Part shown: in pieces, positions 1 to 64,000 of the stretch
Position numbering within the stretch: position 1 is the first letter of the stretch
How the letters are laid out: each line of letters begins with the position of its first letter
IMG/VR virus record: IMGVR_UViG_3300021254_000021
Coordinates: 188,373 to 252,372 of that record
DNA length: 64,000 bases
Source of the DNA: a virus
Lineage: Duplodnaviria > Caudoviricetes
Reading direction: 5' to 3' (one strand)
The notes under the pieces: model-generated
Told to the model about the DNA's origin: nothing
The model's input: only the letters and a program-made list of their open reading frames with translations
The model's database searches: none
Made by a program: the position numbers and the translations under genes

Positions 1-4
1 ATCT

Positions 5-1345
5 TTGAGAAAACCCGTAGCCCGCATTGAGGATGAAATAACAGAGATTACACATACCACACACGCATTCTATGATTTGGAAATGAGTATTTTTACTAAG
101 GACAAAACCAAAGTATTTACTTGTCTTAATGAAGTAGAAATATCGCTTAGTGGTGATGATTACAAAGTACAGGTAACTAATAAAAATAAGAAACGTTTAA
201 ATCAGGATAAATTAGATCGTTATTCCTCTTTGGATATGAGGGACGAACCACCTATCCAAAGAGATAAACACCTTCCAGACGATAAACGTTTTGACGATTT
301 AGACATTCCACAGAGAAAGAAAAGAGTGCCTAAACCTAAAGATGGTTATATGATGAATCCTGCTGATCTTAAAGGTAATGACCCAACCATAGCCAATAGA
401 ATTAGAAATTTGGATATGAATAGGTATTCCCGAAAGAATGAAGAAGAATTAAAACTTATTCAACAGCAAGACATTTCAACAGATACCGTTTTAGGACAGA
501 ACCTTGCAAAGACGGCTACGCAGAAATTAGGGAAACAGAATATTGCTACACAACAGCAAGTCTCCCCTTCTATTCAAAAGCAAGCCGATAAAATGTCCTA
601 TGCACAGGCTTATGAATATGTCAATGATGTAAATAAGGCTTGGGAAGATGCAGATCCATATAATCAATTTGCCGATACCATAAAACTTGTAGATCAATGG
701 TATAAACAGGATTCAGCAACACTTATAAATGATTCTCTAATGGGTGCTTTTAAGTATATAGATGATCTTTATAAAGCCTCTGAATTAGCCCGTAAAATAA
801 GTAAATTAGAGGATGATATATCCAAGACAAAATCACGCTCTGAATTAACTAAGTTAAAAAAAGAGCTTGTACAAGTTAGAAAAGAGTTTGATGATACAAT
901 GAGTCTTATTACTGCGGGCAGAGGTAAAATTTCACAAGGTAAAGAAACATTGGATGCCTCTGCTTCTAAACTTGAAGCGAGTTTAGAAGAATACCTAGAT
1001 GATTATATGAGCAATAATGCCTTGTGGAAAACAGTTAAAGGTAAAATGGAAAAGATGGCTAAACAGGTAGAGATGATGGAAGCATTAAAGAATAAGTATG
1101 CTTCTAACTTAGATCTACCGCCTCTTTTGTACAGGTACAAGGATTTAATGGCTACACCTACGCCGTCGATTATAGACATAGAGAGCTTAAAGATAAATGA
1201 TGTCGATGTGCTTTATAAGGCTTGGTATGCTGATATGATGCAGTATCGTAAAACACTTGAGAGTTTTAATGATTCATTCCAAGCTAATTATGATGCTTTA
1301 GCCAGAATACTAGGTGTTAAAGCAAAGACACGTTCCCTATTCTAA
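5..1345 (+). CDS. hypothetical coiled-coil protein (probably 5'-truncated by the window edge)
   Basis: 446-aa ORF, helical/coiled-coil C-terminal half, followed by a hairpin + T-tract. Confidence 0.7.
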   Translation: MRKPVARIEDEITEITHTTHAFYDLEMSIFTKDKTKVFTCLNEVEISLSGDDYKVQVTNKNKKRLNQDKLDRYSSLDMRDEPPIQRDKHLPDDKRFDDLDIPQRKKRVPKPKDGYMMNPADLKGNDPTIANRIRNLDMNRYSRKNEEELKLIQQQDISTDTVLGQNLAKTATQKLGKQNIATQQQVSPSIQKQADKMSYAQAYEYVNDVNKAWEDADPYNQFADTIKLVDQWYKQDSATLINDSLMGAFKYIDDLYKASELARKISKLEDDISKTKSRSELTKLKKELVQVRKEFDDTMSLITAGRGKISQGKETLDASASKLEASLEEYLDDYMSNNALWKTVKGKMEKMAKQVEMMEALKNKYASNLDLPPLLYRYKDLMATPTPSIIDIESLKINDVDVLYKAWYADMMQYRKTLESFNDSFQANYDALARILGVKAKTRSLF

Positions 1346-1435
1346 AAATTTAATTCCTTTCGGTATATAAAGAGAGGCTTACATAAGTCTCTCTTTTTGT
1401 TTTAGAGAGCGCCGTCACATATAATAAAGGAGACT

Positions 1436-2281
1436 ATGATGGACGAGGAAATTAAAGACACTGTTATTGAAGCAGAAACAGAAATTAAAGAGGATCAAAA
1501 AGAAGCACCAAAGGGTGAGGATATTTATGTAGAGAATGATCCCCGTGATTTAGAAAGAATGCTAGGTATTGCACCATCTGATATGGATGAGGATGATACA
1601 GATGAATCCGAAAATGAAGAATCGAATGATGTAAAAGAAAGTGATGGTGATGAAGAAAGTGATGAAGAAAAAGAGGAGATAGAAGATGTAGAGGAAATGG
1701 TTGAGGAAACAAAGCCTATCCTACTTTCCGATTTCATGTATGAGGATAAAGACGCTTTTACTTATCTTAGCCATGATGCAGGATCATACCAAGTACTATC
1801 CATTCCAATGGATGATAAGAAAGGTATTAGACAGGCCGTGAAAAGCTCCGCCTACATTTTCCGTTATCCGAAATTCTTATTAAAAGACAAAGTTTTAGGA
1901 TTTACACAGACGGCAGAGACTACGGATATTCTATACAAAGTCTTTTTCCCAGAATATTCTCTTTCCTTCAAAGTAGATGATAATTACATGAAGTCGTCAT
2001 ACTCTGAATCTTTTAAGGAATATTTTGAGGATTTAGTTACCCGAACACGTCCAAAAGATATAGTTATTGAGAAATACAAATCCTCAATAACCATTAACTC
2101 TTTGAAGGTAATTGAAACAGGTATCTTAGAGGTTTCTACGGATAAGGGTACAAAGCACCTTCTTTTAAAGAATGCTAACGTATCTTTCCACTGTATATTA
2201 GATTATATTAGGGAATTATCAGACCAAGGAGAGGAAACCTTAACATTGAAGCTCCTACCTGAGTTTTTTGTAGAGATATAA
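1436..2281 (+). CDS. hypothetical protein with highly acidic N-terminal region
   Basis: RBS AAGGAG upstream; D/E-rich first ~90 aa. Confidence 0.75.
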   Translation: MMDEEIKDTVIEAETEIKEDQKEAPKGEDIYVENDPRDLERMLGIAPSDMDEDDTDESENEESNDVKESDGDEESDEEKEEIEDVEEMVEETKPILLSDFMYEDKDAFTYLSHDAGSYQVLSIPMDDKKGIRQAVKSSAYIFRYPKFLLKDKVLGFTQTAETTDILYKVFFPEYSLSFKVDDNYMKSSYSESFKEYFEDLVTRTRPKDIVIEKYKSSITINSLKVIETGILEVSTDKGTKHLLLKNANVSFHCILDYIRELSDQGEETLTLKLLPEFFVEI

Positions 2282-2367
2282 TCTACTTAGTAGCTAGATT
2301 CTTATGTGAAGGGTGTTATAAAATACACCCTTTTTCTTTATATTCTCAACAGGAAGGGGAGAGTTTT

Positions 2368-3036
2368 ATGTTAATTGCGGTAGAAGGATTGATAGGTGCA
2401 TCTAAAAGTACAAACAGTCAGGCTTTAGTAGAAGCGGGGGTGTGTGATAAATATATACCAGAGCCAGTGCAGGATAACCCGTATCTTGAGGAGTATTACG
2501 CCTTCCCAAAAGAAACGTCGTTTAAAATGCAAGTTTTTCTTTTAAATGCTCGTTATAAATCCTTTCAAAAAGCACAGTGGGAATCTTTAGGAAATCCAGA
2601 TATTAAAATAGTTGCGGACAGATCTTTTTATGGGGACTTTGCTTTTGCTCGTGTGCAAAAAGAGGAAGGTTTAATGTCTGCTTTGGATTTTCAAACATAC
2701 CAAGACCTTCACCTTACTTATCAAATGTCCCTTTTATTCCCAGAGTTGATTATTTACCTTAAATTATCACCAGAACAGGCTTTAGAGAGAATAAATAATC
2801 GCGGGCGTGGTTGTGAGTCTGGAATATCTTTATCGTATTTAAAAGACTTAAATGAAGCGTATGAGGATTTAATGAATGAGCTATCCCAAAAGACTAATGT
2901 CCTTACAGTGGATGCTTCCCGTTCCAAGTCGGATGTTTTGCAAGACTGCATACAGACTGTAAACAAGGTATATGCTAAGATTCAGGACAATCGAATGAAT
3001 GGGAGATTCGCAGGTTACATGGGCTCTTTTGTGTGA
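2368..3036 (+). CDS. deoxynucleoside kinase (dNK/dAK/dGK family)
   Basis: IAVEGLIGASKST P-loop, DRSFYGD motif, RGR lid. Confidence 0.9.
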   Translation: MLIAVEGLIGASKSTNSQALVEAGVCDKYIPEPVQDNPYLEEYYAFPKETSFKMQVFLLNARYKSFQKAQWESLGNPDIKIVADRSFYGDFAFARVQKEEGLMSALDFQTYQDLHLTYQMSLLFPELIIYLKLSPEQALERINNRGRGCESGISLSYLKDLNEAYEDLMNELSQKTNVLTVDASRSKSDVLQDCIQTVNKVYAKIQDNRMNGRFAGYMGSFV

Positions 3037-3134
3037 TTGCTTTTTTAAGTAGAAATAATAACACTTTTATGGTATATAGGGTTATAGGGAGTGTGGTATT
3101 CCCTATAACCCTTTTCTTTTTGTGCAGGAGTGTT

Positions 3135-3428
3135 ATGATGTCTAAGGCGGATGATTTAAACAGAGGTATTACGCAATGCCTACGAAACATTGAATGGATG
3201 GAAGCTCAACTTTCCTTACTTAGGGTTATGAAGTTCACACAAGCTCAACCTTTTCTGGATCAAATAGGATATAATTGGGCACGAGTCAGAGAGATGCTTT
3301 CTGAGTTAAATTCTTTGGGTATTCGGTATAAGAAGGATAGGACATACTATATATCTAAGCCCGATATAATATCGAAAGTTTGGAATTACACAGAGATGAT
3401 TCAGAAGTCAACTACCCACGGGCTTTAG
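3135..3428 (+). CDS. hypothetical protein
   Basis: RBS AGGAG before ATG 3135; stop codon lies inside the IS-type palindrome at 3407-3441. Confidence 0.6.
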   Translation: MMSKADDLNRGITQCLRNIEWMEAQLSLLRVMKFTQAQPFLDQIGYNWARVREMLSELNSLGIRYKKDRTYYISKPDIISKVWNYTEMIQKSTTHGL

Positions 3429-3441
3429 CCCGTGGGTTTCC
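3407..3441. mobile_element. IS200/IS605-type terminal palindrome remnant
   Basis: GTCAACTACCCACGGGCTTTAGCCCGTGGGTTTCC; same family as the tnpB right end at 52515-52548. Confidence 0.7.
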
Positions 3442-3457
3442 TGCTCACAATTTAGAA

Positions 3458-4975
3458 ATGAAAGTCAGACTTTTAAAAGCAAGTAATCTTTCCATAGCTT
3501 ATAATAAACAACCCATTCTCGCCAACATTTCTTTTGAGATAGAGGAAGGGGAATGGGTTTTGATACAGGGTTTTAATGGAGAGGGCAAGACTACACTAAT
3601 TAAAACCCTGTTAAATCTACATCCTTATGATGGTAGCATTAAGTTAAAAGGAAAAGAGATAAGAGAATACACTATAAACGAATTACACAGGTTATTCTCT
3701 TACTTGCCGCAACGTCTTTCTCATATACCAAATATTACCGTTTCCGATTTCTTATCCTTGTATAATGGTGATAAGGATAGAATTGTACGTAGGTTAAACC
3801 TAGCACATCTACTGGATTCCTCTTTAACGTCGTTATCTTTAGGACAGGTACAGCTTGTTTTGTTTGCACAGGCAGTCTTAGAGGACGCGGAAATTATTAT
3901 TCTGGATGAGCCTTTTTCATCCATAGACAGTGAGAATAAAGAGATTATTTACTCAACCATTAAGGATATGTCTTTAATGGGTAAAACGATTATTCTGGTA
4001 TCGCATGAGGTGGAACGGAATTATCTACCAGACCGTATTATTACGCTTTCAAATAGCAAGTCTTATGACTCCCCCGTTCTGGTAAAACAAAGAGTAAATA
4101 AAGAAATTGAGTGTTTACCTAAGTTGAATACTAAGCCTATTTTAATAGGTTCATTTATCCTAGTTATAATCTCATGTTTCATTCCATCTAATACACCCAT
4201 CTTACTAAGAGTTGTATGGTGTACCATTTCAGGTGGTGTCTTTGCTTTTATTGGGGCAGTTTTACAGCAACTTTATAAAAGAGAGACAGCAACGCCGAAC
4301 ACGTTAGGTATTACATCTTTTAGTATATTAGGTGCAGTTTTACCCTCTTTATTAGGCATAGCTTCATTCTTAATAGATTCACTATTCGCTGTAATATGCG
4401 GGTTAATCAATGGATTATTTTTAGTCAAAAGAAATACAGTAACTTATGGTGTGATAGGCGGGCTAGGTATAGTATTATCCTTATTATTCTACGCTACTAA
4501 TAACCCGTCTTATTTCCATTGGATTATAGGATCTTTTGACATAGACACCTACTTTTCTCTTTTCCTTTTACCATTCATTCTTTTACCATTACTTGTTATT
4601 TATCATTATTCTAATATGATAAATGCTTTAGGAATAGATGCTGATATTGCCAGAGTGCATGGTATTCATCCTAATAGGATACGTTTACTCGCACTAGGTT
4701 TATCCATTATCCCGATAGCGTTGACGGTATCACAAACAGGGTTACTCTTTTTTGTAAGCATGGTTATACCTTTAGCTATAACAAACAGGTATGGTATTTC
4801 TCTACGTAAGACATTACCCTCTATCTTTTTATTAGGGTCTTGTTTTACGTTACTCTCAGACATAGTAACACGTATAATAAACCACTTTACAATCTTAGAG
4901 ACTATAACGTGTGTAACTATGTTTGTTTTAAGCATTCCTTTACTTATTACATTTTCTTTTCTTAGGGGTAAGTGA
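3458..4975 (+). CDS. ABC transporter ATPase fused to FecCD/BtuC-type permease
   Basis: Walker A GFNGEGKTT, signature LSLGQ, Walker B ILDEP, H-loop VSHE; then multi-TM domain with FecCD-like LQQLYKRETATPNTLGI and ALGIDADIARVHGI; start uncertain. Confidence 0.85.
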   Translation: MKVRLLKASNLSIAYNKQPILANISFEIEEGEWVLIQGFNGEGKTTLIKTLLNLHPYDGSIKLKGKEIREYTINELHRLFSYLPQRLSHIPNITVSDFLSLYNGDKDRIVRRLNLAHLLDSSLTSLSLGQVQLVLFAQAVLEDAEIIILDEPFSSIDSENKEIIYSTIKDMSLMGKTIILVSHEVERNYLPDRIITLSNSKSYDSPVLVKQRVNKEIECLPKLNTKPILIGSFILVIISCFIPSNTPILLRVVWCTISGGVFAFIGAVLQQLYKRETATPNTLGITSFSILGAVLPSLLGIASFLIDSLFAVICGLINGLFLVKRNTVTYGVIGGLGIVLSLLFYATNNPSYFHWIIGSFDIDTYFSLFLLPFILLPLLVIYHYSNMINALGIDADIARVHGIHPNRIRLLALGLSIIPIALTVSQTGLLFFVSMVIPLAITNRYGISLRKTLPSIFLLGSCFTLLSDIVTRIINHFTILETITCVTMFVLSIPLLITFSFLRGK

Positions 4976-5244
4976 TGGCGGGTACAAGGTGTATCTATTG
5001 TGGTAGTCCTTCTTTTGGTGTAGGGTGTACAAATTCCCCAAATAAGGTACATAAGCATTCTACGGATGCAACACAGTGTATGTATTGTGGTCAATCTGCG
5101 TATGGTAGTAGTTGCCGATTTTCCCCTAATGGAAAACACGTACACGGACATTGCAAACCAAATGAAATAGGGCGTTGTCGATATTGTGGATCTCCCGCGT
5201 ATGGTAGTTGTGGAATATCTCCAACGCATTACCATGAACACTAA
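4972..5244 (+). CDS. small Cys/His-rich repeat protein (putative metal binding)
   Basis: three repeats of CxYCGxxx(Y/F)GxxCxxSPxxxHxH. Confidence 0.75.
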   Translation: MMAGTRCIYCGSPSFGVGCTNSPNKVHKHSTDATQCMYCGQSAYGSSCRFSPNGKHVHGHCKPNEIGRCRYCGSPAYGSCGISPTHYHEH

Positions 5245-5256
5245 TGAGGAAAGAGA

Positions 5257-5559
5257 ATGATTATCGTAAAAACAATTAGAGAGTTTACAGCCGCTATATC
5301 CCAATTCTTAAAGGATAATAATGAGGAATTTAAAGCCATATTTGACAGGCGCTATGGAATGATGTTTACTTTCCCCGATAAGGTGAATCATGCTGTTATT
5401 CAAATACAGATAGTGGGAGGTAAAAATAAACCGTTTGCTTGTAATCTGTTAGAGAATGGTGAAGTAATAAAGGGGTTTGAGTCAGACTGTTATGGTGACA
5501 TAGAACATGAATTAAAATCCCTTTATGATTTTTTGAAAGATTTTCGTGGAAAAAATTAA
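5257..5559 (+). CDS. hypothetical protein
   Basis: 100-aa ORF with RBS-like GAGG. Confidence 0.65.
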   Translation: MIIVKTIREFTAAISQFLKDNNEEFKAIFDRRYGMMFTFPDKVNHAVIQIQIVGGKNKPFACNLLENGEVIKGFESDCYGDIEHELKSLYDFLKDFRGKN

Positions 5560-5717
5560 AGCTATCAAGTATAAGGAATTGAAACCTCCAATGTGTTTCA
5601 GATACATTGTTTCAGATGGTCTTTGATAATTGAATAATCCTTTTTCTGATCTCATAAATCATCTCCTGTGTGAATGGCAAGGGGTGAATAATCGTGATGA
5701 TTATGATCATCCCGTTT

Positions 5718-5800
5718 GGGTAGGTAGCGAAGTGGCTAAACGCGGCGGGCTGTAAACCCGCTCCCCTACGGGTTCGGTGGTTCAAATCCATCCCTACCCA
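5718..5800 (+). tRNA. tRNA-Tyr(GTA)
   Basis: acceptor GGGTAGG/CCTACCC, anticodon arm GCGGG-CTGTAAA-CCCGC, long variable arm, T-loop TTCAAAT. Confidence 0.95.
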
Positions 5801-5946
5801 TTACCACAATTATGAACGTCGTATCGGGCTAATAGGTTTCCCCTGTGATGCTATCTTGATCTATCGTATCTAATTGTGGTTTAGCCAGATTTCGTGAAGG
5901 AGTAATACTGACAATTAATTGTTATGTACCTAGGAATTTGGCTTTT

Positions 5947-6019
5947 GCACCATTAATTCAGTTGGAAGAATAACTGCCTTCTAAGCAGTAAGTCGCAAGT
6001 TCGAGTCTTGCATGGTGTA
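5947..6019 (+). tRNA. tRNA-Arg(TCT)
   Basis: GCACCAT/ATGGTGT acceptor, ACTGC-CTTCTAA-GCAGT, TTCGAGT T-loop. Confidence 0.93.
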
Positions 6020-6170
6020 TTTTAATCCTTTTTACTTTAAATTATATGCTTTGAGTGCCTTAGTAGGAACAACTAAAGTATCATAGTCTCTATAATTTAG
6101 ATTAATCTAACACTTACTATAAAAGTAAGAAAGGATATTAGGCAGGAAATTGTTAGTGACCTCCACATTT

Positions 6171-6244
6171 TCTGGTTTAGTTCAGTGGTAGAACGCCCAC
6201 TAGACTTGTAGTGAGAGACATCGGTTCGATTCCGATATCCGGAG
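6171..6244 (+). ncRNA. tRNA-like RNA with non-canonical anticodon arm
   Basis: canonical D arm GTTC-AGTGGTA-GAAC and T arm ATCGG-TTCGATT-CCGAT; anticodon arm CACTA-GACTTG-TAGTG lacks a 7-nt loop. Confidence 0.7.
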
Positions 6245-6358
6245 TTACCAATCTTCACCTAATTAATTTAGGTCTGTAAAGCACGCGAATAATTAACTAG
6301 TTAATTATTCTATAAAGTGCAAAAAGAAGGGAAGTAGGAATGCAGTGACCTACTATTT

Positions 6359-6435
6359 AGCGGTGTAGCAGAATAGGTTCATGCGGTGGCCTTATAAGCC
6401 ATGTCATTATGTGGGTTCAACCCCCACCACCGCTA
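6359..6435 (+). tRNA. tRNA-Ile(TAT)
   Basis: AGCGGTG/CACCGCT acceptor, GTGGC-CTTATAA-GCCAT anticodon arm, GTGGG-TTCAACC-CCCAC T arm. Confidence 0.88.
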
Positions 6436-6513
6436 TTGCCGTTGGGATACGACATGTCCGATTTTTGAGGACTAAATAACCCCGATAGCCTGTGTCGTTA
6501 AACAGGCATTTAT

Positions 6514-6600
6514 GGGCGTGTAGTTTAATATGGTAAAACAACTCTCGCGAGGAATATAGAAATATATTCGTAGAAATAGGTTCGAGTCCTGTCACGTCCC
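6514..6600 (+). ncRNA. tRNA-like RNA; anticodon arm replaced by a GAAA-capped hairpin region
   Basis: GGGCGTG/CACGTCC acceptor, D arm, ATAGG-TTCGAGT-CCTGT T arm; middle contains GAATATA-GAAA-TATATTC. Confidence 0.7.
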
Positions 6601-6610
6601 AAGCATCTTA

Positions 6611-6711
6611 TGGGCTGTAGTTTAAAATATGGTAACAGAACACTGATGAGATAGTCACTTTAGATTAATCTAAGGGATCAGAGGTCTTGGGTTCAAATCC
6701 CGGCAGTCAGA
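6611..6711 (+). ncRNA. tRNA-like RNA with ~29-nt expanded anticodon loop
   Basis: D arm, CTGAT/ATCAG anticodon stem enclosing the palindrome TTAGATTAATCTAA, AGGTC variable loop, TTGGG-TTCAAAT-CCCGG T arm. Confidence 0.65.
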
Positions 6712-6860
6712 TTTTTCTATGTATGGTAGAAAAACGTAGAGTGGAAGAGGGGCTTCGTTAATTCCCCTTTCAAGCAATCGAATTATTTATAGATTGAGAT
6801 CTCCTATAAGTAATTGCGGATTGTAATAAGTAACTAAGACCATACAACTTAGTTACTTTT

Positions 6861-7173
6861 GCCAGTGTGGCGAAATTGGTAGTACGCAGCGGACTTGGTT
6901 ATTTGAGCCGTATATCGGGAAACTATATACGGGATGTGGGCTAATTCGGTGAAAGTCTTAGCAAGTAAAGTTGAAGATAACGCCGAGCTAAATCAGGATT
7001 TAATATTCTGTAAATGTGTAGAGAACATATACCCACAACCTAAACACTTAATAGTGCATGGTTAAGACATGTTCCAGACTACAACCCTTATAATAAGGGG
7101 CTATGGAAACATAGAGTAGTAAGAAAATCCGCTTCCCTTTACGGGAGTGTGAGTTCGAGTCTCACCACTGGTA
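6861..7173 (+). tRNA. trnL: tRNA-Leu(TAA) interrupted by a group I intron
   Basis: exon 1 6861-6896 ends GCGGA-CTT, exon 2 7124-7173 starts AAAA-TCCGC, giving loop CTTAAAA; acceptor GCCAGTG/CACTGGT. Confidence 0.92.
6897..7123 (+). ncRNA. group I intron (IC3-like, 227 nt, no ORF)
   Basis: inserted at U^AA of the anticodon, ends in G; TTGAGCC guide region, P3 GTGGG/CCCAC, P7 GAACA/TGTTC, layout parallels the cyanobacterial trnL intron. Confidence 0.88.
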
Positions 7174-7259
7174 TTAGAGAAGAAATAAATAGTGTAAAAA
7201 CTATTTATAAAACCCAGAGTATGATTGGCTTGCCGAACACAGCTCTGGTCTTCTCTTTT

Positions 7260-7347
7260 AGAAGGTTGGCCGAGTGGTCTAAGGCGCACGACTGGAAATC
7301 GTGTAAACCCCTAAAGGGTTTCGTGGGTTCAAATCCCACACCTTCTG
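7260..7347 (+). tRNA. tRNA-Ser(GGA)
   Basis: AGAAGGT/ACCTTCT, CACGA-CTGGAAA-TCGTG, long variable arm, G discriminator. Confidence 0.95.
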
Positions 7348-7681
7348 TTTAGCTTTGTTTAGCACTTTGGGTGCAATATTCCTTAGAGGAATGACAAAGC
7401 TATTTTTGTTTTATGTCCTGTTGTTCTTTTTCGTTAGATCATGGTCTTGCATGATCATAGGCAGACACACCTCATAACTTGTAATGAGGTTTTAGAAATA
7501 CATTTTAATGTATGTGTAGTAAGGGCGTATATGCCTTCCTATTCCGTATGTGATGTCTTTGTAGCACTCATCACAGCTCCTAATACAAGTGGAAAGCCCC
7601 AAGTAATACCGTTATTATTTGGGGCTTTTTCGTATATCTATTAAGGTGTTATTTATTCCTTTTAGCATAAGGATATTTATT

Positions 7682-8182
7682 ATGTTTTTACCTGCAAGAA
7701 AGGCTTGTGCTTTTTATGGTATTTGTATTAGAACTTTGCATAGATGGAGAGATAGTGGTAAGATTAATATAGTTTCGTCACCCTCTGGGAGAGCGCTTTA
7801 TGAATGTGTTATATTAGACGATAATGCCAGAAAGGATTATTGTTACTGCTGTGTAAAGGAAGATTCAGATAAAGCGAATCTTTTAAAACAAGAGGAAGTG
7901 TTGTCAGAACTATATCCTAAATGTACCATACTTAAAGATATAGGGGTTGGGTATGACAGAGAGAAATTTACCTTCCTTGTAGATGAAGTGATAAAGCGTC
8001 ATGTAAGTAAAATCATTGTTATATCTAAAGATATTCTCTTTGATAAAGAGTCCGACTTTGATTTTTTCCAATTCATTCTTAGCAGATGCCAGACTGATAT
8101 TATTATACCGCAAACAAAATTTGGTACGGAAATGGAGAATAAAAAGAAGATTCTATCTATCTTATCGAAACTTGGGAAATAG
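7682..8182 (+). CDS. IS607-type MerR-HTH/serine recombinase homolog, catalytic motif degenerate
   Basis: KACAFYGICIRTLHRWRDSGKI HTH; YCCVK where YxRVS is expected; DIG, KIIVISKD resolvase-like segments. Confidence 0.7.
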   Translation: MFLPARKACAFYGICIRTLHRWRDSGKINIVSSPSGRALYECVILDDNARKDYCYCCVKEDSDKANLLKQEEVLSELYPKCTILKDIGVGYDREKFTFLVDEVIKRHVSKIIVISKDILFDKESDFDFFQFILSRCQTDIIIPQTKFGTEMENKKKILSILSKLGK

Positions 8183-8230
8183 GAATTTCCCAAAGACTAT
8201 AAAAAATAAACACCTCTAAGTATAAAAAGT

Positions 8231-8505
8231 TGTTCTGTGATAAGCAAGCGTGCTTTTCCCCCTAAGAGGGGGTAACAGAATAGTCCGTCATACTTGACAC
8301 ACAATCATGTTTCGCACATGATAGAGCAGATGCACCCTATTACTTGTGGTAGGGCTTTAGAATGAATAATAGGATTGTTATTCAGCATGGTAAGGCCGTA
8401 TAGGGCTTCTCGAAACAACGACAAAGAGAATCTATTCCAGATGGTCATGGATTCTCACTCCTGCACAAGTCGCACCTGTATTGAACAATACAGGTGCTTT
8501 TCTTT
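8231..8505 (+). ncRNA. putative structured ncRNA of unknown class with intrinsic terminator
   Basis: ORF-free run of helices ending in 12-bp terminator GCACCTGTATTG/CAATACAGGTGC + T tract. Confidence 0.5.
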
Positions 8506-8522
8506 TACCAAAAGCGAGCCGA

Positions 8523-8555
8523 AAGCCCACCTGCTTTAGCGGGTGGGTAGTTCAC
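8523..8555 (+). mobile_element. IS200/IS605 right-end palindrome remnant
   Basis: AAGCCCACCTGCTTTAGCGGGTGGGTAGTTCAC, near-identical to the tnpB end at 52515-52548. Confidence 0.75.
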
Positions 8556-8575
8556 CAAATTATTAGAGGTGTATT

Positions 8576-9064
8576 ATGAATGGTTATCCAAGACTGTATA
8601 TTGGCAAGGCGGCACAAGAATTAAAAAAGAGATGCACCTTCCCTGTGTATCAAGTAACAAAGGAAACATTGTCGGAATTTATAGCTTATTATTCCACAAT
8701 ACCAAGTATGAAAAATCCATTGGTTATTGAGGATATAGCCTATCTGCCTTTTGACGCACAATCCAATTTACTTAAATTTATTGAGGATAGTAAATTAAAG
8801 ATTATTCTATTGTCGTCAGAGGATCAGATCATCTCTACCATCCTTTCCAGAATGTCTTTAGTATATAAGATTAAAGAGAATGTATCATCCCAATTCCTAA
8901 CTGTCAAACAGGCGCAAGAAGAATTGGATGATATAGACCAAGATACGTATTATTTAACGTATATAAAGAAAGAGATGCAACTTTCCCCCATCTCATACTA
9001 TTATGACCAATACTTAAAGAATAAGTCGAATAAACAAAAGCTACTGCAACTTATAAGTGACTAA
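8576..9064 (+). CDS. clamp-loader-like (DNA pol III delta'/gamma AAA+ fragment) protein
   Basis: IEDIAYL..AQSNLLKFIE..IILLSS..TILSR pattern; no Walker A seen. Confidence 0.65.
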   Translation: MNGYPRLYIGKAAQELKKRCTFPVYQVTKETLSEFIAYYSTIPSMKNPLVIEDIAYLPFDAQSNLLKFIEDSKLKIILLSSEDQIISTILSRMSLVYKIKENVSSQFLTVKQAQEELDDIDQDTYYLTYIKKEMQLSPISYYYDQYLKNKSNKQKLLQLISD

Positions 9065-9734
9065 GGCTATGGTAGATCTATTAAAGAAAAAAGTGAGTAT
9101 ATCACACCCACAATTCCTTCAATTCCTTTACCCACACTTCCAATTTATTACAGACTTTAAACAGGTAATAGATTACTCACAAGGGGTAATATACAAAGGG
9201 TTAATATCCGAAACCATCTTGAATAAACTGGAATGCCTAACAGATGGGAAATACATCCTTCTAACAGACATAGGGGAAGTGGTACTATACACACCTAGTG
9301 ATTATGTAAAAATACTGTTTCCTGTCATAGCTGATAAAGCAGAACAATATAACAACTATGACTTGGAACAATTTATCCCTATACTAAAACAATATTACAT
9401 CCTACAAAAGAAACCTCCACTGTTAAAAGAAGATGAAACAGGAATATTTGGATTGTATAAGGCTTTGGTTTCATCCAAAGAGGCTTTGCATAAAGAATAT
9501 TTCTCACTATTGAACACTCTTTCCATTAAGGTGGTGGCATCATCCATACTAACCTTTTTACTAAAGGTTAAAGAGCAAAATTTCAATAATTGCTCATCCT
9601 CTTATAAAAAGTTAATCAATACGGCGTACCTTAAATTTGGTACACGGATAAAACCTGCAATACAAACGTATATTGAATCAGACCAAAAGCCAGAGATAGC
9701 TCTATGGCTTTTATTAGACACCCTTAATGGGTAA
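9057..9734 (+). CDS. hypothetical protein
   Basis: 225-aa ORF overlapping the upstream gene. Confidence 0.65.
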   Translation: MTKAMVDLLKKKVSISHPQFLQFLYPHFQFITDFKQVIDYSQGVIYKGLISETILNKLECLTDGKYILLTDIGEVVLYTPSDYVKILFPVIADKAEQYNNYDLEQFIPILKQYYILQKKPPLLKEDETGIFGLYKALVSSKEALHKEYFSLLNTLSIKVVASSILTFLLKVKEQNFNNCSSSYKKLINTAYLKFGTRIKPAIQTYIESDQKPEIALWLLLDTLNG

Positions 9735-9762
9735 TAACCTTTAAACACAGGAGACATTCATC

Positions 9763-10161
9763 ATGGAAAAAATTATTATGGAACTTAAAAAGAAGGTGGA
9801 GAGTTATACATTGCCAGAAGGCATGGAGTCTATCCCACCTTACTCCTCAATCAAAACCTCAAAAGAAGAACTGTATAAGAAATACTCAAGCACGATTATG
9901 TACTATAACAATGTGTGTGAAACACTGTCAAAACTACAATATACCTCTATTACAGTTGATCGCCTCTTAAAAGAGCTGTCCAATTCACAAGAAGTATTCT
10001 CAAAACAAAAACTATATTCTACGGAATTAAAAGCATTAAAAGAAGAAACAAAAGGGCTGATAGATGCTTATAAATTCCTTAAAGATGGACTGGAAGCCAC
10101 TGTACGCTTCTATAATAGTACACAGTATTTGTTGACCAGTTATCGCCTAGAAGATTGCTAA
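9763..10161 (+). CDS. hypothetical helical protein
   Basis: RBS AGGAG; coiled-coil character. Confidence 0.65.
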   Translation: MEKIIMELKKKVESYTLPEGMESIPPYSSIKTSKEELYKKYSSTIMYYNNVCETLSKLQYTSITVDRLLKELSNSQEVFSKQKLYSTELKALKEETKGLIDAYKFLKDGLEATVRFYNSTQYLLTSYRLEDC

Positions 10162-10619
10162 ATATAAAGGAAAAGAGAATGACTCTACTATCACTATTCA
10201 AACCTGTTTTAAAAATACTCACATCCTTTGTACTGCCAGAATATAAAACCTGCGGGTCTGCCTGTTTCGACATCCCTATTACAGCAAATAAGGTATTAAA
10301 GCCTAATGAGCTGTACAATTTTGGCACAGGTTATAGAATGGAAATACCAAAAGGATGGTGCTTACTTATCTTCCCTAGATCTTCTCTTGGACAAAAGAAA
10401 TGTATTATACCAAATTCAGTTGGCGTCATAGACTCCGATTATAGAGGCGAGGTAAAAGTGCCTATACTGAATCTCTCTAATGAGGAAATACAATTTGAAT
10501 CAGGACAGCGTGTGGCACAAGGTCTTTTAGTTAAAGCAAAACAATGTAAAATATTTAAAGTGCCTACACTGTCAGATACACTAAGAGGACAAGGCGGATT
10601 CGGATCAACAGGATTATAA
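10155..10619 (+). CDS. dut: trimeric dUTPase
   Basis: GSACFD, PRSS, GVIDSDYRGE, RVAQG, RGQGGFGSTG motifs. Confidence 0.95.
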   Translation: MLNIKEKRMTLLSLFKPVLKILTSFVLPEYKTCGSACFDIPITANKVLKPNELYNFGTGYRMEIPKGWCLLIFPRSSLGQKKCIIPNSVGVIDSDYRGEVKVPILNLSNEEIQFESGQRVAQGLLVKAKQCKIFKVPTLSDTLRGQGGFGSTGL

Positions 10620-10664
10620 TAAAAAAGGGGTAGTAAGATAAATCACTTACTACCCCTTTTTATT

Positions 10665-11015
10665 TTACCCAACCTCTATATAACCATCCTCTTTAATCAA
10701 ATTTATCACAGCACTCGCCACACGAGAAGGGTGGGAATTAAGCTCAATAAATGTCTCATTGAGCCAGTCATGATCTTCCTCACTCCTAATCAGAATGTCC
10801 CTATGATCCGTATTATAACTAATACTAATCCCATAGACATCCGACATCTTAAACTCTACCCATAAACCATATACCGTATAACAGACATAAAAATCCTTTT
10901 CATCTATGTCCAAGTCTTTCATAATACGGGCATTGATCGCTTCCGCCATACTGTGTATAGCACTCACCGCATTATTATTTCTATCCCCTTCAATAGATTC
11001 TTTTATCGCTCTCAT
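10665..11015 (-). CDS. hypothetical protein (possible virion internal protein)
   Basis: RBS GGAGAGG before ATG at 11015; shares a bidirectional terminator with dut. Confidence 0.7.
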   Translation of the reverse strand: MRAIKESIEGDRNNNAVSAIHSMAEAINARIMKDLDIDEKDFYVCYTVYGLWVEFKMSDVYGISISYNTDHRDILIRSEEDHDWLNETFIELNSHPSRVASAVINLIKEDGYIEVG

Positions 11016-11367
11016 ATTTCCTCTCCATCTATTCATAAAGAAAAGAAAACGTCTAAATACATAGATAAATTTAAAACCATATTATCTACATAAACAGAGA
11101 AAGAGAGTTGATTATCAAAACTCATTCTTTGATAATAGAAGGCTAATAAAACAATCTTAATCACGGCTCTAAGTTAAGCCTAGGAAGATTCATTACTGAT
11201 TGTCCGATTATGTCCTTAAATGTCTCTCTCTCTTTCAAAAATACTTTACACCGTTACTGTTATCCTTTTTCGTTAATTACAGTATCGGTGTTTAACTGTA
11301 TCTACGCCAAGCTAAAATTCCATACTCTTTAGGTATTCTATTACATTGATTCTTAATCATAAAGGAG

Positions 11368-11784
11368 ATGGAAGGAATGCAAGCATTAGTAAATACAGTA
11401 AGCAATATAGCCTATATGCTACAAAAAACGGCATTATATATTAACGGTAGTAAATCATCCTTAACCAAAGAGGAAATAAGAGAGTATATAATATCCTCTT
11501 TTCCTAACTTAACCAAAGAGTGTAATAGGTTGGATGAGTTGATTGAGAAGGAGAGGTATACGCTGAATAAGGATAGATTCATAAGTAAGATAAAGGATGG
11601 ATTTACAAATGGTAAAGCAGGGTTTGATAAAGCAGGATTCTTTATAGGCTATTATGACTTAAAGAGTAAGATTCTAAACCCTAAAGAAAAGATGGTTATT
11701 TATGACGGCGTATTCTTTGAATTAAACATAAATAACTATATGGGAAATGAACAAATCATTCTGGGTACATCCACTTTCCCTTAA
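11368..11784 (+). CDS. hypothetical protein
   Basis: 138-aa ORF, AAGGAG upstream. Confidence 0.65.
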   Translation: MEGMQALVNTVSNIAYMLQKTALYINGSKSSLTKEEIREYIISSFPNLTKECNRLDELIEKERYTLNKDRFISKIKDGFTNGKAGFDKAGFFIGYYDLKSKILNPKEKMVIYDGVFFELNINNYMGNEQIILGTSTFP

Positions 11785-11855
11785 ATAACACTTATTATCT
11801 AATAAGGTAGTGTGCTATTCCTTAACCACAATACAGTAATACAAAGGAGAAAATT

Positions 11856-12374
11856 ATGGTTAAGTTAAGAAGATGCAATGAGGCACAATTAAGCCTTTTT
11901 GATAAACCCCTACCCTTAGATTTACATCATAATAATACCGAGGTAGAACCCGAGGTAACACAGGTAGAAGAACCAGAGACAAATAATAAGGTGTATTCAA
12001 GAGAATATGCTAACAGAGCTAAACAGTTAAGAACATTAAAAGGACAGGAATTATTAGATGCTGTCGAAGAAGGGGATATATTCTGGGGCAGATGGGGTTA
12101 TAACCGCACTATAACAAACTGGTTTATCGTTAAACGTAAAACAGCAAAAAGAATCATTTTACATGAGATAGATTATACTTATGGTAATCAGCCGGGAGAT
12201 AGTATAGGTGGTTGGACAACGTGCCCACTTTTACCCCCTAAAGAGATAAGTGGTAAAAGAGATATGCAGGGTATTCCCCTACCAGAAAACAGGTATGCAC
12301 AAATTCAAATACCCGACTATCCTAAATCATTAACAGTCTGGGATGGTACATACGGTTGGGAAAACATGGATTAA
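11856..12374 (+). CDS. hypothetical protein (MVKLRRCNE leader)
   Basis: strong RBS; shared N-terminal motif. Confidence 0.7.
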   Translation: MVKLRRCNEAQLSLFDKPLPLDLHHNNTEVEPEVTQVEEPETNNKVYSREYANRAKQLRTLKGQELLDAVEEGDIFWGRWGYNRTITNWFIVKRKTAKRIILHEIDYTYGNQPGDSIGGWTTCPLLPPKEISGKRDMQGIPLPENRYAQIQIPDYPKSLTVWDGTYGWENMD

Positions 12375-12386
12375 AAGGAGCGTATT

Positions 12387-12707
12387 ATGAGAGTCTTAAA
12401 AAGAGTAAAAGAATCCAATAAAGATTCTGAAACACTGTCTCTAATGAAAGAAATAGAGAAGTATAAAGGATTGGTAAAAGACTGGGAATATACAGCTCTT
12501 AATGGCCGTACATGGGGGAGACTATCATATAGATATTCCGATTTAGAACAGGCTTATTCTGATTTACACCGTATTCTAAGGAAAGCAGAGGATTTAAACA
12601 TAGATTATTCTCTTAGAGACGAAATAGGGGATATGATAAATTCGGTTGAGGATCTGATAGGGGAGAATGATCCCCACAGGTTCGACGATGATTACGAATA
12701 TGATTAG
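12387..12707 (+). CDS. hypothetical protein (MRVLKRVKES leader)
   Basis: strong RBS. Confidence 0.7.
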   Translation: MRVLKRVKESNKDSETLSLMKEIEKYKGLVKDWEYTALNGRTWGRLSYRYSDLEQAYSDLHRILRKAEDLNIDYSLRDEIGDMINSVEDLIGENDPHRFDDDYEYD

Positions 12708-12887
12708 ATGTCCCTTTTTAAAATTTACCTCCTCTTAATTTAAAGACTTTCACAGTTACGGGCATAGTGGTTTAATCCTCTATGCCCTTTTTTATTCACC
12801 CAATCCTTCACACAGTCCATTAAGGGGATAAGGAATTAAGTAAAATTCCCCTGATAGTAATTTTACAAAAATATTTAAGGAGACTGT

Positions 12888-13160
12888 GTGATGTCAGATT
12901 ATTTAAAAGAGTGTGCGGACAAGGCGGTGATGGTATTCAAGGCAAACGGTATTAAATCAGAACATTACCCTTCTTTACTTGAATCCTTATTTAAGGATAT
13001 GGAGCTTATTTATCATGGGATAAGTAAAGAGCAGGTAGATGAATTAAAGGGGTTTGGTTTTGACTTATATAAAATGAATATGGATGAGCGTAGAAGCATT
13101 CTTTTCCAGATGTCCCTTTGCAGGGTACTTTGTCACCTGAATGAAAAGATAAAAGGTTAA
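12888..13160 (+). CDS. hypothetical protein
   Basis: behind repeat element + RBS. Confidence 0.7.
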   Translation: MMSDYLKECADKAVMVFKANGIKSEHYPSLLESLFKDMELIYHGISKEQVDELKGFGFDLYKMNMDERRSILFQMSLCRVLCHLNEKIKG

Positions 13161-13247
13161 AGTTTTGCTTAAATAAGGCTTACAGAGATTTGGGAATTAT
13201 TCCTTTATCTCTTATTTAACAGACCAACTTTAAAAAAGGAGAGAGCG

Positions 13248-13622
13248 ATGAGTAAAACAAGACAGGCAGTAGTAATCCCCGTTTCATTAAAAGACAAACC
13301 TTATGTCACTACCATAAAGGATCATTATACAGCCTATTATCCGATTATTGGTTGTCGTTGTTTCGACATGGTAGAGTTGTGGGAGAAGGGTCATAAATCA
13401 GTGGATTGTTATGTGGATGATGAGGGTATGATTAACGGTTCACCAGTCAATGAGTATTGGCTTAGGGCGTACCAATTGGGTATTGTAAACAATCCTTTGT
13501 TTGGTATCTGTGTCATTACCATGACGGACACAAATACGGGAGATTCCACAGAGACGGATTTAAACCTTGTTAAAGAGGTGTTAAGAAGATACGGGTTTAC
13601 CCGAGACGAACTTTCCTTTTAG
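13248..13622 (+). CDS. hypothetical protein (DUF3846-like)
   Basis: IIGC..FDMV, YVDDEG..NGSPVN, LFG pattern. Confidence 0.55.
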   Translation: MSKTRQAVVIPVSLKDKPYVTTIKDHYTAYYPIIGCRCFDMVELWEKGHKSVDCYVDDEGMINGSPVNEYWLRAYQLGIVNNPLFGICVITMTDTNTGDSTETDLNLVKEVLRRYGFTRDELSF

Positions 13623-13749
13623 AAGGAATGTCACATTAAGTCCCAAAATGTCCACTCTGACAGAAAAGGGGATGAGGAAATTTTCCAAAGTCCCCTGAGA
13701 GCAACTTTACAAAAATATTTGGCCAATCTTTCTTTAAGGGAGACATATT

Positions 13750-14010
13750 ATGGAAGGTATCACTGTTAATGGTAAAGAATACAGCTCTTATGAAGTGTCA
13801 ACCATGTGGAAACTTACTCATTTAAGTGCGGAGCTTAGTGAGTTGGCGAAACATTCCAAGAATGAATCTGTTTTGAGACAGTGCGAAAAAGTACTTATGG
13901 AACTGAATCGTTTACACTTTTGTGACTTTGAAGAAGAATCAAAACCTGAGTATGAACCATTTAGAGCAGAATACCTTAAATGTTGTGAGGCAATAAATAG
14001 TTGGAAGTAG
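13750..14010 (+). CDS. hypothetical protein
   Basis: behind repeat element + RBS. Confidence 0.7.
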   Translation: MEGITVNGKEYSSYEVSTMWKLTHLSAELSELAKHSKNESVLRQCEKVLMELNRLHFCDFEEESKPEYEPFRAEYLKCCEAINSWK

Positions 14011-14098
14011 TAACCTTATTAGGGATAAGGAATAATTCCTTATCCCCCACACATCAATTTTACAAAAATATTTGACCAACTTTAAAGGAGACTGTGTT

Positions 14099-14656
14099 AT
14101 GGCGAAAGACATCAATAATAAAGAAATCGTGTCTGGTTATGTTGTAGAGATTAAAGGTGCTTACAGCAAATTAGATAATGGTTTGTGGTATGTTGACCAT
14201 TCTTCTGACAGAGGGGTCTGGTTACACAAGTTAAATAAGGATATGAGCAAGAGCAAAGGTAAAAATACCTGTACAGGTTGGCCCCTCCGTTCATACAGCA
14301 ATAACCGTTACAAACGTTGTGAGATTAACGAGTATAATGAGGCCAATGCCACAATAGAGATGCTTTGTCCTTATGTAGAACCTACTCCGAAACCAGTGAG
14401 CAATGAAATTAAGATTTTAAAGAAAGGGATTCGGAAAGGTGATAAATACTATCCATGCTATTACTGGAAAAACAGTGATGGCACTGTGACTGTCTATGCA
14501 AAAGACTATGGCTATGACGGCCTTCCCAGTGGTTTGGGTAATGTCATCAATGAATCAAACGGACAAATCGACTACTTTGAGAAAAGCCACTGTTATTTAA
14601 AGGAAGGGGATAGATACTATAATGAAGTGATGGCTGTTGTTACCAAACACTCTTAA
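14099..14656 (+). CDS. hypothetical protein, paralog of 15487-16032
   Basis: shared DNGLW, HKLNKDM, LCPYVEP.PKPVSN.IKI, CYYWK, DYFE. Confidence 0.75.
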   Translation: MAKDINNKEIVSGYVVEIKGAYSKLDNGLWYVDHSSDRGVWLHKLNKDMSKSKGKNTCTGWPLRSYSNNRYKRCEINEYNEANATIEMLCPYVEPTPKPVSNEIKILKKGIRKGDKYYPCYYWKNSDGTVTVYAKDYGYDGLPSGLGNVINESNGQIDYFEKSHCYLKEGDRYYNEVMAVVTKHS

Positions 14657-14761
14657 ATAAGGCTAACATTAAATAAGGAACATTTTTTGTTCCTTATTTA
14701 ATTCTTTCTTTTTCCTTTTATGTCCCTTATTGACCGACTCTTAAATAAAGGAGACTGAATT

Positions 14762-15019
14762 ATGTTGAGCAATCCCCATCAGGTAATGGAAAGACTGAAT
14801 GCTTTAGCACCTAATATCGGCCTTAGTCACTGTGACAAAAAGAGTATGATTGATCCAGAGCTGTTTATGATAGGAATGTTTGTTATAGACATAACAGCAT
14901 TGGGTGAATGGATGGAAAAGAATTACCCCGAGTATCTGGAAAAATCATTGCACGATTTCCTTATGGATAAAGACCCAGATCATATAGAGGAATGGAAGGA
15001 GTTACTGGGTGTTATGTAA
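14762..15019 (+). CDS. hypothetical protein
   Basis: strong RBS. Confidence 0.65.
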   Translation: MLSNPHQVMERLNALAPNIGLSHCDKKSMIDPELFMIGMFVIDITALGEWMEKNYPEYLEKSLHDFLMDKDPDHIEEWKELLGVM

Positions 15020-15103
15020 CCAATAAGGGGATAGAAAAGTTAAGTTAAATCCCCACAGACCAACTTTATAAAAATCTTTAACCAATCTTTAAAGGAGAAT
15101 GTT

Positions 15104-15400
15104 ATGTCGTCATTTAATCGTACTTTAATTATTGGCCGTGTAGACTGTAAACCCAAGTTAAAGAGAGATGGTAACATGGAGTATGCAGATTTTAACATCA
15201 TAACCACTGTAACTTCAGGTGATAAAACGGAAAGCATGGCACATCCAGTTCGTTGTTATAGCAGACAAGCTGTTTTGTGTAATGAGAATTTGGATAAAGG
15301 TGACTTATGCTGTGTTGAGGGTAGGCTGACTGATGAAAACTATGAGGACAAACTAAAACAGGTTATTGCTGAGAAAGTTGTATTCATAAGGAAGAAATAG
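15104..15400 (+). CDS. ssb: single-stranded DNA-binding protein (OB fold, no acidic tail)
   Basis: FNRTLIIGR...L.KGDL..VEGRL...VIAEKV.F. Confidence 0.8.
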   Translation: MSSFNRTLIIGRVDCKPKLKRDGNMEYADFNIITTVTSGDKTESMAHPVRCYSRQAVLCNENLDKGDLCCVEGRLTDENYEDKLKQVIAEKVVFIRKK

Positions 15401-15486
15401 AGTCTTAAAGGGGATGGAGTTAATCACTTAAATCCCCTAACGCCAATTTTACAAAAATATCTAACCAATCTTTAAAGGAGACAGCT

Positions 15487-16032
15487 ATGAACGACAGCTT
15501 TGGTAATGAAATTCAGGTGGGTATGGTTGTTGAGATTTCTGATTCCTGCATTAAGGGAGATAATGGTCTTTGGGTAGTTACCAGTGTGTACACCAGTGAG
15601 GCATACTGCCATAAACTGAATAAGGATATGCGTAAAGCTAAAGACGGCCCTCACACCACCGTCAGTTGGCCTCTGCATACTTATCTCAATGACCCATACA
15701 AAAGACATGAGGCTAACCGTTATAATGAAGAACATGCACGTATCCGTGTCCTATGCCCTTATGTTGAGCCTGCACCGAAACCTGTAAGTAATGATATTAA
15801 GATTCAGAAAAGAGGGATTAAGAAAGGCAACTCTTTCTGCTCCTGTTATTACTGGAAAGGCCGTGACGGTAGCATTTACATTTCAGCAAAACACTATAAC
15901 GAACATATCCCTAGAGAACTTGGCAATGTCAAAAATGATTCCGATGCCATGACCGATTACTTTGAGACGGACAGCTTAGTCCTTACCACGGAAAGTCCAT
16001 ACTATCAGGCGGCATTAAGATGCTGTAAATGA
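15487..16032 (+). CDS. hypothetical protein, paralog of 14099-14656
   Basis: see paralog. Confidence 0.75.
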   Translation: MNDSFGNEIQVGMVVEISDSCIKGDNGLWVVTSVYTSEAYCHKLNKDMRKAKDGPHTTVSWPLHTYLNDPYKRHEANRYNEEHARIRVLCPYVEPAPKPVSNDIKIQKRGIKKGNSFCSCYYWKGRDGSIYISAKHYNEHIPRELGNVKNDSDAMTDYFETDSLVLTTESPYYQAALRCCK

Positions 16033-16444
16033 ACAAAATTAAATTAGTCACTTCCCCTAAGACTGAGGGAAATTTAATTCATTGATTGCCCTAAGATACT
16101 GATTAATTAACCAGTATCTTAGCTTTTCTTTGAATATTCCTTATTTACTGTCTTTTAAATAAGGACATAAAAGTTTAGTATTACTAAAACTGAATTAAAT
16201 TTTTCTTGATCTTAGGGCAATATGTTAATTTGGTTTGGTCTAATATAAGATTGTGCTTAATTAAAGTCATCTATTTTGTCTAAAGGCTGTATTTAATTTA
16301 ACTCATCTGAGTGTGTTACCTAAATGAAAAGATAGGGATTTAGAATTGGGTTAAGTGTGAGATGTAAAGGGGATGGAGATGGTTGTTTAAGTCCCCTCGA
16401 ACCAACTTTACAAAAATCTTTGACAATTTTATAGGAGACTGAAT

Positions 16445-17341
16445 ATGAGTAAAGCACAGGATAAGGCCAAATCGTTCATTAAGAAATATTGTCGTGTTTA
16501 TGGCAATGGTGTTTCCTTTAACAAAGAGGATGGTTGTTTCTGTAGTTGGTTGGAGATAGAGTCGAAACAGGATAATTATTCCAAGTTAGACTGGTGGGAG
16601 AGAAATGAATCTTTCTCTATTCGTCTGCATGTGCAAGATGCTATCTTAGTTGTGGATGGTAAGATTGAGAATACATTGAATGCTGACTCTTTAAAAGACC
16701 TCATTATAGATGGGATAAAAGAGATGCGTGATACATTCTCTTTTAAGTCTGAGTGCTTCGACACTATGCTTTCCCATATAGGTATAACAGAGAATGAATG
16801 CGTATCTGTTATGGCAGAGTTATTCTTGGATAAATGTGTATCTGTGATGAACAAATCTTTTCCTGTTACCCAGAGGGCTTATGACAGATGGGTTGAGAAG
16901 GGATGTAAGCAGGAAGCTAAAAAAGAGCGTATAGCGTCCGTCTTTGGTAAAGATTTCGAGGAAGCTCTTACGAACGGCATTGCCTCTTTCCATGATGCCT
17001 ATATAGAGAGTAAAATAAAGATGCTCTTTGCATTCTTTAAACAGCAGTATGGTGGGTTTACCCGATACACAGATGATGAGTTAAAAGAGAAGGCCAGTAG
17101 AGAGGCCGAGGAAACATGGGGGTTTTGGTTAAAGTTTGAGGTGATTGGGATTACTGACATCCTCTTACGGTATGATGTTGGTAAATGCACCCACTACGAT
17201 TTACAGTTCGATAATACCTGTATGAAGGTGGAAGGTGACATCTTTGGTGATACAGGAAAACGTCTTCATTTCCACACCATATTTGCGGGCGGCTATAACA
17301 TTCAGTGCTTGCACACTAGAACGATAGCTCACGTGTTCTAA
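16445..17341 (+). CDS. hypothetical phage protein
   Basis: C-terminal TIFAGGYNIQCLHTR motif of a type common in phage proteins. Confidence 0.7.
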   Translation: MSKAQDKAKSFIKKYCRVYGNGVSFNKEDGCFCSWLEIESKQDNYSKLDWWERNESFSIRLHVQDAILVVDGKIENTLNADSLKDLIIDGIKEMRDTFSFKSECFDTMLSHIGITENECVSVMAELFLDKCVSVMNKSFPVTQRAYDRWVEKGCKQEAKKERIASVFGKDFEEALTNGIASFHDAYIESKIKMLFAFFKQQYGGFTRYTDDELKEKASREAEETWGFWLKFEVIGITDILLRYDVGKCTHYDLQFDNTCMKVEGDIFGDTGKRLHFHTIFAGGYNIQCLHTRTIAHVF

Positions 17342-17405
17342 TCCGTATATTCCCCTACTTATGGGGAATATATTTTGACCAGCTTTTACAAAAGGAGACT
17401 GAACA

Positions 17406-17723
17406 ATGTTCTGTATGGAAAATGCGACTGAAGCAGAGTGCCAAGAGTTTATTAACTGGGTAAAAGAGAATTATGCTACGGATGATCCTGAGAAAAAAGA
17501 GGCTGTGGAGATTCTTAGCAGATACTATGTTACAAGAGCTTTACCCTTATGCGGGATGAAGTCATGGTTTAAGAGGGATTATGCTAGATTCTGTAACGGC
17601 GATAAGTATGCAGTAGAGAGGCACAAACGAAAGGAGTATGTCCCTGTTTACCATGATTCTACGAATGGTAAAATCAACGATCCTTCTTGGAGAGGCCCAA
17701 ACGGTAATTGGTCTTTAGACTAA
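17406..17723 (+). CDS. hypothetical protein
   Basis: strong RBS. Confidence 0.65.
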   Translation: MFCMENATEAECQEFINWVKENYATDDPEKKEAVEILSRYYVTRALPLCGMKSWFKRDYARFCNGDKYAVERHKRKEYVPVYHDSTNGKINDPSWRGPNGNWSLD

Positions 17724-17771
17724 CTTAAAACCTACTCTAAAGAGTGGGTTGTTTTATATAAGGGGAAAGCA

Positions 17772-18305
17772 ATGAGTAAAGACACAGAGATATTAGGGTT
17801 CTGCCCAGGCTTTTGTTTTGGTACAATCTTAATGCGTAGTTCCCATGAGGGATTCTATTATAATTCTATTAAAGAGATTCTTAAAAAAAGAAGGTTTTAT
17901 CTGGTTACTGTGGGGGATGAGGAAGATGAGGAAACATTCTTTATTAAAGGCAGGGAGTTATTTACCCTTTACTTTGTACCTCAAGGCTATCAGATACTTA
18001 GAGGATCTGATTTGGAGCGAGAGATACAGGAACAGATGAGCGAGGAGGATTCATCCAATTTTCATCACGTGTTTGGCTGTTCCAACTTCTACAGCACACA
18101 CTTTCGGGATTTAACTATTGGTGTGCCCTACAGGTATATCAACGAGATACCCAATACATTTACGTCTTTGCAGGAATGTGTGGAATCTATCAAACCCCTA
18201 GGAAAAGAGATAAGGATTTATTGTTTACATACATCCAATAAGCCTTATAGCCTAGAGGAGATAATCCATTATGGTCACACTGCGACGAATAACAGAGAAG
18301 AATGA
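17772..18305 (+). CDS. hypothetical protein, paralog of 31043-31573
   Basis: shared GDEEDEETF.IKGREL.TLY and KPL...HTS..PY.LEE. Confidence 0.75.
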   Translation: MSKDTEILGFCPGFCFGTILMRSSHEGFYYNSIKEILKKRRFYLVTVGDEEDEETFFIKGRELFTLYFVPQGYQILRGSDLEREIQEQMSEEDSSNFHHVFGCSNFYSTHFRDLTIGVPYRYINEIPNTFTSLQECVESIKPLGKEIRIYCLHTSNKPYSLEEIIHYGHTATNNREE

Positions 18306-19119
18306 TTCTTTACTGACAATGCAATCAGCCGATCCTTATACCTTATGGCAACAGTCAAAGAATAAATTATCCCAGACCAAACTTATTCCTCTATCCTCTT
18401 TAGGGTTAAGGGATGTCCGAGTAAGAGATCCACATTCTTTAGACACTCTTTATATAAATGAAGGGGATGCTACTAAGATAAAAGATACCATAGAGGAAGT
18501 GAGAGAGAAGCAGAATGATGCTTTAACTTTATTAACCATAGCTAGGGAGATAGATCATTCCATTGAAGAACCGAGTGCATATAAGGTGGATGCTTCTGGT
18601 CTTTTTACTAAGTCTCAAAATGATCTTATGATCTTTATCCCTAGCTATATTGCACAAGGTCTAAAAGATTTAAAGAAGCAATTACAAGATAAAGGAATAA
18701 GATTAAACATAAATATTGTTTCCCATAACAATCAGTCTTTAAATAAGCTCTATCATATAGAGGCTTCGACAAAGGTTTCCATTCTTAAACTATCCCTTAA
18801 GTATAATAAAAAGAATTATACCAATAAGGATGTCACCTCAATCCAAGACCTAAAGACTTTCTTAATAGATGCTGTATCGAACAATCCCGAGGCTGTACAG
18901 ATCATTAAGAACTTTGACTTCACCAAACCTATGCCAAAAGCACAACAGGCCAGAACGGTGGATGGTATTCTTTATTATTCCTTAGCGCCTATGGCTAACA
19001 GGGCTCATAAGATAGGACAGTTAGATTTCTCTTACTCTAATGGGAAGGTGAATATTGTACCAACTGCAACCGTCCAATACAGATACAGATTTAATGATGG
19101 AGAGCTGATAGAAGGATAA
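18271..19119 (+). CDS. hypothetical protein (MVTLRRITE leader)
   Basis: RBS GAGGAG. Confidence 0.7.
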   Translation: MVTLRRITEKNDSLLTMQSADPYTLWQQSKNKLSQTKLIPLSSLGLRDVRVRDPHSLDTLYINEGDATKIKDTIEEVREKQNDALTLLTIAREIDHSIEEPSAYKVDASGLFTKSQNDLMIFIPSYIAQGLKDLKKQLQDKGIRLNINIVSHNNQSLNKLYHIEASTKVSILKLSLKYNKKNYTNKDVTSIQDLKTFLIDAVSNNPEAVQIIKNFDFTKPMPKAQQARTVDGILYYSLAPMANRAHKIGQLDFSYSNGKVNIVPTATVQYRYRFNDGELIEG

Positions 19120-19226
19120 GCTATTCCCTTTAAACGAGGAATATTTCGGATACATAGTATTATGGGGTATGCTTAGATTAAGCATACCCCATTTGTTTTT
19201 ACTGGGATTTAACAGAGGCGAACGGT

Positions 19227-19262
19227 AAATCCCACGAGGCTTTAGCCTCGTGAATAGTTCAC
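19227..19262 (+). mobile_element. IS200/IS605 right-end palindrome remnant
   Basis: CCCACGAGGCTTTAGCCTCGTGAATAGTTCAC directly before the ligase RBS. Confidence 0.7.
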
Positions 19263-19277
19263 AAAGGAGAATGAATA

Positions 19278-21656
19278 ATGGCATTAGAGACACAGCGTAC
19301 TTTACCACAACTGAAAGCTGAATGTTTGCAGAAGGGAATAAATGTTGTTATAGAAGGGAAAAAGGAACATAAAGAGGATTATGTAAAAGCTCTTAGAAAT
19401 TACTGGTTAAACAAGTATTATGACTCACCAGAGAATGCACCTTGGGCACTTAAATTTATGCTGAATGAAATAGATTGTCCTATGCTCTGTAAGAGGTTTA
19501 AACAGTGCAAACCAGAGGTGCAGAAAAGAATGTTTGAATCGGATGAGTATATAGCTGAGGAGAAAATAGATGGTTGTTTCTCTTATAATACAGGAGTTCT
19601 TCTATCTGATGGTACTACAAGATCTATAGGAGAGATTGTAGAAAAGCGTTTACCTGTAGAGGTAATGTCTTTTGATGAAATAACTGGTAAACTTGTTCCT
19701 AGACAAGTAGTTAATTGGTTTAATCATGGTCAAAAAAAAGTATCTCAATGGGTGAAAATGAGTAGTACTGGAGGTAATTCCGTCCCTTTAAGGAATTTAT
19801 CTCAACAAGAAAATTTTATTACAAAAAACCATATTATTTATTCCGATGGTGCTTGGAAAAGTGTAATAGAATCTGACCATATAACTAGAGTTTTGCCTTC
19901 AATGAATCTTACTCAATTACAAGTTATGTATGGTTCCGTTCTAGGTGATGGAACATGTGCATTTTCTACTGATAAAGATGTTAATGCTTATTATGAGTTT
20001 TGTAATTCAGAGAAGCAAAAAGATTACTTTGATAAAAAAGTACAACTTTTTATAAAAATGCCGAATAAATTACAGACAAGGGTGAGTGGTTATGGTTCAA
20101 CTATGTATTCTTGTCGTTTAAATGCTTGTAAAGAAGCCACGGAGCTTCATCATTTAGGTTATGTTAATAAAACTAGGAGAGTTACTAAAGAATACCTAGA
20201 TAGAATGGATCTTTTAGGTCTTACTATATGGTATTTGGATGATGGCTCTCGAAATAAAAGTAGGGATGAGCATACTTGTAAAATAACAAATAAATACTCA
20301 AGAGTTACTTTTTCAGCATACCGATATAATGAAGATGATGTGAAAATAATTGTTTCATGGTTGAATGCTAGAAATTATGGTGCTTCTTTCCACATGACTA
20401 CTAGGAAAGGAAATAAATTAGGATATATTATTAACTTATCTTCTATGGGTAGTCAGAAGTTTTTTAAAGATATAGCTCAGTATGTACCAGAATCAATGGC
20501 TTATAAGATTCCACCAGAGTTACAGAAAGAGTGTGGGAAAGTGGAATGGTGGAGAGATTCTAAATTAGAATATATTTATGATTCTGTTCCTGTAAAATGG
20601 AAAAGTCATAAATCAGAGAATAGAATATGTTCCTCTACGAATGCTTATGATATTGAAGTGGATGGAAACCATAGTTATGTTGCTAATGGTATTATTGTTC
20701 ATAATTCTCGTAGTTTGATTATTTGGGATGCTTCAACACAATCCTTCGACTTCTATTCCCGTAACAACTCTGTCAAAGACTTTTTACCTCAGTCATATAA
20801 AGATACTGTTTTAGTAACTTCTAAAGGTTTTACTTATCCAGAGAACTTTGTATTAGACTGCGAGGTTATTTCTACTAATCCAAACATCTCTACTGTAATG
20901 GGGAAAAGAGGGGTCGTATGTGCAACACAGCTTCAAGCAACCACAGCTTTATTAGCCCTTAATCCAGAGGACTCCAAAGCATTGCAAAGAAAAGATCCAT
21001 TAAAGTTTATTATCTTTGACTGTCTTTATGATGGAGAATCTTTAATTAATAAACCTTGGAAAGAAAGACATCCTCATGCAGAAAAGTTAGCCTCTTTGCT
21101 TAAACAGTCTGGATTTACCTGTGATATAAACCCAGTAGTAAGAGAGAATAAATTAGAGTTTTATTCCGACTTAATTGAACAAGGAAAAGAAGGTTGTGTG
21201 TTTAAAAGAATTGATGCACCTTATCATGGATGTACAAGCAGGACGGATGATCAGGTTAAGTTAAAAAGAACGGTGGCAGAAGGGCTGAATAAAGACTTGG
21301 ATGCTTGGGTTACAGGTTTTATTCCTTCTACACAGGATAAAGGATGGTCTAATTATATTGGAGCTTTAGTCTTTTCCTGTAAGGTGCAGATGAAGGATGG
21401 GACAATAAAGGATCATGTTATTGGTGTTTGCTCTGGTATTCCTTTTGAGTTAAGAAAGGCAGCAACCATTTATATTGATGATAAGCCCAGTCTAAACCCC
21501 GACTTCTTAGGAAGGGTTGCAACATTAAGTGGACAGAATATCAGTGCAAGAAAACTAGCTTTGACTCATGCTGTAATACAGTGTTGGCGTCCAGATAAAG
21601 ATCCAGATGGATGTGAGATTTTAACAGAAGAAGAATTATTATCGTTGGTATTTTAA
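19278..21656 (+). CDS. ATP-dependent DNA ligase with intein
   Basis: motif I EEKIDG|SR after intein removal, III VLDCE, IIIa FIIFD, IV EGCVFK, V VKLK, VI WRPDK. Confidence 0.9.
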   Translation: MALETQRTLPQLKAECLQKGINVVIEGKKEHKEDYVKALRNYWLNKYYDSPENAPWALKFMLNEIDCPMLCKRFKQCKPEVQKRMFESDEYIAEEKIDGCFSYNTGVLLSDGTTRSIGEIVEKRLPVEVMSFDEITGKLVPRQVVNWFNHGQKKVSQWVKMSSTGGNSVPLRNLSQQENFITKNHIIYSDGAWKSVIESDHITRVLPSMNLTQLQVMYGSVLGDGTCAFSTDKDVNAYYEFCNSEKQKDYFDKKVQLFIKMPNKLQTRVSGYGSTMYSCRLNACKEATELHHLGYVNKTRRVTKEYLDRMDLLGLTIWYLDDGSRNKSRDEHTCKITNKYSRVTFSAYRYNEDDVKIIVSWLNARNYGASFHMTTRKGNKLGYIINLSSMGSQKFFKDIAQYVPESMAYKIPPELQKECGKVEWWRDSKLEYIYDSVPVKWKSHKSENRICSSTNAYDIEVDGNHSYVANGIIVHNSRSLIIWDASTQSFDFYSRNNSVKDFLPQSYKDTVLVTSKGFTYPENFVLDCEVISTNPNISTVMGKRGVVCATQLQATTALLALNPEDSKALQRKDPLKFIIFDCLYDGESLINKPWKERHPHAEKLASLLKQSGFTCDINPVVRENKLEFYSDLIEQGKEGCVFKRIDAPYHGCTSRTDDQVKLKRTVAEGLNKDLDAWVTGFIPSTQDKGWSNYIGALVFSCKVQMKDGTIKDHVIGVCSGIPFELRKAATIYIDDKPSLNPDFLGRVATLSGQNISARKLALTHAVIQCWRPDKDPDGCEILTEEELLSLVF
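19575..20705 (+). mobile_element. intein (377 aa) with LAGLIDADG homing endonuclease
   Basis: starts CFSYNTGVLLSDG, ends YDIEVDGNHSYVANGIIVHN followed by Ser; GSVLGDG and WYLDDGS blocks. Confidence 0.93.
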
Positions 21657-21672
21657 CATGATATGAACTAAG

Positions 21673-21705
21673 AAAAAGCCCTCTATAAAAGAGGGCTTTT
21701 TCTTT
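21673..21705 (+). terminator. intrinsic terminator
   Basis: AAAAAGCCCTCT...AGAGGGCTTTTT. Confidence 0.8.
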
Positions 21706-21761
21706 TCCCAAATCCCCCTCAGATCAACTTTACAAAAATCTTTTACCAAGGAGACTGTCTT

Positions 21762-22259
21762 ATGTCCTATTACAACAGAGAATTAGATTGTGCTTTACGT
21801 CGTTACAAACAGAGCAAGGCAAATATTAAAGACCTTTATTATAGAGAGCTATTAACCTTTAAGAAGGATTACACCCAACAAAATAAAGTGGAGAGATGGG
21901 AAAGTCTGTATGATATAATTCTACTAAGCTATGAGGAAACAAGGAATAAGAAATCAGATGTTTTCTTATTCCTTGTCTCACGTTTTCCAGATGGTGCAGA
22001 TGGTTATTCCTTTGTAATGACACACCAAGACCAGATTGTAGGTAGCCTGTCTTTATTTGGCATTAAAGATTTTCAGTTTGTCTATGCTGATTGTAGTTCC
22101 GTGTTTGCAGACTATGGAGTCAGCCTTTCTTTTCTGCATACAGAATTTGTATCTAATTATGGGGTGCTAGGTAAAGGAAAGGTAACTTTGGAAGATGGAG
22201 TGATACAGATTCATGGTGAAGTTAATACGGAAAACATACTTGGAGGCCAAAAAGCCTGA
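21762..22259 (+). CDS. hypothetical protein
   Basis: behind repeat element + RBS. Confidence 0.7.
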   Translation: MSYYNRELDCALRRYKQSKANIKDLYYRELLTFKKDYTQQNKVERWESLYDIILLSYEETRNKKSDVFLFLVSRFPDGADGYSFVMTHQDQIVGSLSLFGIKDFQFVYADCSSVFADYGVSLSFLHTEFVSNYGVLGKGKVTLEDGVIQIHGEVNTENILGGQKA

Positions 22260-23229
22260 TAAACAGACAGCTCCAACTACTAAGCAGATAAAGAGTAAGA
22301 TTCAGTCTATAATGGAGACAGAATGCGACTCTTTATCTGATCTCTTAGAGGAAAAGATAAAGGATAAAATAACACTGTCCAGTGGTGTTAAGTTAGAAGA
22401 CTTATATACCACAATGGATGATGCAGATACCTTAGAGACAATGATTAAGGGAGATAAGGAAAACTCGCCCATGAGTCCTGCATACACTATATCCCATCTG
22501 TCTGAATTAGAACCTGTGGATGATGGTATATGTGTGAAGTATAAGGGGAGTGAAGTAATTAACCCGAGACTCTTTTATCTCTTAAATAAGCAATTCAATG
22601 CCATAAATAAAAAGAGTAAAGACTTCCATGTTTCCTTATCTTTCAATAAGCCAACACATACACAGGCTTATTCTCTTTATTATGAATCAGCAGAATATCC
22701 TGCTATCCTTAAAGTAGAATATCCAAGTATGAGTCCTAAAGAATTTATTATTAAAGATAGTTTTACAGATGTTATAGAAGAATTATCTGCACCTAGTCGA
22801 ACAATAGAGAATATGAAAAAGAAGATTAAAGAGGTTGAATCTTTCTTGGATTTGTTTGGCAAAGAGAATACAGCCCTTGTAGATAAGAGAAAGGTGGAGT
22901 TAGATCAGTTAAAGAGAGAATTGACTATAGTCGAGTATAACAATACTGTGGCTGAAACTATCACTAAAACCCTAAAGGTAATAAAACAATATCCCACATC
23001 CTCTACTGGTAAATTAAAGGATGGTATAGACTCTTACCGAAATGAGGAGACTGCCATACTTGCAATAAATAAAGATAACTTGCCACACAATGACAGCTTA
23101 CAGGCACACATTATTGTTTCCCTTCATGTTCAGAGAAAAGGAAAAGGGTATGTTATAACGTGCTTCGGTAATCCTCTAGATACAGCCGCAAATATTCATA
23201 TTGACAGTAAAGGGCATTTAGCTCTATAA
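22213..23229 (+). CDS. hypothetical protein (MVKLIRKTYLE leader)
   Basis: 338-aa ORF. Confidence 0.7.
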   Translation: MVKLIRKTYLEAKKPDKQTAPTTKQIKSKIQSIMETECDSLSDLLEEKIKDKITLSSGVKLEDLYTTMDDADTLETMIKGDKENSPMSPAYTISHLSELEPVDDGICVKYKGSEVINPRLFYLLNKQFNAINKKSKDFHVSLSFNKPTHTQAYSLYYESAEYPAILKVEYPSMSPKEFIIKDSFTDVIEELSAPSRTIENMKKKIKEVESFLDLFGKENTALVDKRKVELDQLKRELTIVEYNNTVAETITKTLKVIKQYPTSSTGKLKDGIDSYRNEETAILAINKDNLPHNDSLQAHIIVSLHVQRKGKGYVITCFGNPLDTAANIHIDSKGHLAL

Positions 23230-23322
23230 CGAATGAGCCATGACCAAGTATAAGGGGATAGAGATCCTTACTCAATCCCCCGCACACCAATTTTACAAAA
23301 CTTTTTGGACCAAGGAGTAAAA

Positions 23323-24090
23323 ATGAAAGGGGCAATTATTGGTGACATTATCGGTTCTGTTTACGAGTTTGATAACACCTTTGACTACAACTTTCCTCTT
23401 TTAACAGAGTATTCCACCTTTACAGATGATACCATTTGTACCGTTGCAATAGCAGATGCATTGTTAAATAAAAAGCCGTATGCACAGACCTTAAAGGAAT
23501 GGTGCAGACAGTACCCGAATCCTAAAGGTGCTTATGGTACAATGTTTCAAGACTGGATTTGGTCTGATAACCCAAACTACCATACCAACAGTTTTGGCAA
23601 CGGGGCTTTAATGAGAATATCCTCATTAGGATTAATCAATGTTTCCCCACAGCAGGCTTTCTTAAATACACAACAGGCCACCACCTGTTCTCATGATCAC
23701 CCAATAGCTCTGTCTTATGCCATCACTTATATAAGGATTCTACGTCGTCTCAGACTGTATAAAAATAAAAAGATTGCGGTAGAGACCATGATAGATTCTA
23801 TTGGAAAGAGATGGGATAAGGAGATACCAACTAAAGGGACATTTACAGATACTTGTCAGAACACCCTTCCTCTGGCTGTCTCTTTATTCCTAGAATCACA
23901 GAACTTTGAAGATGCAATAAGACTGGCTGTTTCCTATGGTGGAGACTCTGATACATTGGCGGCGATTGTCGGCGGTATGGCAGAGGCATATTATGGTGTA
24001 CCTGACAGTCTTTGGGATAAAGTAAAAGACTTGTTACCTGAATCAATGCTTACAATCATTGATCAATTTTATAATACTTATTCCATTTAA
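23323..24090 (+). CDS. ADP-ribosylglycohydrolase (DraG/ARH family)
   Basis: GAIIGDIIGS, FTDDT, SFGNGALMR, SH, GGDSDT. Confidence 0.92.
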   Translation: MKGAIIGDIIGSVYEFDNTFDYNFPLLTEYSTFTDDTICTVAIADALLNKKPYAQTLKEWCRQYPNPKGAYGTMFQDWIWSDNPNYHTNSFGNGALMRISSLGLINVSPQQAFLNTQQATTCSHDHPIALSYAITYIRILRRLRLYKNKKIAVETMIDSIGKRWDKEIPTKGTFTDTCQNTLPLAVSLFLESQNFEDAIRLAVSYGGDSDTLAAIVGGMAEAYYGVPDSLWDKVKDLLPESMLTIIDQFYNTYSI

Positions 24091-24107
24091 CCAAAAGGAG
24101 AAAAGAA

Positions 24108-24614
24108 ATGGATCAAACCAATTTTGTGGACTCAATTTTTAACAGTAATACTAACAATTACCCAGATACATCCATACCTTTAGGGGGAGAGGATGTAACA
24201 CCAAAGAGGGTCTTCTTTCACCAATATATTGCTTTCCAGATTTCTAAAAACCCTCATTTAATCTCTTTTGCCAAACAGAATCTTATTGCCACTCATCCAA
24301 GAGCTATCAGCAGAGTAGAGTTTGGAGAGGTTGGAGAATGGTTCATCACCTACTCTAAGGATGAAGAACCTGTGAGATATGAAACAATCTTAACCAGAGA
24401 TTTAACCATTTCAGATGTGTCTTGGTCATCTAAGTATGGTTGTTACTTCGATTACCTAAAGGGATGTCCCTTTGTGGTGGATGCCGATACAATCACCCTT
24501 CTTTACCTAGCTTCACTTGAAGGTGATATGACACCTGAGACAATAGGTGAATGGATGCGTTCAGCTACTAAGGGGAGATACACAGGATTTAATCCTGTCC
24601 ATCTTACACGTTAA
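24108..24614 (+). CDS. hypothetical protein
   Basis: strong RBS. Confidence 0.65.
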   Translation: MDQTNFVDSIFNSNTNNYPDTSIPLGGEDVTPKRVFFHQYIAFQISKNPHLISFAKQNLIATHPRAISRVEFGEVGEWFITYSKDEEPVRYETILTRDLTISDVSWSSKYGCYFDYLKGCPFVVDADTITLLYLASLEGDMTPETIGEWMRSATKGRYTGFNPVHLTR

Positions 24615-24740
24615 TTTAAAAACCACCTTAATTAAGGTGGTTTTTAGTGTACAATTCCTCTTGTTCTAAAGTATAATAAAGTTGTGGAATAATTTACGTA
24701 TTCCATCATGTCCCAACTATGAAAAACTAAGGAGACTTTT

Positions 24741-25061
24741 ATGAATCAGTATCTTAGGATTGTCCATCGTGGCCGTGGTTTTAACATTCGTGTGGAGTTA
24801 CCAGATCATACCACACAGCTTGTTCCTGTAGCTGAGTTAGAGCAATGGGAATGTATCGGACAGGATAAAGAGGCAGTCAAAGAAATTAAAGTAAAAGAAC
24901 CAAAAGAGAAGGTTGTAAAAGAGGTAAAAGCTAAAGCAGATTATAAAGCGGGTACATTCCACAAGAATACGAATGGTCTTGGTATGGATCATCCTTATGA
25001 GAGTATTAGTATGGTTGTAGAGTCTGTGGAATACTGCGAGGGGATAGAAGCTCCATTTTAA
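24741..25061 (+). CDS. hypothetical protein with the N-terminal repeat also found in the amidoligase
   Basis: YLRIVHRGRGFNIRVELPD vs YVRIVHRGRGFNVRVELPD at 34346. Confidence 0.75.
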   Translation: MNQYLRIVHRGRGFNIRVELPDHTTQLVPVAELEQWECIGQDKEAVKEIKVKEPKEKVVKEVKAKADYKAGTFHKNTNGLGMDHPYESISMVVESVEYCEGIEAPF

Positions 25062-25112
25062 ACTTATGGTGGGTATTCCCACCATTCTTAGCTAAACAAG
25101 GAAGGGAAGGTT

Positions 25113-25697
25113 ATGGCTACTGTACGAGTTAATTTAATGTCTCTGGATTATCCTGATGTTGCACAAAACAGTATTCTTGTTTTACAGTCTTTACGTGCGG
25201 CAGGGTATAAACTCATTATGCGTAATGTCTATTATAAGAATAAGGAAAGGGTAATAGACTATTTTGAGGATCGTAATTTAAAAATCTCTTTTATTCATGT
25301 GAGAAATCCAGAGATAGACATTGTTGCGGGCAGAGCAGTTATAAATGGAGATGTTATAAGAGGAGACAATAACTCGTTATGGGAGAGAATAGATCAGTAT
25401 TGTTTGGAACACCATATTTATGAGCGTGAACAAACACCAGATGTCTTTATTCCCTCTTATAAGGAAGGATTCTTTGTTGTGACGGATTATGGATTAAGTA
25501 CACAGGCCATAGATTCCAAACCCATCTCATTGAAGGCGTGCCACACAAAAGGTGCAAAGATGTTTAAAGCCAACCCTTCTATCAATACGATTGATTTGGT
25601 TAATTCCACGACACTAGAAGTTGTGGAACACTTTGACAAAAAGCAGAAATGCTTTGTAGCGGCTACGGAAAAAGTCTATTTTAGTATAATGGTATGA
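25113..25697 (+). CDS. hypothetical protein
   Basis: 194-aa ORF. Confidence 0.65.
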   Translation: MATVRVNLMSLDYPDVAQNSILVLQSLRAAGYKLIMRNVYYKNKERVIDYFEDRNLKISFIHVRNPEIDIVAGRAVINGDVIRGDNNSLWERIDQYCLEHHIYEREQTPDVFIPSYKEGFFVVTDYGLSTQAIDSKPISLKACHTKGAKMFKANPSINTIDLVNSTTLEVVEHFDKKQKCFVAATEKVYFSIMV

Positions 25698-26290
25698 CGA
25701 AAACTAAAGCTCTTTCCAAAGCCCCTTTTATGGGGCTTTTACTTTTTATTCTCATTCTTATTTTAACTCCATCCTTTGCTCATGCTCAAAGCTCTTTTTA
25801 CACCTATATGGAACGATGTGAAGAATTACGCCCAGAGATAGAGCAAATATTAAAAGAGGAGGGTTTACCCGACTACTTCTTTTATTTGGCACTGGCTGAA
25901 TCGGGCTGTGACCCAAATAATAAATCTAACAAGAATGCACTAGGTTTATTCCAACTTGTACCATACACATTTAAGGTTTACTCAAAAGGCGTTTGTACTT
26001 CTGACTCTTTTGAGGCGTGCCCAACATCCTCTGCATACGATCCTTTAATCTCTACAAGAGTTGCGGCCAAGTATCTTAAATCTCTGTATGATAGGTTTGA
26101 CAAATCCTTAGACTGGACAGTTGCGGCCTTTAATGCGGGAGGTACTAACTTAATGAGAAAGACCTCATACTATAAAGGTATGGACATTAAGGTTGTTAAA
26201 AAGTATTTCCCACAGGCTTATGATTTAGTGATGAAGGTTCGCCGCTTTTCTGCTTTAGGAGAGGCATTAGAGGAAAAAGAAGAATCATAA
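25694..26290 (+). CDS. lytic transglycosylase (SLT/MltD-like) with N-terminal signal/TM
   Basis: LALAESG catalytic Glu, ALGLFQL, AAFNAG. Confidence 0.88.
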   Translation: MTKTKALSKAPFMGLLLFILILILTPSFAHAQSSFYTYMERCEELRPEIEQILKEEGLPDYFFYLALAESGCDPNNKSNKNALGLFQLVPYTFKVYSKGVCTSDSFEACPTSSAYDPLISTRVAAKYLKSLYDRFDKSLDWTVAAFNAGGTNLMRKTSYYKGMDIKVVKKYFPQAYDLVMKVRRFSALGEALEEKEES

Positions 26291-26418
26291 ATATTTTCCT
26301 TGCAATTCTATATCACTTGTGCGTATATATACATGTCTGCGGACAAAAAAGATTGGCCAATCTTTTTCTTTTACACTTAAACTTACACTTAAACTTAGAC
26401 TTAGAAAGGAACTTAAAC

Positions 26419-27150
26419 ATGGACGAGAAAAACTCTTTAGCACCTGTATCTTCTACCTCATCTGCTGTTACCGTAGCGAGCCAAGCCACTTTTAGCTTGT
26501 CCTCTTTGAACTTAGCGGAAAATAACCCCTACATTATCGTTGCTAAGACAGGAACTACAGTAACACCCTACCCATTTGAAAGACTTAAGTTTGAACAGGG
26601 TAGGCAGTCAAGATTTGCTATTCTTACATCTGAGGTTGTGATAGTGAAGCGGCATTATCACCCAGATTTAGGATATGTAATCTCTGATGGTGTGAATGAT
26701 AAGTATTTCGATAAACCACCTTCGGTTTGTTATTTATACCCAGTCGTTCATTATACGGATTGTAGTGATAAGGGTAAACCTTTATCCGATGCAATTCAGG
26801 TAAAGATGCTTATTGCTAATAAAGAAATGTACACGTCTATCTGTTCTGTGAATGACGTAAAAGGCGACATAACACAATTCGATTTTCTTGGTACACAACT
26901 CCCGGGTAATGATCGTTTCCCCAAAACCCAGTTAATTGAATGTGGTATGGCCTTATGGAGAAACAGTGATAAAGCGGCGGAATATATAGATTCCTATATG
27001 AAGCAGAATGGAGATCGTTTCCTAGCTTCTGTTGGTAAAACCTATCCTATTGAGAAACTGGAAGAACTGTTAGGTGGCGGAAGTGATCCTTCCTCATCTA
27101 TAAAGGAAACAGTGGATCAGGATTTAGAGGATATATTCAAGCCCGTCTAA
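26419..27150 (+). CDS. putative phage ssDNA-binding protein (gp32-like)
   Basis: acidic C-tail DQDLEDIF, position among replication genes, repetitive unstructured 5' UTR; no diagnostic motif. Confidence 0.45.
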   Translation: MDEKNSLAPVSSTSSAVTVASQATFSLSSLNLAENNPYIIVAKTGTTVTPYPFERLKFEQGRQSRFAILTSEVVIVKRHYHPDLGYVISDGVNDKYFDKPPSVCYLYPVVHYTDCSDKGKPLSDAIQVKMLIANKEMYTSICSVNDVKGDITQFDFLGTQLPGNDRFPKTQLIECGMALWRNSDKAAEYIDSYMKQNGDRFLASVGKTYPIEKLEELLGGGSDPSSSIKETVDQDLEDIFKPV

Positions 27151-27211
27151 AATAATCAGTCTGCTCCGTATATAACCCCAATGAATCTAATTCATTGGGG
27201 TTTTCTTTTAT

Positions 27212-27757
27212 ATGGAGTTACGAATGACTGAGTTAAGTAAAACAGTAGTAGGAATAGATCCTTCGTTTACTCGTACAGGAATAGCTATTTTAACTACTGA
27301 TAAAAAGATTGTCTTTCATACGCTGTCAGAGCAAATAGGTAAAAAGGACTTTAGTCATACCTATAATTCTGCTTACTCTTTAGCCATCCAGTTAAGGGAT
27401 TATTTAGAACCTTTTAAACCCTTTGATGTAGTGATGGAATATGCTCCACCTATATCGTCGATGTCACCTGCCTTGTATTGTTTAGACTCCCTATATCACT
27501 TTGTTCTACACCCATATATAGCACAGCTATATCATCCGATGACATTGGCTACTATAATAGGAAAAGGGAAGGCGAGAACGAAAGCGGACTCTGTTTTGAA
27601 AGGGTTATCTATTATAAAGGAACTTCAAAAAGATGGTTGGGAAATGACCCAGAAAAGAAAACCCTGCCATGATTGTTTTGAAGCTCTTATATACGTAGAT
27701 TACTTTATTCATAATGGAGTGAAGCCATGTCAGAAGAAAAAAGTTGGGAACAAATAA
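27212..27757 (+). CDS. RuvC-like Holliday junction resolvase
   Basis: VVGIDPSFTRTG, VVME, HD..EA acidic residues. Confidence 0.8.
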   Translation: MELRMTELSKTVVGIDPSFTRTGIAILTTDKKIVFHTLSEQIGKKDFSHTYNSAYSLAIQLRDYLEPFKPFDVVMEYAPPISSMSPALYCLDSLYHFVLHPYIAQLYHPMTLATIIGKGKARTKADSVLKGLSIIKELQKDGWEMTQKRKPCHDCFEALIYVDYFIHNGVKPCQKKKVGNK

Positions 27758-28056
27758 AGGAAGTTGTTAAAGACTGGAATGCGGATAAAAAAGAGGAAGT
27801 CTCTAAGGATGAGGAAGTAAAAGAGGAAGTAAAAGAGGAAGTAAAAGAGGAAGTTAAGGATGATGTAAGGAAAGATAAAGAAGAAGTAAAGAGTGAGGAG
27901 ACAGAGGATAAAGAGAGTGATCCCATTAAAGATTTACTTTCTCTAAAGATTAAAGACCGCCCAATTCTCCATTGGATTCCAGTCTTTAATATGGTCTTAC
28001 TCTTATTCATCATTCTTCTTTTACTTGTTATTTTAGGCTATCTACCCCGCATATAG
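27727..28056 (+). CDS. membrane protein with EEVK repeats (holin/antiholin candidate)
   Basis: 12-bp tandem repeat GAGGAAGTAAAA, C-terminal TM, directly upstream of spanins. Confidence 0.5.
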   Translation: MSEEKSWEQIKEVVKDWNADKKEEVSKDEEVKEEVKEEVKEEVKDDVRKDKEEVKSEETEDKESDPIKDLLSLKIKDRPILHWIPVFNMVLLLFIILLLLVILGYLPRI

Positions 28057-28066
28057 GAGGTAGAAC

Positions 28067-28462
28067 ATGACTGCAATACTTTCTAAGTTACTTTCCTCTA
28101 AAGCCCTTTCTATTACAGCTTTAATTCTTATTATTATCCTTCTTGTTACCATCGGTGTTATTCAAGTACAGAAAAAGGGATTGAACCAAAAAATAGATGA
28201 TTTGAATAAAACTATTGACAATAAAGAGGAGACCATAATAGAATTGAATCAACAAATAAAGGTAAAGGATTTTGAAATCCAATATCTTCAAAAAGGTATA
28301 AGTATTGCCAATAGTTACGAGAAGGAAAAAGAAAAGGTTTTAGAGGATGAAACAACAACTAAGGTGCAAATACTTGAAAAAGTTATGTCCACAGAGGAAA
28401 ACAAGGATTGGTGGAATACCCCTATACCTGCTGATATTCTTGACCTCATTACTTGCCGCTAG
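28067..28462 (+). CDS. i-spanin (Rz-like)
   Basis: N-terminal TM, coiled coil, C-terminal W.NTPIP..I. Confidence 0.8.
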   Translation: MTAILSKLLSSKALSITALILIIILLVTIGVIQVQKKGLNQKIDDLNKTIDNKEETIIELNQQIKVKDFEIQYLQKGISIANSYEKEKEKVLEDETTTKVQILEKVMSTEENKDWWNTPIPADILDLITCR

Positions 28463-28679
28463 TTGCTGTAAGCCAACTGTAAAAACCGTAACGGAATACA
28501 AAGTTATAAAACCACCTGAAACACTACTGGTACCATGTCCAGACGTGCCATTGGAAATGAAAACCAATGGCGACATGGTAATGGCATTGATTGAGCTGAA
28601 CACCCAATACTTCTTATGTTCTATGAAGGTTCAGTCAATCATATTGTTTTACAGTGAACAGGATGTAACCACAGAATAA
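28347..28679 (+). CDS. o-spanin (Rz1-like lipoprotein)
   Basis: lipobox LAAS-C, PPETLLVPC...TNGD; overlaps the i-spanin in another frame. Confidence 0.8.
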   Translation: MKQQLRCKYLKKLCPQRKTRIGGIPLYLLIFLTSLLAASCCKPTVKTVTEYKVIKPPETLLVPCPDVPLEMKTNGDMVMALIELNTQYFLCSMKVQSIILFYSEQDVTTE

Positions 28680-28769
28680 ATAAAGGTGAGGTGGGATTAA
28701 GCTCCGATCTCACTTTCACTATTTATATATAACCAAGGTAGGGAGCAGTATTTTTGTAGGGGTAGAACA

Positions 28770-29378
28770 ATGTTAGACGTAATGCAGGAAGCAGACTTAA
28801 TTCGTCGTGTTGCTAGAAAAGTATATTGGAACTCTAGGTATGCACGGTTGCGTACCCAGATTGATGAGGAAGATTTAATACAAATGGTTTTCCTCAAACT
28901 CTTACACCGTGACAATTATAAAAAGTATTCAGACAAATATCCTAAAGTTGGTTTTATTTATCGTGTAGCAAACGGTTGTGCTATATCTTTTGCAAATAAA
29001 TGTTCTAATATTCGTGAGTGGACTGTTTTGGATCAGCCTAGAGATAGTGATGATGATTCCAGAACAATCTTAGAGATATTATCCACAGAGACAGATGTAC
29101 AACATCTCGACTTGGATATGCAGTATCGTATAAACAGGTTATCCGCGAGCATGGACCCCGAGGTTAATCAGCAGATTGTTATACGTCATAATGATGTAGA
29201 CACTCCATTTTCCATAGAAGCTCTTTTCGATTTCTTTATTAAAACACACTATTCGAGAAAAGAGATTATGCCGTGTATAATAAACTTAAAGACGAATGCA
29301 CCAGTTACACAATCCACCTTTGATAAGTGGTGGAAAATATTAGAGAATACAGCCAAGCAGGAATTAAGCAGAATGTAA
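28770..29378 (+). CDS. sigma-70/ECF-like RNA polymerase sigma factor
   Basis: region-2-like DEEDLIQMVFLKL...FIYRVA.N. Confidence 0.6.
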   Translation: MLDVMQEADLIRRVARKVYWNSRYARLRTQIDEEDLIQMVFLKLLHRDNYKKYSDKYPKVGFIYRVANGCAISFANKCSNIREWTVLDQPRDSDDDSRTILEILSTETDVQHLDLDMQYRINRLSASMDPEVNQQIVIRHNDVDTPFSIEALFDFFIKTHYSRKEIMPCIINLKTNAPVTQSTFDKWWKILENTAKQELSRM

Positions 29379-29427
29379 ACAGACTAATCCCCTTATATTA
29401 GGGGATTACTTTTCTTAGGAGTATCTT

Positions 29428-30219
29428 ATGATTAAAGAATCTATTATCCTTCCTTCACAGGGTTATCCTTACAATGGGAGACTGAATGGGACATCGGTAA
29501 CAGTCAGACCATTAACCACAAGAGTTTACAAAGACTTCTTAGTTAATCCTAATGAGGAAGGTGTTATACATCTTGTAGATTCCTGTCTTGTGGATTGTCC
29601 TATATCAGCAGAGGAATTAGTCTATCAGGATGAACTAGCCGTGTACCTTAAAATAAGGTCTATCTCTATGGGTAGTATGCTTCCTATATTCTCTGTATGT
29701 CCTAAGTGTAAAGAAAAGAATACAGATGATTGGGACATAATGAAACTGGAATGTTCCTACCTGTCTTTGGATGAATATCCTCTTACAGTAACTTTGCCTG
29801 ATGCTAAGAAAAAGATTAGGCTGAGTATGCCTACAAGTAAATCAGAAAAATTGGCTAAAGAGGAAGCACAAAAGCGAGCTACACGTTTTGAAAAGAAAGC
29901 GACTGAGTTTCTACCATCTTTTAAAATAGCTACCATTATGTCAGTAGATGGTATGAATGATTTAGTAGAGCGTGCAGAATGGTACAATTCTTTGTCATTA
30001 AAAGATGCCATCTATATTGACAAAGTATTGGATGCTATGCAGGACTTTGGTATCCATACCGACCGACTTACTACCTGTTCCTCTTGTGGGCATGAATACT
30101 CTGTACCGCTTCAAATAAACTCCGACTTTTTTCGCCCAGATGTGGGGAATATCACAGGAATTAAAACAGCGAAGGGAACTTTGGAAGAAGGTCCTTCAGA
30201 CACAACTGAGACTAAGTAA
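29428..30219 (+). CDS. baseplate hub assembly protein (T4 gp26-like)
   Basis: ILPSQG.PY, D..YL.IR..S.G, two CxxC, DFFRP. Confidence 0.65.
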   Translation: MIKESIILPSQGYPYNGRLNGTSVTVRPLTTRVYKDFLVNPNEEGVIHLVDSCLVDCPISAEELVYQDELAVYLKIRSISMGSMLPIFSVCPKCKEKNTDDWDIMKLECSYLSLDEYPLTVTLPDAKKKIRLSMPTSKSEKLAKEEAQKRATRFEKKATEFLPSFKIATIMSVDGMNDLVERAEWYNSLSLKDAIYIDKVLDAMQDFGIHTDRLTTCSSCGHEYSVPLQINSDFFRPDVGNITGIKTAKGTLEEGPSDTTETK

Positions 30220-30388
30220 AATAGCACATATATCTATTACAGAGACAGATGCTATGGATTTATTAGAGGAACGTGAACTCGTTTTACTCTTAGTAAAAGA
30301 CTTAAATAATGAAAATGATAATGTGAATTTAGACACATTGGAGATGCAGGATGAACATAAAAAAGAAGATACAGGAGTTCATGGATAG
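30140..30388 (+). CDS. small protein (baseplate/tail assembly chaperone-like)
   Basis: overlaps the gp26-like gene; M...ER..L pattern. Confidence 0.45.
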   Translation: MWGISQELKQRRELWKKVLQTQLRLSKIAHISITETDAMDLLEERELVLLLVKDLNNENDNVNLDTLEMQDEHKKEDTGVHG

Positions 30389-30986
30389 CACACAGCCTTT
30401 ATCCCAGTTAGAGGAAATCATAAAGGCGGGTGATTTTCCTAAGATGAAGTTCTCTGATTTAGAGACATTCTGTAATACCCTTTTTTCTACGAACAAATAC
30501 CAGTTATTGAAGTTACTAAACTCTTATTATTCAAAACTGGTAGGTTCGACATCCATGCAGTTTTTTCATTTAAAGGTTCTTACTAATAACCCTTCTGGAT
30601 CATGTCGAGACATGATCCAGAATTACAAGTGTATCTTTAGTTATAATAGGTATATTGATTGTTCTGGTTTATTGTCAGAATGGTCGCCAACAGAATCCTA
30701 TTTTCCTCTATTGGTTTATATCCATCAGTCAAACCCAGATATACCAATAGATTACACTTACTGGCTAAAGAGGTTTTCTGAGTTACCTACAGCTTTAAAG
30801 TTCCTAAAGGATAATTCAATACCCATAGAGTTTACTGAGAAGGATGATTTAAAGGAGCTGTATAAAACAATTCCAGAGCAGTACATAAAAGACTTTTTAG
30901 ACCTATTAGGTACAAAGTCATGGTACATAGATGTAATTAAAGACACAGACCATTTCTTAGAAGAAATAGAGGAATGGGAAAGTTAG
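30351..30986 (+). CDS. hypothetical protein
   Basis: 211-aa ORF. Confidence 0.65.
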   Translation: MNIKKKIQEFMDSTQPLSQLEEIIKAGDFPKMKFSDLETFCNTLFSTNKYQLLKLLNSYYSKLVGSTSMQFFHLKVLTNNPSGSCRDMIQNYKCIFSYNRYIDCSGLLSEWSPTESYFPLLVYIHQSNPDIPIDYTYWLKRFSELPTALKFLKDNSIPIEFTEKDDLKELYKTIPEQYIKDFLDLLGTKSWYIDVIKDTDHFLEEIEEWES

Positions 30987-31042
30987 AGCCCCGCCCTATT
31001 GGGGCTTTTCTTTTATTTAGAATTAAGTCAAGGAGACTGATA

Positions 31043-31573
31043 ATGATTTGGAGAGAATCAGTACAGGTTGGTTTAGTGTTTGGTACATTGTTAATGCGGG
31101 CAAACAATGATAAGGTTTATCCTAAATCTATCTCAAACACCCTTTTAAAAAACCGTCTTTATTTACTTTCTATCGGGGATGAGGAAGATGAAGAAACGTT
31201 TTGGATTAAAGGTAGGGAATTGGCAACTCTGTATGCAGACCAAAAAGGTTTTAGAGTTTTGGCTGATTCACCTTTAGGTAGTTTAATCTCGAATGTGATT
31301 AAAGAGGAAGATGCAGAAGCGCTAAACAAATACAGCTCGGATCCTTATCGTAATGTGGATGATCTTTCCTTCCATCACCCTAAGATGTCAGACAGACTGT
31401 TTTTAAACACCTTAAAAGAAACGGTGTTTCCGACAATGGATGCATTATTTGATTTTGTTAAGCCTTTATGTAAAGCAATAACCATGTATCGTATTCACAC
31501 TTCCCCGATCCCATACTACCTAGAGGAAGTAAAAAGTTATTGCACGTCTAGTACCAATAATGTATCGTTTTAG
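31043..31573 (+). CDS. hypothetical protein, paralog of 17772-18305
   Basis: RBS AGGAG; paralogy. Confidence 0.75.
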   Translation: MIWRESVQVGLVFGTLLMRANNDKVYPKSISNTLLKNRLYLLSIGDEEDEETFWIKGRELATLYADQKGFRVLADSPLGSLISNVIKEEDAEALNKYSSDPYRNVDDLSFHHPKMSDRLFLNTLKETVFPTMDALFDFVKPLCKAITMYRIHTSPIPYYLEEVKSYCTSSTNNVSF

Positions 31574-31651
31574 GGGATTGAATTAATCCTTCAATCCCCC
31601 TGAGATCAATTTTACAGAAATTTTTAACCAACTTTTAAAAAGGAGTTGACC

Positions 31652-32476
31652 ATGTGCGGACTTACAGGAATCATTTTTGGTAAACATTCACGTTCATTTG
31701 ATGACTATGAGGAATTGAAGGAAATCTTTACTTCAATGTTTATCCTCTCTGAGCAAAGAGGCCGTCATGCCTCTGGTTTGGCTACACTGGATACCACAGG
31801 TAAAACACACCTTTACAAACTTCCTGTCCCACCAACTAGAATGGTTAATTTAGCAGGGTTTAATAAAATCCTTAATACGGTAAACAATAAAACAACTCTC
31901 TTAATTGGCCATTCCAGATGGAAAACGGTTGGGTCTGAGTATAACAATAATAACAATCAGCCAATTATTTCTGGATCAATCTTGGGTACACACAATGGGA
32001 CAATCTCTAATGCCACAGCTCTTTTTGCTCGTTATCAGCTAAAGAGATTGGCCGAGGTTGACTCCGAAGTTCTTTTCCGTATGGCAGATGCTTCTTTACA
32101 GGAAGGAACATTAAACACTGTGACCTACAAGAATTACTTGGCAGAGTGTCAAGGTGATCTTTCATGTGTCTTTGCCTCTAAGGCAGACCCAAAGTGTGTG
32201 TACTTATTTAAAGGATCTAAACCACTATTCCTCTATTACAATCCTCGTTTGCAGGTAATTATTTATTCATCTAATGATGCTTACATTGATGCTTCAATCG
32301 TGGATTCAGATGGTTGGTTTCCTTTAAAGATGCCCGAAAACAGAATGTATCAGACTTGCTTTGACGACTTTAAAAATGTTGTCTCTGACTCATTTACCTT
32401 TATGCGTAATCAGCCTATAAGCAATTACGTCAAAAAGAAAAGTAAACCACAGCGTTCCCTCTTTGTTGAATATTAG
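31652..32476 (+). CDS. class II (Ntn) glutamine amidotransferase
   Basis: N-terminal MCG, RG..ASG, GHSR..T.G, N.QP, HNGTI.N, DSE. Confidence 0.9.
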   Translation: MCGLTGIIFGKHSRSFDDYEELKEIFTSMFILSEQRGRHASGLATLDTTGKTHLYKLPVPPTRMVNLAGFNKILNTVNNKTTLLIGHSRWKTVGSEYNNNNNQPIISGSILGTHNGTISNATALFARYQLKRLAEVDSEVLFRMADASLQEGTLNTVTYKNYLAECQGDLSCVFASKADPKCVYLFKGSKPLFLYYNPRLQVIIYSSNDAYIDASIVDSDGWFPLKMPENRMYQTCFDDFKNVVSDSFTFMRNQPISNYVKKKSKPQRSLFVEY

Positions 32477-32545
32477 GGGATAGAGAATTTAACTTAATTC
32501 CCCTCGAACCAATTTTACAAAAATCTTTCACAAAAGGAGTTGAAG

Positions 32546-33127
32546 ATGAGGACATTAAACGTGTTTGTTTATGGTACATTGATGAGCGGTTTTAGAGCTA
32601 ACTCTTTTATCCCAGAAGGATCAAAGATGCTTAAAGGAAGGATAGCAGGTAATCTTTACCACTATGCGGCAGGATTCCCCATTGTTGAAATTCTTAAACA
32701 TTCCCAGTCCGTCAGAGGCACACGAAATTACTCACTTGACATTGATGTGCAGGACAGCTTAAATCGTAATGAACCTGAATGCTTGCCGTTTGATTTAAAC
32801 TATGGCCGTGTGCATGGTGAACTTTATATGATTCCTTGTGAAGATGAGGAAACAGTATTGGACACTTTAGATAGCTATGAGGGATTTACCCCAGAGTCCG
32901 ACTATAATCTTTATAACCGTACTTTAGTCCCAGTAGAGACAGAGGAAGGAATTATTTGGGCTTGGATTTACAATATGGAAACAATCCCAAATGCCACCGT
33001 TCAAATTCTCTCTGGTAATTGGCGTGACTGCTTCTACTCTAATCGTGGTGGTTTACGTCCAGAGGTAAACAGAGCTATCCAAAAGAAAACCTTGTTTACA
33101 GAGGATAGTGATGAATATGACTTTTAA
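32546..33127 (+). CDS. gamma-glutamylcyclotransferase (GGCT/AIG2-like)
   Basis: VFVYGTLM.G, V.GELY, LD.YEG, Y.R, AW.Y. Confidence 0.9.
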   Translation: MRTLNVFVYGTLMSGFRANSFIPEGSKMLKGRIAGNLYHYAAGFPIVEILKHSQSVRGTRNYSLDIDVQDSLNRNEPECLPFDLNYGRVHGELYMIPCEDEETVLDTLDSYEGFTPESDYNLYNRTLVPVETEEGIIWAWIYNMETIPNATVQILSGNWRDCFYSNRGGLRPEVNRAIQKKTLFTEDSDEYDF

Positions 33128-33281
33128 GTGTGTCACCTAAATGAAAAGATCAAAAAGTTAAATTAAGGTATAGAGGCTCTGCTAAGATTTAGCAGAGCCT
33201 CTTCTTTTAAGGGGATGAAAAAGTTAAATTAAATCCCCTCGAACCAACTTTACAAAAATCTTTGACCAAAAGGAGTTAGCT

Positions 33282-33731
33282 ATGACTATGAATGAAACAT
33301 TGAAACAGGCGATTGCAGGATTTGTTGCTCTTAATGGTGCTTCCTTAAATTCAGAGGAAGGTGAACAATGGGCAAGTGAGTATGGCTTAGATGTTTCTGA
33401 CTATAGCAATAAAGAAGAAATCTCATCCTTCTTTAAGGCTATTACATCCTTTGACAAGGATGATAAGTACATCTCACAAGATTTCCTTATCCGTAATTGT
33501 CCCGTAGTTACTCCAGATTCCTATTATGTTTCCCTATTTAAGAAGTTTGAGATTAAGCGAGTGGTTATGACAACGGAAACAAAATCTTGCTTAATTTCAT
33601 CCCTTATGGTTAATGGCTATAAGGCAGAGTCCGTTAAGATTGAACTCACAAAGTCTTGGGGAGAGGATAATTATTGGGCTGATCGAAATAAAGCTCAATA
33701 CGGACATGGTATTCTGCTGACAATCGACTAA
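33282..33731 (+). CDS. hypothetical protein
   Basis: behind repeat element + RBS. Confidence 0.7.
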   Translation: MTMNETLKQAIAGFVALNGASLNSEEGEQWASEYGLDVSDYSNKEEISSFFKAITSFDKDDKYISQDFLIRNCPVVTPDSYYVSLFKKFEIKRVVMTTETKSCLISSLMVNGYKAESVKIELTKSWGEDNYWADRNKAQYGHGILLTID

Positions 33732-33811
33732 CCCATTAAGGGGATGGGGAATTAAGTTAAATTCCCCTGACACTAAATTTACAAAAATCTTTGACCAAAA
33801 GGAGTTTAGTT

Positions 33812-34153
33812 ATGGCACAGTTCAAAACACAGGCTCAGTTAGTTTCTGCTCTCCGTGAACAGCTCTCCACCAATACTTCACAAGCTCTGAAAGCTCTGGT
33901 TTTCCTGTTTAATCGTCAAACAGAAGATGAGAAATTACATGAGCATACCAAGTACTTTAACACTGTTGGCTTCAATCACAATGATGCCAAGCGGCTTACA
34001 GCAATGGCCAAACAGTATTTGGCCACGGGACATCTCACCTCTTATCAGATGGTTGTTTTAATGAGGCTCGTTCCTAAGTATGCCCGTCAACTTATCCTTC
34101 ATTCCTTAGCCACAGGGAAAATCCGAAAGGAAAATGGGTATTATGTGTGGTAG
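33812..34153 (+). CDS. hypothetical phage protein
   Basis: RQT.DE...T...N.VGF...DA..L...KYARQL pattern. Confidence 0.7.
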   Translation: MAQFKTQAQLVSALREQLSTNTSQALKALVFLFNRQTEDEKLHEHTKYFNTVGFNHNDAKRLTAMAKQYLATGHLTSYQMVVLMRLVPKYARQLILHSLATGKIRKENGYYVW

Positions 34154-34345
34154 TTAGAGGGAAGGAAATTCCTTCCCTTTTCCCCTCACACCAAATTTAC
34201 AAAAATTTCTCTTAAAAAGTTTCAACTTTTACCCTAGCGGTTATTCGTTGGGGTGATGGTTAAAGCCTTTTAAGGGGATAGAGTTAATTCCTTAAATCCC
34301 CTCGAACCAATTTTACAAAAATTTCTTTTCCAAAAGGAGATAGTT

Positions 34346-35680
34346 ATGCCTAGTTATGTTCGTATCGTTCATCGTGGTCGTGGTTTTAACGTTCGTGTAG
34401 AGCTTCCTGATGGTAGCACTCGTTTGGTCAATGTGAATGATCTTCAAAACTGGACACAGGTTGAGCGTAATGCGGATGCTACTCCCTTTGTTCGTACACG
34501 TCACACAGCTTCTTCTGCCCATGAAGCTGTAGAATCGGCCCCGGCAGAACGTAACTACATTCGTATCCTTCATAGAGGCCGTGGCCATCATGTCCGTTTG
34601 CTTCTGCCTGATGGTACAACTTACTTAGCTAGAACGGAAGATTTGCCCAACTGGACTTATGTGGGTGATACCAATGCTGAAATTCCCACATTGGAAAGAG
34701 CTAATATAAGTCACGGTTTTGTCAATCCGACAAACCAAGCGGATCGTATCTATGACAGCATTACCCGTCATGGTTCTCGTAACACTACCGTTCAATTGCA
34801 GAATGGTGAACGGGTACACGTTCCCAATGAGCTTATGAGTACATGGCTTCGTCGTGGCTCAAGTGCTTATGTGGATTGGGATGAATCAAATAATTATCCC
34901 AATGGCCGTGAAATGAGACACCTCACTTTTGGTGTTGAGTTGGAATTTGTTGCTAATCCTGACAAATTCGATCAATTCTGTGATGCTATGATTCAAGCTG
35001 TTGGTAGCACTAAATTCTCCCGTCCTAATCCTAACAGCCTCACTTATGGTCAATCCTCTACAACCAAATGGGTATTGGGTTATGATGGCTCTGTCCGTTC
35101 TACTCGTCCCCGTGAATACAAACGTGGTTATGAGCTGACTAGCCCAATTCTGAAATTTGATGAAGCGTCAAAACAGGAATTGGCAACGGTATTACACCTA
35201 ATTACCACAATCTTTGAAGGTATTGTCAATAAGACTTGCGGTACTCATGTTCATGTTGGCAATTTCACTCGTATTCAAAACACCTATGAGTTCCGTAATA
35301 AGGTTTTGAATTTCCAAAAGAATTACGGTGCTTTTGAGGAAAAGGTGTTTGATCGTCTGGTTTCCCCGTCCCGTAAAGGCAATAACAACCATTACTGCAA
35401 ATCGTGCAATACCAATTACATTGATGGTCGTTATTACAAAATGAATGCTCAAAACATCTTTGGTTTTGGCACTCTGGAAAATAGACAGCACCAAGGCACG
35501 TTGGAAGTCAAAAAGATTTGGTCATGGATGGAGCTTAATGGCAAATACATGATTAAATATTTCAAAAATCCTTCCAACTTCTGCGATACTTACCTGTCAA
35601 TGGAAGAGTTCTTTGAAAAGATTGAACTTTCCAATGAGGCACAGCAGTTCTTCTTTAGCCGTGATGCCGAGCTGAACTAA
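34346..35680 (+). CDS. putative amidoligase (COOH-NH2 ligase) with N-terminal repeats
   Basis: TFGVELEF, DGSV, ELTSP, CGTHVH, RY, TLENRQH.GT. Confidence 0.85.
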   Translation: MPSYVRIVHRGRGFNVRVELPDGSTRLVNVNDLQNWTQVERNADATPFVRTRHTASSAHEAVESAPAERNYIRILHRGRGHHVRLLLPDGTTYLARTEDLPNWTYVGDTNAEIPTLERANISHGFVNPTNQADRIYDSITRHGSRNTTVQLQNGERVHVPNELMSTWLRRGSSAYVDWDESNNYPNGREMRHLTFGVELEFVANPDKFDQFCDAMIQAVGSTKFSRPNPNSLTYGQSSTTKWVLGYDGSVRSTRPREYKRGYELTSPILKFDEASKQELATVLHLITTIFEGIVNKTCGTHVHVGNFTRIQNTYEFRNKVLNFQKNYGAFEEKVFDRLVSPSRKGNNNHYCKSCNTNYIDGRYYKMNAQNIFGFGTLENRQHQGTLEVKKIWSWMELNGKYMIKYFKNPSNFCDTYLSMEEFFEKIELSNEAQQFFFSRDAELN

Positions 35681-35741
35681 GCGTGTGAGGGGTTACAAAC
35701 CCCTCTTTAAATAACTTACTTTAAATCATAAGGAGAGAGTT

Positions 35742-36107
35742 ATGAAGATTCCACAGAGAGAAGCAGAGATTATTAAACATGCCTACTGTCACCTACATGA
35801 TGCCTACCATAACATTCAATGCCTTTATTCATTCCTAAAAAAGGAATATCCCAAAGAGGCAACTATTGAATACACTGTGCTATTAAATGGTCTTTTGCGG
35901 ATGCAGGAAATAGAGGCTATTATGAATGTAACGTTAAATTATCCTGTCTTTGGTAAAGAGATAGAAATGACGGATAAAGACCGTTTAAGAGATTTACTGC
36001 ATAATACTTTGGGTGTAAATGCTTATGGTTACTTAGATCCAAATGCAGGAGATGATGTCCCTGATTGTGTTTCCTTAGACTTACACCTGTACGAAATGCA
36101 CTTTTAA
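35742..36107 (+). CDS. hypothetical protein
   Basis: strong RBS. Confidence 0.65.
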   Translation: MKIPQREAEIIKHAYCHLHDAYHNIQCLYSFLKKEYPKEATIEYTVLLNGLLRMQEIEAIMNVTLNYPVFGKEIEMTDKDRLRDLLHNTLGVNAYGYLDPNAGDDVPDCVSLDLHLYEMHF

Positions 36108-36154
36108 TTTAATTCCCCCCATGTATGGGGGGACACTACATACATGGAGCAAGT

Positions 36155-36476
36155 GTCAACTACCAACCCGCTAAAGCGGGTTGGCTTGTAACTGACCTGT
36201 AGCTCTTGATCGAGTTTTTGAGACTCTACTACGTTTTTTACCAATCTTCTTTTCAGTAGATTGGCTGTCGTTACATCGTGGGGTGATTGACTGCACCCCG
36301 TAGGCTTAAAACATGTTTAAGACCCACTTAAACTTGAATCTTGGTGTTTAAGTTTAGAGAGTGCCTTCAGTCCAAGTACCAAACGGTTTTCTCCCTAAAT
36401 AAATTTTTTACTTGACTTAAAGATTTAAGTCAAGTTTTTACATTCCTCTCACGTGGCTAAAGTCATGTGGGTTTTC
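36155..36476 (-). mobile_element. non-autonomous IS200/IS605 derivative (no ORF), probably retaining a TnpB omega/reRNA scaffold
   Basis: GTCAACTACC-AACCCGCTAAAGCGGGTT end and CATTCC-TCTCACGTGGCTAAAGTCATGTGGG end; internal hairpins. Confidence 0.65.
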
Positions 36477-36489
36477 AACGAGGGTTCTT

Positions 36490-37377
36490 ATGAAGCAGAA
36501 CGTTGAGTATACACTGGTCAATGAAGAAAACTTTTCCACTGTAATAAGCCATCTTAAATCAGTAGATGGCATAATGGGCTTTGACACAGAGACAAACAAA
36601 GATGGGTCAATCCACTTCATTCAACTCTATTCCCCAGTATCTAATCAAACCTTTATCTTTAATGGGGATGATCCTCAAATAAAACTCTTACTGGATATAT
36701 GGGAAAGTATTAACGTTGTTGGGCACAATGTTCAATTCGACTTAGCCAACTGTTTAAAGCAATATGGAAGTTATCCAAACCCTGTTGCCGACACCTTTTT
36801 ATTAGCCTGTTCCTTACAGGAAGATCAAAAAGGATTAAAGCCACTGTGTAACCAATTCTTTGGTTTCCCTATAACCACTTGGGAAAGTCTTTTTAATGAC
36901 TATGACTATTCTGATATGACTGGCGAAAAATGGCACTATGTAGCAAATGATCCTTATTACACTTACTTATTATTTGAACATTACAAGCAGTTAGGTGCTT
37001 ACCGTTTTGTTAAAAAGGTACATGAGATAGACATAAAGGCGATGATTCAATACATGGAAGCCTCTGTACTAGGTTTGCAGATTGATCAAGAGAAATTTGC
37101 ACAATATCTTGAGCAATATACCAACCAAGTGAATGACTTACAGACCAAGTTAAATGAGTATGCAGGATGGGAAGTGCGAACAACATCCACCAAAGATCTA
37201 AAGAAATTATTGTTTGAACAACTAGAGCTACCCACACCACCCATTACCACAGAAAAGGGGGAAGTGAGTGTTTCCAAAGAAGCTCTTAGCTATGTACCTG
37301 ATAAGGATGGTGTTATCACACTTATCACCCAGATTAAAGAATCCCGTTCGGTCTTAGCCTCCATGAAGAATCTTTAG
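36490..37377 (+). CDS. polA: family A DNA polymerase, N-terminal part (3'-5' exonuclease + thumb)
   Basis: ExoI GFDTET, ExoII GHNVQFD, ExoIII YVAND, thumb S.KDLKKLLFEQL.LP...T.KG..S. Confidence 0.9.
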   Translation: MKQNVEYTLVNEENFSTVISHLKSVDGIMGFDTETNKDGSIHFIQLYSPVSNQTFIFNGDDPQIKLLLDIWESINVVGHNVQFDLANCLKQYGSYPNPVADTFLLACSLQEDQKGLKPLCNQFFGFPITTWESLFNDYDYSDMTGEKWHYVANDPYYTYLLFEHYKQLGAYRFVKKVHEIDIKAMIQYMEASVLGLQIDQEKFAQYLEQYTNQVNDLQTKLNEYAGWEVRTTSTKDLKKLLFEQLELPTPPITTEKGEVSVSKEALSYVPDKDGVITLITQIKESRSVLASMKNL

Positions 37378-37468
37378 GGGATAAAGTTAAATCCTTAAAT
37401 CCCCTGACACCAACTTTATAAAAATTTTCCCCCTAAATGGGGATGTCTCCCTTTAAAGGAATTGAAAC

Positions 37469-37729
37469 ATGACAAAAAGCCTAAACGTTGAAATCTTTAA
37501 TAACAACACTTTCCTTCAGTGGTTTCCTGCTACATCCATTAAAGATGTACTGAGCTTTATTGCTAGGTATGAAAAGATAGAGCGTATGTCTGACATTAAA
37601 CTTTCTTATCTGGTTTTTCAGCAATCGAACAATGGTAGGTATAAAGGTCTTTCTGGCCGTTACACAAAAGTGTGTAGCATTCATGCTACGGGTAACGAGA
37701 AACCCAAATTCTTTGATTTGATTCAGTAG
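37469..37729 (+). CDS. hypothetical protein
   Basis: RBS AAGGA; behind repeat element. Confidence 0.6.
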   Translation: MTKSLNVEIFNNNTFLQWFPATSIKDVLSFIARYEKIERMSDIKLSYLVFQQSNNGRYKGLSGRYTKVCSIHATGNEKPKFFDLIQ

Positions 37730-37816
37730 AGACCATTAAGGGGATAAAGTTAATTCCTTAAATCCCCTGAGACCAATTTTACAAAAATCTTTAACCAACT
37801 TTAAAGGAGAAAAAAC

Positions 37817-37975
37817 ATGACAGTAAAAGAGTTGATTGAAATCTTAAAAACATTTAACGAAGATTATGAAGTTGTTGGGCCATGTAAAGATGGTTCTGAA
37901 TGGATTCAATGTGAAATGTGTGAATCTGATTTTACACAGGATGACAACGAAAAGGTAATGTACATTTCAAAATAG
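37817..37975 (+). CDS. small hypothetical protein (52 aa, MTVKELIEILK...)
   Basis: read from sequence; strong RBS AAGGAG; below ORF-track cutoff. Confidence 0.7.
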   Translation: MTVKELIEILKTFNEDYEVVGPCKDGSEWIQCEMCESDFTQDDNEKVMYISK

Positions 37976-38036
37976 TCAACTGTAAACTATTTATTGGATG
38001 GAAACATTCCATCCAATAAATCAAAAGGAGAAAAAC

Positions 38037-39032
38037 ATGAGTAACAACAGTAATTCCAACATCTACCTCAACCTTGACATCCTTCGTTTTATGCCACCTT
38101 GCAGGACTAATCGGGATGAAAATAACCGTCCAAAAACTATTATAATAAATGGCGGAGAACGTCTTTTCATTTCATCACAATGTATTAAATCCTGTCTTAG
38201 AAGTCAATTCGGCCTTCAGATGGATGTAGATAAAGACAAACTTATTGAAGATATAAAGGAATGTAATAAAGAGTATAAAGAGGAAGACTTACAAAAGAGT
38301 TTTTACCTCTCAGAAAGTTTTGTGAAAGATCTTATTAAAAGTAAAGATAAGGGTGGAGATAATGTTGTATTATTTATGTCCTTTAAGGAATTAGTCGAAA
38401 CATATAAAGCTAAAAAATTAATTTGGTGTAAGAAATTTCCTGCCATAGACATTTTTGGAAGAATGTATGCTTCTGATGAAGATGCTAAAACGGAGGCTGT
38501 TTCTCAAATAGCTCCTGCATACTCTGTCCAAGATGTTACTGTATTAGTTGATTTATGGGTTTGCCGTAACTCTTTGACAGATAAGAAAGGGTGTACAACT
38601 ATGGGTAATAATGAATTGTTATCTTCATTAGTTTACTTTAATGCGAATCTAAATCTATCCGAACTTCTTAATCGAGGATATTCTAAAGAGACAGTAATTT
38701 ACCTAGCTAAAACGTTTACAATGGGTATGTACACTTTGCGTCTTAATTCTGGTGTTTCTGGTACTTCTCATAACACCCTTCCATCTTATTGCCATATAAC
38801 AATAGGTAATGTCCTTCCATTAAATCATTCTTCTTTATTCTACACTTCCCCAGATAAGGATCATGTGATAGAGGAAAGTATTAGTAAGCTAAAGGAGAAA
38901 ATTGAGAAGGATAATAATGCGTTAAAGGCAATCAACTCATTCTATGGAAATCCAACGAGGATTGATTCCTTTGAGTTTAATCCAGATAACTTTACCTATT
39001 TACAAAACTCATTAAATTCAATGCTTGAATAA
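38037..39032 (+). CDS. cas7: type I-E Cascade backbone Cas7 (Cse4/CasC)
   Basis: PPCRTNRDENNRPKT...ISSQCIKS.LR, DIFGRMYA, EA..QIA.A.S. Confidence 0.92.
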   Translation: MSNNSNSNIYLNLDILRFMPPCRTNRDENNRPKTIIINGGERLFISSQCIKSCLRSQFGLQMDVDKDKLIEDIKECNKEYKEEDLQKSFYLSESFVKDLIKSKDKGGDNVVLFMSFKELVETYKAKKLIWCKKFPAIDIFGRMYASDEDAKTEAVSQIAPAYSVQDVTVLVDLWVCRNSLTDKKGCTTMGNNELLSSLVYFNANLNLSELLNRGYSKETVIYLAKTFTMGMYTLRLNSGVSGTSHNTLPSYCHITIGNVLPLNHSSLFYTSPDKDHVIEESISKLKEKIEKDNNALKAINSFYGNPTRIDSFEFNPDNFTYLQNSLNSMLE

Positions 39033-39067
39033 ATAGGAAACGTAGATTCTACCTAAGAAATTTTAGT
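39004..39067 (+). promoter_or_regulatory. CRISPR leader 1 (identical 64 bp to leader 3 at 41918-41981)
   Basis: AAAACTCATTAAATT...AGATTCTACCTAAGAAATTTTAGT abutting the first repeat. Confidence 0.85.
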
Positions 39068-39392
39068 GTAATTCCCCCATATAGGGGGATGTTCCTTTGG
39101 ATTCTCACTGAGTTTCCTTATGAAATCCGTAATTCCCCCATATAGGGGGATGTTCCCCTGCGGACAAACGCTTTGTGGTGCGTGTGCATTAGTAATTCCC
39201 CCATATAGGGGGGATGTTCCTATTATGGCTAGGACGGAAGCAATGTCCTTATAGTAATTCCCCCATATAGGGGGATGTTCCCAAGTTAGGTATGTGCTGT
39301 TTTCGTGGTAACAAGTAATTCCCCCATATAGGGGGATGTTCCTAGATTCTACCTAGATATTTTTAGTGTAATTCCCCCACACATAGGGGATC
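39068..39392 (+). CRISPR. CRISPR array 1 (type I-E), repeat GTAATTCCCCCATATAGGGGGATGTTCC
   Basis: repeats at 39068, 39129, 39192, 39254, 39315, degenerate 39368; spacers 33, 35, 33, 33, 25 nt. Confidence 0.97.
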
Positions 39393-39408
39393 TTTATTTG
39401 GAGGTTAT

Positions 39409-40179
39409 ATGCTTTCTGTTTTAACCTTAACTTTTGATTCTTATATTCAGTCTTTTGGAGAGAACTCTATTATAGCAAAACATAGAGACTCTGGTGACTT
39501 GCCTACTAAGAGTATGGTAATAGGAATGATTCTTAATGCTTTAGGGCATGATAAATACTCTGATGATCCAGACTCTAAGTGTTTACCAGAGGTATGGTCA
39601 AATAAACTTAGATTTGCTACTAAGAAGTTATACAAAAGAGATGCTTATAAAAAGACGGATTACTGTATAGCTAGGCGGAATGATAAAATTAAAGAGAATG
39701 ATGTGATAAAAAAAGATTACATTATCAATGGCAAATACCATGTTTACTTAGAGGGAGATAATGCTGATATAGTATATATTGCTAAAGCTCTTTTAAATCC
39801 TAAAAGACAGCTATATCTTGGACGTAAATGCTGTGTTTTACAAGACAGTTTGTGTTGGGATAAAAGAGAGACTAAGCCTACTATTACAGAGAATGTCCGT
39901 ATTGAGGATGTCATATTTAAAGATGTGAATCTAACGAAACCATTTCCTACTCATCTTATAGAAGGCGGAGATATAGCTCTATATAAGAAAAAGACTCTTA
40001 GTGAGGAAGGGAAACATTGTTTAGACACTGTGTTAGGCGGTAAAATGTGGAAGCCCACATTCTTCATAAAGAAGAAAACGACTCCATTGCAATTCGATAA
40101 ACAGTTATGGGGTGATATGCTTTGTTACTCTATAACCTATATGAAGTACAATGACTTAGAGGAGATTGAAGATGAATAA
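39409..40179 (+). CDS. cas5: type I-E Cas5 (CasD)
   Basis: IQSFG...R.S...PTKS.VIG.I.NALG; LYLGRKCC. Confidence 0.92.
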   Translation: MLSVLTLTFDSYIQSFGENSIIAKHRDSGDLPTKSMVIGMILNALGHDKYSDDPDSKCLPEVWSNKLRFATKKLYKRDAYKKTDYCIARRNDKIKENDVIKKDYIINGKYHVYLEGDNADIVYIAKALLNPKRQLYLGRKCCVLQDSLCWDKRETKPTITENVRIEDVIFKDVNLTKPFPTHLIEGGDIALYKKKTLSEEGKHCLDTVLGGKMWKPTFFIKKKTTPLQFDKQLWGDMLCYSITYMKYNDLEEIEDE

Positions 40180-40771
40180 TGAAACATTGCTTACTGTAAT
40201 AGATGTATCTCATTCTTCACGATATGCAGAGATAAAAGAAAATATGGATATTCTGCATGGTATTATATACTCAGCATTTTATCCCCATAAGGATGAAAAG
40301 AAATTATACCAGTGTGATGCAGAACAAAAAGAGATTAGGATTTTGTCTAATAAAGCACCTAGTAAAAGTCACTTAGTAGGCGAGTTCGATATTAGCTTTG
40401 ATGATATTCATATTTACGATTACTCTACTAGACTTAATAACATGACAGAGAAGAAGGTGTGTGATTTTATGTTGATTGGAAACCCTGTTTATAAACAGGA
40501 TGGACGGAGACTCCCTATTAAGGATAAAGAAGGGTGTGTGAAATGGCTGTTTGATAAGTCTAAGAATTTGGGGTTCATTATAAAAGACATAGACACTTCC
40601 TACATAGCTCCATATATAGGTAAAAATAACATTAAATTAAATACCGTACAGTTTAATGGTGTTTTAGAGATAACAGACTCCACCTTATTCAAGAATACAA
40701 TCTTAACAGGTATAGGGCATGAAAAAGGATTCGGGTTTGGTCTGCTATGGGTAGAAAATAAAACTCATTAA
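40172..40771 (+). CDS. cas6e: type I-E Cas6e (Cse3/CasE)
   Basis: LH..I..AF, F.L.GNP, V.F.G.L.ITD, GIGHEKGFGFGLL. Confidence 0.93.
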   Translation: MNNETLLTVIDVSHSSRYAEIKENMDILHGIIYSAFYPHKDEKKLYQCDAEQKEIRILSNKAPSKSHLVGEFDISFDDIHIYDYSTRLNNMTEKKVCDFMLIGNPVYKQDGRRLPIKDKEGCVKWLFDKSKNLGFIIKDIDTSYIAPYIGKNNIKLNTVQFNGVLEITDSTLFKNTILTGIGHEKGFGFGLLWVENKTH

Positions 40772-40822
40772 ATTGGAGTATTGGGTAAATAGAAACCGAG
40801 ATTCTACCTAAGAATTTTTAGT
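40760..40822 (+). promoter_or_regulatory. CRISPR leader 2
   Basis: homologous to leaders 1, 3, 4. Confidence 0.85.
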
Positions 40823-41073
40823 GTATTTCCCCCGTACAGGGGGATGTTCCTTAGTGGGCACTGAAAAAATATCTTTTTAATAAGTATTTCCCCCGTACAG
40901 GGGGATGTTCCTGTTCGCACCGTTTATAAATAAAGCTGTAATCGGTATTTCCCCCGTACAGGGGGATGTTCCTTTAAGGGTCGAAATGCCTTTAGTGCAA
41001 GGTGCGTAATTCCCCCTATATGAGGGATGTTCCTTTTCGACATTAATAATTCCCCCATATAGGGGGATGTTCC
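40823..41073 (+). CRISPR. CRISPR array 2, repeat GTATTTCCCCCGTACAGGGGGATGTTCC
   Basis: repeats at 40823, 40884, 40945, variants 41006, 41046; spacers 33, 33, 33, 12 nt. Confidence 0.97.
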
Positions 41074-41104
41074 GGGAGAGTTTCCATTTTAAAGGAGTTT
41101 AAAC

Positions 41105-41914
41105 ATGAGCGAAACACAGTTTAAAACAATACATCCAGAATATAAGATTGTTGGGTTTGATGGTACATCCCGTGTTTATTCTGGCAATCCCTCTTTATCC
41201 CAGATACCCAAAATTCTGCGTCATGCTGTTATTCCACATGAGGGTAACAAGTTTATGTATGTAGATTTGAAAGCGGCAGAAGTTTACATTCTTTGCAAAT
41301 GGGCTAAGTGTCAGGTGCTTATAGAGGCTTATGAGAATGGACAAGACCTCTACACCTTTATAGCCCAGACAGTCTTACATAAACAGACGATTGATAAGAA
41401 TGAGCGAGATACAATGAAGGTGGTGGTGCTTTCCATTCTCTATGGATCAGAGGGAAGTAGTGCGGCGAGGGCTCTACACATTACAGAGGAAGAAGCTAAA
41501 GCACTGGTAGATAAATTCATGTTTGCTTTTCCAGAGATTGCACAGTTTCAAGCTAATGCCTATGCTTACACTGTAGCTCACGGATACACTCAATCCTTTT
41601 ATTTTCGTCCTCGTATTCTTAAAGAGGATCAGTCTAATGGAGATGCTTCACGTAAAAGACAGTGTGTGAATAATGCTGTGCAGAATACGTGTGCAGACTG
41701 TCTTAAAATCTGTATTGGACAGCATGATAGAAAATCACCCATAAAGTTTATTACCACAGTCTTTGACTCTGTACTGTTTGAAGTACCACAGGACTTCACC
41801 ATAACTCAAGCTAAAGACTTCCTTTCCACCTTCTTTAAACCATGTGCCCCATTTAACTTTAGGTATGAGTATGCATTAGGGCAGACTTGGGGCGAGGCTC
41901 AAGATCAGCTTTAA
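41105..41914 (+). CDS. polA: family A DNA polymerase, C-terminal part (palm/fingers)
   Basis: TSRVYSGNPSLSQIP, motif A YVDLKAAE, motif B R...K...SILYG, N..VQ.T.AD..K, motif C TVFDS; own RBS AAGGAG. Confidence 0.92.
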   Translation: MSETQFKTIHPEYKIVGFDGTSRVYSGNPSLSQIPKILRHAVIPHEGNKFMYVDLKAAEVYILCKWAKCQVLIEAYENGQDLYTFIAQTVLHKQTIDKNERDTMKVVVLSILYGSEGSSAARALHITEEEAKALVDKFMFAFPEIAQFQANAYAYTVAHGYTQSFYFRPRILKEDQSNGDASRKRQCVNNAVQNTCADCLKICIGQHDRKSPIKFITTVFDSVLFEVPQDFTITQAKDFLSTFFKPCAPFNFRYEYALGQTWGEAQDQL

Positions 41915-41917
41915 AAT

Positions 41918-41981
41918 AAAACTCATTAAATTCAATGCTTGAATAAATAGGAAACGTAGATTCTACCTAAGAAATTTTAGT
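41918..41981 (+). promoter_or_regulatory. CRISPR leader 3
   Basis: identical to leader 1. Confidence 0.85.
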
Positions 41982-42129
41982 GTATTTCCCCCCCCCATAT
42001 AGGGGGGGATGTTCCTGATGCGTCCAGTGCATCATTATCTCATTTTTAGTGTATTCCCCCTATACAGGGGGATGTTCCTAGCGTTGCGGTAGACCTGATT
42101 AGTGATTTCCCCTATATGGGGGATGTTTT
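41982..42129 (+). CRISPR. CRISPR mini-array 3
   Basis: repeats at 41982 (expanded C9/G7 runs), 42051, degenerate 42102; spacers 35 and 23 nt. Confidence 0.9.
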
Positions 42130-42179
42130 GCTGTAATTAAATCCCCACAGACCAACTTTACAAAAATTTGGAGAGACTT

Positions 42180-44417
42180 ATGCCAACTACAGACCTTATA
42201 GAGGAAAGGACATATTCCTTTAATCTTTCAGACAAACCGTGGGTATTGGTAACAACAGAGAAAGGAAGTACAAAGAGACTTTCTTTAAGAGAGGTGTTTA
42301 GTCAAGCTGAGAACATTATTTGTCTTTCCAATGAGAATGTGTATGTAGATGCTTCTATAACCCTTTTGCTTTTTGCCATTCTCTATACAGCATATAGTAG
42401 AAATGCAGATACAAAAGATATGGATCAGGATGAGTTTACCTATCGTAAAGATGTTATTTTGGATTATTTAGATTCTGTGCATGACAAGTTTGATTTGTAT
42501 GATGCACAATATCCTTTCATGCAGATTCGAGAGGATTTTAAAGTAGAAAATGCCCCTTGTACTAAAGAAATTAAAGAAAGATCTAAACATGTTGGGTACG
42601 AGAAGGTTTCTAAGTCAAACTCTCTTAGAGCTAAAGGTAAAGAAATAAAGTGTTTGAATCCGTTTTCATCCTCATCCCATAAATCCTCTCAATGGTCTTT
42701 AAAAGAGGATTATACGGATGATTGGATAGCCCGTCACCTTGTTACATACAGACTCTTTCATTTGTCAGCGTCTGCGGCAAGAGGAGATTCTATTACGATA
42801 AAGGCGGGTGTTTTAACAAAAAATATTTCTCTAATGTTTATTACTGGTGAGACTCTGGCTGATCTATTCCATCTTAACTTTAAAGAAAAAAATCTTGGAA
42901 AGGAGATGCACCCTATATGGGAGCAGGATCAGGAAGCAGAAGATGCTTATATAAATAGTAAGGTATTTTTTGATAAAAAAGAAGGTGTTTATTATGATGC
43001 TTATTCTGATCATGCAGATATAGCTAGGATATTAACTTACAGTAATGTTTATATCAATATAGACCCATATAAAAAAGAAAAAGAATTTAGACAGTGCTAT
43101 CGTCTGCCAATAAAGTTGTTTAGTATTAGATCTAATTCCGATGGTAAAGACTCCTCAATGTATGATTGGTCATATCTTAGTGAAAGATTAAATATCTTTT
43201 GTGGCAATCTGGACAGAAACTCATACTCAATACAAAAAGAGATTCTATGGGATTCTGATAATGAGTCTTTAATTAAAGCAAAGTACATTTCTTTAGTGCG
43301 TACACCAGAATTAAATGATCAAAATTCCACTTACACACAACTATTCACAAAACCAATAAATCTTATTGGAAATGGTTTACTTAAAGTTGATACACAGGAT
43401 GATGACCATAAAGAGTACATACGAGATCTCTTTACTAAGTTATGTGGTACACTTGAGGCGTCAGAAAATAAATTTAAAAATAGGTGTGATATTGCTTTAA
43501 AACAACTCTTTAACAAAGATGACCCAAAGAAGAATAAAGGAAACAAGAAAAAGGAAACGATTTCAAAGATATATGAAAGTATTCATGTATCAGATTCCTC
43601 TTATGCAGAAACCCAATTCTTTGATTTCATTACATCAATAGCAGAGAAGCTATCGGATGCAAACTTACTAGAAAAAGAGGAGAATGCACTAAGTAAAAGG
43701 GTATATGCTCATTACCTAACTTCGTATAAAAACTTTATTAAAGACTACTGTCCCAAGCTGTACTTCTTACTAAGCGACAAACTAACACTAGGAGTAAATA
43801 CAATGAGTAAACTCGAAACTATAAAAGCTATATCCACAAATACTTATGCCTGTATGAAAGCTAACTTTAAAGACTTAGTACAGCTAAGAAGTATGCGGCA
43901 ATGTAAATATGTCCCAGACTTAAATTTAGAGGGCTTTCGTTTATTCTCGAATGGTGGAAGGAGAGATCACTATATGAAGGAAGGTATTAAATATGCTTTA
44001 TATTTGTGGTCAAACCACCAACATAAAATGGGTGATGGTTATGCAGGAGTTATTATAAAAGAAGACTTTATAAAGGAAACCACAAGCTACAAGAATACCT
44101 TTGGGTATGTGATGTATAAGTTAAGACCATTCTACACTGAAGATGAATGGAAAAGCAAACTACATAAATATGAATTAGCCTCACATAACATAGATAGGCT
44201 TGCCAAATTCATCCTACTTACTACTAAAGAGGCTTTAGACCATAATATAGATGTTCAGTTAGACTATGGCCGTCTTGCCTATTTCTTTACTCGAATCTTA
44301 GAGAATACAGGTAATACACATGAGTTTCTTGAAGATGTTATGGTAGGGTTTTACTTAGCTAAAGAGGAAGTAATTTCTCGTACAGGGGAATGTTCTGAGG
44401 AAAGTGAAACTCATTAA
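42180..44417 (+). CDS. cas8e: type I-E Cas8e (Cse1) fused in frame to Cas11 (Cse2)
   Basis: FNLSDKPWVLV, FDLYDAQYPFMQ (Cse1); C-terminal YALYLWSNHQ, TFG, LDYGRLA (Cse2-like). Confidence 0.88.
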   Translation: MPTTDLIEERTYSFNLSDKPWVLVTTEKGSTKRLSLREVFSQAENIICLSNENVYVDASITLLLFAILYTAYSRNADTKDMDQDEFTYRKDVILDYLDSVHDKFDLYDAQYPFMQIREDFKVENAPCTKEIKERSKHVGYEKVSKSNSLRAKGKEIKCLNPFSSSSHKSSQWSLKEDYTDDWIARHLVTYRLFHLSASAARGDSITIKAGVLTKNISLMFITGETLADLFHLNFKEKNLGKEMHPIWEQDQEAEDAYINSKVFFDKKEGVYYDAYSDHADIARILTYSNVYINIDPYKKEKEFRQCYRLPIKLFSIRSNSDGKDSSMYDWSYLSERLNIFCGNLDRNSYSIQKEILWDSDNESLIKAKYISLVRTPELNDQNSTYTQLFTKPINLIGNGLLKVDTQDDDHKEYIRDLFTKLCGTLEASENKFKNRCDIALKQLFNKDDPKKNKGNKKKETISKIYESIHVSDSSYAETQFFDFITSIAEKLSDANLLEKEENALSKRVYAHYLTSYKNFIKDYCPKLYFLLSDKLTLGVNTMSKLETIKAISTNTYACMKANFKDLVQLRSMRQCKYVPDLNLEGFRLFSNGGRRDHYMKEGIKYALYLWSNHQHKMGDGYAGVIIKEDFIKETTSYKNTFGYVMYKLRPFYTEDEWKSKLHKYELASHNIDRLAKFILLTTKEALDHNIDVQLDYGRLAYFFTRILENTGNTHEFLEDVMVGFYLAKEEVISRTGECSEESETH
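43803..44417 (+). CDS. cas11: Cas11/Cse2 from putative internal in-frame start (204 aa)
   Basis: AGGAG at 43790-43794, 8 nt before in-frame ATG (MSKLETIK...). Confidence 0.7.
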   Translation: MSKLETIKAISTNTYACMKANFKDLVQLRSMRQCKYVPDLNLEGFRLFSNGGRRDHYMKEGIKYALYLWSNHQHKMGDGYAGVIIKEDFIKETTSYKNTFGYVMYKLRPFYTEDEWKSKLHKYELASHNIDRLAKFILLTTKEALDHNIDVQLDYGRLAYFFTRILENTGNTHEFLEDVMVGFYLAKEEVISRTGECSEESETH

Positions 44418-44468
44418 ATTTGAGGATTGTGTAAATAGAAACCGAGATTCTACCTAAGAATTTTTAGG
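44407..44468 (+). promoter_or_regulatory. CRISPR leader 4
   Basis: closest to leader 2. Confidence 0.85.
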
Positions 44469-44741
44469 GTATTCTCCCTATACAGGGGGATGTTCCTAAC
44501 CCGTAAGTGTTGGGATCGGTTCGTTACACGTATTCCCCCTATACAGGGGGATTTTCCTCTTAGTGAGGTATGAGAATGAATGAATTTGACGTATTCCCCC
44601 TATACAGGGGGATGTTCCGGTGATGCCAAAGCTGAAATAAAACTAAAGAATAGTATTCCCCCTATACAGGGGGATGTTCCTAGACTTCCCAGTCTTTCGC
44701 GTTTCACACCTTTGTACTTTCCACTGTACGGGGGATGATAA
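44469..44741 (+). CRISPR. CRISPR array 4, repeat GTATTCCCCCTATACAGGGGGATGTTCC
   Basis: repeats at 44469, 44530, 44591, 44653, degenerate 44714; spacers 33, 33, 34, 33 nt. Confidence 0.97.
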
Positions 44742-44774
44742 AAGTATTTAACCAACTTTAAAAGGAGACAAGCA

Positions 44775-47456
44775 GTGTTGAGTATTTCAAGAGAAATTCT
44801 TGGTAAAAAAGAAGGGGATGCTTCTTTATCTTTACAATACCACCTTAATGATGTGGCAACCGTAGCGGAGTTTCTTTGGGATAAATGGTTATGTTCAGAG
44901 ACAAAGAAAGAGATAGAAGCTGTTTTCCCTCAAGCGAGATCCTTTCTTTTACTTTCCTGTTACCTACATGACTTAGGCAAAGCCTCTACGGATTTCCAAG
45001 ACCGACTTCTCTCTGGTAGTAGAAATGGTATAGATCATGTTACTTTAACTAACTTTATGTTGTCTGATTATGTGGAATCCTTTATTGGAAAGAGTAAAGG
45101 AAGGAAATTATTGGAAGATAGTTTCCTTCGTGAGGTGCTTTCATATCATCATGGAATACTAGCCCTTATCCATTTAACACAAACTCTATCTACGTCAGAA
45201 GGTGTAAAAGAGGAAACGTTTAAAAATCAAAGGTATATTCAGTTTAGCCAGACTTGCTTATATATAGAGTCTCTTTTAGAAGAATTGAATTTATCAAAAG
45301 ATATTCTTACACTACCACGTAAAAGTATTCCTTTTTATGTACGAGACACTTTATCAGGATTGTTAATTATGTCAGACTGGTTAGGTAGTACCGTACAGTT
45401 GTTTCCTTACAATGATTTACCTTATGAGGATAGAAAAAAGAGGGCGTTAGATCAGCTTAATAATCTCCTAGTCAATACTTCGATAAAGAAATTTGAATCA
45501 CAGGAAACCTTCTTTTCAGAAGTATTTGGTTTTGAACCTAATGCTTTACAAAAGTCTGTATTTTCTGTGGATGTTTCCTCTAAAAGATTAGTATTTATGG
45601 AGGCCCCAACAGGACATGGTAAAACAGAGGCGGCTATAACTTTAGCTTATCGTTATTGTGATCTTACTGATAGAGGTATTTATATAGCAATGCCCACCAG
45701 AGCTACCAGTAATGCCTTATATAACAGAATCAGCGGCTTTATAAAGAAGGTGTATAATAACCCAGAGATGTGTAAGTTGTATCATTCTAAAGCAGACCTC
45801 TTCTTTTATTCTAAAGGTGATGATGAATGTAAAGAAGATATGGATATGCCTAGTTGGGTATTAGACCATTTTTTCAAATATAAGCTAACTAATGCGAGAA
45901 AGTTTATTCTTGGTACAACAGACCATGTATTAAAGATGTGTATGAATGTTAAACACTTTACTATGCACCATGCTTGCTTAGTAAATCATGTTATTGTGTT
46001 TGATGAGGTACACTCTTATGATGATTGTATGTTTTCATGTCTCTGTGCTTCATTAGCCCTTTTAGCAAAGTATAAAGTCCCCGTTATTATTCTGTCAGCA
46101 ACCATGCCCGATGAAAAGAGACAACAGCTTATAGAGGCGTATGGCAGAGATATGTCTTTGTGTCTTAATGCTTATCCCAAAAGTGAATCTATTATAGACG
46201 ATGATATAGTAGTGAGAGTTAAAGAGAAGGAAAAGAATAAAGTAGTATCTTTTGACCTTTCCTTACAACCAGAGTATTGTCCACCAACAGAACATGAAAA
46301 AGATGCAAGGGCTATAATAAATAAAATAAAGTCTTTAGGTAGCACTGGTTATTATGGCGTTGTTGTAAATACAGTGGACAGATCACAGGATTTTTATGAC
46401 TTCTTTACAGAGGAATTTGGTAAAGATAATGTCATTCTTTTGCATTCTCGAATGGTTGCCGAGCATAGAGAGGCAATAGAAAAGAACCTTATTTCCTCTT
46501 TAGGTAAAAAAGGGTTTAGTAAAAGAAAAGAGGGGAACTATTTTAAGGTAGTTATTTCTACTCAAATTGTTGAGCAGAGTATAGACATAGACTTCGACTG
46601 TTTGTTTACAGACTTGTGTCCAATGGATGCTTTAGTTCAAAGAGTGGGGCGACTGCATAGGCACAGTCAGAATGATTCTTATAGACCTAGAACATTAAAG
46701 CAACCATTCTTTTATGTAATGCAAGCCTATTCTAAAGTACAGAAGGAGGATGGTCTAGTTTCTTATATAACCGACTTTTCTAATTGTACAGACAATTATG
46801 CTAATCTTATTTATTCCCCGTACTTGATGCTTGCTACTTATGCAGAACTGATCTCTCTTAATGGTAAGTTAGATACCGTTACAGAAACAGAGAAGGTAAT
46901 AAAAGGAGTATTTAATTTTAACGCTGATAAGAGCTTATTTGGAAAGTCTTTAATGCAGATTCATTCTGAGTATGCTTTAGATAAGAGTGCTACGGAACAT
47001 GATACATACAAGGATATGTTTATAAAGTCGGAAGATCTTAAAGACTTTAAAAAGTATTTAAATAAGAATAAGAGTTTCTTGTTAGAAACAGGTTTAAATG
47101 AAGTCAAGGACGGAGAAGTCCGAGATACATTACCATCATTAGAAGTAATTATGCTTAATAAACAAATAGATGAGTATGGTAATACCACATATACCTCATG
47201 CTTTGATGGTTCTGTACTGCATACTTTTAGTAAAGAGGAAACAGATTTCCATACAATAAACCTACCCACTAAGATTGTTCGTAAAAGTGGTGGGATAAAA
47301 GCATTAAGGGAGAAGTTAAAAAGTATGAAACCTGAGAGAGTAAAGTTAAACAGATCTCCGTATTTAGTGTTTGAAGATGCGGAATTACTACCTTTACAAG
47401 ATACTGGAATAACTCTTTGGTATGATAGGGATAAAGGCTTAATGATTTGTGGCTAA
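44775..47456 (+). CDS. cas3: Cas3 HD nuclease-helicase
   Basis: HL.DV, LHDLGKA, HHG, SDW.GS; APTGHGKTEAA, DEVH, SAT, QRVGRLHRH. Confidence 0.96.
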   Translation: MLSISREILGKKEGDASLSLQYHLNDVATVAEFLWDKWLCSETKKEIEAVFPQARSFLLLSCYLHDLGKASTDFQDRLLSGSRNGIDHVTLTNFMLSDYVESFIGKSKGRKLLEDSFLREVLSYHHGILALIHLTQTLSTSEGVKEETFKNQRYIQFSQTCLYIESLLEELNLSKDILTLPRKSIPFYVRDTLSGLLIMSDWLGSTVQLFPYNDLPYEDRKKRALDQLNNLLVNTSIKKFESQETFFSEVFGFEPNALQKSVFSVDVSSKRLVFMEAPTGHGKTEAAITLAYRYCDLTDRGIYIAMPTRATSNALYNRISGFIKKVYNNPEMCKLYHSKADLFFYSKGDDECKEDMDMPSWVLDHFFKYKLTNARKFILGTTDHVLKMCMNVKHFTMHHACLVNHVIVFDEVHSYDDCMFSCLCASLALLAKYKVPVIILSATMPDEKRQQLIEAYGRDMSLCLNAYPKSESIIDDDIVVRVKEKEKNKVVSFDLSLQPEYCPPTEHEKDARAIINKIKSLGSTGYYGVVVNTVDRSQDFYDFFTEEFGKDNVILLHSRMVAEHREAIEKNLISSLGKKGFSKRKEGNYFKVVISTQIVEQSIDIDFDCLFTDLCPMDALVQRVGRLHRHSQNDSYRPRTLKQPFFYVMQAYSKVQKEDGLVSYITDFSNCTDNYANLIYSPYLMLATYAELISLNGKLDTVTETEKVIKGVFNFNADKSLFGKSLMQIHSEYALDKSATEHDTYKDMFIKSEDLKDFKKYLNKNKSFLLETGLNEVKDGEVRDTLPSLEVIMLNKQIDEYGNTTYTSCFDGSVLHTFSKEETDFHTINLPTKIVRKSGGIKALREKLKSMKPERVKLNRSPYLVFEDAELLPLQDTGITLWYDRDKGLMICG

Positions 47457-47527
47457 TTGAGGGATGAAAAATCCGTTTCATTTCCCATGACACCAACTTT
47501 ACAAAAATTTTCCAAAAGGAGACAACC

Positions 47528-48103
47528 ATGAAAGGGACAAAACAGAATTTCATTAGAGTAAATCATAGAAAAGACATCACTCCATTGCAGGAAATGATGA
47601 TTGACCAATTCCTAGAGAGTACACATTCCAACCTAAAGGAAAGATCAAAGCAGACTTACAAGGTGGATCTTAGAAGCTATCTTCTTGGCGACAACAGAAA
47701 TGCAAGGTTAATTAAACGTTTTACAAATTGGCTTAGTCAAAACAGAATAACCTTGGTTGAAAGGAAGGTGACACCACAGGAAATTGAAGAGTTGACAAAC
47801 CTCTTAAACCGTATCTCTGATGTTTCCTCAAACAACACTATTGTTACTAAAGATGGAGACAAGGTTATGGGTAATTGGGTAAATGGAATACTGGGGATAA
47901 ACAAAGAGGAGATAGGGGAATACAAAGCCTTTACCTTCTGGGTTGATTATGGCGAGGAAGCAATACCCGAGAATTTCAGCATAGTGATTACCAAAGATAG
48001 TCTTTACAATGCCTTTATGGCAGAGATAACCTTACAGGAGATAAAAGATTTCATTAAAGACTTTAACGTAGTTGAGACAAACCCATTGTCCGATTACCTC
48101 TAA
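47528..48103 (+). CDS. hypothetical protein (N-terminus weakly like an integrase core-binding domain)
   Basis: F.....LKERSKQTY..DLR.YL; no catalytic domain seen. Confidence 0.6.
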   Translation: MKGTKQNFIRVNHRKDITPLQEMMIDQFLESTHSNLKERSKQTYKVDLRSYLLGDNRNARLIKRFTNWLSQNRITLVERKVTPQEIEELTNLLNRISDVSSNNTIVTKDGDKVMGNWVNGILGINKEEIGEYKAFTFWVDYGEEAIPENFSIVITKDSLYNAFMAEITLQEIKDFIKDFNVVETNPLSDYL

Positions 48104-48215
48104 CCTAAAGCCCCACTTTGTTGGGGCTTTTTTAGTTTAATGGGATGGAAAAAAGAATCATTCTCCCCTCGCGCCAATTTTACAAAAATATTTAACCAAC
48201 TTTAGAGGAGACACC

Positions 48216-48356
48216 ATGATTAAGAATACAGTTTTTGCTCTTTTCCTTATTGCTTGCCTCTTTGTCCTGTTCACCAATGTTGGTTTTGAGACAGCTCTGG
48301 CTATAGTAGGTAGGGGTCTGGATATGATGATTGCTTATGTCAGCCATATTCCCTAA
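48216..48356 (+). CDS. small membrane protein (46 aa)
   Basis: RBS GAGGAG; hydrophobic MIKNTVFALFLIACLFVLF. Confidence 0.6.
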   Translation: MIKNTVFALFLIACLFVLFTNVGFETALAIVGRGLDMMIAYVSHIP

Positions 48357-48433
48357 ATTGGGTATGTTCCTTTATGTGGGAGTTTCCTTTTTCCTGATTC
48401 CCCTTCGTACCAACTTTAAACTTTTTAAGGAGA

Positions 48434-48766
48434 GTGATTATGAAACACGAAAAATACTGCCCTTCAATAGGCCCTAAATTTGAGACGTATGATTGGCCTT
48501 CTTATATTAACTGCATTGTTAATTACCTTGAACCTGATACGAAATGCCACTATCTTTTACACTGTACTTTTTACCATATAGACAATGAATGGTATTCTTT
48601 GGCTAAAGACTATGATGATGTGGTAAAAAGATTGGAAAGTTTCTACAACTCTGGCTGTACTTATGAAGATGTGGACTTTTCTGTTCGTACTCTTAAAAAA
48701 GGTGTTGAGAAATTTCCTAAAACGGTGATTCTTAATATTCTGTCTGGTGTTAAGTACAGCAAATAA
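48434..48766 (+). CDS. hypothetical protein
   Basis: RBS AAGGAG. Confidence 0.65.
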   Translation: MIMKHEKYCPSIGPKFETYDWPSYINCIVNYLEPDTKCHYLLHCTFYHIDNEWYSLAKDYDDVVKRLESFYNSGCTYEDVDFSVRTLKKGVEKFPKTVILNILSGVKYSK

Positions 48767-48783
48767 TTAAATGGAGGTAAGGT

Positions 48784-49389
48784 ATGATTCTGACTAAACG
48801 TTTTGATGAGGCTTTTTGTTTGGCTAGTGAACTGCACAGAAACCAAAAACGAAAGAATAGTGATGTACCTTATATGACTCATTTAATGGCTGTTTCCTCG
48901 ATGGTCTGTGAGAACATTGAAACCCTCTGTAAAGATCAGAATCTTGCAGAGGATTATGTGATTACAGCAATGCTACATGATGCAATAGAAGATCAAGGTG
49001 GTTTTAGCTCTTATGAAAAAATAAAGGAGATGTTTGGACAGTTTATAGCGGACAGTATTATGCTTCTTTCAGACTGTGTACCCGAGGGTGGTATTAAACC
49101 AGACAAACCAACTCGAAACAAAGTTTATCGTGAAAAGTTAAGTATAGCACCAAAAGAGATTGTCTTGATCTCATGCTGTGACAAGATCCATAATCTTCGT
49201 ACAATGGTTTCGGACTATGACCTTATAGGGGAGAAGTTTTGGGGTAAATTCTCACAGTCACCAGAGAATACCATAAAGAATTATGAAAGTCTGGGAGAGG
49301 TCTATGTTAAAAGATTGGGTAATCACAGAGTGATTAAGATGTACAGAGAGGCTTTAGATGCTTTAAAAGAGTTGATCCCAACTACCTAA
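48784..49389 (+). CDS. HD-domain small alarmone hydrolase (Mesh1/SpoT-HD-like)
   Basis: A.ELH..QKRK...PY..H, LHDAIED, DKIHN. Confidence 0.85.
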   Translation: MILTKRFDEAFCLASELHRNQKRKNSDVPYMTHLMAVSSMVCENIETLCKDQNLAEDYVITAMLHDAIEDQGGFSSYEKIKEMFGQFIADSIMLLSDCVPEGGIKPDKPTRNKVYREKLSIAPKEIVLISCCDKIHNLRTMVSDYDLIGEKFWGKFSQSPENTIKNYESLGEVYVKRLGNHRVIKMYREALDALKELIPTT

Positions 49390-49458
49390 TACTCTATCTA
49401 TCTTAGTTAGCTATTATATAGAACTCTTTAGGGGTTCTTAGGTTAGAAGGAGTAGAGT

Positions 49459-51468
49459 ATGAGACTTACTAAAGAAAAATTAATTGGGATTGGCGGCGAA
49501 AACTTCCCAAAGTTTAATCAGATTGTTTTCCTTGCGGGTGGTGCAGGAAGTGGAAAGGGGTATATCTTACATAATCTTTTAGGGATAGAGGGTAAGATAC
49601 TAGATGTTGATGAAATATCTGGCAAGATTTCCAAGATTCTTAGTAAACAAATTGACCCTAAGAAATATCATGGTGGGGAGTTTGCCACCTTTTTAGATCG
49701 TTTCCGTAAGTGGCTTAGAGATCCAAAAACGAAAGCTAAATTAGCAGAAGATCAGGAAGACTTTGATCCAGATATTGTGGGTAAAGTTGAATTAAAGGAT
49801 TATTATGCCTCAATAGAAAAGCGAATTTCGGATATTGAGGATGGCAACACTTTCATGTCTACCGAGTATGATCCAAGAAAGACTGGTGATTTCTTTAATC
49901 CAAAAAATCCACGTGATGTCTCATTAAGATATTGGTTTCAAAAGAGCATTAAAAAACCATTGATAATGCCTAATTCTGGATCTAAGGTTGTAGATAAAGA
50001 TTTACCTATTGATGACCATACATTAGCAAATATGGTTATAAATTCTCAAGAAGGGAGAAGGCCAAATATTATTATAGATACAACCTTATCTTCCCCAAAG
50101 AAAATAAAAGATACCATAGACTTATTAAATGAAGTTTTAGAAAAGGTGGGTAAGAGTAAAGTTGACCCGAAAGATGTTTCTTTAGTCTGGGCTTTAACAC
50201 CACTAACCATAGCTACTCAGCAGAATGCTTCTCGTGAAAGAAGTGTGGGTATGAATCAGATGATTAGCACACATAGAAATTCCACACAGACAATGAAAAG
50301 TTTGTTAGGTGGGGAAGCAGAAAGTTTATACCAGATAAGCTCTTACTTGGATGGAGATGTTATTGTTGTCTGCAATAATGGAAAGAAACTTAAAATAACA
50401 AAAGATGCCCCGTTTGAATATCGGGATGATGACACTTCCGTTCTTTATTACGGACCAAAGAAAAGAAAGAGCAATGATAAAGAGGACGATGATTATCATG
50501 TTTGGAAAGCTAAACCTAATATTGGGTATATAGATGAGTATTGTGCTTTTTATGCCAAGCACCGTGGCACACCTTTTATCCCATTAAAAGAGTTACCAGA
50601 ACAACCTCTCTTTGGTGGCAAGTTAGATAATGGTGAAGTAATAAAGGTGGGGAATCTTTTAGATGCCTATACGATGCCCGCTTTATTATCCATAGATCCT
50701 AATGAGCCTGATGCCGACATAGACCTCACTTCAGTAAAACCTTTCACACAGGAGAATAGAAAGATGAACATTTTAGAAGCAAAAGCTAGGACATACCAAA
50801 AAGTTAAACAGGCTTTGTCTGGAAAGAATGATTTAATTAAGACATGGGGTATCATTACTGCTGAAAACCCAATGGCTCATTCTTTTAGTGATGAGGAAAA
50901 TGCTAAGAGAGATAAAGCTCTTAGACAGCACCTAGCCAAATCAAATCTTGAATATCTCAAGGTTAAAGGGCAATATGGTAATCCAGAGAACTCGTTATTC
51001 CTGATTAACCCATCTTTAAGAGATATGACAGAGATTGCCACCAAGTTTGGCCAAGAGTCTTTTATCTTTGCCACCAACTCTAATGATGGAGACTTTAGCT
51101 TTGATGCAGGTTACTATGAGACAGAAGCACCTGCGGCAGAGAAAAAGAAGTTTGCTGATCCAGAGTATGTTGGGGATCAGAATCATTCCTATAAGTATAA
51201 TAAATCCATTACTAAGAATAATATTATTGACCAGAAGGATGCCGACGACTTCTTCACCTCAATTAAAGCACAGGGTAGAAAGTTCAAATTCCAGATTCCA
51301 TTCTTTGAATCTACTATCCGTAGAGCGTATGAGAGAATGACTCTATGTACAGAGGGTAAAGATCCTGACAATGTTCAGTATGACCTTATGCGTACAACTT
51401 TAGAGGCTGATAATTATTCTGCTAGTGGACGTTGGCGTATAAGAGGATTACTGTATCACCAAGATTAA
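49459..51468 (+). CDS. P-loop kinase (zeta-toxin/AAA_33-like) fused to a DUF3293-like domain
   Basis: FLAGGAGSGKG, IIIDTT, QNASRER; C-terminal WGIITAENP..G.YG.PE.S..FGQES. Confidence 0.7.
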   Translation: MRLTKEKLIGIGGENFPKFNQIVFLAGGAGSGKGYILHNLLGIEGKILDVDEISGKISKILSKQIDPKKYHGGEFATFLDRFRKWLRDPKTKAKLAEDQEDFDPDIVGKVELKDYYASIEKRISDIEDGNTFMSTEYDPRKTGDFFNPKNPRDVSLRYWFQKSIKKPLIMPNSGSKVVDKDLPIDDHTLANMVINSQEGRRPNIIIDTTLSSPKKIKDTIDLLNEVLEKVGKSKVDPKDVSLVWALTPLTIATQQNASRERSVGMNQMISTHRNSTQTMKSLLGGEAESLYQISSYLDGDVIVVCNNGKKLKITKDAPFEYRDDDTSVLYYGPKKRKSNDKEDDDYHVWKAKPNIGYIDEYCAFYAKHRGTPFIPLKELPEQPLFGGKLDNGEVIKVGNLLDAYTMPALLSIDPNEPDADIDLTSVKPFTQENRKMNILEAKARTYQKVKQALSGKNDLIKTWGIITAENPMAHSFSDEENAKRDKALRQHLAKSNLEYLKVKGQYGNPENSLFLINPSLRDMTEIATKFGQESFIFATNSNDGDFSFDAGYYETEAPAAEKKKFADPEYVGDQNHSYKYNKSITKNNIIDQKDADDFFTSIKAQGRKFKFQIPFFESTIRRAYERMTLCTEGKDPDNVQYDLMRTTLEADNYSASGRWRIRGLLYHQD

Positions 51469-51681
51469 TCCATTTCTTATTATTTAGCGTATAAAGGGAG
51501 TAGGAGCAATTCTACTCCTTTTTTGTTTTAGGGCGATCTAACTTAATTGATACAAATACTTGAAATAAGCATCATGTTATGCTATCTATATATTTGGTGG
51601 CTAGTTCGACGGGACGAAAGATGATTTGACCGATCATTTGCCACCATTTATCTAGGTCAGTAACACAGGTCAGTTACCATT

Positions 51682-52548
51682 ATGGAAATTAAGCGTTGCC
51701 TTAAAATTAGATTGTACCCAACACCAGAACAACTTCAAGTGTTCGTCAAAACTGGTGGATGCCGTCGTTTTGTTTACAACAAATACGTCGAAGCAAGGGA
51801 ACAGTTCTACACTGATAACATCAAAGGTCGTAACCTGAATAAAGACGAAAAGAATAAGATTTACAAGTGTTTTAAATACACGACAGAAAAATACCTTTGT
51901 GAGATGTTTCCTTTTCTGAAAGAAGTTTCATCCGTTGCTCTACAACAAGCACGGCGTGATGCCCATAAAGCATACTCTGATTTCTTTAAGGGCAATAAAG
52001 GGAAACCACACTTCAAAAAGAAAAAAGATGGGTGTTCATTCCGCGAAGTCATGTTCGTAACTATGAAGTGATTGGTGTTGAGACGTTGAACTTAAAAGGA
52101 ATGATGCGTTTCAGTCGTAATGCAAAGAACTATAACGATGTGTCATGGAATAGATTTGTGGAGATGCTTGAATGGAAAAGTACATTCCACAACTGTTCCA
52201 TTGTCAAATCAGATAAGTGGTTTGCGTCATCACAGATTTGCAGTCGTTGTGGCTTCAAGAATGAAGCTGTGAAAAAGTGGAGTGTTCGTAAATGGGTATG
52301 TCCGTCTTGTGGAGTGGAAAATAACAGGGATCACAACGCGGCGATCAATTTGCGTAATGACGCTATAGGTAAGATTAAAAGTACGGTAGGAACTATCGGA
52401 ACTTATGCCTGTGGAGGACAGGGAAGCAAAACCAAGATTTTTGGTGATGTGGACTGTTCGTTGAAACAGGAAGTCCAATTCGTGAGAATGGATAAATCAA
52501 ATTCCTTAGAATTTGAAGCCCACCCGCTAAAGCGGGTGGGTAGTTCAC
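51682..52548 (+). pseudogene. tnpB: tnpB (IS200/IS605) with internal deletion/frameshift and intact right end
   Basis: KIRLYPTPEQ N-terminus; second frame IGVETL, SSQICSRCG, CPSCG, RDHNAAINL; RuvC-I region missing; end CCCACCCGCTAAAGCGGGTGGGTAGTTCAC. Confidence 0.88.
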
Positions 52549-52869
52549 ATACCTAGGGTATGATAGAGAATATGAATATAAATTAGAACAGGAAGACCAT
52601 AACCGTCTCCATGCCGACATAGAGTACCTTTACATTATTAAAGACACTACTCTTTATGGTTGTTCTGCTTGGGATATGTATGAAAAAGTTAATACAAATA
52701 AAGACTTGTTAGACCTTGTTTGCGTAGAGAAGAATATTTTATTTTTAGATAAATATTTTAATGATGATTAACCTATCTAAGGTTTAGTGGAATATAGAGT
52801 CTTTACTTTATTACTGGTAATAAAATAAAGACTCTAACTTACTTATATAAGTTAGAGGAGTTTATTGTT

Positions 52870-53556
52870 ATGAGACTTAGTAAAAACGAAACAAATAGAA
52901 AAAATGAAGCAGAACTAGATCTTACCTCAGATTATGGTCGTTTATATGATGAGGTAGGAGATCCAGAAGATGTAGCGGAAAGTATTGGAAATAAAGTTGT
53001 AAATGTTTTAAAGCGAATATCATCCAATATTGATGAAGCTGTTAATAATTCCGATACTGTAGAAGAATTTTTAACTAATCTTCAGTTTATTTTGGATGGT
53101 ATTCGTGGTGATTACTCTAAAAAGTATCCTCTAGGACGCTTATATAATTTATCCGGTGGGGCAGCACATTGGCAAACAGATAATCCTTGGACTAGGGATT
53201 ATACTAAGAAATTTACAGATGTTGTTTTTAAGGGTGCAGGTCATTTATTTGATTCCTTTGAGATAAAAGAGGATCAGGGTAGTACTTACGGGGATAGACA
53301 AGCAGATTCATGGGTGTGGCTTATAGCAACAGAAAACTTTAGTATTCTTAGAGGTCATAATAAAGAAGATATGGATAATTATGATCTTATAGATGTTGCT
53401 AAATTAATAGGAGATCGAGTAAATGGTAAAGGTTGGGTAACGGATAAGGCGTACCATGAATTTGTAATAAAGTCTCAAGGATGGAATTTGGGAAATATGG
53501 TACTTCATTTTCGTGAGGATGAGCCAAAACTAATTATCACAATTAGTGCTATTTAG
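52870..53556 (+). CDS. hypothetical protein
   Basis: RBS GAGGAG. Confidence 0.7.
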   Translation: MRLSKNETNRKNEAELDLTSDYGRLYDEVGDPEDVAESIGNKVVNVLKRISSNIDEAVNNSDTVEEFLTNLQFILDGIRGDYSKKYPLGRLYNLSGGAAHWQTDNPWTRDYTKKFTDVVFKGAGHLFDSFEIKEDQGSTYGDRQADSWVWLIATENFSILRGHNKEDMDNYDLIDVAKLIGDRVNGKGWVTDKAYHEFVIKSQGWNLGNMVLHFREDEPKLIITISAI

Positions 53557-53715
53557 GTATAATGAACATCTGATGATGAGATGGAAGCATTTGCCAGAGA
53601 GAATCATTTAGAAATTATTTTAAAGCTCTATTCTGTAAAGGAATGGGGCTTTTCTTTTCTATCTATAACTTAGCCATTTTGTTAATGCACATAACCATGA
53701 TTAAAGGGAGTTTGA

Positions 53716-54282
53716 ATGGCTAAGTTATACTTTAGGTATGGTGTTGTTTCGAGTGCAAAGACTTTAAATCTTTTAGCAACCTTGCACAATTATGAGCAAC
53801 AGGGCAAGAAAGCGGTGCTGATTAAGCCCGCAACAGATACCCGCTCCGTTAATGTAGAATCCAGAGCGGGGTTATCCCATAAGCCTGATATTGTTTTAGC
53901 TAACTCAGACAATCTACCTATTCTACTTTATCCTTATAAACAGTCTGGTGTATCTGCAATTTTAGTGGATGAGGTTCAGTTTATCTCGTCCGAGCAGATA
54001 GAGTATCTTAGACAGATTTCCGCTTTAAATGACATACCTGTAATTTGTTATGGGTTACGCACAAAGTCAGATGCTTCTTTATGGCCGTCTATTATTACCT
54101 TAATGGCCTTAGCAGATTCTATAGAAGAAATTAAGACGACTTGTGCGTATTGTGATCATAAAGCCGTCTTTTCAAAGTTATTGAATACGGACGGATTAAA
54201 CAGTAACGGAATAAAGTTGTCTTGGAATGAGTATGTCCCTGTCTGTGCAAAACACTATTATACCGATCCCGATGCAGAATAA
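53716..54282 (+). CDS. tdk: thymidine kinase
   Basis: LYFRYG..SAKT, SRAG, VDEVQF, YGLR, C..C, Y.PVC..H. Confidence 0.95.
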   Translation: MAKLYFRYGVVSSAKTLNLLATLHNYEQQGKKAVLIKPATDTRSVNVESRAGLSHKPDIVLANSDNLPILLYPYKQSGVSAILVDEVQFISSEQIEYLRQISALNDIPVICYGLRTKSDASLWPSIITLMALADSIEEIKTTCAYCDHKAVFSKLLNTDGLNSNGIKLSWNEYVPVCAKHYYTDPDAE

Positions 54283-54492
54283 GTTAGACTATAAAAAGAC
54301 TTATTTTGAAAAAAGGCTGAATGACAGTAAGGTATCGAAAAATTCTCTGTATAGAATAATGAAACAATTTGGCTACCATTACGAATGTGAAAATGGGCAT
54401 TACTACGTATATAGTTCTTATGAGTGGAAGGTGAAGCAGGAGTTTGCTCATACTGTAAAGCCACTCTTTAACACCTTTTTTGGAGACAAGTA

Positions 54493-54843
54493 ATGGCCAT
54501 CTTATTTGAGCTGTCCGAGGGTATTATTAAACAGGCCGCTTTAATTGCGGCCAAGTACCCTGATAGAACAATGCTGTCTGTTATAGAAGAATGTTTTAAT
54601 TATGGTGCTAAGTCTCTTTATACGGATGCACCCAAACCTGTACCGCCACCAAAGAGACTTATACAGGAATGTTTTACTACCCCTGTACATGAAGATACAT
54701 TATATGGTATACAGAATACCATAGATAATGTAGTAGGACAGGCCAAGCAGGAAGCAGAAGAAATCGAGGGTATATGTTACGATGATGTACCTGATGATTA
54801 TGGTAAACCAAGTATAAACTCTAATGGGGAGTTTGAATTATAA
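54493..54843 (+). CDS. hypothetical protein
   Basis: RBS GGAG. Confidence 0.6.
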   Translation: MAILFELSEGIIKQAALIAAKYPDRTMLSVIEECFNYGAKSLYTDAPKPVPPPKRLIQECFTTPVHEDTLYGIQNTIDNVVGQAKQEAEEIEGICYDDVPDDYGKPSINSNGEFEL

Positions 54844-54895
54844 CCTTATACCGCATTCCCACGGTACACTTTAAGCAGGAAGGTCTTTTGCTGTT

Positions 54896-55513
54896 ATGGA
54901 AATGAAGAAGTACAAGATTCGTGATGTCCTTATTGTCGCCTCTTATTTTACCCAATCAGAGGGGTATCACCCAGTGTCCGCAGGTGGAGTCTCTACTAAA
55001 GAAAAGGTATTGGAATATCTTAATACCCATGATGATGTAGAGGATTTATCTGAATATCAGCCTAGAGCAGAGTCCGCCGTTCAGTGGATTAAGAATGAAA
55101 AATCGTCTGATTGGATAGACAATATCCGTTCTTATCTGACTAAGAGAGAGGTTGAGGAAAAGGCTGTGGGTTTAGTTGCTTCCATGTTCTCTGGTTATGA
55201 TTCTTATTTAAAGAGAATGGATGCAAAGAGACAGTTACAGAAATCCGAGTTTCAAGGACAGCCGAAACAGTCTATCTCATTCCCAATGAAATCCTTTAAG
55301 ATTTTAACTAAAGGAAAATCTAAGTTTAATGAGAATAAAGAGTTTCATCTTACTCAGATTATAGATCAAAAAGGTAATGTGTATATTTGGTTTGCGGATG
55401 AGGACTTTTCAAAAGACCTAGAGGCTTGCCAGATTATACATGCTGTTGTTAAATCCCATAATGAAAGAGATGGAGTAAAGCAAACCATTATTGATGTGCA
55501 AGAAATAGCCTAA
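54896..55513 (+). CDS. hypothetical protein with OB-fold-like C-terminus
   Basis: D..GNVYIWF...VK.H.E.DG.KQT pattern. Confidence 0.65.
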   Translation: MEMKKYKIRDVLIVASYFTQSEGYHPVSAGGVSTKEKVLEYLNTHDDVEDLSEYQPRAESAVQWIKNEKSSDWIDNIRSYLTKREVEEKAVGLVASMFSGYDSYLKRMDAKRQLQKSEFQGQPKQSISFPMKSFKILTKGKSKFNENKEFHLTQIIDQKGNVYIWFADEDFSKDLEACQIIHAVVKSHNERDGVKQTIIDVQEIA

Positions 55514-55613
55514 CTCAATCTATCTTAAATATATTAAAGTGAAGCGGTGAGCAAGACCCATAGGTTATCTAACTTATGGGTCTTTTTTATTTGGTGGTTA
55601 AGGAGAGACAGTT

Positions 55614-56033
55614 ATGGTTAAATTAAAGAGATGTTTTGAAGATGAGGGTGTTACATCCATTCCTGCTTCCGCTTTCCCCCAGACAGCAGTCATGTATTAT
55701 GGGTTAAAGCCAGAGGCAAATCTTAGAGAATACCACTTTTACTTTGCAGTCTATGATAAAGATCGTTCTATTTCCTCTATAATAAAGAATGAGGAACGGC
55801 CAGATAAAGTGTTTAAATCTACTTCAAGACATACCTTAGATACGGATATGCAAAATTCCAGTTTCCTAACGGATAAGGATTTTGGGGCTATCAATAAATA
55901 CAGGAACGATGATACCCGTGCTTTTATAGGCTATATAGTAGAGCCTAATTACAGCGTGGATAAAGACACTTGGGATTACGCCAACGTTTATTTAGACGTT
56001 AATAATAACATAATTATAGATTGGAGACACTGA
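55614..56033 (+). CDS. hypothetical protein (MVKLKRCFE leader)
   Basis: strong RBS. Confidence 0.7.
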   Translation: MVKLKRCFEDEGVTSIPASAFPQTAVMYYGLKPEANLREYHFYFAVYDKDRSISSIIKNEERPDKVFKSTSRHTLDTDMQNSSFLTDKDFGAINKYRNDDTRAFIGYIVEPNYSVDKDTWDYANVYLDVNNNIIIDWRH

Positions 56034-56034
56034 T

Positions 56035-57000
56035 ATGCGCGAGTTAAAAAGAGGAATAAAGAAAGAATCCAAATCATTCTTAAAGAAAGAGGATAATAAC
56101 TACAGCCCAAATATGGGTGTGGATGATATTGAGGATATTATGGCCGCAGGGTTGGACTGGACACAGGCTGACTTTAAAGCCCCTTCTGATGAGCCCAAAG
56201 ATTACGATGATGCCTCTAAGCTCATTACAATTGCTCAAGCAGAAAAGATTATTGGTGAGCGCCCAGATGCTTCCAAACCAAAACCACCCACCTCTAAGAA
56301 TCCCCGTCCAGACACCCTTCGTAAATATCAGGATGCTTTAAAGACATATAAGGATCGTGTTAAAGAATTAGCTGAATGGGAAAAGAAGTTTGATCGTCTT
56401 GTTGCTCTTGTTCAGCTTTTAAAGAATACACATGATCGTTTAGACGATTTAAGAGAGGATTTAGCTAATTGGGCGGCTGTCAATCATGGTACATACCTTG
56501 TCCGTCAGGGTCGTGATAGTTATAGTTGGGTGAATGACCCAGTGAATATTGTCGATGGTTTGATTGAGAAATTGCATATTCCTGATGAAATTACCTCTCT
56601 GGATGATAAGGTAGACTGGAACTTTGACAATATGGACTTTGATGAGGATGAGGATGTTTTCCCAACTGTCCTCATTACTTTAGGTAAAAATATGCTTCGT
56701 TTGGTCGCTATCCCAGATGATTTAAATCAGATTAGTGGTCTGATTGAAGATTATGTGGACACCGTTCAGCCAAAAGATTTGCTTTCCATAACTAATGCTA
56801 AGATGGATCAGAAATCGAACTTGGTTTTACAGAATTGGAAAAACAATGATGTAACCAATGCCCAGTTGGATAAGGATAAGAAAGAGCTTAAACTTTTCCT
56901 AGCCGCTTCTGCATTCCTCAAAGAGATTCAGCAGTTGAATAAATACCCCAATGCTTCAAAGGTGGGTAACTTAGTCAACCATTTCTTACAGCAAATATAA
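56035..57000 (+). CDS. hypothetical protein (MRELKRGIKKE leader)
   Basis: 321-aa ORF. Confidence 0.7.
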   Translation: MRELKRGIKKESKSFLKKEDNNYSPNMGVDDIEDIMAAGLDWTQADFKAPSDEPKDYDDASKLITIAQAEKIIGERPDASKPKPPTSKNPRPDTLRKYQDALKTYKDRVKELAEWEKKFDRLVALVQLLKNTHDRLDDLREDLANWAAVNHGTYLVRQGRDSYSWVNDPVNIVDGLIEKLHIPDEITSLDDKVDWNFDNMDFDEDEDVFPTVLITLGKNMLRLVAIPDDLNQISGLIEDYVDTVQPKDLLSITNAKMDQKSNLVLQNWKNNDVTNAQLDKDKKELKLFLAASAFLKEIQQLNKYPNASKVGNLVNHFLQQI

Positions 57001-57083
57001 TGCTTTTTTGATTTGAATGAAGTATAATAAGGGTGACGGGACAATCTCGTCACCCTTTTCTTTTACTTTTGCAGGTTTGAAAG

Positions 57084-58226
57084 ATGGAACTGGAACTTAG
57101 AAATGTAGGGATAATTAAATCAGCACACCTAGAGTTTATACAAGGGTTAAACTTAATCGTAGGATCTTCGTCCTCTGGTAAAAGTACATTGCTTCGAGCT
57201 ATACGATCCATGATAGACAATTCTTTTTCTGACTCCAACATTTCTTATGGAGAGAAAAAGATGGCTATTAAGATGGTGTATAATGGACATACAGCAACTT
57301 ATATCAGAGACTTGGATAACCCTCAAAGAAAAGCGGCGTATAAGATTGATGATACCGTGTACACCAAGCTAGGTCGATCTTCCTTAGATGAAATGGAGAC
57401 TGTATTTAAACTATCCCCAATAGAGATTGATGGGGAGAAAGTTAATTTTAATTTTTCCTCTCAGTTTGCTGGTCCATTCCTTCTCTTAGGCACATCTTCA
57501 TTCCTTTACTCTATTCTCACATACCGATCTTCCTTCGACATCACCAAGATCAATGACCTTTACTTTACCGATATTAAGAAGGTGAAGCAGGACATTCGTG
57601 TATTAACTAAAACAAAAGAGACATTGGAAAAGGAGAAAGAGGTTAAGGAGAAAGAATTGCAACCTTTGGATTCTTTCCCAGAGATCTTTGTCAATGTGCA
57701 GAAGTTAAAACAGCAGTATGAAACTTTTCAAAGACAGTCTACTTTATTTAACTCTTATAAGAGTACCCTTCGTCAGATAGTGTATAGAAAAAATAAGATT
57801 GAGAGTATAAGTAATGCTCTGGACGCCTTCCATCTTTTCCCAGAGCGTGTACATAACTTTGCTTTATTGCAGTCTTATATTCATTGTTATAACCAAGTAC
57901 AGAGGTCTAAGGAATCTTTAAAGAATCTTACCTGTGTCTTAGACCGTATTACAGATATACAGCCGAACATTAAGGTATGTACAACATTAAGTGCTTACTT
58001 AAAGGCGCACACAAGATTTACAAAGAATAAAGAACTTTTAAATAATGTGACTATTCCCGATACGAAAACCATTCTGCTCTTACAGCAGTATCTCAAAGTT
58101 TTAGTAAGTAGGAACAAGTCTAAGGAGATTATTACCAAGACAGAACAACAGATAAAGGATGTACATGAACGTATTTGTACAGTAGATGTCTGTCCGTTAT
58201 GCAATCAACCCATCTGCAACCATTAG
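57084..58226 (+). CDS. Rad50/SbcC (gp46-like) N-terminal part: Walker A, coiled coil, zinc hook
   Basis: GLNLIVGSSSSGKSTLLRAI; terminal CPLCNQ. Confidence 0.85.
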   Translation: MELELRNVGIIKSAHLEFIQGLNLIVGSSSSGKSTLLRAIRSMIDNSFSDSNISYGEKKMAIKMVYNGHTATYIRDLDNPQRKAAYKIDDTVYTKLGRSSLDEMETVFKLSPIEIDGEKVNFNFSSQFAGPFLLLGTSSFLYSILTYRSSFDITKINDLYFTDIKKVKQDIRVLTKTKETLEKEKEVKEKELQPLDSFPEIFVNVQKLKQQYETFQRQSTLFNSYKSTLRQIVYRKNKIESISNALDAFHLFPERVHNFALLQSYIHCYNQVQRSKESLKNLTCVLDRITDIQPNIKVCTTLSAYLKAHTRFTKNKELLNNVTIPDTKTILLLQQYLKVLVSRNKSKEIITKTEQQIKDVHERICTVDVCPLCNQPICNH

Positions 58227-58236
58227 GAGAACAAAC

Positions 58237-58473
58237 ATGGAAATTAAAGAATTTGAAGCCCTTAAAAAGAAACAGGATGAACTTACTCTACTTAAAGCTA
58301 AAGAGGAAGCTAAGTTGGAATCCTTAGAAAAGGAATTGGAGAATTATAAACAACAGCTAAAAGAGTTGGGTATTGAGGACTTAGATAATGCAGAAACCAT
58401 CCTAGCGGAGAGGGAAAAGGAACTGGAAGCACAATACACAGAAATATCCTCTCTACTAGCCAAGTTTGAGTAA
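58237..58473 (+). CDS. coiled-coil protein, probable middle piece of split Rad50/SbcC
   Basis: own RBS AGGAG; pure heptad pattern between the two ATPase halves. Confidence 0.6.
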   Translation: MEIKEFEALKKKQDELTLLKAKEEAKLESLEKELENYKQQLKELGIEDLDNAETILAEREKELEAQYTEISSLLAKFE

Positions 58474-59131
58474 AAACATTATGGACATTCAATCATTAGA
58501 AAAGAGGGCGACGAATATATACATTAAGTATAATGCTTTAAAGTCGTCTTACTTAGCCACCACACAGTCATTAGAAGAATTAGGTAAAGAGTACACGGCG
58601 TTAAATGACAACCAAACTCTACTGGAAAGATCCAAACCTTTTATAGATGATTTAATCAATAAATTCTCAGAAACCTCTTTAAAGAAGCTAGAGGATTTAT
58701 TAACTCTTGGTGTACAGCGCATTTTTCAAGACCGTGATTATCGTGTAGAGATAAAGGTGTCAGAAAAGAGGTCTGCCAAGTGTGCGGAACTGTATCTTAT
58801 TGACTCAGGTCATTCATTCCTTATGAGGGATTCCTGTGTCGCAGGTGGAATCCTTGTTGTCGTAGGGTTTCTAATCCAAGTCTTTTATGTGGCCAACTTG
58901 GATGTAGCTAAAATCTTATTCTTAGATGAGGCTTTATCCAACATATCCACACAATACCTAGACAACTTCTTTGCTTTTGTAAAAGAGCTGTCAACACAGA
59001 TAGGTCTTACCGTTGTTTTAATCACACATGATACTCGCTTTTTAGAATATGCAGATCGTCTTTATAAAGTGAGTAATGGTGTTTATTCTCTGGAAGATCT
59101 ACCCACCAAAGCAGGTAAAAATAATGTCTAA
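58466..59131 (+). CDS. Rad50/SbcC C-terminal part
   Basis: degenerate signature AGG, Walker B LFLDEA, H-loop ITHD. Confidence 0.85.
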   Translation: MSKNIMDIQSLEKRATNIYIKYNALKSSYLATTQSLEELGKEYTALNDNQTLLERSKPFIDDLINKFSETSLKKLEDLLTLGVQRIFQDRDYRVEIKVSEKRSAKCAELYLIDSGHSFLMRDSCVAGGILVVVGFLIQVFYVANLDVAKILFLDEALSNISTQYLDNFFAFVKELSTQIGLTVVLITHDTRFLEYADRLYKVSNGVYSLEDLPTKAGKNNV

Positions 59132-60023
59132 GATAATCTTTGTAGGTGATGTCCATCTCAAAGGGTCAACACCCATATCCCGTAAAGACAATTACTCGGA
59201 AACAATCCTTAATAAGCTCCAATATATCTGGAATTATGCCAATACCATAGACTGTACAACGATTATATTCCTAGGGGATATATTCGATACTGTAAATACA
59301 TCCTTACAGTATTTCTCTCACTGTTTAACACTCTTTAAAAAGATTACGGACAGTGGAATAGACCTCTATACCATAGTAGGTAATCATGATCTCCGATATG
59401 ATTCAATGGAGACTCTGCCTATAACTCCTTTAGGCATACTGATTAAATCGGATGCCATGAAGCTGTTAGACTCTCTTATTGTAGATGATGTGTTTATTAA
59501 AGGATGTCACTTCCCAGAATCCCCAGAACCAAATACACAAAAAGACCTTTATTCCATCCTTCTCTTACACCGCTTTTATGAGTCTGGATTTAACGAGATT
59601 CCTATCACTAAAGAGGAAGCACAGACATTAGATTATGATGTCTGTATATTAGGGCATGATCATAAACCCTATTCTACAATAATGGTAGAGGGTAGGGATA
59701 AGTTAATTAAAATTATCCGGCCGGGATCATTAGCCCGTAATTCGTCGGATCAGTATAACCGTTTAAGAAAACCACGTATTCTGGTGATGGAAACCTCTGA
59801 TAAATCTTTCCATTATGAGGAAGTACCCGCAGAATCAGGAATGAACATATTCTTTGAGAAAGAGGAAGAAAAAGAGGTAATCAGTATGAAGGAGTTGGTA
59901 GATTACCTTAAATCCTCTTATCATACTGCCGACCTTTCCATAAGAGACTATTTAAACAATACCGAAATACCAGAGGATGTTAAAACCCTAATAGGAACAT
60001 ACTTAGACCTCTTAGGTGCATGA
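59124..60023 (+). CDS. Mre11/SbcD (gp47-like) nuclease
   Basis: GDVH, GDIFD, GNHD, LGHDH, PGSL. Confidence 0.9.
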   Translation: MSKIIFVGDVHLKGSTPISRKDNYSETILNKLQYIWNYANTIDCTTIIFLGDIFDTVNTSLQYFSHCLTLFKKITDSGIDLYTIVGNHDLRYDSMETLPITPLGILIKSDAMKLLDSLIVDDVFIKGCHFPESPEPNTQKDLYSILLLHRFYESGFNEIPITKEEAQTLDYDVCILGHDHKPYSTIMVEGRDKLIKIIRPGSLARNSSDQYNRLRKPRILVMETSDKSFHYEEVPAESGMNIFFEKEEEKEVISMKELVDYLKSSYHTADLSIRDYLNNTEIPEDVKTLIGTYLDLLGA

Positions 60024-60060
60024 GAAAAGCCCGTAAGAAAATCTTACGGGCTTTTCTTTT
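60023..60060 (+). terminator. intrinsic terminator
   Basis: AAAAGCCCGTAAGA...TCTTACGGGCTTTT + T tract. Confidence 0.85.
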
Positions 60061-60137
60061 TTAGTTGCAATTAAAATAAGTTATGTTATCTATATCCCTG
60101 TTAGAACGATTATTCGTTCTTATTTTGAGAAAAGAAT

Positions 60138-60349
60138 AAGAGTTATTTAATTGTCTCACCCGACCACTCACGATCTCTACCGACACGAAAAGCAGAGTAT
60201 CCAGTCGTACTGCCCAGAGATCAAAACAGGCCGTTAATTTAGGAATGGGATAGACGAACGGGACGGTCTCCATTAATTGGTCTAAGAAGCACCTTATAAA
60301 GAGAATAAGCTATCCGAGCCTAGCCGTGAGAAAAGATTAAATGACTCTT
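60138..60349 (+). ncRNA. putative multibranched structured RNA
   Basis: nested helices 60138-60151/60336-60349, 60154-59/60326-31, 60172-78/60216-22. Confidence 0.5.
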
Positions 60350-60854
60350 AAATAATTCCAAATAAGAGTGAATAATCATCTAACAAATACTATTTGCTGT
60401 ACATTCTTTAAATGCTCTGTGGTGAAACCCCACTGATAAAGCTATATTCTTTTTAAACTAATTCTGAATATGGCTGTTTTGTTGTACCCAGAGAAAGCTA
60501 AAAATGTTCATATAAGATCTCTCAAATCTAGTATTTACCTAGTATAAAAAAATATTTTAATGAGATATAGTGAACACTACTATAAAAAAGAGGGGTAATT
60601 AGAGTATAGTTTCAGAAAACACTGAAACGAGGGATGGGAGTGCAACTACCTTCCATCCCTCGAATTTTAACCAAAAAACGCCAAAATCCCTAGTATTGAT
60701 GCGGGTTTGAGAGGTGTAATTTGTTATGATTAAAAAGTTCCAAATTTTTGAATGATCTGTGCAAGAGGTTGATTTATAAGAAGAATTTAACTTTAGGGGA
60801 TTGTGTAGAGTCTTAAGAGCTTCTATTAAAGACAGGATCATTTAAAGTAGGGTT

Positions 60855-61346
60855 ATGAATATGGATTCATGTTTTATTCAAGGTGATTGTTTGGAAGTGA
60901 TGCCAACACTTAAAGCAGAGTCTTTTGATTTAGTGATAGCAGATCAACCTTATTGGAAGGTGGTTGGGGAGAGCGTAAGTATGCTAGACATACTCTCCAC
61001 CCTTCCAGAAAGTATAACATTAAATCACGCATTCTTAAAGCTATGCTTTGACAAAGGTTCAGATGTTTATTCTTTTATAGATGATATACGTTATATGTCC
61101 GACAAGTCGGAAGGGATGAAACTGTTAAAGGCGGCTGTGGAAAGCAAGGCGGTTGATCTTAATGGTATTTATGATGAGGATGATAATGAGACTGTATTCA
61201 TGGAGATATTGTCCAACCTCAAACCAAGTGTAGAGGATGTCAAATGGATGCTCACACATGGAGCTAATCCAGATACTAAGGATGAGGATGGAGATACCGC
61301 AATAGCATATACGGATGATCCAAAAATCCAAGAACTGCTTAGATAG
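60855..61346 (+). CDS. ankyrin-repeat protein preceded in frame by a DNA methyltransferase N-terminal stub
   Basis: IQGDCLEVM..L..ESFDLVIADQPY then ankyrin-like VKWMLTHGANPDTKDEDGDTA. Confidence 0.65.
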   Translation: MNMDSCFIQGDCLEVMPTLKAESFDLVIADQPYWKVVGESVSMLDILSTLPESITLNHAFLKLCFDKGSDVYSFIDDIRYMSDKSEGMKLLKAAVESKAVDLNGIYDEDDNETVFMEILSNLKPSVEDVKWMLTHGANPDTKDEDGDTAIAYTDDPKIQELLR

Positions 61347-61459
61347 TATAACTCTTGCAAAAATAATCCTCTATATGTGAGTATAATAGAGGGATTCTTG
61401 TTTATGGGCACGAATCACACATACTGCGGTTCGTGCCTTTCTTTTTAAGGAGTTTGTTT

Positions 61460-62587
61460 ATGGACGATCTTTTTAACTTAGATCAGGTGAATACGGAATC
61501 TTTAGATGATTCCCCCTTGGATGTACCTGTATCAACAGATGATCCTTGTTGGCAGGTAGAGACATCCCGCCTCTCTTTATTCCTTTCTTTAAGCTCTTTA
61601 TTTGGTTGGCGCTCTGGTACAGATTTAACTTCAAAGTCTGTCTGTTTAAGTGTTAATGAGAGTGGTGACTCTTTAATTTGTCGATCCACCGACTTTGACA
61701 CTTATCTGGAATTTACCATTCCACAGACATCCACCAATCCTATAAGAGAAACTTTGATCTTTCCAACAGCAACATTTATTAAGTTGGTTAAGTTATCCTC
61801 AAAGACACTGACAATTAAATATACGGGATCACCCAGTGTTTTAATTATGGGTCAATGGATTCCTATTGAGTCCATTACTGTTAATGCCTCTTTTGTCAAC
61901 TCTGATCCCACACGACTTGTAGGGTCTTACACTGTACCACCCATCTCGGATATTATCCCCATCCTTTCCTCGGCTGTTATTCCTAAAGATCGTAACCTCT
62001 TATTTTGTGACAGCATTGTTCAGTCAACTCAGTTATGGTCTGTCCTTCAACGAAAGACCGTACCTCTCTCTGTACCATTTATTTTAACTTCGAGAGAAGC
62101 CTCTTTATTGAAGGCTATTTCTTCGGAGACACAGGAAGTAAAGCTGTATTTGACAGAATCCGATATTCCAAGACTGGTGATAGAATCAGATATAGCTAAG
62201 TTGTGGTTAATTTACCGTAAGCCAGAATCCACTCCAGACACTCTACCACCACAGCTCTTTTCACTAAAGGTGGAAGCACAGATTTTAACCCGTCTAACGA
62301 ATCTTTCAGAGTCTTTACCCAATTCTAATGGTAATTTAGAGTTTAACTATACACAGGAGAATGGATTAAACATTACATATTGCAGTAAGATTGGTAATAC
62401 GGTATTCCCGATAGAAGCTGTTATAGAAGGACACCCAGAGGATCTTTCCTCATCCTTTATTCAGACTAAATTACTTAAACCTTTATTGAAGGCATTGGGT
62501 AATGGGGTATTGAGTCTTAGTTGGGACACCACCAGAATTTATATCTACTCCGATACCTCACAGGTCTCTATCCCATTTGAGACTTAA
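61460..62587 (+). CDS. putative sliding clamp (DnaN/beta-like)
   Basis: L.CRSTDFD..L...I......LIFP..TF.KLVK resembles beta-clamp domain 1; size fits. Confidence 0.5.
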   Translation: MDDLFNLDQVNTESLDDSPLDVPVSTDDPCWQVETSRLSLFLSLSSLFGWRSGTDLTSKSVCLSVNESGDSLICRSTDFDTYLEFTIPQTSTNPIRETLIFPTATFIKLVKLSSKTLTIKYTGSPSVLIMGQWIPIESITVNASFVNSDPTRLVGSYTVPPISDIIPILSSAVIPKDRNLLFCDSIVQSTQLWSVLQRKTVPLSVPFILTSREASLLKAISSETQEVKLYLTESDIPRLVIESDIAKLWLIYRKPESTPDTLPPQLFSLKVEAQILTRLTNLSESLPNSNGNLEFNYTQENGLNITYCSKIGNTVFPIEAVIEGHPEDLSSSFIQTKLLKPLLKALGNGVLSLSWDTTRIYIYSDTSQVSIPFET

Positions 62588-62642
62588 ATTAGAATTAAGA
62601 CACGTTGTTTACAACGTGTCTTTCTTTTAGGAGATTTTCTTT

Positions 62643-63044
62643 ATGATTACCTTTAATTATTCTGAAACAACTTCTACCTTTAAATTTTCTGCAAAGAATA
62701 CTGTTATTATCCTTCCCGCCGCAATACAGAAAATGGCCCCAGAGGATATGGAGATTATAAAACAGTTTTGTGTGACTGTAAGAGAGCTTTACATTCAGAA
62801 GGTTGTTCAATTTACGACAGAGTTTATTGGAAAAAAGATGTGCCCGATACAGCTTAGACATTCAAGTATAAGTGAGGCTGTTTCCTTATATCAGAATAAG
62901 CTGACACCAGAGGTTTTTAATCCTCTTTATGCTCAATTCCAATCTTTATCACAGTTACCAAAACCAAGAAGAAATATGGTGATGGGGAAACCCCGTACAC
63001 GGACATCGACAGCACTAGACCATATAGAGGACATTCAGTTCTAA
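62643..63044 (+). CDS. hypothetical protein
   Basis: RBS AGGAG. Confidence 0.65.
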   Translation: MITFNYSETTSTFKFSAKNTVIILPAAIQKMAPEDMEIIKQFCVTVRELYIQKVVQFTTEFIGKKMCPIQLRHSSISEAVSLYQNKLTPEVFNPLYAQFQSLSQLPKPRRNMVMGKPRTRTSTALDHIEDIQF

Positions 63045-63109
63045 AATAAGTCTCTATCTAATCCTAGAGAGTTTTGCCTCAATTAAGGTTTACGTAAAGG
63101 AGTTTAGAT

Positions 63110-63586
63110 ATGAGAATTACAGTAGAACGCATTTCTAACGGGTTAGCCCCTAATATCAATAAGTCTCGTTCCATTACTGCTGATGCAGATAAATTAGCTA
63201 AAGATATTCTCTCTGAATTAAAAGAAAAGGGAGAAGCTGTTAAGTCTTTAGCCCGTATGGGTGGAGATAATCGTAAGGGTGTTATTATTGTTGGCCTTCC
63301 TGAATCTGTCCGTAATGAGGTAAGAAGGAATTTTGACTTATCTCAAGAACCATCGGAATTTGTTATTCAATGTAAATCTGGTAAGAATACAGAGGGAGAG
63401 GATGTTATTCTTGTTACCGTAGGGTTTACAACAGGTTCACAGGTAACAGATGCTTTAGAGAATTGGCTGATTGAAGCCCCTATTGATGGGACAGAGGCTA
63501 GGACGGTTGCTAGTTCCCGTAAATTGGATTACATCTTGAAACAGTTAGCAGATATACTGAAAGACCTTAGAGGACGACAGCGTTAA
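63110..63586 (+). CDS. hypothetical protein
   Basis: RBS AAGGAG. Confidence 0.7.
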   Translation: MRITVERISNGLAPNINKSRSITADADKLAKDILSELKEKGEAVKSLARMGGDNRKGVIIVGLPESVRNEVRRNFDLSQEPSEFVIQCKSGKNTEGEDVILVTVGFTTGSQVTDALENWLIEAPIDGTEARTVASSRKLDYILKQLADILKDLRGRQR

Positions 63587-63660
63587 TTCGTTTAAAATCC
63601 GTCTCTAAAAAGAAACCCCTTTAGGCGTAATACCAAGGGGTTTTTCTTTTAGGTGATCTT

Positions 63661-64000
63661 ATGCAGGACTTATCTTTCTATCACTCTTTACCAGTACCGC
63701 AGTATAGAAACAAGTATGAGGTTTCCTCTCATTACTTTAACTTAGATTATCGTTTGATTACAGGGCAGATAGCATATACACTCCCTTTACCCGCACAGGT
63801 AAAGCAATTCATTATGGAATATGAGGAAGTGGTGACTATGCCTAATCGCTTTCAAGATCAAGTAATTGGGCTTTTACTAAGACCCATCTATACAAAGACT
63901 TTCCGTTATTTTTCTGAGTATAAAACACCTTATGGTGCAGGGATAAACAATAAGCCTTATACATTACCTTGGGTGATTGTAGAGTCTTGTTTCGATGCAG
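63661..64000 (+). CDS. putative primase (TOPRIM), truncated by window end
   Basis: open frame MQDLSFY... ending WVIVESCFDA, like the TOPRIM E..FD motif. Confidence 0.5.
   Translation, partial: MQDLSFYHSLPVPQYRNKYEVSSHYFNLDYRLITGQIAYTLPLPAQVKQFIMEYEEVVTMPNRFQDQVIGLLLRPIYTKTFRYFSEYKTPYGAGINNKPYTLPWVIVESCFDA

Follow-up and report, generated by a model that had tools for sequence, protein, structure and literature searches.

In bacteriophage T4, the species I and species II RNAs (rnaC and rnaD) are small, stable RNAs that are encoded within the phage tRNA cluster and are processed from the primary transcript that also yields the cluster tRNAs (PMC2330249). The cluster also houses an endonuclease, SegB, whose recognition site is a DNA motif of the T arm and which drives co-conversion (PMC2330249). 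The YrlA members of the Y RNAs (RF02553; Chen et al. 2014) are non-decoding mimics of the D arm, T arm, and acceptor of tRNA, some of which are cut by RNase P and given a CCA end (PMC4201824). Phage tRNA clusters have themselves been linked to antiphage defense: they have been shown to counter tRNA-cleaving defenses, with T5 tRNAs acting against PARIS and retron/PtuAB and T6 tRNA-Tyr acting against Septu (PMC10264068, PMC11464382, PMC11555353, PMC13096335). Further tRNA-shaped elements, namely, mascRNA (MALAT1), t-elements, and mitochondrial tRNA punctuation, are recognized by RNase P and RNase Z. To our knowledge, every anti-defense phage tRNA characterized so far is a working tRNA, and we know of no published phage tRNA that serves as a non-decoding decoy or inhibitor. 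A search of the literature likewise found no description of a class of non-decoding, tRNA-shaped phage genes.

This work concerns three tRNA-shaped genes, here called elements A, B, and C, in a virus genome. The window analyzed, 64,000 nucleotides in length, is the terminal 64 kb of a 252,372-bp, single-contig virus record (35.8% G+C; estimated to be 94% complete). When ARAGORN was run on the whole genome, all tRNA genes were found to be confined to window positions 5717 to 7348 on the + strand. They form part of an ORF-free tRNA operon (5560 to 7635, + strand) comprising nine tRNA or tRNA-like genes along with conserved, structured spacers; no + strand ORF of at least 60 amino acids lies between 5559 and 7149. 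Four of the genes are canonical + strand tRNAs called by ARAGORN: tRNA-Tyr(GUA) (5717 to 5801; Rfam score of 61.1 bits), tRNA-Arg(UCU) (5946 to 6020; 67.5 bits), tRNA-Ile(UAU) (6358 to 6436; 58.6 bits), and tRNA-Ser(GGA) (7259 to 7348; 59.4 bits). With introns allowed, ARAGORN also calls tRNA-Leu(UAA) (6860 to 7174, + strand), in which a 227-nt group I intron separates U34 from A35. The Rfam Intron_gpI match in this gene scores 31.6 bits, below the gathering score, and is the only such match in the cluster, with none in elements A, B, or C.

Upstream of the operon are a deoxynucleoside kinase gene and a gene for an ABC ATPase-permease fusion, and downstream is a dUTPase gene. A long G+C-rich hairpin followed by a T run (7592 to 7632, + strand), read from the sequence, is the probable intrinsic terminator of the operon. 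The list produced by a consensus terminator scanner does not contain this hairpin and T run. A scan for sigma-70-type promoters returned fewer sites than were found in shuffled sequence and is therefore uninformative. Elements A, B, and C lie on the same strand as the rest of the tRNA cluster, with no ORF and no recognized promoter intervening.

A preliminary description of this DNA, made from the sequence alone, had marked elements at 6171 to 6244 (A), 6514 to 6600 (B), and 6611 to 6711 (C), all on the + strand, as tRNA-like genes with a rebuilt anticodon arm. All three were recovered, each having an acceptor of 7 bp, a D arm, and a T arm together with an anticodon arm that is unusable. The frame includes the elbow features U8, A14, G18G19, and a consensus T loop. 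Against the Rfam tRNA model RF00005, for which the gathering threshold is 29 bits, elements A and B score above threshold (43.1 and 41.7 bits, respectively) and the weakly tRNA-shaped element C scores below it (22.3 bits; E value of 0.15). The Rfam alignment skips the anticodon arms of elements A and B. We also employed a frame scanner for which a T arm, a D arm, and an acceptor of 7 bp are obligatory and the middle of the gene is unconstrained. Across all 252,372 bases and both strands, its matches fell only inside the cluster, and we therefore do not regard the tRNA frames of the odd genes as chance occurrences.

The folds proposed for the three anticodon regions held up as well. Element A, which begins with a U1-A72 pair and has G as its discriminator, was described as having a longer stem and a 6-nt loop, and both free and frame-constrained folding returned this arrangement: a 5-bp stem (6198 to 6202 with 6209 to 6213) closes a 6-nt loop and extends to 7 bp across a C.A mismatch. 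In element B, which has a fully paired acceptor (7/7), a G3.U70 pair, and C as its discriminator, folding gave a 3-bp mini-hairpin (6542 to 6551) followed directly by the expected GAAA-capped hairpin of 7 bp (6552 to 6569, + strand). The loop of approximately 29 nt ascribed to element C is closed by a 5-bp stem (6643 to 6647 with 6677 to 6681); its 29 nt contain an internal hairpin formed by a perfect 14-nt palindrome. Only 6 of the 7 acceptor positions of element C are paired, as there is a G.A mismatch, and the terminal pair is U.G. Holding the frame fixed gave the same energy as the free minimum for elements A and B and a value 2.8 kcal/mol worse for element C.

ARAGORN, which had been suggested as a check, calls elements A and B only by way of broken anticodon stems and misses element C. 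Element A is labeled Val(gac), a call that accepts two mismatches in the anticodon stem, and element B is labeled Arg(gcg) with 2 of 5 anticodon-stem pairs broken. The best canonical anticodon stem that can be drawn reaches 3 of 5 pairs in each of the three elements. For annotation purposes, both the tRNA-Val call (element A) and the tRNA-Arg call (element B) are wrong.

We considered whether the elements might be working decoders, either as odd-loop tRNAs used for frameshifting or recoding or as tRNAs with small inserts that are removed as introns. Near-canonical genes with 8- or 9-nt loops do occur in related phages (L003 16388 to 16464; L021 15603 to 15675), and one 22-nt deletion in element C yields a formal 7-nt loop. 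That solution, however, would place the anticodon AAG on a class-I frame, which is implausible. Every single contiguous deletion was enumerated, and none restored a canonical arm in element B or in five alleles of element A. As such, the tiny non-canonical introns raised in the preliminary description were rejected for both of these elements; we also know of no bacterial machinery that excises inserts of 3 to 29 nt. No reading of the loops of elements A and B positions U33 ahead of a triplet that is followed by a purine at 37, and under the standard code the ORFs of the window remain open. A decoding role for the elements is, in our estimation, highly improbable.

Syntenic relatives of the region were found by using a flanking hypothetical protein (window 1436 to 2281) in combination with DNA probes. 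The resulting contigs (L002, L003, L010, L011, L013, L015, L016, L019/L022, L021, and L023 to L025) come exclusively from rumen and ruminant-gut metagenomes. A blastn search of the region against 50,697 phage records matched only canonical tRNAs and returned no close record, and the use of two flanking proteins as IMG/VR queries retrieved no useful relatives. Exact-pattern scans of IMG/VR with the arm of element A and with the 3' half of element B gave no match, and neither did the 5' half of element B in prokaryote genomes.

Among the relatives, element A is represented by eight distinct alleles (alignment A2) and is absent from three contigs (L003, L024, and L025). Across the eight alleles, 97.7% of cells in the acceptor, D, and T helices are paired, a value that falls to 30 to 54% when the pairing partners are slid along the alignment as a control. 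The covariation across relatives called for by the preliminary description is present in the acceptor and T stems, with four double-sided pair changes (2-71, 3-70, 5-68, and one T-stem pair) and a covariation score that was equaled in 1 of 500 shuffles, the base for this score being eight related alleles. Insofar as an alignment can show it, the tRNA frame is under selection in element A. The acceptor is fully paired (7/7) in five of the eight alleles, and in the window it is paired at 6 of 7 positions, with one U.U mismatch.

The anticodon side of element A occurs in two versions. The first, type 1 (6195 to 6219, + strand), is identical in the window, L002, L010, and L015, with 0 of 25 columns varying. 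In the same four alleles, 0 of 18 columns vary in the D arm and 5 of 14 vary in the acceptor, and in the spacer downstream of element A, 26 of 117 columns vary across the same four sequences. If these columns varied at the rate of the spacer, the probability of finding all 25 unchanged would be approximately 0.002. The second version, type 2, is found in L011, L013, L016, and L019, where the module on the same frame is a different and longer one, its core being conserved and its A-run variable. Immediately 5' of element A, a leader (6145 to 6170, + strand) is invariant in all seven aligned relatives (alignment A1), and L019 was retrieved using this leader as a probe.

These observations bear on the possibility that the elements are tRNA pseudogenes or recombination scars, left in a cluster that is churned by homing endonucleases and seemingly conserved only through exchange and homogenization of the entire block between co-infecting phages. 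In its favor, an acceptor mismatch is present in three of the four type-1 alleles of element A (one mismatch each). The mismatched acceptors look like recombinant combinations of strands and could reflect either relaxed constraint or recombinant alleles. Scarring does not account for the compensatory changes that maintain pairing in the acceptor and T stem of element A or for the D and T arms, which are intact in all copies. In addition, decay does not yield the pattern seen in element A because no part of the gene is better preserved than the rebuilt arm, which comes in two alternative forms, the second being conserved on the same frame in the four other alleles.

Element B presents a different kind of evidence. 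It was found in five contigs (the window, L015, L022, L024, and L025) and is absent from L002 and L010. The five copies differ by one single-nucleotide polymorphism and by the discriminator, which is C in the window and A in the other four; the element stays intact as a unit amid changing neighbors. Since the copies are too alike, the fold of element B is beyond the reach of covariation. All five copies carry G1-C72, G2-C71, and G3.U70, as does one member of a further tRNA-shaped family in L021 (family F, below), and none of the canonical tRNAs of these clusters has G3.U70. This set of pairs is the anticodon-independent identity set for alanine. The G3.U70 pair is used by tmRNA, and work by Hou and Schimmel and by McClain and Foss, both in 1988, reportedly established that it suffices for recognition by AlaRS.

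On this basis, element B (and perhaps its relatives) might be an anticodon-independent acceptor that, once charged by AlaRS, donates its aminoacyl group or binds EF-Tu or the ribosome in the manner of tmRNA. The identity pairs, their restriction to the odd genes, and the discriminator A in four of five copies would fit such a role, which is at odds with the discriminator C of the window copy and with the lack of G3.U70 in element A. Element B also lacks a reading frame for a tag, ARAGORN does not call it as a tmRNA, and no gene for a tRNA-dependent transferase was seen beside the cluster. Overall, we consider charging with alanine a quite improbable explanation of the locus, although the G3.U70 pair of element B offers a concrete handle on the aminoacyl donor idea.

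Element C shares its 5' half with element B (alignment A3) and was found only in the window and in L010, with 3 substitutions between the two copies. The palindrome within its insert (6660 to 6673) has a second copy in the spacer upstream of element A (6097 to 6110), and these are the only two copies in the 252 kb. Of the 22-nt insertion in element C, 15 nt are identical to this spacer (6096 to 6110). The most likely account of element C is that it is a paralogue of element B that was damaged by insertion, an event that we read as template switching or illegitimate recombination. Together with the weak acceptor, the insertion agrees with the scar explanation, and for element C taken alone, a scar or pseudogene is roughly an even bet. 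The proposal that these genes are non-decoding mimics rather than products of random decay is correspondingly weaker for element C than for the other two elements, where it stands on the covarying frame and invariant odd arm of element A and the near identity of the element B copies.

Other roles for the element C insert were also tried. The palindrome was rejected as a conserved DNA operator; in the relatives, the spacer copy is not palindromic, and its right half alone is invariant. A hammerhead core, suggested by the motif CUGAUGA in element C, was rejected as well, as no ribozyme family in Rfam matched up to an E value of 10 and no arrangement of stem II with GAAA was present. In a search for antisense targets of the inserts, complements in the genome were no longer than 11 nt (the level expected by chance), except for the element C palindrome and its spacer copy.

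The relatives hold further tRNA-shaped genes with enlarged middles. In families F (L003 19263 to 19341; L021 16122 to 16199) and G (L003 19346 to 19438; L022 approximately 2236 to 2325; L025 3577 to 3668), a 13-nt loop is unchanged and the acceptor, T, and supporting stems are all different; invariant loops on covarying stems again argue against scars. Family E has a short form and a long form, and in the long form (L015 and L016) a second, inside-out, tRNA-like head is borne at the tip of a long rod. The nested order of this head (T arm, closed acceptor hairpin, and D arm) is the YrlA topology. A single 5' frame is common to elements B and C, family F, and the L003 gene with the 8-nt loop. 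Time and again in this lineage, tRNA frames have been fitted with conserved modules that differ from one another.

The odd genes are accessory and come and go between related phages, and the boundaries of the cassettes coincide exactly with tRNA 3' ends. Compared to L002, the closest relative, the flanks are 97 to 99% identical and the mosaic core of the cluster is 80 to 87% identical. HNH endonuclease ORFs are present within the clusters of relatives, tRNA-Ile is broken by a cassette in L002, and L023 contains a chimera in which the 5' half of element B is joined to the 3' half of family E. These three features show active exchange of cassettes. By analogy with SegB, part of the conservation of the cluster may stem from gene conversion, with homing endonucleases as the driver, and not from selection on the RNAs. 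These features count in favor of the scar explanation. Set against the evidence from element A and from families F and G, however, an origin of the elements purely as pseudogenes or scars seems unlikely.

The spacers of the operon raise one more alternative, in which the elements serve only as processing punctuation, directing RNase P and 3' cuts that free structured spacer RNAs in the manner of mascRNA (MALAT1) or mitochondrial tRNA punctuation, and the anticodon side is free to change. RNase P requires only an acceptor, a T arm, and an elbow. The spacers match the genes in conservation and form hairpins with compensatory changes; compared to distant relatives, protein genes show 63 to 72% nucleotide identity, while 5981 to 6379, spacers included, shows 83 to 87%. 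The invariant leader before element A is also in keeping with punctuation, as is the cleavage of YrlA by RNase P (PMC4201824). The same transcript, however, is already punctuated by five canonical tRNAs. Moreover, punctuation predicts that the anticodon side should drift, yet this side is the most conserved part of element A and is invariant in element B. We therefore view punctuation as the sole function of the elements as decidedly unlikely.

We favor the explanation that selection maintains elements A and B as accessory tRNA mimics that do not decode, that are produced from the tRNA operon transcript, and that are aimed at a tRNA-binding factor. We assign this reading a probability of about 0.5, a value held at that level because drive, as opposed to function, may lie behind some of the conservation. 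Elements A and B would be co-transcribed with five real tRNAs in a single ORF-free operon. The intact frame would then allow the RNase P, 3' processing enzymes, and CCA-adding enzyme of the host to mature them; we infer such processing because the odd genes match the real tRNAs in having a U-rich 3' trailer and no encoded CCA. Searches of the genome for a phage-encoded CCA-adding enzyme and for a phage-encoded RtcB found neither. The products would presumably be stable, L-shaped molecules. Their anticodon side has been swapped for modules that are unable to present an anticodon.

Such molecules might tie up a tRNA-binding factor that is unable to use them. Our leading guess for this factor is a host defense nuclease directed at tRNA, with elements A and B acting as a decoy or inhibitor. 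We rank this candidate first because anti-defense tRNA clusters have been documented and because the genome encodes a phosphoesterase and an Rnl2-type RNA ligase as a repair pair; the distance of these repair genes from the tRNA cluster, 45 kb, counts against the link.

A broader and more tentative reading, which we consider rather doubtful at present, is that the tRNA frame is a general-purpose scaffold in this lineage, with interchangeable modules on the anticodon side giving specificity. The frame would supply processing, folding, and stability, and the modules would be types 1 and 2 of element A, the middle of element B, and those of families D to G. The occurrence of alternative conserved modules on one and the same frame indicates that the working part of these RNAs is the module and not the frame. 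If so, each module would be an RNA ligand for a different host or rival factor, and the cluster would be a set of RNA-based anti-defense or takeover genes evolving by module swapping; element B would additionally be an anticodon-less acceptor of alanine by virtue of G3.U70. Elements A, B, and C are small and can be easily synthesized and assayed.

By principle, the systems closest to this locus are YrlA and tmRNA, although neither these nor the T4 RNAs accommodate the elements as a family. YrlA RNAs are permuted, running from the T arm through a closed acceptor hairpin to the D arm, and their ends form a Ro-binding stem, in contrast to elements A, B, and C, which have normal tRNA topology and open acceptor ends. 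A YrlA/Ro partnership was considered and rejected: no TROVE/Rsr gene (PF05731) was found in the 252-kb genome under conditions in which control genomes were positive, and Rfam gave no YrlA match. tmRNA is likewise an anticodon-less mimic and is recognized by AlaRS through G3.U70, a pair present among the three elements in B only. Unlike tmRNA, element B has no tag frame or pseudoknots, possesses a full D arm, and is 87 nt long; ARAGORN run with the -m option found no tmRNA in the genome. mascRNA, t-elements, and mitochondrial punctuation resemble the elements in being tRNA-shaped substrates, but these need no conserved module on the anticodon side and belong to a different domain of life.

With the anti-defense phage tRNAs, the elements share their status as accessory cluster genes, their altered anticodon side, and their residence in clusters shaped by homing endonucleases. 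Those tRNAs, however, do decode; they carry point changes and take the place of host tRNAs that have been cleaved. Elements A, B, and C cannot decode and so would have to be decoys or inhibitors instead. Conserved, non-decoding, tRNA-shaped RNAs would as such form a class of phage RNA effector distinct from these tRNAs.

The nearest precedent in terms of position and probable biogenesis is the pair of T4 RNAs, species I and II; they, too, are small, stable RNAs within a phage tRNA cluster that has a resident homing endonuclease. Elements A, B, and C show no sequence homology to rnaC or rnaD (blastn, 50,697 phage records) and differ in being tRNA sized, with a complete frame in which only the anticodon side is rebuilt; the hosts and phage lineages are also unrelated, the present genome being that of a rumen jumbo phage. 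Should elements A and B prove to be selected mimics, the T4 species I and II RNAs, a puzzle now half a century old, would gain a comparative handle.

The tRNA genes of this phage lineage host a set of related group I introns, one of them in the window (6860-7174) and the others in related phages at L011 ~14250-14606, L013 ~12990-13335, and L021 15128-15467 and 15790-16118. All of these introns have one terminal motif in common, and all are inserted at the junction between U34 and position 35, their hosts being three different tRNAs: Leu(UAA), Arg(UCU), and Ile(UAU). They make up a group I intron family that is spreading between tRNA anticodon loops having C-U-U in common. The Leu(UAA) genes of two relatives, L010 and L015, have no intron. 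Enlarged anticodon loops also occur in otherwise near-canonical tRNA genes: a Lys(UUU)-like gene (L021 15603-15675) has a loop of 9 nt, and a second gene (L003 16388-16464) has an 8-nt loop, for which ARAGORN reports a 4-base anticodon.

Insertions and exchanges are seen elsewhere in the tRNA clusters of relatives. In L002, the relative with 96% identity, tRNA-Ile(UAU) is interrupted by a cassette comprising tRNA-Met(CAU) and a 266-aa Cys-rich ORF, and the anticodon loop is missing from the split gene; in the same contig, an HNH_3 endonuclease ORF is inserted immediately 5' of tRNA-Leu, the first 10 nt of which are duplicated at the insertion (disrupted regions, 5911-6990 and 7450-8005). On the minus strand of L023 (scan coordinates 9710-9776), the 5' half of #B, a tRNA-shaped gene without a usable anticodon arm, is followed with no gap by a T arm and 3' acceptor strand that belong to family E, a further tRNA-shaped family with an enlarged middle. 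Because the two halves come from different genes, the acceptor strands are mismatched; this chimera is a dead recombinant and is evidence of recombination between tRNA-like genes.

Several non-coding stretches of the cluster are conserved as well. Two spacers between tRNA genes (window 6021-6170 and 6245-6357) are as conserved as the genes themselves across phages whose proteins are ~50% identical, and their hairpins carry compensatory substitutions; these spacers may be additional structured RNAs or processing signals. A leader motif upstream of #A, which like #B is tRNA-shaped and has no usable anticodon arm, resembles one upstream of tRNA-Ile. In the interval separating tRNA-Tyr from tRNA-Arg, relatives have a conserved non-coding block of ~400 nt (L002 5110-5480, L003 16466-16800, and L015 16690-17050), which gave no match in Rfam and in place of which the window has ~70 nt. 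Between tRNA-Ser and the probable terminator lies an ORF-poor conserved stretch (window 7350-7590) that includes a short motif shared with L010 and L015.

Outside the cluster, an ABC-transporter ATPase/FecCD-type permease fusion, of a gene type unusual in phage, occupies one 531-aa ORF (window 3380-4975) that is kept at the same position in relatives. The tRNA cluster lies 45 kb downstream of an RNA healing-and-sealing pair (genome C1:148263-150237; locus L018 108-2082), in which a Metallophos phosphoesterase adjoins an Rnl2-type RNA ligase (PHA02142 OB domain plus RNA_ligase).

Families F (L003 19263-19341 and L021 16122-16199) and G (L003 19346-19438, L022 ~2236-2325, and L025 3577-3668) are also tRNA-shaped genes with enlarged middles; in both, a 13-nt loop is identical between relatives while all stems differ, and in family G the anticodon arm is substituted by a 12-nt palindrome, which covaries. 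Family E occurs in a short form (L002 7215-7299 and L022 ~1591-1675) and a long form (L015 17730-17908 and L016 9068-9239). Despite the YrlA-like long form of family E in relatives, no gene for Ro/TROVE, the protein partner of YrlA, was found in the window's 252-kb genome. In the long form, the anticodon region is a rod of ~25 bp capped by another tRNA-like head that is turned inside out: T arm, then a closed acceptor hairpin, then D arm. This head has the same topology as the YrlA Y RNAs.

Follow-up and report, generated by a model that had tools for sequence, protein, structure and literature searches.

A recurrent stem-loop and A/T-box element at cassette junctions of a T4-like rumen jumbo phage, probably a functional analogue of PeSL/PmSL

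The 252-kb genome of a rumen phage carries a composite intergenic element that is probably a regulatory cassette junction and a functional analogue of the PeSLs and PmSLs of T4-type phages. PeSLs are the promoter-early stem-loops of T4-like phages (Arbiol et al. 2010, PMC2839356; Comeau et al. 2014, PMC4122927), and PmSLs consist of a stem-loop, an activator box and a -10 (PMC2839356, PMC4122927). The element was analysed in a window of 64,000 nt, which is part of this genome, as well as in the remainder of the genome and in related lineages. About 30 copies in the same orientation have 50-90 nt of homology in common, so that recombination between two of them deletes, inserts or swaps one or more genes.

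The phage is an uncultured T4-like jumbo myovirus, though a very distant one. Among the proteins of the genome a match to the Gp23 major capsid family (E 1.7e-38) supports membership in the T4-like group, and matches to T4_baseplate and to the tail sheath are likewise present. The phage also encodes a RecA/UvsX-like gene. The entire genome is transcribed in one direction and holds few sigma70-like promoters. No RNA polymerase beta' domain was found in the phage genome, so the host RNA polymerase is presumably used; a PF00940 search for a T7-like RNA polymerase gave no match, and its controls were silent too. An Rfam scan returned tRNA matches only, no GenBank phage was matched in a megablast with 24 kb, and searches for related loci with the amidoligase and with ORF 16445 gave nothing. 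The core of the phage's CRISPR repeat, scanned in bacterial genomes, yielded single chance matches only.

The earlier note had counted about 20 copies of the element in the window, and this number held, with 19 strong copies and one or two degenerate ones (Table 1). A covariance model of hairpin and box scored the 19 strong copies in the window at 42-81 bits and recovered one weak copy besides; the minus strand gave a single partial match at chance level (14 bits, E 0.39). The pattern GGGG-N20-CCCC is found 14 times in the window, always on the + strand, against 0.3 expected from shuffles. The 16-nt box, allowing up to three mismatches, is found 23 times against 4.7 expected, and 19 of these 23 matches are real elements, all on the + strand. 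When the motif scan was extended to the full genome, as had been proposed, 29 copies were recovered at up to two mismatches. At up to one mismatch there were 27, with none on the reverse strand and none for a reversed control pattern. The genome total is 29-30 elements, and 28 of the 29 copies lie in its non-structural half.

Every copy is on the coding strand, upstream of a Shine-Dalgarno sequence (SD) and a start codon, and no copy falls within a gene. In 27 of the 29 copies the distance from the end of the box to the start codon is 12-43 nt; the SD follows the box at a variable distance (3-30 nt). In 16 of 29 the hairpin begins at most 11 nt from the upstream stop codon. The overlap of an upstream stop with the first G, reported before, was seen again: in four copies the stop overlaps or directly abuts it. 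The genes with an element ahead of them include those for SSB, ARH and the amidoligase, and parts of type I-E CRISPR-Cas; the two paralogs (14099-14656 and 15487-16032) each have a copy before them. Short-read contigs that end at 32522 and 33263 reflect assembly breaks at repeated k-mers and are not evidence of transcript or DNA ends.

Table 1. Copies and partial copies of the element in the window, with neighbouring features.
Feature	Coordinates	Strand	Context
Element	12824..12872	+	61 bits; ahead of ORF 12888-13160
Partial copy	13190..13247	+	Short hairpin, CCAACTTTA and SD, no A-run box; ahead of DUF3846 gene
Element	13668..13716	+	69 bits; ahead of ORF 13750-14010
Element	14021..14069	+	11-bp stem fully paired; ahead of 185-aa paralog 14099-14656
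Element	15027..15075	+	Ahead of SSB gene 15104-15400; left parent of the L187 hybrid element
Element	15410..15458	+	Ahead of 181-aa paralog 15487-16032; within the segment absent from L187
Element	16369..16417	+	Ahead of ORF 16445-17341; right parent of the L187 hybrid element
Element without 5' arm	21691..21739	+	42 bits, outside the training set; AAATCCCCC and box kept; canonical terminator replaces the 5' arm; after ligase gene, ahead of ORF 21762-22259
Element	23254..23302	+	Ahead of ADP-ribosylglycohydrolase gene 23323-24090
Element	31573..31621	+	Ahead of GATase gene; upstream TAG overlaps first G
Element	32476..32524	+	Ahead of GGACT/GGCT gene; six short-read contigs stop here
Element	33211..33259	+	Ahead of ORF 33282-33731; strong intrinsic terminator 33172-33202 directly before
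Hybrid element	33740..33788	+	In L176 and L192, two elements around an extra 88-aa ORF
Element	34158..34206	+	No gene directly behind; next copy 116 nt on
Element	34274..34322	+	Ahead of amidoligase gene; slot conserved in L169 and L174
Element	37377..37425	+	Directly after polA-N, TAG overlapping first G; ahead of ORF 37469-37729
Solitary CRISPR-repeat-like hairpin	37426-37450		Follows element 37377..37425
Element	37740..37788	+	Ahead of ORF 37817-37975; two extra cassettes in L192 and L194
Element	42119..42167	+	Ahead of cas8e; 5' arm formed by the 3' half of the last CRISPR repeat, which is degenerate
Second unit only (TTTAACCAACTTTAAAAGGAG leader)	44740..44774	+	Ahead of cas3
Element	47460..47508	+	After cas3, ahead of ORF 47528-48103; absent from cas-less L192
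Element	48141..48189	+	Terminator 48107-48130 before; ahead of small ORF at about 48216
Degenerate copy	48373..48430	+	Weak hairpin, CCAACTTTA and SD; ORF 48434-48766; 19 bits, E 0.027

The left edge of the element is rich in TAA and TAG and leads into a stem-loop of about 28 nt formed by a G-arm and a C-arm. The rigid spacing first described was recovered by alignment of the full copies, which have a hairpin of 28 nt, 6 nt and then the box; across lineages the gap from hairpin to box is 5-6 nt. In this phage the element as a whole spans about 50-90 bases. The A/T box is CAAYTTTACAAAAAT plus TTT. The conserved block is longer than initially described and runs unbroken for about 30 nt, from TCCCC to about 4 nt beyond the box, and a second conserved unit that bears the SD, ACCAAYTTTAAAGGAG, follows in about two thirds of the copies. 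The 5' arm is absent and AAATCCCC is retained in two copies (21691 and genome position 158498). The 20-nt interior does vary, as had been claimed, but it is not random, since a loose RRAG..TTAA..CTTAA pattern is present. The polyG-then-polyC stem-loop has a mean fold energy of -10.2 kcal/mol, compared with -2.8 for random 32-mers, and those of the relatives reach -16 to -20 kcal/mol.

The identity of the hairpin as an intrinsic terminator was rejected: it is followed by TSASACCAA and no T-run, and none of the elements is called by a terminator scan that does detect canonical terminators, with a GGCTTTTCTTTT-type tail, at other places. It was also rejected as a type I-E CRISPR repeat and as a Cas6e target. 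The CRISPR repeats of this phage read C5-loop-G5 then ATGTTCC with a period of 61 nt, whereas the element has the opposite polarity, with the G-arm first, and no periodicity, and strain L192, which is without any cas genes, keeps its elements.

Comparison of strains that are about 88-98% identical in the flanks revealed four clean indels of one or two genes. In every case the long allele has an element on both sides and the short allele has one hybrid element. The first concerns the 88-aa ORF at 33740, and the second the SSB gene with the 181-aa gene (15027-16417), absent from L187, where the switch point of the hybrid falls inside CAACTTTA. The third consists of the 70-aa and 152-aa cassettes at 37740 in L192 and L194, each with its own element upstream and with the switch at the SD; the fourth is an 80-aa ORF at genome position 114114. 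These alleles show that recombination from copy to copy, leaving one hybrid, has occurred repeatedly in natural populations. The cassette reading of the earlier note is supported by indels bounded by two elements that leave one hybrid, by homologous genes in differing slots of different lineages and by synteny breaks at elements between distant relatives. The crossover positions differ among events (hairpin, box or SD), which indicates homologous and not site-specific recombination. Given the RecA/UvsX-like gene and the repeat homology, ordinary homologous recombination is enough for these events, and the phage's own RecA/UvsX-type machinery would most likely carry it out. Most strain-level indels are without an element and involve TnpB, IS607, inteins, cas blocks, the tRNA region and others.

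The same design of hairpin, 5-6 nt and A/T box is found in five related lineages, each with its own box variant. Architecture and spacing are kept where the identity of the sigma-like protein to ours is 72, 64, 55 and 47%, and the boxes of these lineages are TTTAGAAAAAT, TTTTCAAAAAT, TTTACCAAAAT and CTTTCAAAAAT. The arms of the relatives differ but stay complementary, which favours a hairpin, a cruciform or a co-evolving binder. The 67 elements of the relatives and the 29 found here all have a single orientation, after a stop codon and before an SD. Exact box patterns, with or without CCCC, gave only chance single matches in IMG/VR and JGI metagenome contigs; the boxes of the relatives have diverged, and it was by their proteins that the relatives were identified. 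Certain slots persist in lineages with sigma-like proteins only 55-72% identical, and those before the amidoligase gene and after polA-N are shared across lineages. In L169 and L174 the element directly precedes the sigma-like gene, which we take to be a T4 gp55-like late factor and which in that role would need expression before the late genes.

Synteny breaks with respect to distant relatives coincide with elements. In a hand-curated comparison of the window with L169, a break was found at 6 of the 8 junctions that have an element and at 2 of the 13 that lack one (Fisher p 0.018). In L174 and L172, other slots bounded by elements hold homologs of 33812-34153 and of the 181/185-aa paralogs. 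The gap at polA is a hot spot, and in every case it begins with an element. The earlier proposal that cassettes would explain the polA split was not supported: in L172 the halves are already separate, adjacent ORFs with no element between them, so the split predates the cassettes.

From its sequence, the box is not a sigma70-type promoter. The earlier remark that no -10 follows TTTACA at 17 bp was confirmed, none being present at 16-18 nt, and TTTACA was rejected as a -35 on this ground and because the start site would lie beyond the SD. A promoter scan of the + strand picked none of the elements, and sigma70-type sites were not enriched. The T4 late box TATAAATA was considered as well and is not used in the genome; the structural genes are preceded by a different motif, TATCTAyC. 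Together, the lack of sigma70 enrichment, the unused T4 late box and the separate motif of the structural genes make the element a class of its own.

The chances are about even that the box acts as a pre-late promoter that is specific to the phage and depends on a factor. AAAAAT would be the -10, and it has the critical A-11 and T-7; the arm AAATCCCC, which is invariant, would fall near -30, the position of T4 MotA boxes, and the dyad as a whole would be centred near -41.5. Transcription would start at about the A of RACCAA, which would make the ACCAAY leader the 5' UTR. The stem-loop may insulate the gene from transcription coming from upstream or attenuate it, and each cassette would bring along its own expression signal. 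Such a promoter has no -35, and this assignment of the -10 is one choice among several. The survival of AAATCCCC in the copies without the 5' arm was counted for a promoter, as were the terminators ahead of several copies and the place of the element before the sigma-like gene in L169 and L174. Against it, the best conserved part is the supposed spacer CAAYTTTAC, which is unusual for a sigma70-type promoter, and four or more copies have an SD that begins 3-6 nt past the box (among them 42153, at cas8e, and genome positions 158532, 143924 and 115012). If transcription began 7 nt beyond AAAAAT, the SD of those copies would be truncated or lost. The box is not of host type and has lineage-specific variants, which points to a phage-encoded transcription or RNA factor as a candidate.

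Several copies have a canonical terminator immediately before them (33172, 48107, about 21660, with further cases in L169 and L174). Many terminators of the genome have an SD and ATG directly behind them and no promoter, so that a terminator followed by an element carries little weight. A comparison of terminators upstream of elements was dropped because the detector was too permissive, calling 93 of 151 background gaps.

The main rival of the promoter reading is a leader that works at the RNA level, the hairpin and A/U-rich box acting in long polycistronic transcripts of the + strand; we hold this possible, though rather doubtful. The element could be where an endoribonuclease of host or phage processes the transcript, the hairpin shielding the 3' end of the upstream message, or it could stabilise the message of the downstream gene at its 5' end or enhance its translation, with recombination as a by-product. 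Transcription of the genome in one direction, with few sigma70-like promoters, is consistent with such a leader, as is the position of all copies 3-30 nt upstream of an SD, which fits even where a promoter start would remove the SD. The arms remain complementary despite sequence change between lineages, with G-U pairs in several stems, and the hairpin usually abuts the upstream stop codon. The second unit, AACTTTAA plus GGAG, presumably resembles the 'epsilon' translation enhancer of T7 gene 10 and was counted on the same side. However, the strict conservation of 15-30 nt exceeds what an RNase E or RNase Y site needs, and the strong terminators directly upstream of some copies would starve the element of transcripts. 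Tests of RNA against DNA structure did not separate the two: the + strand folds are not significantly stabler than those of the - strand (p 0.11), G-U pairs are no commoner in the stems than A-C mismatches, and covariation within the genome is weak, with 75% of cells paired compared with 72% in shuffles.

It is improbable that the element serves a dedicated cassette-exchange system of a lytic T4-like phage as its attachment site. In that case a structure-specific hairpin and a CCAAYTTTA core would be cut and rejoined by a phage protein outside the known recombinase families, and promoter-bearing single-gene cassettes, including those for defence and CRISPR-Cas, would move between slots and between co-infecting phages. 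An attC-like hairpin and core, with a phage recombinase moving cassettes as circles, is likewise quite unlikely. The hairpin is conserved in structure and length and variable in sequence, a conserved core adjoins it, one-gene cassettes are bounded by elements, and two switch points lie within or next to CCAAYTTTA; the deletion 17386-17714 joins two GACYAACTT-like motifs with only about 13 nt shared. These features would suit a dedicated site, but the crossovers are scattered over box, hairpin and SD, no PF00589 match for a tyrosine recombinase was found in the genome with controls that worked, and the sole serine recombinase belongs to an IS607/TnpB unit. On these grounds the recombination-site proposal of the earlier note was not upheld. 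The cassettes carry their own element and SD, unlike the promoterless cassettes of integrons, and some slots are conserved over deep divergence, as for regulatory signals. The phage also has its RecA/UvsX-like gene, and T4-type recombination requires less than 50 bp of homology (PMC2839356).

A selfish or neutral repeat, miniature and mobile or gene-converted and with no role in expression, is very unlikely, for although copies are many, boxes are homogenised by lineage and variable genes lie alongside, the common orientation and stop-to-SD position of all copies here and in the relatives, their exclusion from genes, the conserved slots and the lack of flanking target duplications noticed in the junction sequences examined all speak against it.

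PeSLs were proposed in 2010-2014 as the engine of the shuffling of hyperplastic regions in T4-type phages, and the cases described were pairs of cultured phages, RB49/phi1, T4/PST and KVP40/nt-1 (PMC2839356, PMC4122927). What is new here is the logic of PeSLs in an uncultured, very distant rumen T4-like jumbo phage, in an unusually regular form, with natural population variants that catch the process as one-gene cassettes present or absent and as hybrid junctions. The element also makes visible in what way such genomes package their accessory and defence modules. It could serve as a ready annotation marker for cassette boundaries and for early/middle transcription units in this phage group, and as bait for the candidate phage-encoded factor.

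Integron attC sites are similar in that hairpin structure counts over sequence, a conserved core adjoins it and cassettes hold single genes; integrons differ in having an integrase and a single crossover point, neither of which was found here, and the cassettes of this phage come with their own expression signals and SD. The MotA-dependent middle promoters of T4 share a weak -10, no -35 and a conserved box near -30 (for our element, a deduced position), and they too stand ahead of pre-late genes, which in the relatives include the putative gp55-like sigma gene. They differ in that our box is unrelated to the Mot box TGCTT (PMC4122927) and that no MotA or AsiA homolog was matched here, in a search whose control genomes were silent too. 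The SAS/ESAS repeats of Cluster K mycobacteriophages (Pope et al. 2011, PMC3203893), which their authors connect with translation initiation, have a design whose resemblance to ours speaks for the RNA-level leader. As described there, they have an asymmetric conserved box near start codons, often preceded by an imperfect inverted repeat, in one orientation, in the non-structural half only and with a consensus that varies by subcluster. In SAS, however, the SD is part of the repeat, which sits 3-7 bp from the start codon, whereas our box is apart from the SD and its distance to the start is 12-43 nt; neither phage family nor host is related to ours, and in the section consulted no tie to cassette indels is drawn.

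In RB49/phi1 the PeSLs are nearly perfect sigma70 promoters, and in T4/PST they read TTTACW-N17-TAYWAT (PMC2839356, PMC4122927). The element described here lacks this pair of sigma70 -35 and -10 separated by N17; its TTTACA is followed by the A-run box and then by the second conserved unit. Its hairpin length and box spacing are almost fixed, whereas the stem-loops of PeSLs take five positions relative to the promoter. For PeSLs promoter and terminator activity as well as mini-circles were shown experimentally; for our element such activity would be a prediction from sequence. In both cases the host phage has a T4-type capsid, and both are repeated composite motifs running from an upstream stop through a polyG/polyC stem-loop to the SD and start, the stems of PeSLs being 'generally GGGG...CCCC' (PMC2839356, PMC4122927). 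As with PeSL/PmSL, the copies occupy hyperplastic, ORFan-rich regions and are almost missing from structural modules, and their consensus is lineage-specific. Finally, like PeSL/PmSL, they lie around insertions, deletions and replacements between close relatives, with one recombinant element left after a deletion.

The element lies in the genome of a distant T4-like jumbo myovirus, in which nearly all genes are on the + strand. The window forms the final 64 kb of this genome, an IMG/VR virus record of 252,372 bp. The first 111 kb carry large structural genes, including those for tail sheath, tape measure and a major capsid protein of the Gp23 family (E 1.7e-38), and 28 of the 29 elements stand in the non-structural half, in clusters. 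They head genes for SSB, DUF3846, ADP-ribosylglycohydrolase, GATase, GGACT, amidoligase and cas8e, as well as numerous ORFans.

The pattern GGGG-N20-CCCC was found 14 times in the window against 0.3 expected, always on the + strand, and the 16-nt box, with up to 3 mismatches, 23 times against 4.7 expected. Read in context, the pattern matches form a single composite element. Its dyad spans 28 nt (GGGGAT..ATCCCC) and is followed by six bases (TSASAC), then by the box CAAYTTTACAAAAAT with NTTT on its 3' side; about two thirds of the copies go on to a second conserved unit, ACCAAYTTTAAAGGAG, the ribosome-binding site for the gene behind. Across the genome, 27 matches have at most one mismatch and 29 at most two; the opposite strand and a reversed control pattern gave none. 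Within the window, a covariance model trained on 27 copies recovered 19 copies with strong scores and one with a weak score, + strand throughout, and it gave 42 bits to copy 21691, which was excluded from training. Information content is high and unbroken from TCCCC to four bases beyond the box, and high too at GGGGAT, while the dyad interior follows a loose pattern only. The start codon lies 12-43 nt from the box end in 27/29 copies, and in 16/29 the hairpin starts at most 11 nt from the stop codon of the preceding gene. Given these counts, the model, the information content and the stop and start distances, the earlier description of a rigidly spaced dyad before accessory genes is right with small corrections. 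The element is real and functionally meaningful. TAA, TAG or TGA directly precedes or overlaps the first G in 25 of the 27 aligned copies, and GTAACCWWTAA, at the left edge of at least nine copies, yields stops in two frames; the element may supply its own stop codons to any ORF joined upstream.

The element is a separate class of signal, unlike the Sigma70-type promoters, the T4 late box, the TATCTAyC motif and the terminators. Sigma70-type promoters are not enriched in the genome (52 on the forward and 45 on the reverse strand, where shuffles gave 69-85); promoter tool scans gave 63 and 44 where 66 and 62 were expected, and on the + strand called no element as such a promoter. The genome makes no use of the T4 late box TATAAATA, and a TATCTAyC-like motif upstream of structural genes, recurring at a distance of 20-60 nt, may be the late promoter in its place. 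Canonical terminators are numerous and share a conserved GGCTTTTCTTTT-type tail; the hairpin of the element has no T-run and is never called in terminator scans. The loop ATCTAAT, to which TATCTAyC is related, is common to many intrinsic-terminator hairpins whose stems are otherwise unrelated.

No element turned up when public viral and metagenome contigs were scanned for the exact pattern. Syntenic contigs of relatives, whose sample names look like rumen surveys, were reached via homologs of the sigma-like protein (ORF 28770-29378), which shows only a weak Sigma70_r2 resemblance. The same architecture and overall spacing occur in four further lineages, with sigma-like proteins 72, 64, 55 and 47% identical to that of the window. 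In their element the hairpin, from a G-rich arm to a C-rich arm with CCCC at its end, spans 27-29 nt in total; 5-6 nt follow, then a box, which reads TTTAGAAAAAT in contig L169, TTTTCAAAAAT in L172, TTTACCAAAAT or TTTACTAAAT in L174 and CTTTCAAAAAT in L323; AAAAT is constant across all five lineages. The window-derived model found 19 full-length copies on L169, L172 and L174, all on the + strand. The arms are complementary in every lineage despite differing sequence; the stems measure 10-13 bp, at -16 to -20 kcal/mol. Slots before the amidoligase gene and after polA-N, the first of two separate polA halves, are kept across lineages, and in L169 and L174 the element stands directly 5' of the sigma-like gene.

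A role as cassette junction is shown by aligning these relatives and near-identical strains. Exact and clustered protein look-ups led to the strain contigs, which were aligned to the window or genome, with flanks about 88-98% identical. Four clean element-by-element indels were seen (table). Element 33740 of the window combines the hairpin of the left copy with the downstream part of the right copy; the single element of L187 has the hairpin and linker of copy 15027 and changes to copy 16369 inside CAACTTTA; the extra cassettes of L192 and L194 stand behind the counterpart of element 37740, with the switch at the SD. Between L169 and the window, synteny breaks at 6/8 element-bearing junctions and 2/13 element-free ones (Fisher p 0.018; hand-curated). 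For 33812-34153 and for the 181/185-aa paralogs, homologs occupy other element-bounded slots in L174 and L172. The cassette idea of the earlier note holds. The dedicated recombination site and the DNA site for a dimeric protein, also proposed there, remain conjecture. Switch points vary from indel to indel, as homologous recombination between repeats predicts, which argues against a single cleavage site. The genome has a RecA/UvsX-like gene and no tyrosine recombinase, and its sole serine recombinase lies within an IS607/TnpB unit. An integron-like reading does not agree with the missing tyrosine recombinase or with the crossover positions.

The element plays no part in many other indels between strains. 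These are three TnpB insertions, an IS607 unit, two inteins (the second a candidate), a tRNA region, a non-coding segment of 335 nt that lies upstream of polA-N, a cas7-cas6 block, cas8e, lost between CRISPR leader/array repeats, and a 105-aa gene whose loss occurred between two GACYAACTT-like motifs. One TnpB insertion took the place of an element together with the beginning of the gene behind it. A segment inside a helicase-like ORF, missing from L319, may be another intein. Phage contig L320 (ENA NODE_1989) matches a small-ORF block of the genome and is free of the element over 8.8 kb. In a related contig, judged by its gene list alone, the 96-aa ORF has its homolog about 4-5 kb downstream of a Gp23 capsid gene.

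Polymerase gene polA is split in all lineages. In L172 its halves lie side by side; four unrelated genes stand between them in L169, and the cas cluster in the window. L192, which lacks cas genes altogether, has small ORFs in this gap. The gap opens with an element in every lineage except L172. The window has four small CRISPR arrays of type I-E, with a 29-nt repeat and a 61-nt period. Each follows a conserved leader of about 70 nt, and the arrays lie interspersed among cas7, cas5, cas6e, polA-C, cas8e and cas3. L194 is without cas8e, and L192 keeps a two-repeat CRISPR remnant. Solitary CRISPR-repeat-like hairpins (C-arm, loop, G-arm, ATGT) occur within 5' leaders, two of them directly after the box; they might serve as decoy repeats or as sites at which Cas6e processes mRNAs. 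The structured 335-nt segment is precisely missing from L192; its site is a 12-nt gap in L169 and a different 228-nt non-coding region with TTGAC-type promoter-like boxes in L172. The 335-nt segment may be a mobile non-coding RNA or origin-like. A stand-alone Cas6e-like gene of L172, 30% identical to Cas6e of the window, has no other cas gene with it in the 20 kb analysed.

Coordinates of elements, indels and associated features (genome positions refer to the whole record)
Feature	Location	Description
Element clusters	genome 112-115 kb; window 12.8-16.4, 21.7-23.3, 31.6-34.3, 37.4-37.8, 42-48 kb	
Stop codon at first G, examples	window 15016-15030, 37730-37743	
Indel 1	window 33740	L176, L192: extra 88-aa ORF between two elements; window: single element
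Indel 2	window 15098-16367	SSB and 181-aa gene missing from L187
Indel 3	window 37740	L192, L194: two extra cassettes (70 aa, 152 aa), own element before each
Indel 4	genome 114114	L319: extra 80-aa ORF between two elements; genome: one element
TnpB insertions	L176 6725-8956; L189 2646-4619; L319 6288-7729; genome 106956-108747	IS605/IS607-type; vary among near-identical strains
DNA ligase intein	window 19278-21656	LAGLIDADG endonuclease; in window, L175, L190; absent from L176-L178, L187, L189, L191
Segment missing from L319	genome 104159-105189	~1 kb
Block matched by L320	genome 114.5-119 kb	79-88% nucleotide identity
335-nt segment	window 36154-36489	
CRISPR arrays	window 39068-39380, 40823-41075, 41990-42130, 44469-44690	
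Solitary repeat-like hairpins	window 37426-37450; genome 113777-113800; window 17350-17367	
Cas6e-like gene	L172 3844-4401	between ARH and ligase genes
ATCTAAT / TATCTAyC sites	window 27174-27202, 11784-11830, 63040-63080; genome 26026, 26913, 60622, 71996	

No RNAP beta' domain was found in the genome. For expression we favour a phage-specific, factor-dependent promoter, because the phage must use the host polymerase, no signal other than the element is abundant in the pre-late half of the genome, canonical terminators precede the element in the window (33172, 48107, about 21660) as well as at sites in L169 and L174, the sigma-like gene of relatives has the element in front, and AAAAT is invariant. 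The sigma-like gene is taken to be a late factor by analogy with T4 gp55, and the lineage-specific box suggests a co-evolving phage factor. AAAAAT of the box would serve as the -10, supplying A-11 and T-7, which would place AAATCCCC, the part retained when the 5' arm is lost and a further argument for this reading, near -30 and the dyad centre near -41.5. Against a promoter, the presumed spacer is the best-conserved part and the SD begins 3-6 nt past the box in at least four copies. The main rival is a leader acting at the RNA level, in processing, stabilisation or translation, and is compatible with the geometry of every copy.

The main value of the element lies in the population-level snapshots of cassette turnover, the non-canonical box and the CRISPR-Cas modules embedded in the cassette region. 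Its closest described counterpart is the PeSL of T4-type phages, a composite intergenic motif with a GGGG...CCCC stem-loop, which reaches from the stop codon of one gene to the SD and start codon of the following one; PeSLs concentrate in hyperplastic regions and flank indels, and their recombination into mini-circles and promoter and terminator activity have been demonstrated (PMC2839356; PMC4122927). Because the Sigma70-type promoter that defines a PeSL is absent, we file the element as PeSL-like in its working, or akin to the activator-type PmSL of phage nt-1, and not as a PeSL proper. The SAS/ESAS repeats of Cluster K mycobacteriophages have their anatomy in common with the element, and a function likewise unassigned (PMC3203893).

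Follow-up and report, generated by a model that had tools for sequence, protein, structure and literature searches.

The window that we analysed, a 64,000-nucleotide stretch of a 252-kb phage genome related to phages from cattle and buffalo gut samples, contains two open reading frames, polA-N and polA-C. The evidence supports regarding them as the halves of one family A DNA polymerase, cleanly broken and without a frameshift (Table 1). The product of polA-N (295 aa) comprises the 3'-5' exonuclease and about 95 residues from the start of the polymerase domain, up to where the helix ahead of the break ends. That of polA-C (269 aa) has the palm and fingers, with the TxRxY strand and motifs A, B and C. 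Membership of the family was defined by matches to the Pfam profiles PF01612 and PF00476 above the curated cut-off. DNA_pol_A_exo1 (PF01612) matches residues 12-164 of polA-N (E 1.6e-14; 54.5 bits versus a cut-off of 23.6), and polA-C matches positions 104-357 of the 381 in DNA_pol_A (PF00476; E 1.6e-37; 129.8 bits versus 34.3). Residues 201-286 of polA-N correspond to positions 2-86 of the latter profile. This segment alone scores 31.0 bits, which is below the cut-off of 34.3, as expected for 85 of 381 positions.

The first half ends with ...LITQIKESRSVLASMKNL and a stop codon. The second begins with MSETQFKTIHPEY...GTSRVYSGNP and has a ribosome-binding site of its own (AAGGAG at 41091-41096, nine bases ahead of the ATG). 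A first-pass annotation had described the gene as two ORFs with these ends, this gap and this ribosome-binding site, and all of these statements hold.

Table 1. Features in and around the divided polymerase gene (positions in the window)
Feature	Position	Strand	Basis or remark
Structured non-coding insertion, 335 bp	36155..36489	+	between ancestral ribosome-binding site and polA-N ATG
polA-N	36490..37377	+	Pfam; stand-alone homologue clusters
Hairpin element GGGGAT...ATCCCC then CCAAYTTTAYAAAAAT	37373..37428	+	overlaps polA-N stop codon
86-aa ORF, function unassigned	37469..37729	+	shared with L012; conserved left gap edge
52-aa ORF	37817..37975	+	homologue of L012 54-aa ORF, 40% identity, E 2e-7
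Cargo block 1	37998..41085	+	cas7, array 1, cas5, cas6e, array 2
cas7	37998-39032	+	cargo block 1
CRISPR array 1	~39068-39343		cargo block 1
cas5	39409-40179	+	cargo block 1
cas6e	40166-40771	+	cargo block 1
CRISPR array 2	~40823-41074		cargo block 1
polA-C	41105..41914	+	Pfam; motif alignment
Cargo block 2	41920..47515	+	cas7-tail copy plus leader, array 3, cas8e, array 4, cas3
cas7 3' tail copy plus leader	41918-41992		cargo block 2; 99% identical to 39004-39078
cas8e	42168-44417	+	cargo block 2; array 3 before, array 4 after
cas3	44775-47456	+	cargo block 2

The ancestral ribosome-binding site of polA-N (GGAGCAAGT) is parted from the ATG by the 335-bp insertion, which is absent from a 97%-identical relative (contig L012), folds with z-scores of -5.1 and -5.8, and has other copies at G000:184455-184599 and L020:14799-15079. 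It could lower expression of polA-N. The TAG of polA-N overlaps TTTAGGGGAT...ATCCCCT. This overlap had been singled out as a feature of the junction; it is real, but the element is not specific to the junction. A second copy lies at 37736-37791, and intergenic copies occur genome-wide (21 on the + strand and 1 on the - strand), each directly 5' of a ribosome-binding site and an ATG. The 86-aa ORF that follows polA-N has no Pfam or PHROG match.

The two cargo sites are occupied by parts of a type I-E CRISPR-Cas system; neither cas1 nor cas2 was found. The order of genes is cas7-array-cas5-cas6-array, polA-C, array-cas8-array-cas3. Hence polA-C sits within the cas gene set and not beyond it, which corrects an earlier note. 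Lying between two cas modules, it is probably co-transcribed with them. The twelve full-length spacers (31-34 nt) have no other match in the genome or in the retrieved loci of relatives. A scan for sigma-70 promoters performed no better than on shuffled sequence, and its terminator-like matches are mostly CRISPR repeats.

The break and the conserved residues

The ranges of the two halves on the PHROG 17 (DNA polymerase) profile, 648-935 for polA-N and 961-1233 for polA-C, are consecutive, and the halves are therefore colinear. On the fused homologue P0040 (594 aa) the last residue of polA-N falls at 317 and residue 9 of polA-C at 331. Only about five linker residues are missing relative to fused homologues of 568-594 aa, in agreement with the earlier remark that almost nothing was lost at the split. 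The break is not at the exonuclease/polymerase boundary, where it lies in S-SBP1-like polymerases: the exonuclease domain ends near residue 164, and polA-N extends as far as residue 295, the counterpart of roughly residue 546 in Taq. When P0040 is modelled with AlphaFold2 (pLDDT 92.3, pTM 0.92), the break maps to the end of helix 297-320 and to the irregular linker that follows it (321-328); no other 10-residue block is modelled with less confidence than this linker (73). The break point is just ahead of the strand that bears the TxRxY ("TGR") motif and of motif A.

The Exo I (DxE), Exo II (D) and Exo III (YxxxD) motifs are all present in polA-N, and D32, E34, D101, Y150 and D154 are invariant in 43 sequences. 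In polA-C, D54 and E59 of motif A align to Klenow D705 and E710, and R101 and K105 of motif B to R754 and K758; all four are invariant across the clade. Motif B keeps Tyr-Gly and has Leu at the position of Klenow F762. The catalytic Asp of motif C, D221 (Klenow D882), is likewise invariant. Motif C as a whole reads TTVFDSVLFE versus QVHDELVFE in Klenow, so that F-D-S stands where the canonical His and Glu (H881, E883) would flank the Asp; the alignment bears out the earlier reading of VFDS and not VHDE. V219-F220-D221-S222 is the same in 29 clade members of 31-100% identity, fused and split alike, and because it is invariant across the whole clade it is not a sign of decay. The nearest cultured phage polymerases (~28% identity) carry VHDE, and in the polymerase of the actinophage Gordonia phage Margaret the motif is VHDA, with the Glu missing too. 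The split enzyme is a member of a large uncultured clade of polymerases in which motif C is always VFDS.

Relatives and the order of events

polA-N stands alone in 37 homologue clusters (51-99% identity, 294-302 aa, 90-100% coverage), nearly all of which end with ...MKNL. polA-C lies 3' of polA-N in every one of the ten relative contigs long enough to show it (L006, L009, L012-L015, L020-L022 and the NCBI record of P0019), with gaps from 7 nt to 4.1 kb. The close relatives were all retrieved as contigs encoding homologues, and none from viral contigs searched with polA-C and alignments. Megablast of 36000-48000 against cultured phage records gave no match, and protein searches against cultured phages turned up nothing but polymerases of at most 28% identity. 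When the N halves are placed in a tree, the split clade (29 rows) is supported at 100/99 and all fused forms fall outside it; the tree is poorly resolved inside the clade.

L012 is 97% identical in DNA across polA-N, polA-C and their flanks, and its proteins are 99-100% identical. It has the same two ORFs, with four small ORFs in the gap and no cas genes. Around polA-C, its homology extends from the ribosome-binding site (41086) to just past the stop (41919). At the position of cargo block 1 it holds ORFs of 152 and 98 aa, and its 54-aa ORF directly precedes polA-C; a GmrSD_N-like gene occupies the position of cas8-cas3. By this comparison the cas blocks are recent replacements flanking an untouched polA-C. 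Nine more contigs, with 57-81% identity in the N half, share the break and have other cargo (as in L006, L009 and L013-L015) or none. L020, L021 and L022 have adjacent halves, with only 28, 10 and 7 nt between them; the halves are in different frames, and neither shares its stop, ribosome-binding site or start with the other. The gap of L006 contains a 407-aa gene that matches homing and HNH endonuclease PHROGs (E ~1e-9). Among ten gap genes of relatives it was the only one matched by PHROGs, and PADLOC matched none.

These comparisons decide against the origin proposed in the first-pass annotation, namely that a CRISPR-Cas block inserted into an intact polA created a two-subunit enzyme in this genome. 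The proposal was attractive, as the cas7-cas5-cas6 module with its two arrays does separate the halves and the cas block ends exactly at the polA-C ribosome-binding site. However, L012 has an identical break and no cas genes, and nine more relatives share the break, three of them with adjacent halves. The N half stops at the same residue clade-wide, and polA-C lies within the cas gene set rather than past its end. Since L012 and the adjacent forms have the break without cas genes, we consider the insertion refuted as the cause and give it practically no credence; the two-subunit part of the proposal survives, as discussed below. The parsimonious reading of the sequences is that the break preceded the cargo and that the gap later became a variable cargo site. 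Given the homing-endonuclease-like gene in the gap of L006, an insertion of that kind could have caused the original break. A link between the polymerase and CRISPR adaptation, an idea suggested by the missing cas1 and cas2, was rejected, as the split polymerase is found in cas-free relatives.

If the halves were rejoined by a split intein, an intron, ribosomal bypass or frameshifting, one continuous polymerase would still be made. The phage group is rich in inteins (four in its other polymerase and one in the RtcB gene of L022), and the L006 gene resembles a homing endonuclease. Nevertheless, neither half has an intein or Hint domain by Pfam, and the termini ...MKNL and MSETQF lack the Cys/Ser and His-Asn of split-intein junctions. 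Rfam finds no intron family, nor any RNA family in 35500-48500 at E <= 0.1, and Pfam and PHROG find no homing endonuclease gene in the window. What fills the gap varies between near-identical genomes, is unrelated between relatives and is reduced to 7-28 nt in three of them; it also has its own genes and promoter-like elements. In the adjacent forms the halves stay in different frames, with separate stop, ribosome-binding site and start. The earlier statement that there is no intein or intron signature and no frameshift therefore stands, and rejoining appears very improbable. An excisable element that would restore the fused gene was also rejected: there is no recombinase in the gap, the repeats shared by its edges are only ribosome-binding-site contexts, and the frames differ in the adjacent forms.

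Two genes and probably one enzyme

Do the two products work together? For pairs with unsaturated dS, dN/dS is 0.01-0.07 in polA-N and 0.00-0.09 in polA-C. The amino-acid identities of the N and C halves track each other (81/85, 77/77 and 71/71%), and there is no frameshift or internal stop in either half across eleven genomes. A complex model of the halves (ESMFold2) has an ipSAE of 0.91, compared with 0.00 for the best of 3 controls. Of 80 solved complexes 58 reach this mark, as do 2 of 110 mismatched pairs; these counts are only a rough guide here as our own alignments were supplied for the complex model. At least 94% of contacts are shared between runs, the partner pLDDT does not fall below 86, and the new termini (N 288-295, C 6-13) are in mutual contact. 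Relaxed selection and failure to associate had been named in advance as signs against a two-subunit enzyme; both dN/dS values are below 0.1, and association is predicted with the controls passed. The chains are pieces of one well-known fold, so the result may reflect likeness to solved polymerases, and the model is no proof that these particular copies bind. Taken together, conservation, selection, the catalytic residues and the complex model indicate that the halves most likely act as a two-subunit polymerase.

There is a second family A polymerase in the genome, ~45 kb upstream (1792 aa, four inteins, canonical motif C); Pfam reveals no replication module among the genes around it. The first-pass annotation had allowed that another intact polymerase doing the job would refute a two-subunit enzyme. 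Such a polymerase does exist, but the split halves are still under purifying selection. With it present, the split enzyme need not replicate the genome and is probably accessory and not the main replicase; the strong selection on both halves points to an accessory polymerase rather than a dead one. In relatives, co-occurrence of two polymerases is suggested only by the longest contigs for P0009 and P0191, which have an identical length of 225,887 bp.

One might suppose instead that the halves are uncoupled, polA-N being a free-standing exonuclease and polA-C having another role or none. The genes are up to 4.1 kb apart in different transcription contexts, another polymerase is available and motif C is unusual. 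Yet polA-N has ~95 polymerase-domain residues with no obvious use in a protein lacking the palm, the halves evolve at the same pace and are always found together, the catalytic residues of the polymerase are invariant, and fused members are also fixed for VFDS. We think uncoupling improbable, though less so than decay of a gene that the intein-containing polymerase had made redundant. The second polymerase, the non-canonical motif C and the insertion ahead of the polA-N start codon would suit decay. Against it stand the low dN/dS of both halves, reading frames intact in eleven genomes, length kept across 37 clusters, and VFDS as an invariant clade signature, fused forms included; decay is hardly credible.

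The explanation that we regard as probable is an ancestral break, a non-covalent two-subunit enzyme, later cargo and an accessory role. The polA gene would have broken in two in an ancestor of large phages now seen in cattle, buffalo and other metagenomes, with polA-N retaining the proofreading exonuclease together with the beginning of the polymerase domain, and polA-C the palm and fingers. The halves would bind non-covalently and act as a single polymerase. The two genes lie side by side in early-branching or distant members. In the sub-lineage of the source phage the gap and the space 3' of polA-C appear to have become sites of accessory-gene exchange.

A more speculative extension can be added. 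If the polA halves serve as fixed homology arms of a cassette-exchange site, recombination between co-infecting relatives in polA-N and polA-C would swap the cargo between and after them, because both halves of the polymerase must be kept. Defence and counter-defence genes, among them cas modules and GmrSD-like, DUF6036 and homing-endonuclease-like genes, would be able to land safely in the broken gene. In this phage polA-C would ride on the CRISPR transcript and be freed by Cas6e cuts at the flanking repeats. We consider this combination possible but rather doubtful.

More generally, the break in a family A polymerase need not lie at the exonuclease/polymerase boundary: it can fall within the polymerase domain of an enzyme that remains under strong selection throughout a phage lineage. 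One lineage offers a series of fused, adjacent and cargo-separated forms, in which a gene break turns into a hotspot for accessory genes; an attractive causal story about CRISPR is corrected on the way. The locus also points to the large uncultured VFDS clade and to phages that keep two family A polymerases.

Comparison with known genes in pieces

Split phage polymerases are already known, and this one is a new variant. LUZ24 of Pseudomonas has a "DNA polymerase exonuclease subunit" (gp25) and a "DNA polymerase part II" (gp34), a likeness by annotation only. These pieces are 2.3 kb apart with eight small genes between them, and an amidoligase / glutamine amidotransferase / gamma-glutamyl cyclotransferase set lies just upstream both there and here. 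The first piece of LUZ24 is exonuclease only (169 aa), unlike polA-N, and BLASTP finds no similarity between the LUZ24 pieces and either half. The LUZ24 polymerase also has a group I intron. MEP401-type phages of OM43 have their polymerase gene in two parts that flank a small ORF of unassigned function, and no intron or endonuclease is recognisable in the gap (PMC10580990). The likeness is one of gene layout; the phage group is different and the gap is that single small ORF.

Closer in kind are the S-SBP1-like PolAs of T7-like cyanophages, in which the gene has undergone exo/pol fission (Czernecki et al. 2023, PMC10201439). The predicted structure of their products superposes on that of an unbroken relative with the new termini exposed, and the authors call it the first fission seen in PolAs (PMC10201439). 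In both cases a family A gene is split without intron or intein. There the break is at the boundary and the genes overlap, whereas here it is ~130 residues further and the genes are up to 4.1 kb apart.

The nrdA-a/nrdA-b "genes in pieces" of Aeh1 are attributed to the homing endonuclease mobE (Friedrich et al. 2007; PMC2988022, PMC3045599). As here, the gene of an enzyme is in two pieces; the Aeh1 enzyme is essential, and its polypeptides reassemble and are active. The Aeh1 enzyme is a ribonucleotide reductase and the causal endonuclease is still present, whereas an endonuclease-like gap gene is found here only in L006.

The T4-related Aeromonas phages 25 and 44RR have a split gp43, a replicative-type polymerase of family B (PolB-type) in two cistrons (PMC2988022). 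In some relatives only a short untranslated stretch separates the cistrons, in others a seg homing endonuclease has been inserted there (PMC2988022), and the 43A and 43B polypeptides of phage 25 co-purify and are active (Petrov et al. 2010, PMC2988022). The arrangement is alike in that a polymerase lies in two cistrons with a gap that is short or filled by inserted genes. In our case the polymerase is of family A, the break point is another one and the two-subunit activity is predicted; the cargo of the gap is far more varied and includes half a CRISPR-Cas system.

The two genes and their surroundings

The family A DNA polymerase of the window is encoded by two genes, polA-N and polA-C. Their products give colinear matches to PHROG 17 (profile positions 648-935 and 961-1233, respectively). 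The N half contains a 3'-5' exonuclease at residues 12-164 and DNA_pol_A profile positions 2-86 at residues 201-286, and the C half covers positions 104-357 of the latter profile. When polA-C was searched exhaustively, proteins with both parts fused came up, namely P0040 (594 aa, 57% identity), P0042 (568 aa, 53%) and dozens of others 555-590 aa long. In the alignment with P0040, the last residue of polA-N corresponds to residue 317 and residue 9 of polA-C to residue 331, with about 5 linker residues unaccounted for. Hence the first-pass annotation was right in describing a clean break into two ORFs with few residues lost. It was equally right that intein and intron signatures are absent (polA-N and polA-C both lack Hint and intein domains, and an Rfam scan of the region gave no match) and that a GGGG...CCCC hairpin overlaps the polA-N stop codon. 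This hairpin, which is followed by CCAAYTTTAYAAAAAT, recurs between genes throughout the genome, 21 times on the plus strand and once on the minus strand, each copy directly preceding a ribosome-binding site and start codon; over the polA-N stop codon it is the mark of an ordinary gene end.

Positions 189-287 of the N-half profile align with Taq 440-538, and polA-C residues 20-265 with Taq 570-830. This places the break near Taq 546-551, the point where the thumb returns to the palm. In an AlphaFold2 model of P0040 (pLDDT 92.3, pTM 0.92), a helix spans 297-320 and two short strands come after an irregular linker; this linker, at 321-328, is the block where model confidence is lowest (73). Since the break falls at P0040 positions 317-323, its site is, as modelled, a flexible linker.

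Downstream of polA-N the order is an 86-aa ORF, a 52-aa ORF, cas7, array 1, cas5, cas6e, array 2, polA-C, array 3, cas8e, array 4 and cas3. As cas genes and arrays lie on both sides of it, polA-C is situated within the cas gene set and not past an inserted block. The phage-borne CRISPR system is type I-E-like and built as gene-leader-mini-array units, its four arrays having 2-4 spacers each. Cas8e is unusually long (749 aa) and a separate cse2 is absent. There is no match to cas1 or cas2 anywhere in the 252-kb record, and none to the spacers among the sequences fetched. A 75-nt segment occurs twice, after cas7 and after polA-C, and recombination between the copies would remove cas5, cas6e, array 2 and polA-C in one step.

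Upstream, a non-coding insertion of 335 bp has entered precisely between the polA-N ATG and its ancestral ribosome-binding site. The insertion folds strongly (MFE -101 kcal/mol; z-scores of -5.1 and -5.8), has no Rfam match and is missing from the 97%-identical relative contig L012. It may be a mobile structured element. In this phage group (L009, L013, L020-L022), too, the GATase_6, GGACT and Amidoligase_2 genes stand just ahead of polA-N.

Coordinates of the features (in the window unless a record or contig is named)
Feature	Position	Size	Remarks
GATase_6 (glutamine amidotransferase), GGACT (gamma-glutamyl cyclotransferase-like), Amidoligase_2	31593-35680		just upstream of polA-N
Non-coding insertion	36155-36489	335 bp	other copies G000:184455-184599 (whole record) and L020:14799-15079 (intergenic)
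polA-N	36490-37377	295 aa	ends ...ITQIKESRSVLASMKNL and stop codon
Type I-E-like CRISPR system	37998-47456		
75-nt segment (cas7 3' tail and CRISPR leader)	39004-39078, 41918-41992	75 nt	copies 99% identical
polA-C	41105-41914	269 aa	start MSETQFKTIHPEY, AAGGAG ahead
Intein polymerase	G000:C1:175248-180623 (L005:1249-6624)	1792 aa	one ORF, outside the window
Distant VFDS-clade members	L017:1-1543, L018:235-1122		37-38% identity
Variable region after polA-C in relatives	L006:17002-18459, L020:16206-16888, L022:11458-13800		

Age of the break

The IMG/VR virus record is 252,372 bp long and estimated to be 94% complete; the window covers its bases 188373-252372. Metagenome contigs of ENA, JGI and Logan include close relatives; one of these records bears the label "bovine.metagenome", and the study labels XIEF21, LIJU20 and TONG22 of others indicate gut catalogues from cattle and buffalo. 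Homologues of polA-N form 37 clusters (51-99% identity), all of 294-302 aa and nearly all ending in ...MKNL. All 10 relative contigs that reach far enough also have polA-C as a gene of its own (267-277 aa) downstream of polA-N.

The first-pass annotation saw the insertion of the CRISPR block as the cause of the split. Two sets of relatives refute this. L012 has the same break with unrelated cargo: its DNA is 97%, 95% and 96% identical to window positions 36489-37810, 41086-41919 and 47516-48762, with sequence unrelated to the window in between. There, the stretch from cas7 to array 2 gives way to ORFs of 152, 98 and 54 aa, and that from array 3 to cas3 to a GmrSD_N-like gene; homology restarts exactly at the polA-C ribosome-binding site and ends just past its stop codon. 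In the more distant L020, L021 and L022 (66, 57 and 68% identity), polA-C directly follows polA-N, after 28, 10 and 7 nt, and each half has its own stop and start, in different frames. Elsewhere the gap holds a DUF6036 gene (L013-L015), four unknown ORFs (L009) or five ORFs, one of them homing endonuclease-like (L006). In the N-half tree the split clade is supported at 100/99 with fused forms outside; inside the clade the tree does not order adjacent and gapped forms. Given fused, adjacent and gapped relatives, and L012 without cas genes, the split is older than the CRISPR block. The parsimonious history would run from a fused gene to adjacent halves, then to a gap taken by changing cargo and, here, by cas modules.

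Two distant members of the VFDS clade also appear split near the same point. A gap of 46 nt parts the halves of L017; the C part of L018 begins about 15 residues earlier, and no N half stands directly upstream of it. With one contig each, either case could be an independent fission or an error of assembly. The region after polA-C in relatives is a mixture of mobile-element and conflict genes: TnpB (OrfB_IS605 / Cas12f-like), a YafQ-like toxin, a GmrSD-like gene and an intein-containing RtcB.

Modelled association, selection and catalytic residues

A two-subunit enzyme had been proposed, and an ESMFold2 model of the complex gives an ipSAE of 0.91, with the best of 3 controls at 0.00. The ipSAE mark is reached by 58/80 solved complexes and 2/110 mismatched pairs, a calibration that is rough here because our own alignments were used. 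Contacts agree by at least 94% over three runs, partner pLDDT is at least 86, and the new termini (N residues 288-295, C residues 6-13) touch. Since many structures have been solved for the fold to which both chains belong, the high score may stem from resemblance to known polymerases. The model shows that the pair still resembles one polymerase, and does not in itself demonstrate binding.

The dN/dS comparison advised earlier gave no sign of relaxed selection (polA-N 0.01-0.07, polA-C 0.00-0.09, for pairs with unsaturated dS), and the identities of the halves move in step (81/85, 77/77 and 71/71%). The exonuclease residues D32, E34, D101, Y150 and D154 of polA-N are invariant. So are D54 and E59 (motif A), R101 and K105 (motif B) and VFDS (motif C) of polA-C, across 29 fused and split sequences down to 31% identity. 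Motif C does read VFDS, and since this never varies it is the signature of a whole clade, large and uncultured, and no sign of decay. The catalytic Asp is retained, with Phe and Ser instead of His and Glu; the nearest cultured phage polymerases (about 28% identity) have VHDE, and Gordonia phage Margaret VHDA. The position equivalent to Klenow F762 is Leu, as discussed for several phage subfamilies by Czernecki et al. (PMC10201439).

A second polymerase and known split polymerases

Another family A polymerase, whose motif C is the canonical IHDE, is encoded about 45 kb upstream by a 1792-aa ORF. Inspection shows four inteins in it, one with a LAGLIDADG domain; their sites coincide with or adjoin conserved motifs, among them motif A and the TGR motif. 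Its homologues (about 28 clusters) range from 753 to 1978 aa, so intein load is variable. A family B polymerase was not found. The longest contig is 225,887 bp for both P0191, a homologue of the intein polymerase, and P0009, a polA-N relative, which suggests that both polymerases occur together in relatives. With a second family A enzyme present, the split one is probably a conserved accessory polymerase.

Polymerase genes in two pieces have been described in phages before. In Aeromonas phages 25 and 44RR, the PolB-type gp43 comes from two genes, 43A and 43B, whose products co-purify and are active (PMC2988022). Fission between exonuclease and polymerase in S-SBP1-like T7-like cyanophages was reported as the first in PolAs (PMC10201439), and MEP401-type phages have the polymerase in two genes (PMC10580990). 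The annotation of Pseudomonas phage LUZ24 lists an exonuclease subunit and, 2.3 kb away, a polymerase part, beside the same amidoligase gene set as here; upstream of these two pieces are ligase, amidoligase, amidotransferase and cyclotransferase genes comparable to those ahead of polA-N. The new elements are a break point within the polymerase domain, a clade with VFDS in motif C, a series of gene states in a single lineage, and the cargo.

What the first reader, a model, noticed from the sequence alone, without database searches (positions are those of the whole stretch)
39004..44468. Four homologous CRISPR leaders, three of which supply cas stop codons
Seen: each array has a ~63-bp leader beginning AAACTCATTAAATT. 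The leader encodes the C-termini of Cas7 (NSLNSMLE*), Cas6e (KTH*) and Cas8e-Cas11 (ETH*) and starts 4 nt after the polA-C stop. Leaders 1 and 3 are identical; 2 and 4 form a second type. Inference: leader+repeat acted as a duplicating module inserted at gene ends, giving four independent acquisition/expression sites.
Basis: partly seen in the sequence, partly recalled or inferred. Interest (0 to 1): 0.7.

Follow-up and report, generated by a model that had tools for sequence, protein, structure and literature searches.

The report
Phage cas genes each with own CRISPR array
A giant rumen phage carries a CRISPR defence system that lacks spacer-capturing genes and has four short spacer arrays placed between its genes, each headed by a copy of one 63-base leader that began as the tail end of the cas7 gene; all four arrays hold different spacers in a sister strain.

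Summary
Four copies of a 62-63-nt leader start with AAACTCATTAAATT at 39005, 40761, 41919 and 44407. Each sits directly before a short type I-E array. Leaders 1 and 3 are identical (63/63), leaders 2 and 4 match 58/62, and the two types match 52/63.

The interpretation needs one reversal. The first 28 nt of the leader are the native 3' coding end of cas7. Cas7 homologues at 42-46% identity keep this C-terminal helix and are also followed at once by a leader and array. The module copied to the cas6e, polA-C and cas8 ends is therefore cas7 tail + leader + repeat.

Leader types swap between sites in sister strains, which indicates gene conversion. Fossils remain: a decayed repeat inside the cas8 tail and a leader fragment inside array 1.

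A sister strain assembled as one contig keeps the same four-array order, but shares no spacer except an array-3 trailer remnant. All four arrays therefore turn over at the leader end.

The 252-kb phage has no cas1 or cas2, so acquisition in trans by a host enzyme is inferred. Transcription could not be tested. I rate this a new variant of the known phage-borne CRISPR systems that lack adaptation genes.

The parts
36490..37377 (+). polA N-terminal half (3'-5' exonuclease plus the start of the polymerase domain)
   Evidence: Pfam PF01612 1.6e-14 and PF00476 positions 2-86
37773..37788 (+). phage promoter-like motif CCAAYTTTAYAAAAAT; probable start of the unit small ORF-cas7-A1-cas5-cas6e-A2-polA-C-A3
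   Evidence: 20 copies on the + strand against 0.8 expected. Promoter function is inferred.
38037..39032 (+). cas7 (331 aa from the ATG behind the RBS; the longest ORF starts at 37998). Its last 9 codons and stop are the first 28 nt of leader 1.
   Evidence: PF09344 7.8e-29. The C-terminal helix is conserved in P0001-P0004.
39005..39067 (+). leader 1 (type 1, 63 nt), the source copy: cas7 tail + stop + 35 nt
39068..39396 (+). array 1: five 28-29-nt repeats, four 33-35-nt spacers, a 25-nt leader fragment (39343-39367), and a degenerate terminal repeat abutting the cas5 RBS
   Evidence: The fragment matches the L200 leader-4 allele 24/25.
39409..40179 (+). cas5
   Evidence: PF09704 8.9e-20
40172..40771 (+). 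cas6e; the last three codons and the stop lie in leader 2
   Evidence: PF08798 1e-26. Same length as the L005 homologue.
40761..40822 (+). leader 2 (type 2, 62 nt)
40823..41073 (+). array 2: three identical leader-proximal repeats, three 33-nt spacers, then two older repeats of another type around a 12-nt spacer remnant
   Evidence: The remnant equals the 3' end of a full spacer in L012.
41105..41914 (+). polA C-terminal half
   Evidence: PF00476 positions 104-357, 1.6e-37
41919..41981 (+). leader 3 (type 1, identical to leader 1), non-coding here
   Evidence: 63/63 identical
41982..42129 (+). array 3: three repeats (the first has C9/G7 runs), one 35-nt spacer ending in a leader-like TTTTTAGT, and a 23-nt remnant shared with L200 and L013
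42152..42167 (+). phage promoter-like motif in front of cas8
   Evidence: also present in L200 and L012
42180..44417 (+). cas8e fused to a Cas11-like C-terminal domain (from the conserved Met at 43803, preceded by GGAG)
   Evidence: PF09481 4.5e-23 on the N-terminal part. For the C-terminal 204 aa the best fold matches are CasB/Cse2 structures 3wa8, 4h79 and 5u07_J, with TM 0.5-0.63 but weak E-values. Pfam finds nothing there.
44370..44396 (+). fossil CRISPR repeat now translated as part of the Cas8 tail (VISRTGECS)
   Evidence: Local alignment score 16 to the array-2 repeat, against a maximum of 8 elsewhere in cas8. Clearer in L013, deleted in L200.
44407..44468 (+). leader 4 (type 2, 62 nt); supplies T-H-stop of Cas8
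44469..44741 (+). array 4: four repeats, four 33-34-nt spacers, and a degenerate terminal repeat before the cas3 RBS
44775..47456 (+). cas3 (HD nuclease + helicase)
   Evidence: PF18019, PF00270, PF22590

Best explanation
[quoted passage not shown] It comprises Cas7, Cas5, Cas6e, a Cas8e-Cas11 fusion and Cas3, and it has no Cas1 or Cas2.

In this phage clade the ancestral layout was cas7 followed at once by a leader and a mini-array. A segment made of the last ~28 nt of cas7, its stop codon, the ~35-nt leader proper and the first repeat was then copied to the ends of cas6e, polA-C and cas8. Recombination keeps homogenising these copies, so leader types move between sites.

Where a copy landed on a gene end, it replaced that gene's last codons and stop. 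The AT-rich 14-mer gives T-H-stop in one frame.

Each copy works as a real leader: new 32-33-nt spacers enter next to it, most probably through a compatible host I-E Cas1-Cas2 acting in trans.

All arrays lie on the coding strand, have no promoter of their own, and end in a decayed repeat just before the next ribosome-binding site. They are probably transcribed as part of the cas operons and cut out by Cas6e. The crRNAs then arm a phage-made Cascade-Cas3 against rival genetic elements; the one target identified here is the cas8 gene of sister phages.

Shown: the anatomy, the homology, the cas7 origin, the exchange of leader types between sites, and spacer turnover in all four arrays. Inferred: acquisition in trans, co-transcription, and the targets.
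For: Anatomy.

cas7 origin of the leader's 5' part. Cas7 homologues at 95/46/42/44% identity align to the very C-terminus, with invariant Leu at the equivalents of L335 and L339. L008/L009 cas7 carries GAAAACTCATTAAA at the same codons (E-N-S-L). In L005, L007 and L008 cas7 is directly followed by a leader ending TTAGT and an I-E repeat. In contrast, L005 cas6e and L008 cas8 are followed by no array.

Copying and conversion. L1=L3 is 63/63 while L3 is non-coding. L200 has a type-1 leader at site 4 and a type-2 leader at site 3, the reverse of the window, and L012/L013 leaders are chimeric. A leader fragment in array 1 matches the L200 leader-4 allele 24/25, and a fossil repeat sits in the cas8 tail.

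Gene ends are not truncated. Cas6e ends within 2 residues of its L005 homologue, and the Cas8 tail beyond GFYLA is variable among relatives.

Turnover. L200 is 92-98% identical in the genes and has the same order, with 4/7/4/4 spacers, none shared with the window's 4/3/1/4 apart from one array-3 trailer piece; the terminal repeats are conserved. L012, L013 and L014 encode an identical PolA-C protein but have different leader-proximal spacers in arrays 2 and 3 and share the trailer remnant. Leader-proximal repeats are identical to each other while older ones differ. Of the 46 inter-repeat pieces tallied across the window and related loci, 33 are 33 nt, with the first base T or C in 29 of 36 scored.

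No Cas1, Cas2 (I-E type) or other Cas2 family in the genome, whose completeness is estimated at 94%.

Precedent for acquisition in trans by host I-E Cas1-Cas2: type IV-A3 plasmids (bioRxiv 10.1101/2023.06.23.546257).

No sigma-70-like site or phage promoter motif in the leaders; phage motifs lie at 37773 and 42152.

Target. The single L015 spacer matches cas8 of L200, L012/L013 and the window with 3, 4 and 5 mismatches in 33 nt, with AA on the 5' flank. My own binomial estimate of the chance expectation is about 1e-5.
Against: No host with a matching leader or repeat was found. Bacterial arrays with the same 3' handle have higher G+C, unrelated leaders, and no spacer against this phage.

Spacer differences between strains could also come from recombination with other phages rather than from integration.

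None of the window's 12 full spacers has a match in cultured phages, and the two tried as 26-mers have none in IMG/VR, so the targets are unknown.

The 14-mer is invariant even where it is non-coding, and it recurs 14/15 in the distant L203 cas7 tail. It may therefore be a selected leader motif and not only a passive cas7 fossil.
Confidence: 0.72

Rival explanations
1. The intergenic arrays are mainly operon punctuation. Cas6e cuts the polycistronic cas transcript at the repeats, which separates the cas7, cas5-cas6e, polA-C, cas8 and cas3 messages and leaves Cas6e-capped 3' ends. This would set the unequal subunit amounts that Cascade needs. Spacer content would be secondary, and the leaders would be conserved only because they travel with the repeats.
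For: Every array ends in a decayed repeat immediately before the next gene's ribosome-binding site. The terminal-repeat/RBS/cas5 junction is kept in L005 and L203 at about 46-54% protein identity. L007 has a single repeat-like hairpin between cas8 and cas7, and the window has one in the 5' UTR of the ORF at 37469. The repeats fold into hairpins of -11.7 to -12.7 kcal/mol. No promoter was detected in the leaders.
Against: Punctuation needs one repeat, not a leader plus three to eight repeats with regular 33-nt spacers that are replaced between strains in a polarised way. The ~62-nt leader is conserved as DNA and is unstructured as RNA, z = +0.5. This reading is compatible with the best explanation as a second function.
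Confidence: 0.15
2. The extra leader-array copies are neutral by-products of frequent recombination between repeats in a highly mosaic phage region. Spacer differences between strains would reflect exchange of whole array segments with other phages, with no integration at these leaders.
For: The region is mosaic. L015 has an identical PolA-C protein but different neighbours on both sides. Gene order differs among relatives: L203 has 7-A-6-A-5-A, the P0007 contig has gaps after cas7, cas5, cas6e and cas8, and L202 is compact. Deletion scars are visible in arrays 2 and 3. There is no integrase in the phage.
Against: The four-array order is kept in two strains that share no spacers. Trailer ends are shared while leader ends differ, and the repeats nearest the leader are identical copies, as expected from repeat duplication at integration. 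Most spacers have one regular length, and the first base is biased. The distal 14-mer and the ATTCTAC core are invariant across all sites and strains.
Confidence: 0.1
3. The copies are an assembly artefact, a collapse or mis-join of one array.
For: Short-read unitigs break inside the leaders (L016, L018, L006), which shows that the leaders are repeated k-mers.
Against: Each array has unique spacers and its own unique flanking genes. Logan contigs span whole arrays with both flanks (L016, L018). L200, from another run, carries all four arrays in one 14.8-kb contig.
Confidence: 0.02

Closest known systems
CRISPR-Cas loci of huge phages that lack adaptation genes and have compact arrays (Al-Shayeb et al. 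2020, PMC7162821)
   Same: A virus genome over 200 kb. No Cas1, Cas2 or Cas4. Arrays of 3-6 repeats, against the reported median of six. Spacers presumed to target competing phages. Possible reliance on host Cas proteins.
   Different: That paper, as read here, does not describe arrays placed between the individual cas genes, several homologous leaders in one locus, or leaders that overlap gene ends. Here the full interference set including Cas3 is present.
Canonical type I-E CRISPR-Cas (Escherichia coli K-12 type)
   Same: Cse1, Cse2-like, Cas7, Cas5, Cas6e and Cas3 proteins. A palindromic 28-29-nt repeat with a 61-nt period. Orientation with the ...GGGGAT handle at the 3' end. A leader of about 60 nt upstream of the first repeat. 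In E. coli the Cas1-Cas2 anchoring site lies at -50 to -53 (PMC5224486); here the invariant 14-mer lies at -63 to -50.
   Different: No cas1-cas2. Gene order is 7-5-6 / 8-11 fusion / 3 instead of 3-8-11-7-5-6-1-2. Four arrays sit inside the operon. A DNA polymerase gene half lies among the cas genes. No IHF-site consensus was recognised.
Type IV-A3 plasmid CRISPR-Cas acquiring spacers in trans with host type I-E Cas1-Cas2 (Benz et al., bioRxiv 10.1101/2023.06.23.546257)
   Same: A CRISPR system on a mobile element, without an adaptation module, whose arrays nevertheless vary. It is used in conflicts between related mobile elements. It depends on leader and repeat compatibility with a host I-E system.
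   Different: There the mechanism was shown by experiment and the host system is known. Here it is an inference and no compatible host leader was found.
Regulatory mini-arrays and cr-like RNAs between cas genes (Shmakov et al. 2023, PMC10120712; CreTA)
   Same: Repeat-like elements and mini-arrays located between cas genes of type I systems, including I-E near cas3 and cas8.
   Different: Those have one degenerate repeat pair and a spacer partly matching a cas promoter. Here the arrays have full leaders and several regular spacers that turn over, with no match to the phage's own genome at 9 or fewer mismatches. The one leader-like 'spacer' is strain-specific and looks like a recombination scar.
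Vibrio phage ICP1 type I-F CRISPR-Cas
   Same: A phage-encoded type I system with more than one array, used against a rival genetic element (own knowledge; cited as ref. 26 in PMC7162821).
   Different: ICP1 has its own Cas1 and Cas2-3, and two arrays flanking the cas operon rather than arrays after the individual genes.

Membership tests
Type I-E CRISPR-Cas | Cascade subunits Cas8e (Cse1), Cas7 (Cse4), Cas5e and Cas6e | tested here: met
   Pfam PF09481 4.5e-23, PF09344 7.8e-29, PF09704 8.9e-20, PF08798 1e-26, all above the curated cut-offs
Type I-E CRISPR-Cas | Small subunit Cas11 (Cse2) | tested here: inconclusive
   No Pfam hit in the C-terminal 204 aa of Cas8. The AlphaFold model has pLDDT 67. 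Its three best Foldseek PDB matches are CasB/Cse2 (3wa8, 4h79) and Cascade chain 5u07_J, with TM 0.5-0.63 but E-values of 0.1-0.6.
Type I-E CRISPR-Cas | Cas3 with HD nuclease and SF2 helicase | tested here: met
   PF18019 2.8e-22, PF00270, PF22590 2.5e-34
Type I-E CRISPR-Cas | Palindromic repeat of 28-29 nt and a repeat-spacer period of 61 nt | tested here: met
   Period 61-63 nt in all arrays. Hairpins of 6-7 pairs at -11.7 to -12.7 kcal/mol.
Type I-E CRISPR-Cas | Adaptation module Cas1-Cas2 | tested here: not met
   No match to PF01867, PF09707 or PF09827 in the 252-kb genome, whose completeness is estimated at 94%; the control genomes were detected
Functional CRISPR leader (integration site) | Lies directly upstream of the first repeat, with new spacers added at that end | tested here: met
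   Strain comparison shows leader-proximal spacers differ while trailer remnants and terminal repeats are shared, in all four arrays. This is indirect: no integration event was observed.
Functional CRISPR leader (integration site) | Binding sites for IHF and for Cas1-Cas2 (IAS at -50 to -53 in E. coli) | not testable with these tools
   Only a positional analogy is available: the invariant 14-mer lies at -63 to -50 and the invariant ATTCTAC core at about -20 (PMC5224486). By eye, no convincing IHF consensus.
Functional CRISPR leader (promoter) | Contains the promoter of the pre-crRNA | tested here: inconclusive
   No sigma-70-like site and no phage motif in any leader. The host's promoter type is unknown.
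Adaptation-less CRISPR-Cas of huge phages | Encoded on a phage genome over 200 kb, lacks Cas1/2/4, and has compact arrays | tested here: met
   Virus record of 252,372 bp. No Cas1 or Cas2. Arrays of 3-6 repeats. Cas4 was not searched.
Regulatory mini-array / cr-like RNA | A spacer partly complementary to a promoter or 5' region of the element's own genes | tested here: not met
   No full-length window spacer matches the genome at 9 or fewer mismatches. The 25-nt leader-like piece matches the leaders 20-21/25, but it is absent from L200 and equals another leader allele 24/25.

The most novel reading that the evidence does not exclude
In this clade of rumen jumbo phages the unit 'gene + leader + mini-array' may behave as a shuffling cassette. 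The shared leaders and repeats would provide portable homology that rearranges the cas genes (orders 7-5-6-8-3, 7-6-5 and 7-5/6-polA-8-3 are seen) and spreads leaders onto new gene ends. The leader's distal 14-mer, which is tolerated inside coding sequence, would be a Cas1-Cas2 anchoring site that lets each unit capture spacers independently using a host integrase. The same repeats would also serve as Cas6e cut sites that divide the operon transcript and tune subunit ratios. Sister phages would use these arrays against each other's cas genes.
Probability: 0.25. Interest if true: 0.8.

Novelty: new variant of a known kind. Interest (0 to 1): 0.6.

Why it matters
Phage-borne CRISPR systems without adaptation genes are known, but how they renew their spacers and why their arrays stay tiny are open questions.

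This locus gives a natural comparison. It has four equivalent leaders in one operon, each with its own short array, and all four are renewed between strains that are otherwise 92-98% identical. This argues that the roughly 62-nt module is sufficient as an integration site, and it defines a minimal portable leader that could be tested directly with a host I-E Cas1-Cas2.

The locus also shows a coding sequence (the cas7 tail) being carried along as part of a leader, and a CRISPR repeat being absorbed into a protein tail.

One spacer points to sister phages attacking each other's cas8.

The practical importance is modest. The value lies in CRISPR evolution and phage-phage conflict.

Tried and rejected
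- Close relatives in IMG/VR, by the Cas7 protein and by a Cas7 alignment: none.
- Megablast and blastn of the locus against cultured phages: only chance-level hits.
- Exact 26-mers of two leader-proximal spacers in IMG/VR: none.
- Leader pattern scan of JGI metagenomes and IMG/VR: 52 and 1 hits, all chance, none followed by a repeat.
- Host search by arrays with the same 3' handle in 185,579 species genomes. There were many hits, mostly Streptomyces. Rumen PVC candidates (Kiritimatiellae, Verrucomicrobia, RUG13889) have related repeats. None has a spacer against the phage, and their leaders are no more similar to the phage leaders than random sequence, with scores of 11 or less against a null maximum of 12. 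The host is left unresolved.
- Self-targeting by the window's spacers: none.
- Reading the 25-nt leader-like spacer as a regulatory crRNA: rejected as a recombination scar.
- Rfam: no CRISPR repeat family or other RNA family in the locus.
- Pfam on the Cas8 C-terminal part: nothing.
- IHF consensus in the leader: inspected by eye only, not convincing.
- The P0007 contig (GCA_018396375.1) could not be read as DNA.

Full report
**What is there.** The window is the last 64 kb of a 252,372-bp virus record.

Between 36.5 and 47.5 kb, all on the + strand, lie the following features (Pfam; sequence; repeats):
- polA N-terminal half (36490-37377)
- two small ORFs
- cas7 (38037-39032)
- array 1
- cas5 (39409-40179)
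- cas6e (40172-40771)
- array 2
- polA C-terminal half (41105-41914)
- array 3
- cas8e with a Cas11-like C-terminal domain (42180-44417)
- array 4
- cas3 (44775-47456)

The repeats are 28-29 nt with a 61-nt period. They fold into hairpins of 6-7 pairs with a 7-8-nt 3' tail, which is the type I-E pattern. No other CRISPR repeat occurs in the genome. The genome has no Cas1, no I-E Cas2 and no other Cas2 family.

**The observation.** It is correct in every detail. The 14-mer AAACTCATTAAATT occurs exactly four times in the genome, each time 62-63 nt before the first repeat of an array. Leaders 1 and 3 are identical (63/63). Leaders 2 and 4 match 58/62. The two types match 52/63. The cas7, cas6e and cas8 reading frames end inside the leader, as NSLNSMLE*, KTH* and ETH*. 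Leader 3 starts 4 nt after the polA-C stop.

**Where the leader came from.** Four Cas7 homologues (95, 46, 42 and 44% identical) align to the last residue and keep the C-terminal helix L-x-[ND]-x-L-x-x-[ML]-[LI]. In L008/L009 the same codons read GAA AAC TCA TTA AAA (E-N-S-L-K), matching the nucleotides at the start of the window's 'leader'.

In L005, L007 and L008 cas7 is followed at once by a leader ending in TTAGT and an I-E array. In L005 the core GGAAAC-TAGATTCTACCTA is also kept. In contrast, cas6e in L005 and cas8 in L008 are followed by no array.

So cas7 -> leader -> array is the ancestral arrangement, and the first 28 nt of the module are native cas7 coding sequence. The copies behind cas6e, polA-C and cas8 carry a cas7 tail that is no longer read as such. 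At leader 3 it is untranslated. At leaders 2 and 4 only ACT CAT TAA is read, in another frame.

Cas6e is not shortened: it ends within two residues of its L005 homologue. The Cas8 tail after the conserved GFYLA is variable among relatives.

**Copying is still going on.** Strains that encode a PolA-C protein identical to the window's (L012-L015), and a strain at 92-98% nucleotide identity (L200), show the two leader types at different sites. L200 has type 1 at site 4 and type 2 at site 3, the reverse of the window. L012 and L013 have chimeric leaders. The type-1 allele always sits at site 1, where it must encode the Cas7 tail.

Scars remain:
- Array 1 of the window contains a 25-nt piece that matches the L200 leader-4 allele 24/25. 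It is absent from L200 array 1.
- The first 'spacer' of array 3 ends in the leader-like TTTTTAGT.
- The last 15 or so codons of Cas8 run through a decayed repeat at 44370-44396. Its local alignment score is 16, against at most 8 anywhere else in cas8. It is clearer in L013 and deleted in L200.
- L007 has a solitary repeat-like hairpin in the same place after cas8, which may be the ancestor of this fossil.

**Are all four arrays alive?** L200 is a single 14.8-kb contig from a different run. It has the same order, cas7-A1-cas5-cas6e-A2-polA-C-A3-cas8-A4-cas3, with 4, 7, 4 and 4 spacers. None is shared with the window, except a 23-28-nt piece at the trailer end of array 3. The decayed terminal repeats next to the following ribosome-binding sites are conserved.

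L012, L013 and L014 differ from the window and from each other at the leader ends of arrays 2 and 3, yet share the trailer remnant GACCTGATTA plus the terminal repeat. The window's short pieces (12 nt in array 2, 23 nt in array 3) are deletion products of full spacers still present in those strains.

The repeats nearest a leader are identical to one another while older ones differ, as expected if the first repeat is duplicated at each integration. Of the 46 inter-repeat pieces tallied across the window and related loci, 33 are 33 nt, and the first base is T or C in 29 of 36 scored.

Together these are the usual signs of polarised acquisition, at all four sites. Because the phage has no integrase, I infer acquisition in trans by a host I-E Cas1-Cas2. 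This was shown experimentally for plasmid type IV-A3 systems and suggested for huge phages. No compatible host was found.

**Expression.** No sigma-70-like site and no copy of the phage's own promoter-like motif lies in a leader. That motif, CCAAYTTTAYAAAAAT, has 20 copies on the + strand against 0.8 expected. In the locus it occurs at 37410, 37773, 42152 and 47493. The first strong terminator follows the ORF after cas3, at 48107. As RNA the leader is unstructured (z = +0.5).

The simplest reading is two transcription units, 37773 -> A3 and 42152 -> cas3, with the arrays transcribed together with the cas genes and released by Cas6e. This would also cut the messenger between genes. That may be a second function, and I list it as a rival.

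**Targets.** No window spacer matches the phage itself or cultured phages, and the two spacers tried as 26-mers have no match in IMG/VR.

One target was found. L015 is a relative in which polA-C, the leader and one spacer are followed directly by the homologue of the window's ORF 47528. It therefore lacks cas8-A4-cas3 at this place. Its spacer matches the 5' part of cas8 in L200 (3 mismatches), in L012/L013 (4) and in the window (5, at 42224-42256), with AA on the 5' side. My own binomial estimate of the chance expectation is about 1e-5. This points to conflict between sister phages.

**Wider clade.**
- L203 (Cas5 54% identical) has cas7-array-cas6e-array-cas5-array. Its cas7 tail reads ...LNKLIK-THKI*, encoded by AAAACTCATAAAATT, which matches the window motif 14/15.
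- A contig carrying P0007 has gaps of 218-445 nt after cas7, cas5, cas6e and cas8.
- L202 (40% identical) is compact.

Interleaved arrays are thus a feature of part of this phage clade, and gene order varies. The recurrence of the 14-mer in L203, together with its invariance where it is non-coding, suggests that it is under selection as part of the leader. In E. coli the Cas1-Cas2 anchoring site lies at -50 to -53 (PMC5224486); the 14-mer lies at -63 to -50. This is a positional analogy only.

**Cas8e-Cas11.** The C-terminal 204 residues start at a Met that is invariant in five relatives and is preceded by GGAG. Pfam finds nothing there. The model is of moderate confidence (pLDDT 67). Its best PDB neighbours are CasB/Cse2 proteins, with TM 0.5-0.63 but weak E-values. 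A fusion, possibly also translated from the internal start, is likely but not proven.

**Verdict.** However, the module starts with the cas7 tail rather than giving cas7 its tail. The copying is continuing gene conversion. Acquisition must be in trans. Expression from the leaders is unshown.

Compared with the literature read here, this is a new variant of the known adaptation-less phage CRISPR systems. No description of arrays after each cas gene with homologous leaders overlapping gene ends turned up, though the search covers only open-access papers.

Noticed in passing
window 36490-37377 and 41105-41914; L005, L015, L200: The family A DNA polymerase is split into two ORFs 3.7 kb apart, with cas7, cas5, cas6e and two arrays between them. 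The split is kept in relatives, but the genes between and around the halves differ. L015 has an identical PolA-C protein but other neighbours on both sides.
   Followed up: partly
L015:1267-1299 versus window 42224-42256 (also L200 8869, L012 1391, L013 1246): A relative that lacks cas8-array 4-cas3 at this place carries a single spacer matching the 5' part of the sister phages' cas8 gene (3-5 mismatches in 33 nt, AA on the 5' flank). This suggests sister phages target each other's CRISPR genes.
   Followed up: partly
window 37423-37451 and 48346-48370: Two solitary repeat-like hairpins (TTCCCCC-TAAAT-GGGGATGT and ATTCCC-TAAAT-TGGGTATGTTCC) flank the CRISPR locus. The first lies between a promoter-like motif and the RBS of the 86-aa ORF at 37469. 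They could be Cas6e binding or cutting sites.
   Followed up: no
window 12857-48189, 20 sites (e.g. 37410, 37773, 42152, 47493, 48174): The motif CCAAYTTTAYAAAAAT, usually preceded by a GGGG...CCCC dyad, heads many genes on the + strand (20 copies against 0.8 expected). A related form, TTTTCAAAAATTTT, plays the same part in L005 and L203. It is probably a phage-specific promoter with an upstream terminator or operator.
   Followed up: partly
window 43790-43805: The Cas11-like domain begins at a Met that is invariant in five relatives, 8 nt after a GGAG. Cas11 may therefore also be made separately from an internal start, as is known for some other type I subtypes (own knowledge).
   Followed up: partly
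G000:C1:14751-15026 (outside the window): The phage encodes an HU/IHF-family DNA-bending protein (PF00216, 1.7e-28). Such proteins assist spacer integration in some CRISPR systems. No link to this locus is shown.
   Followed up: no
window 41982-42015; L200 and L014 repeats: The C and G runs of the repeat stems vary in length (C5 to C9, G5 to G7) between repeats and between strains. This may be real slippage or homopolymer sequencing error.
   Followed up: no
40 unique spacers of the window, L012-L015 and L200: Mean spacer G+C is 41%, against 35.8% for random 32-mers of the phage (Mann-Whitney p = 2e-4). Many spacers therefore come from DNA richer in G+C than this phage.
   Followed up: partly
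L203:2300-2345 versus L005:8815-8835: The cas5 gene of L203 ends ATCAAAAGTGAATAAAAAC (IKSE*), identical over 19 nt to the cas7 end of L005, and is followed by a homologous leader. This may be a second case of a cas7-tail module on another gene's end. It is ambiguous, because native Cas5 tails are similar (IESQ, IEDE).
   Followed up: partly
window 48784-51468: Downstream of the locus lie an HD_4 domain protein and a 669-aa protein with DUF3293 and a weak zeta-toxin-like match. They were not examined further.
   Followed up: no
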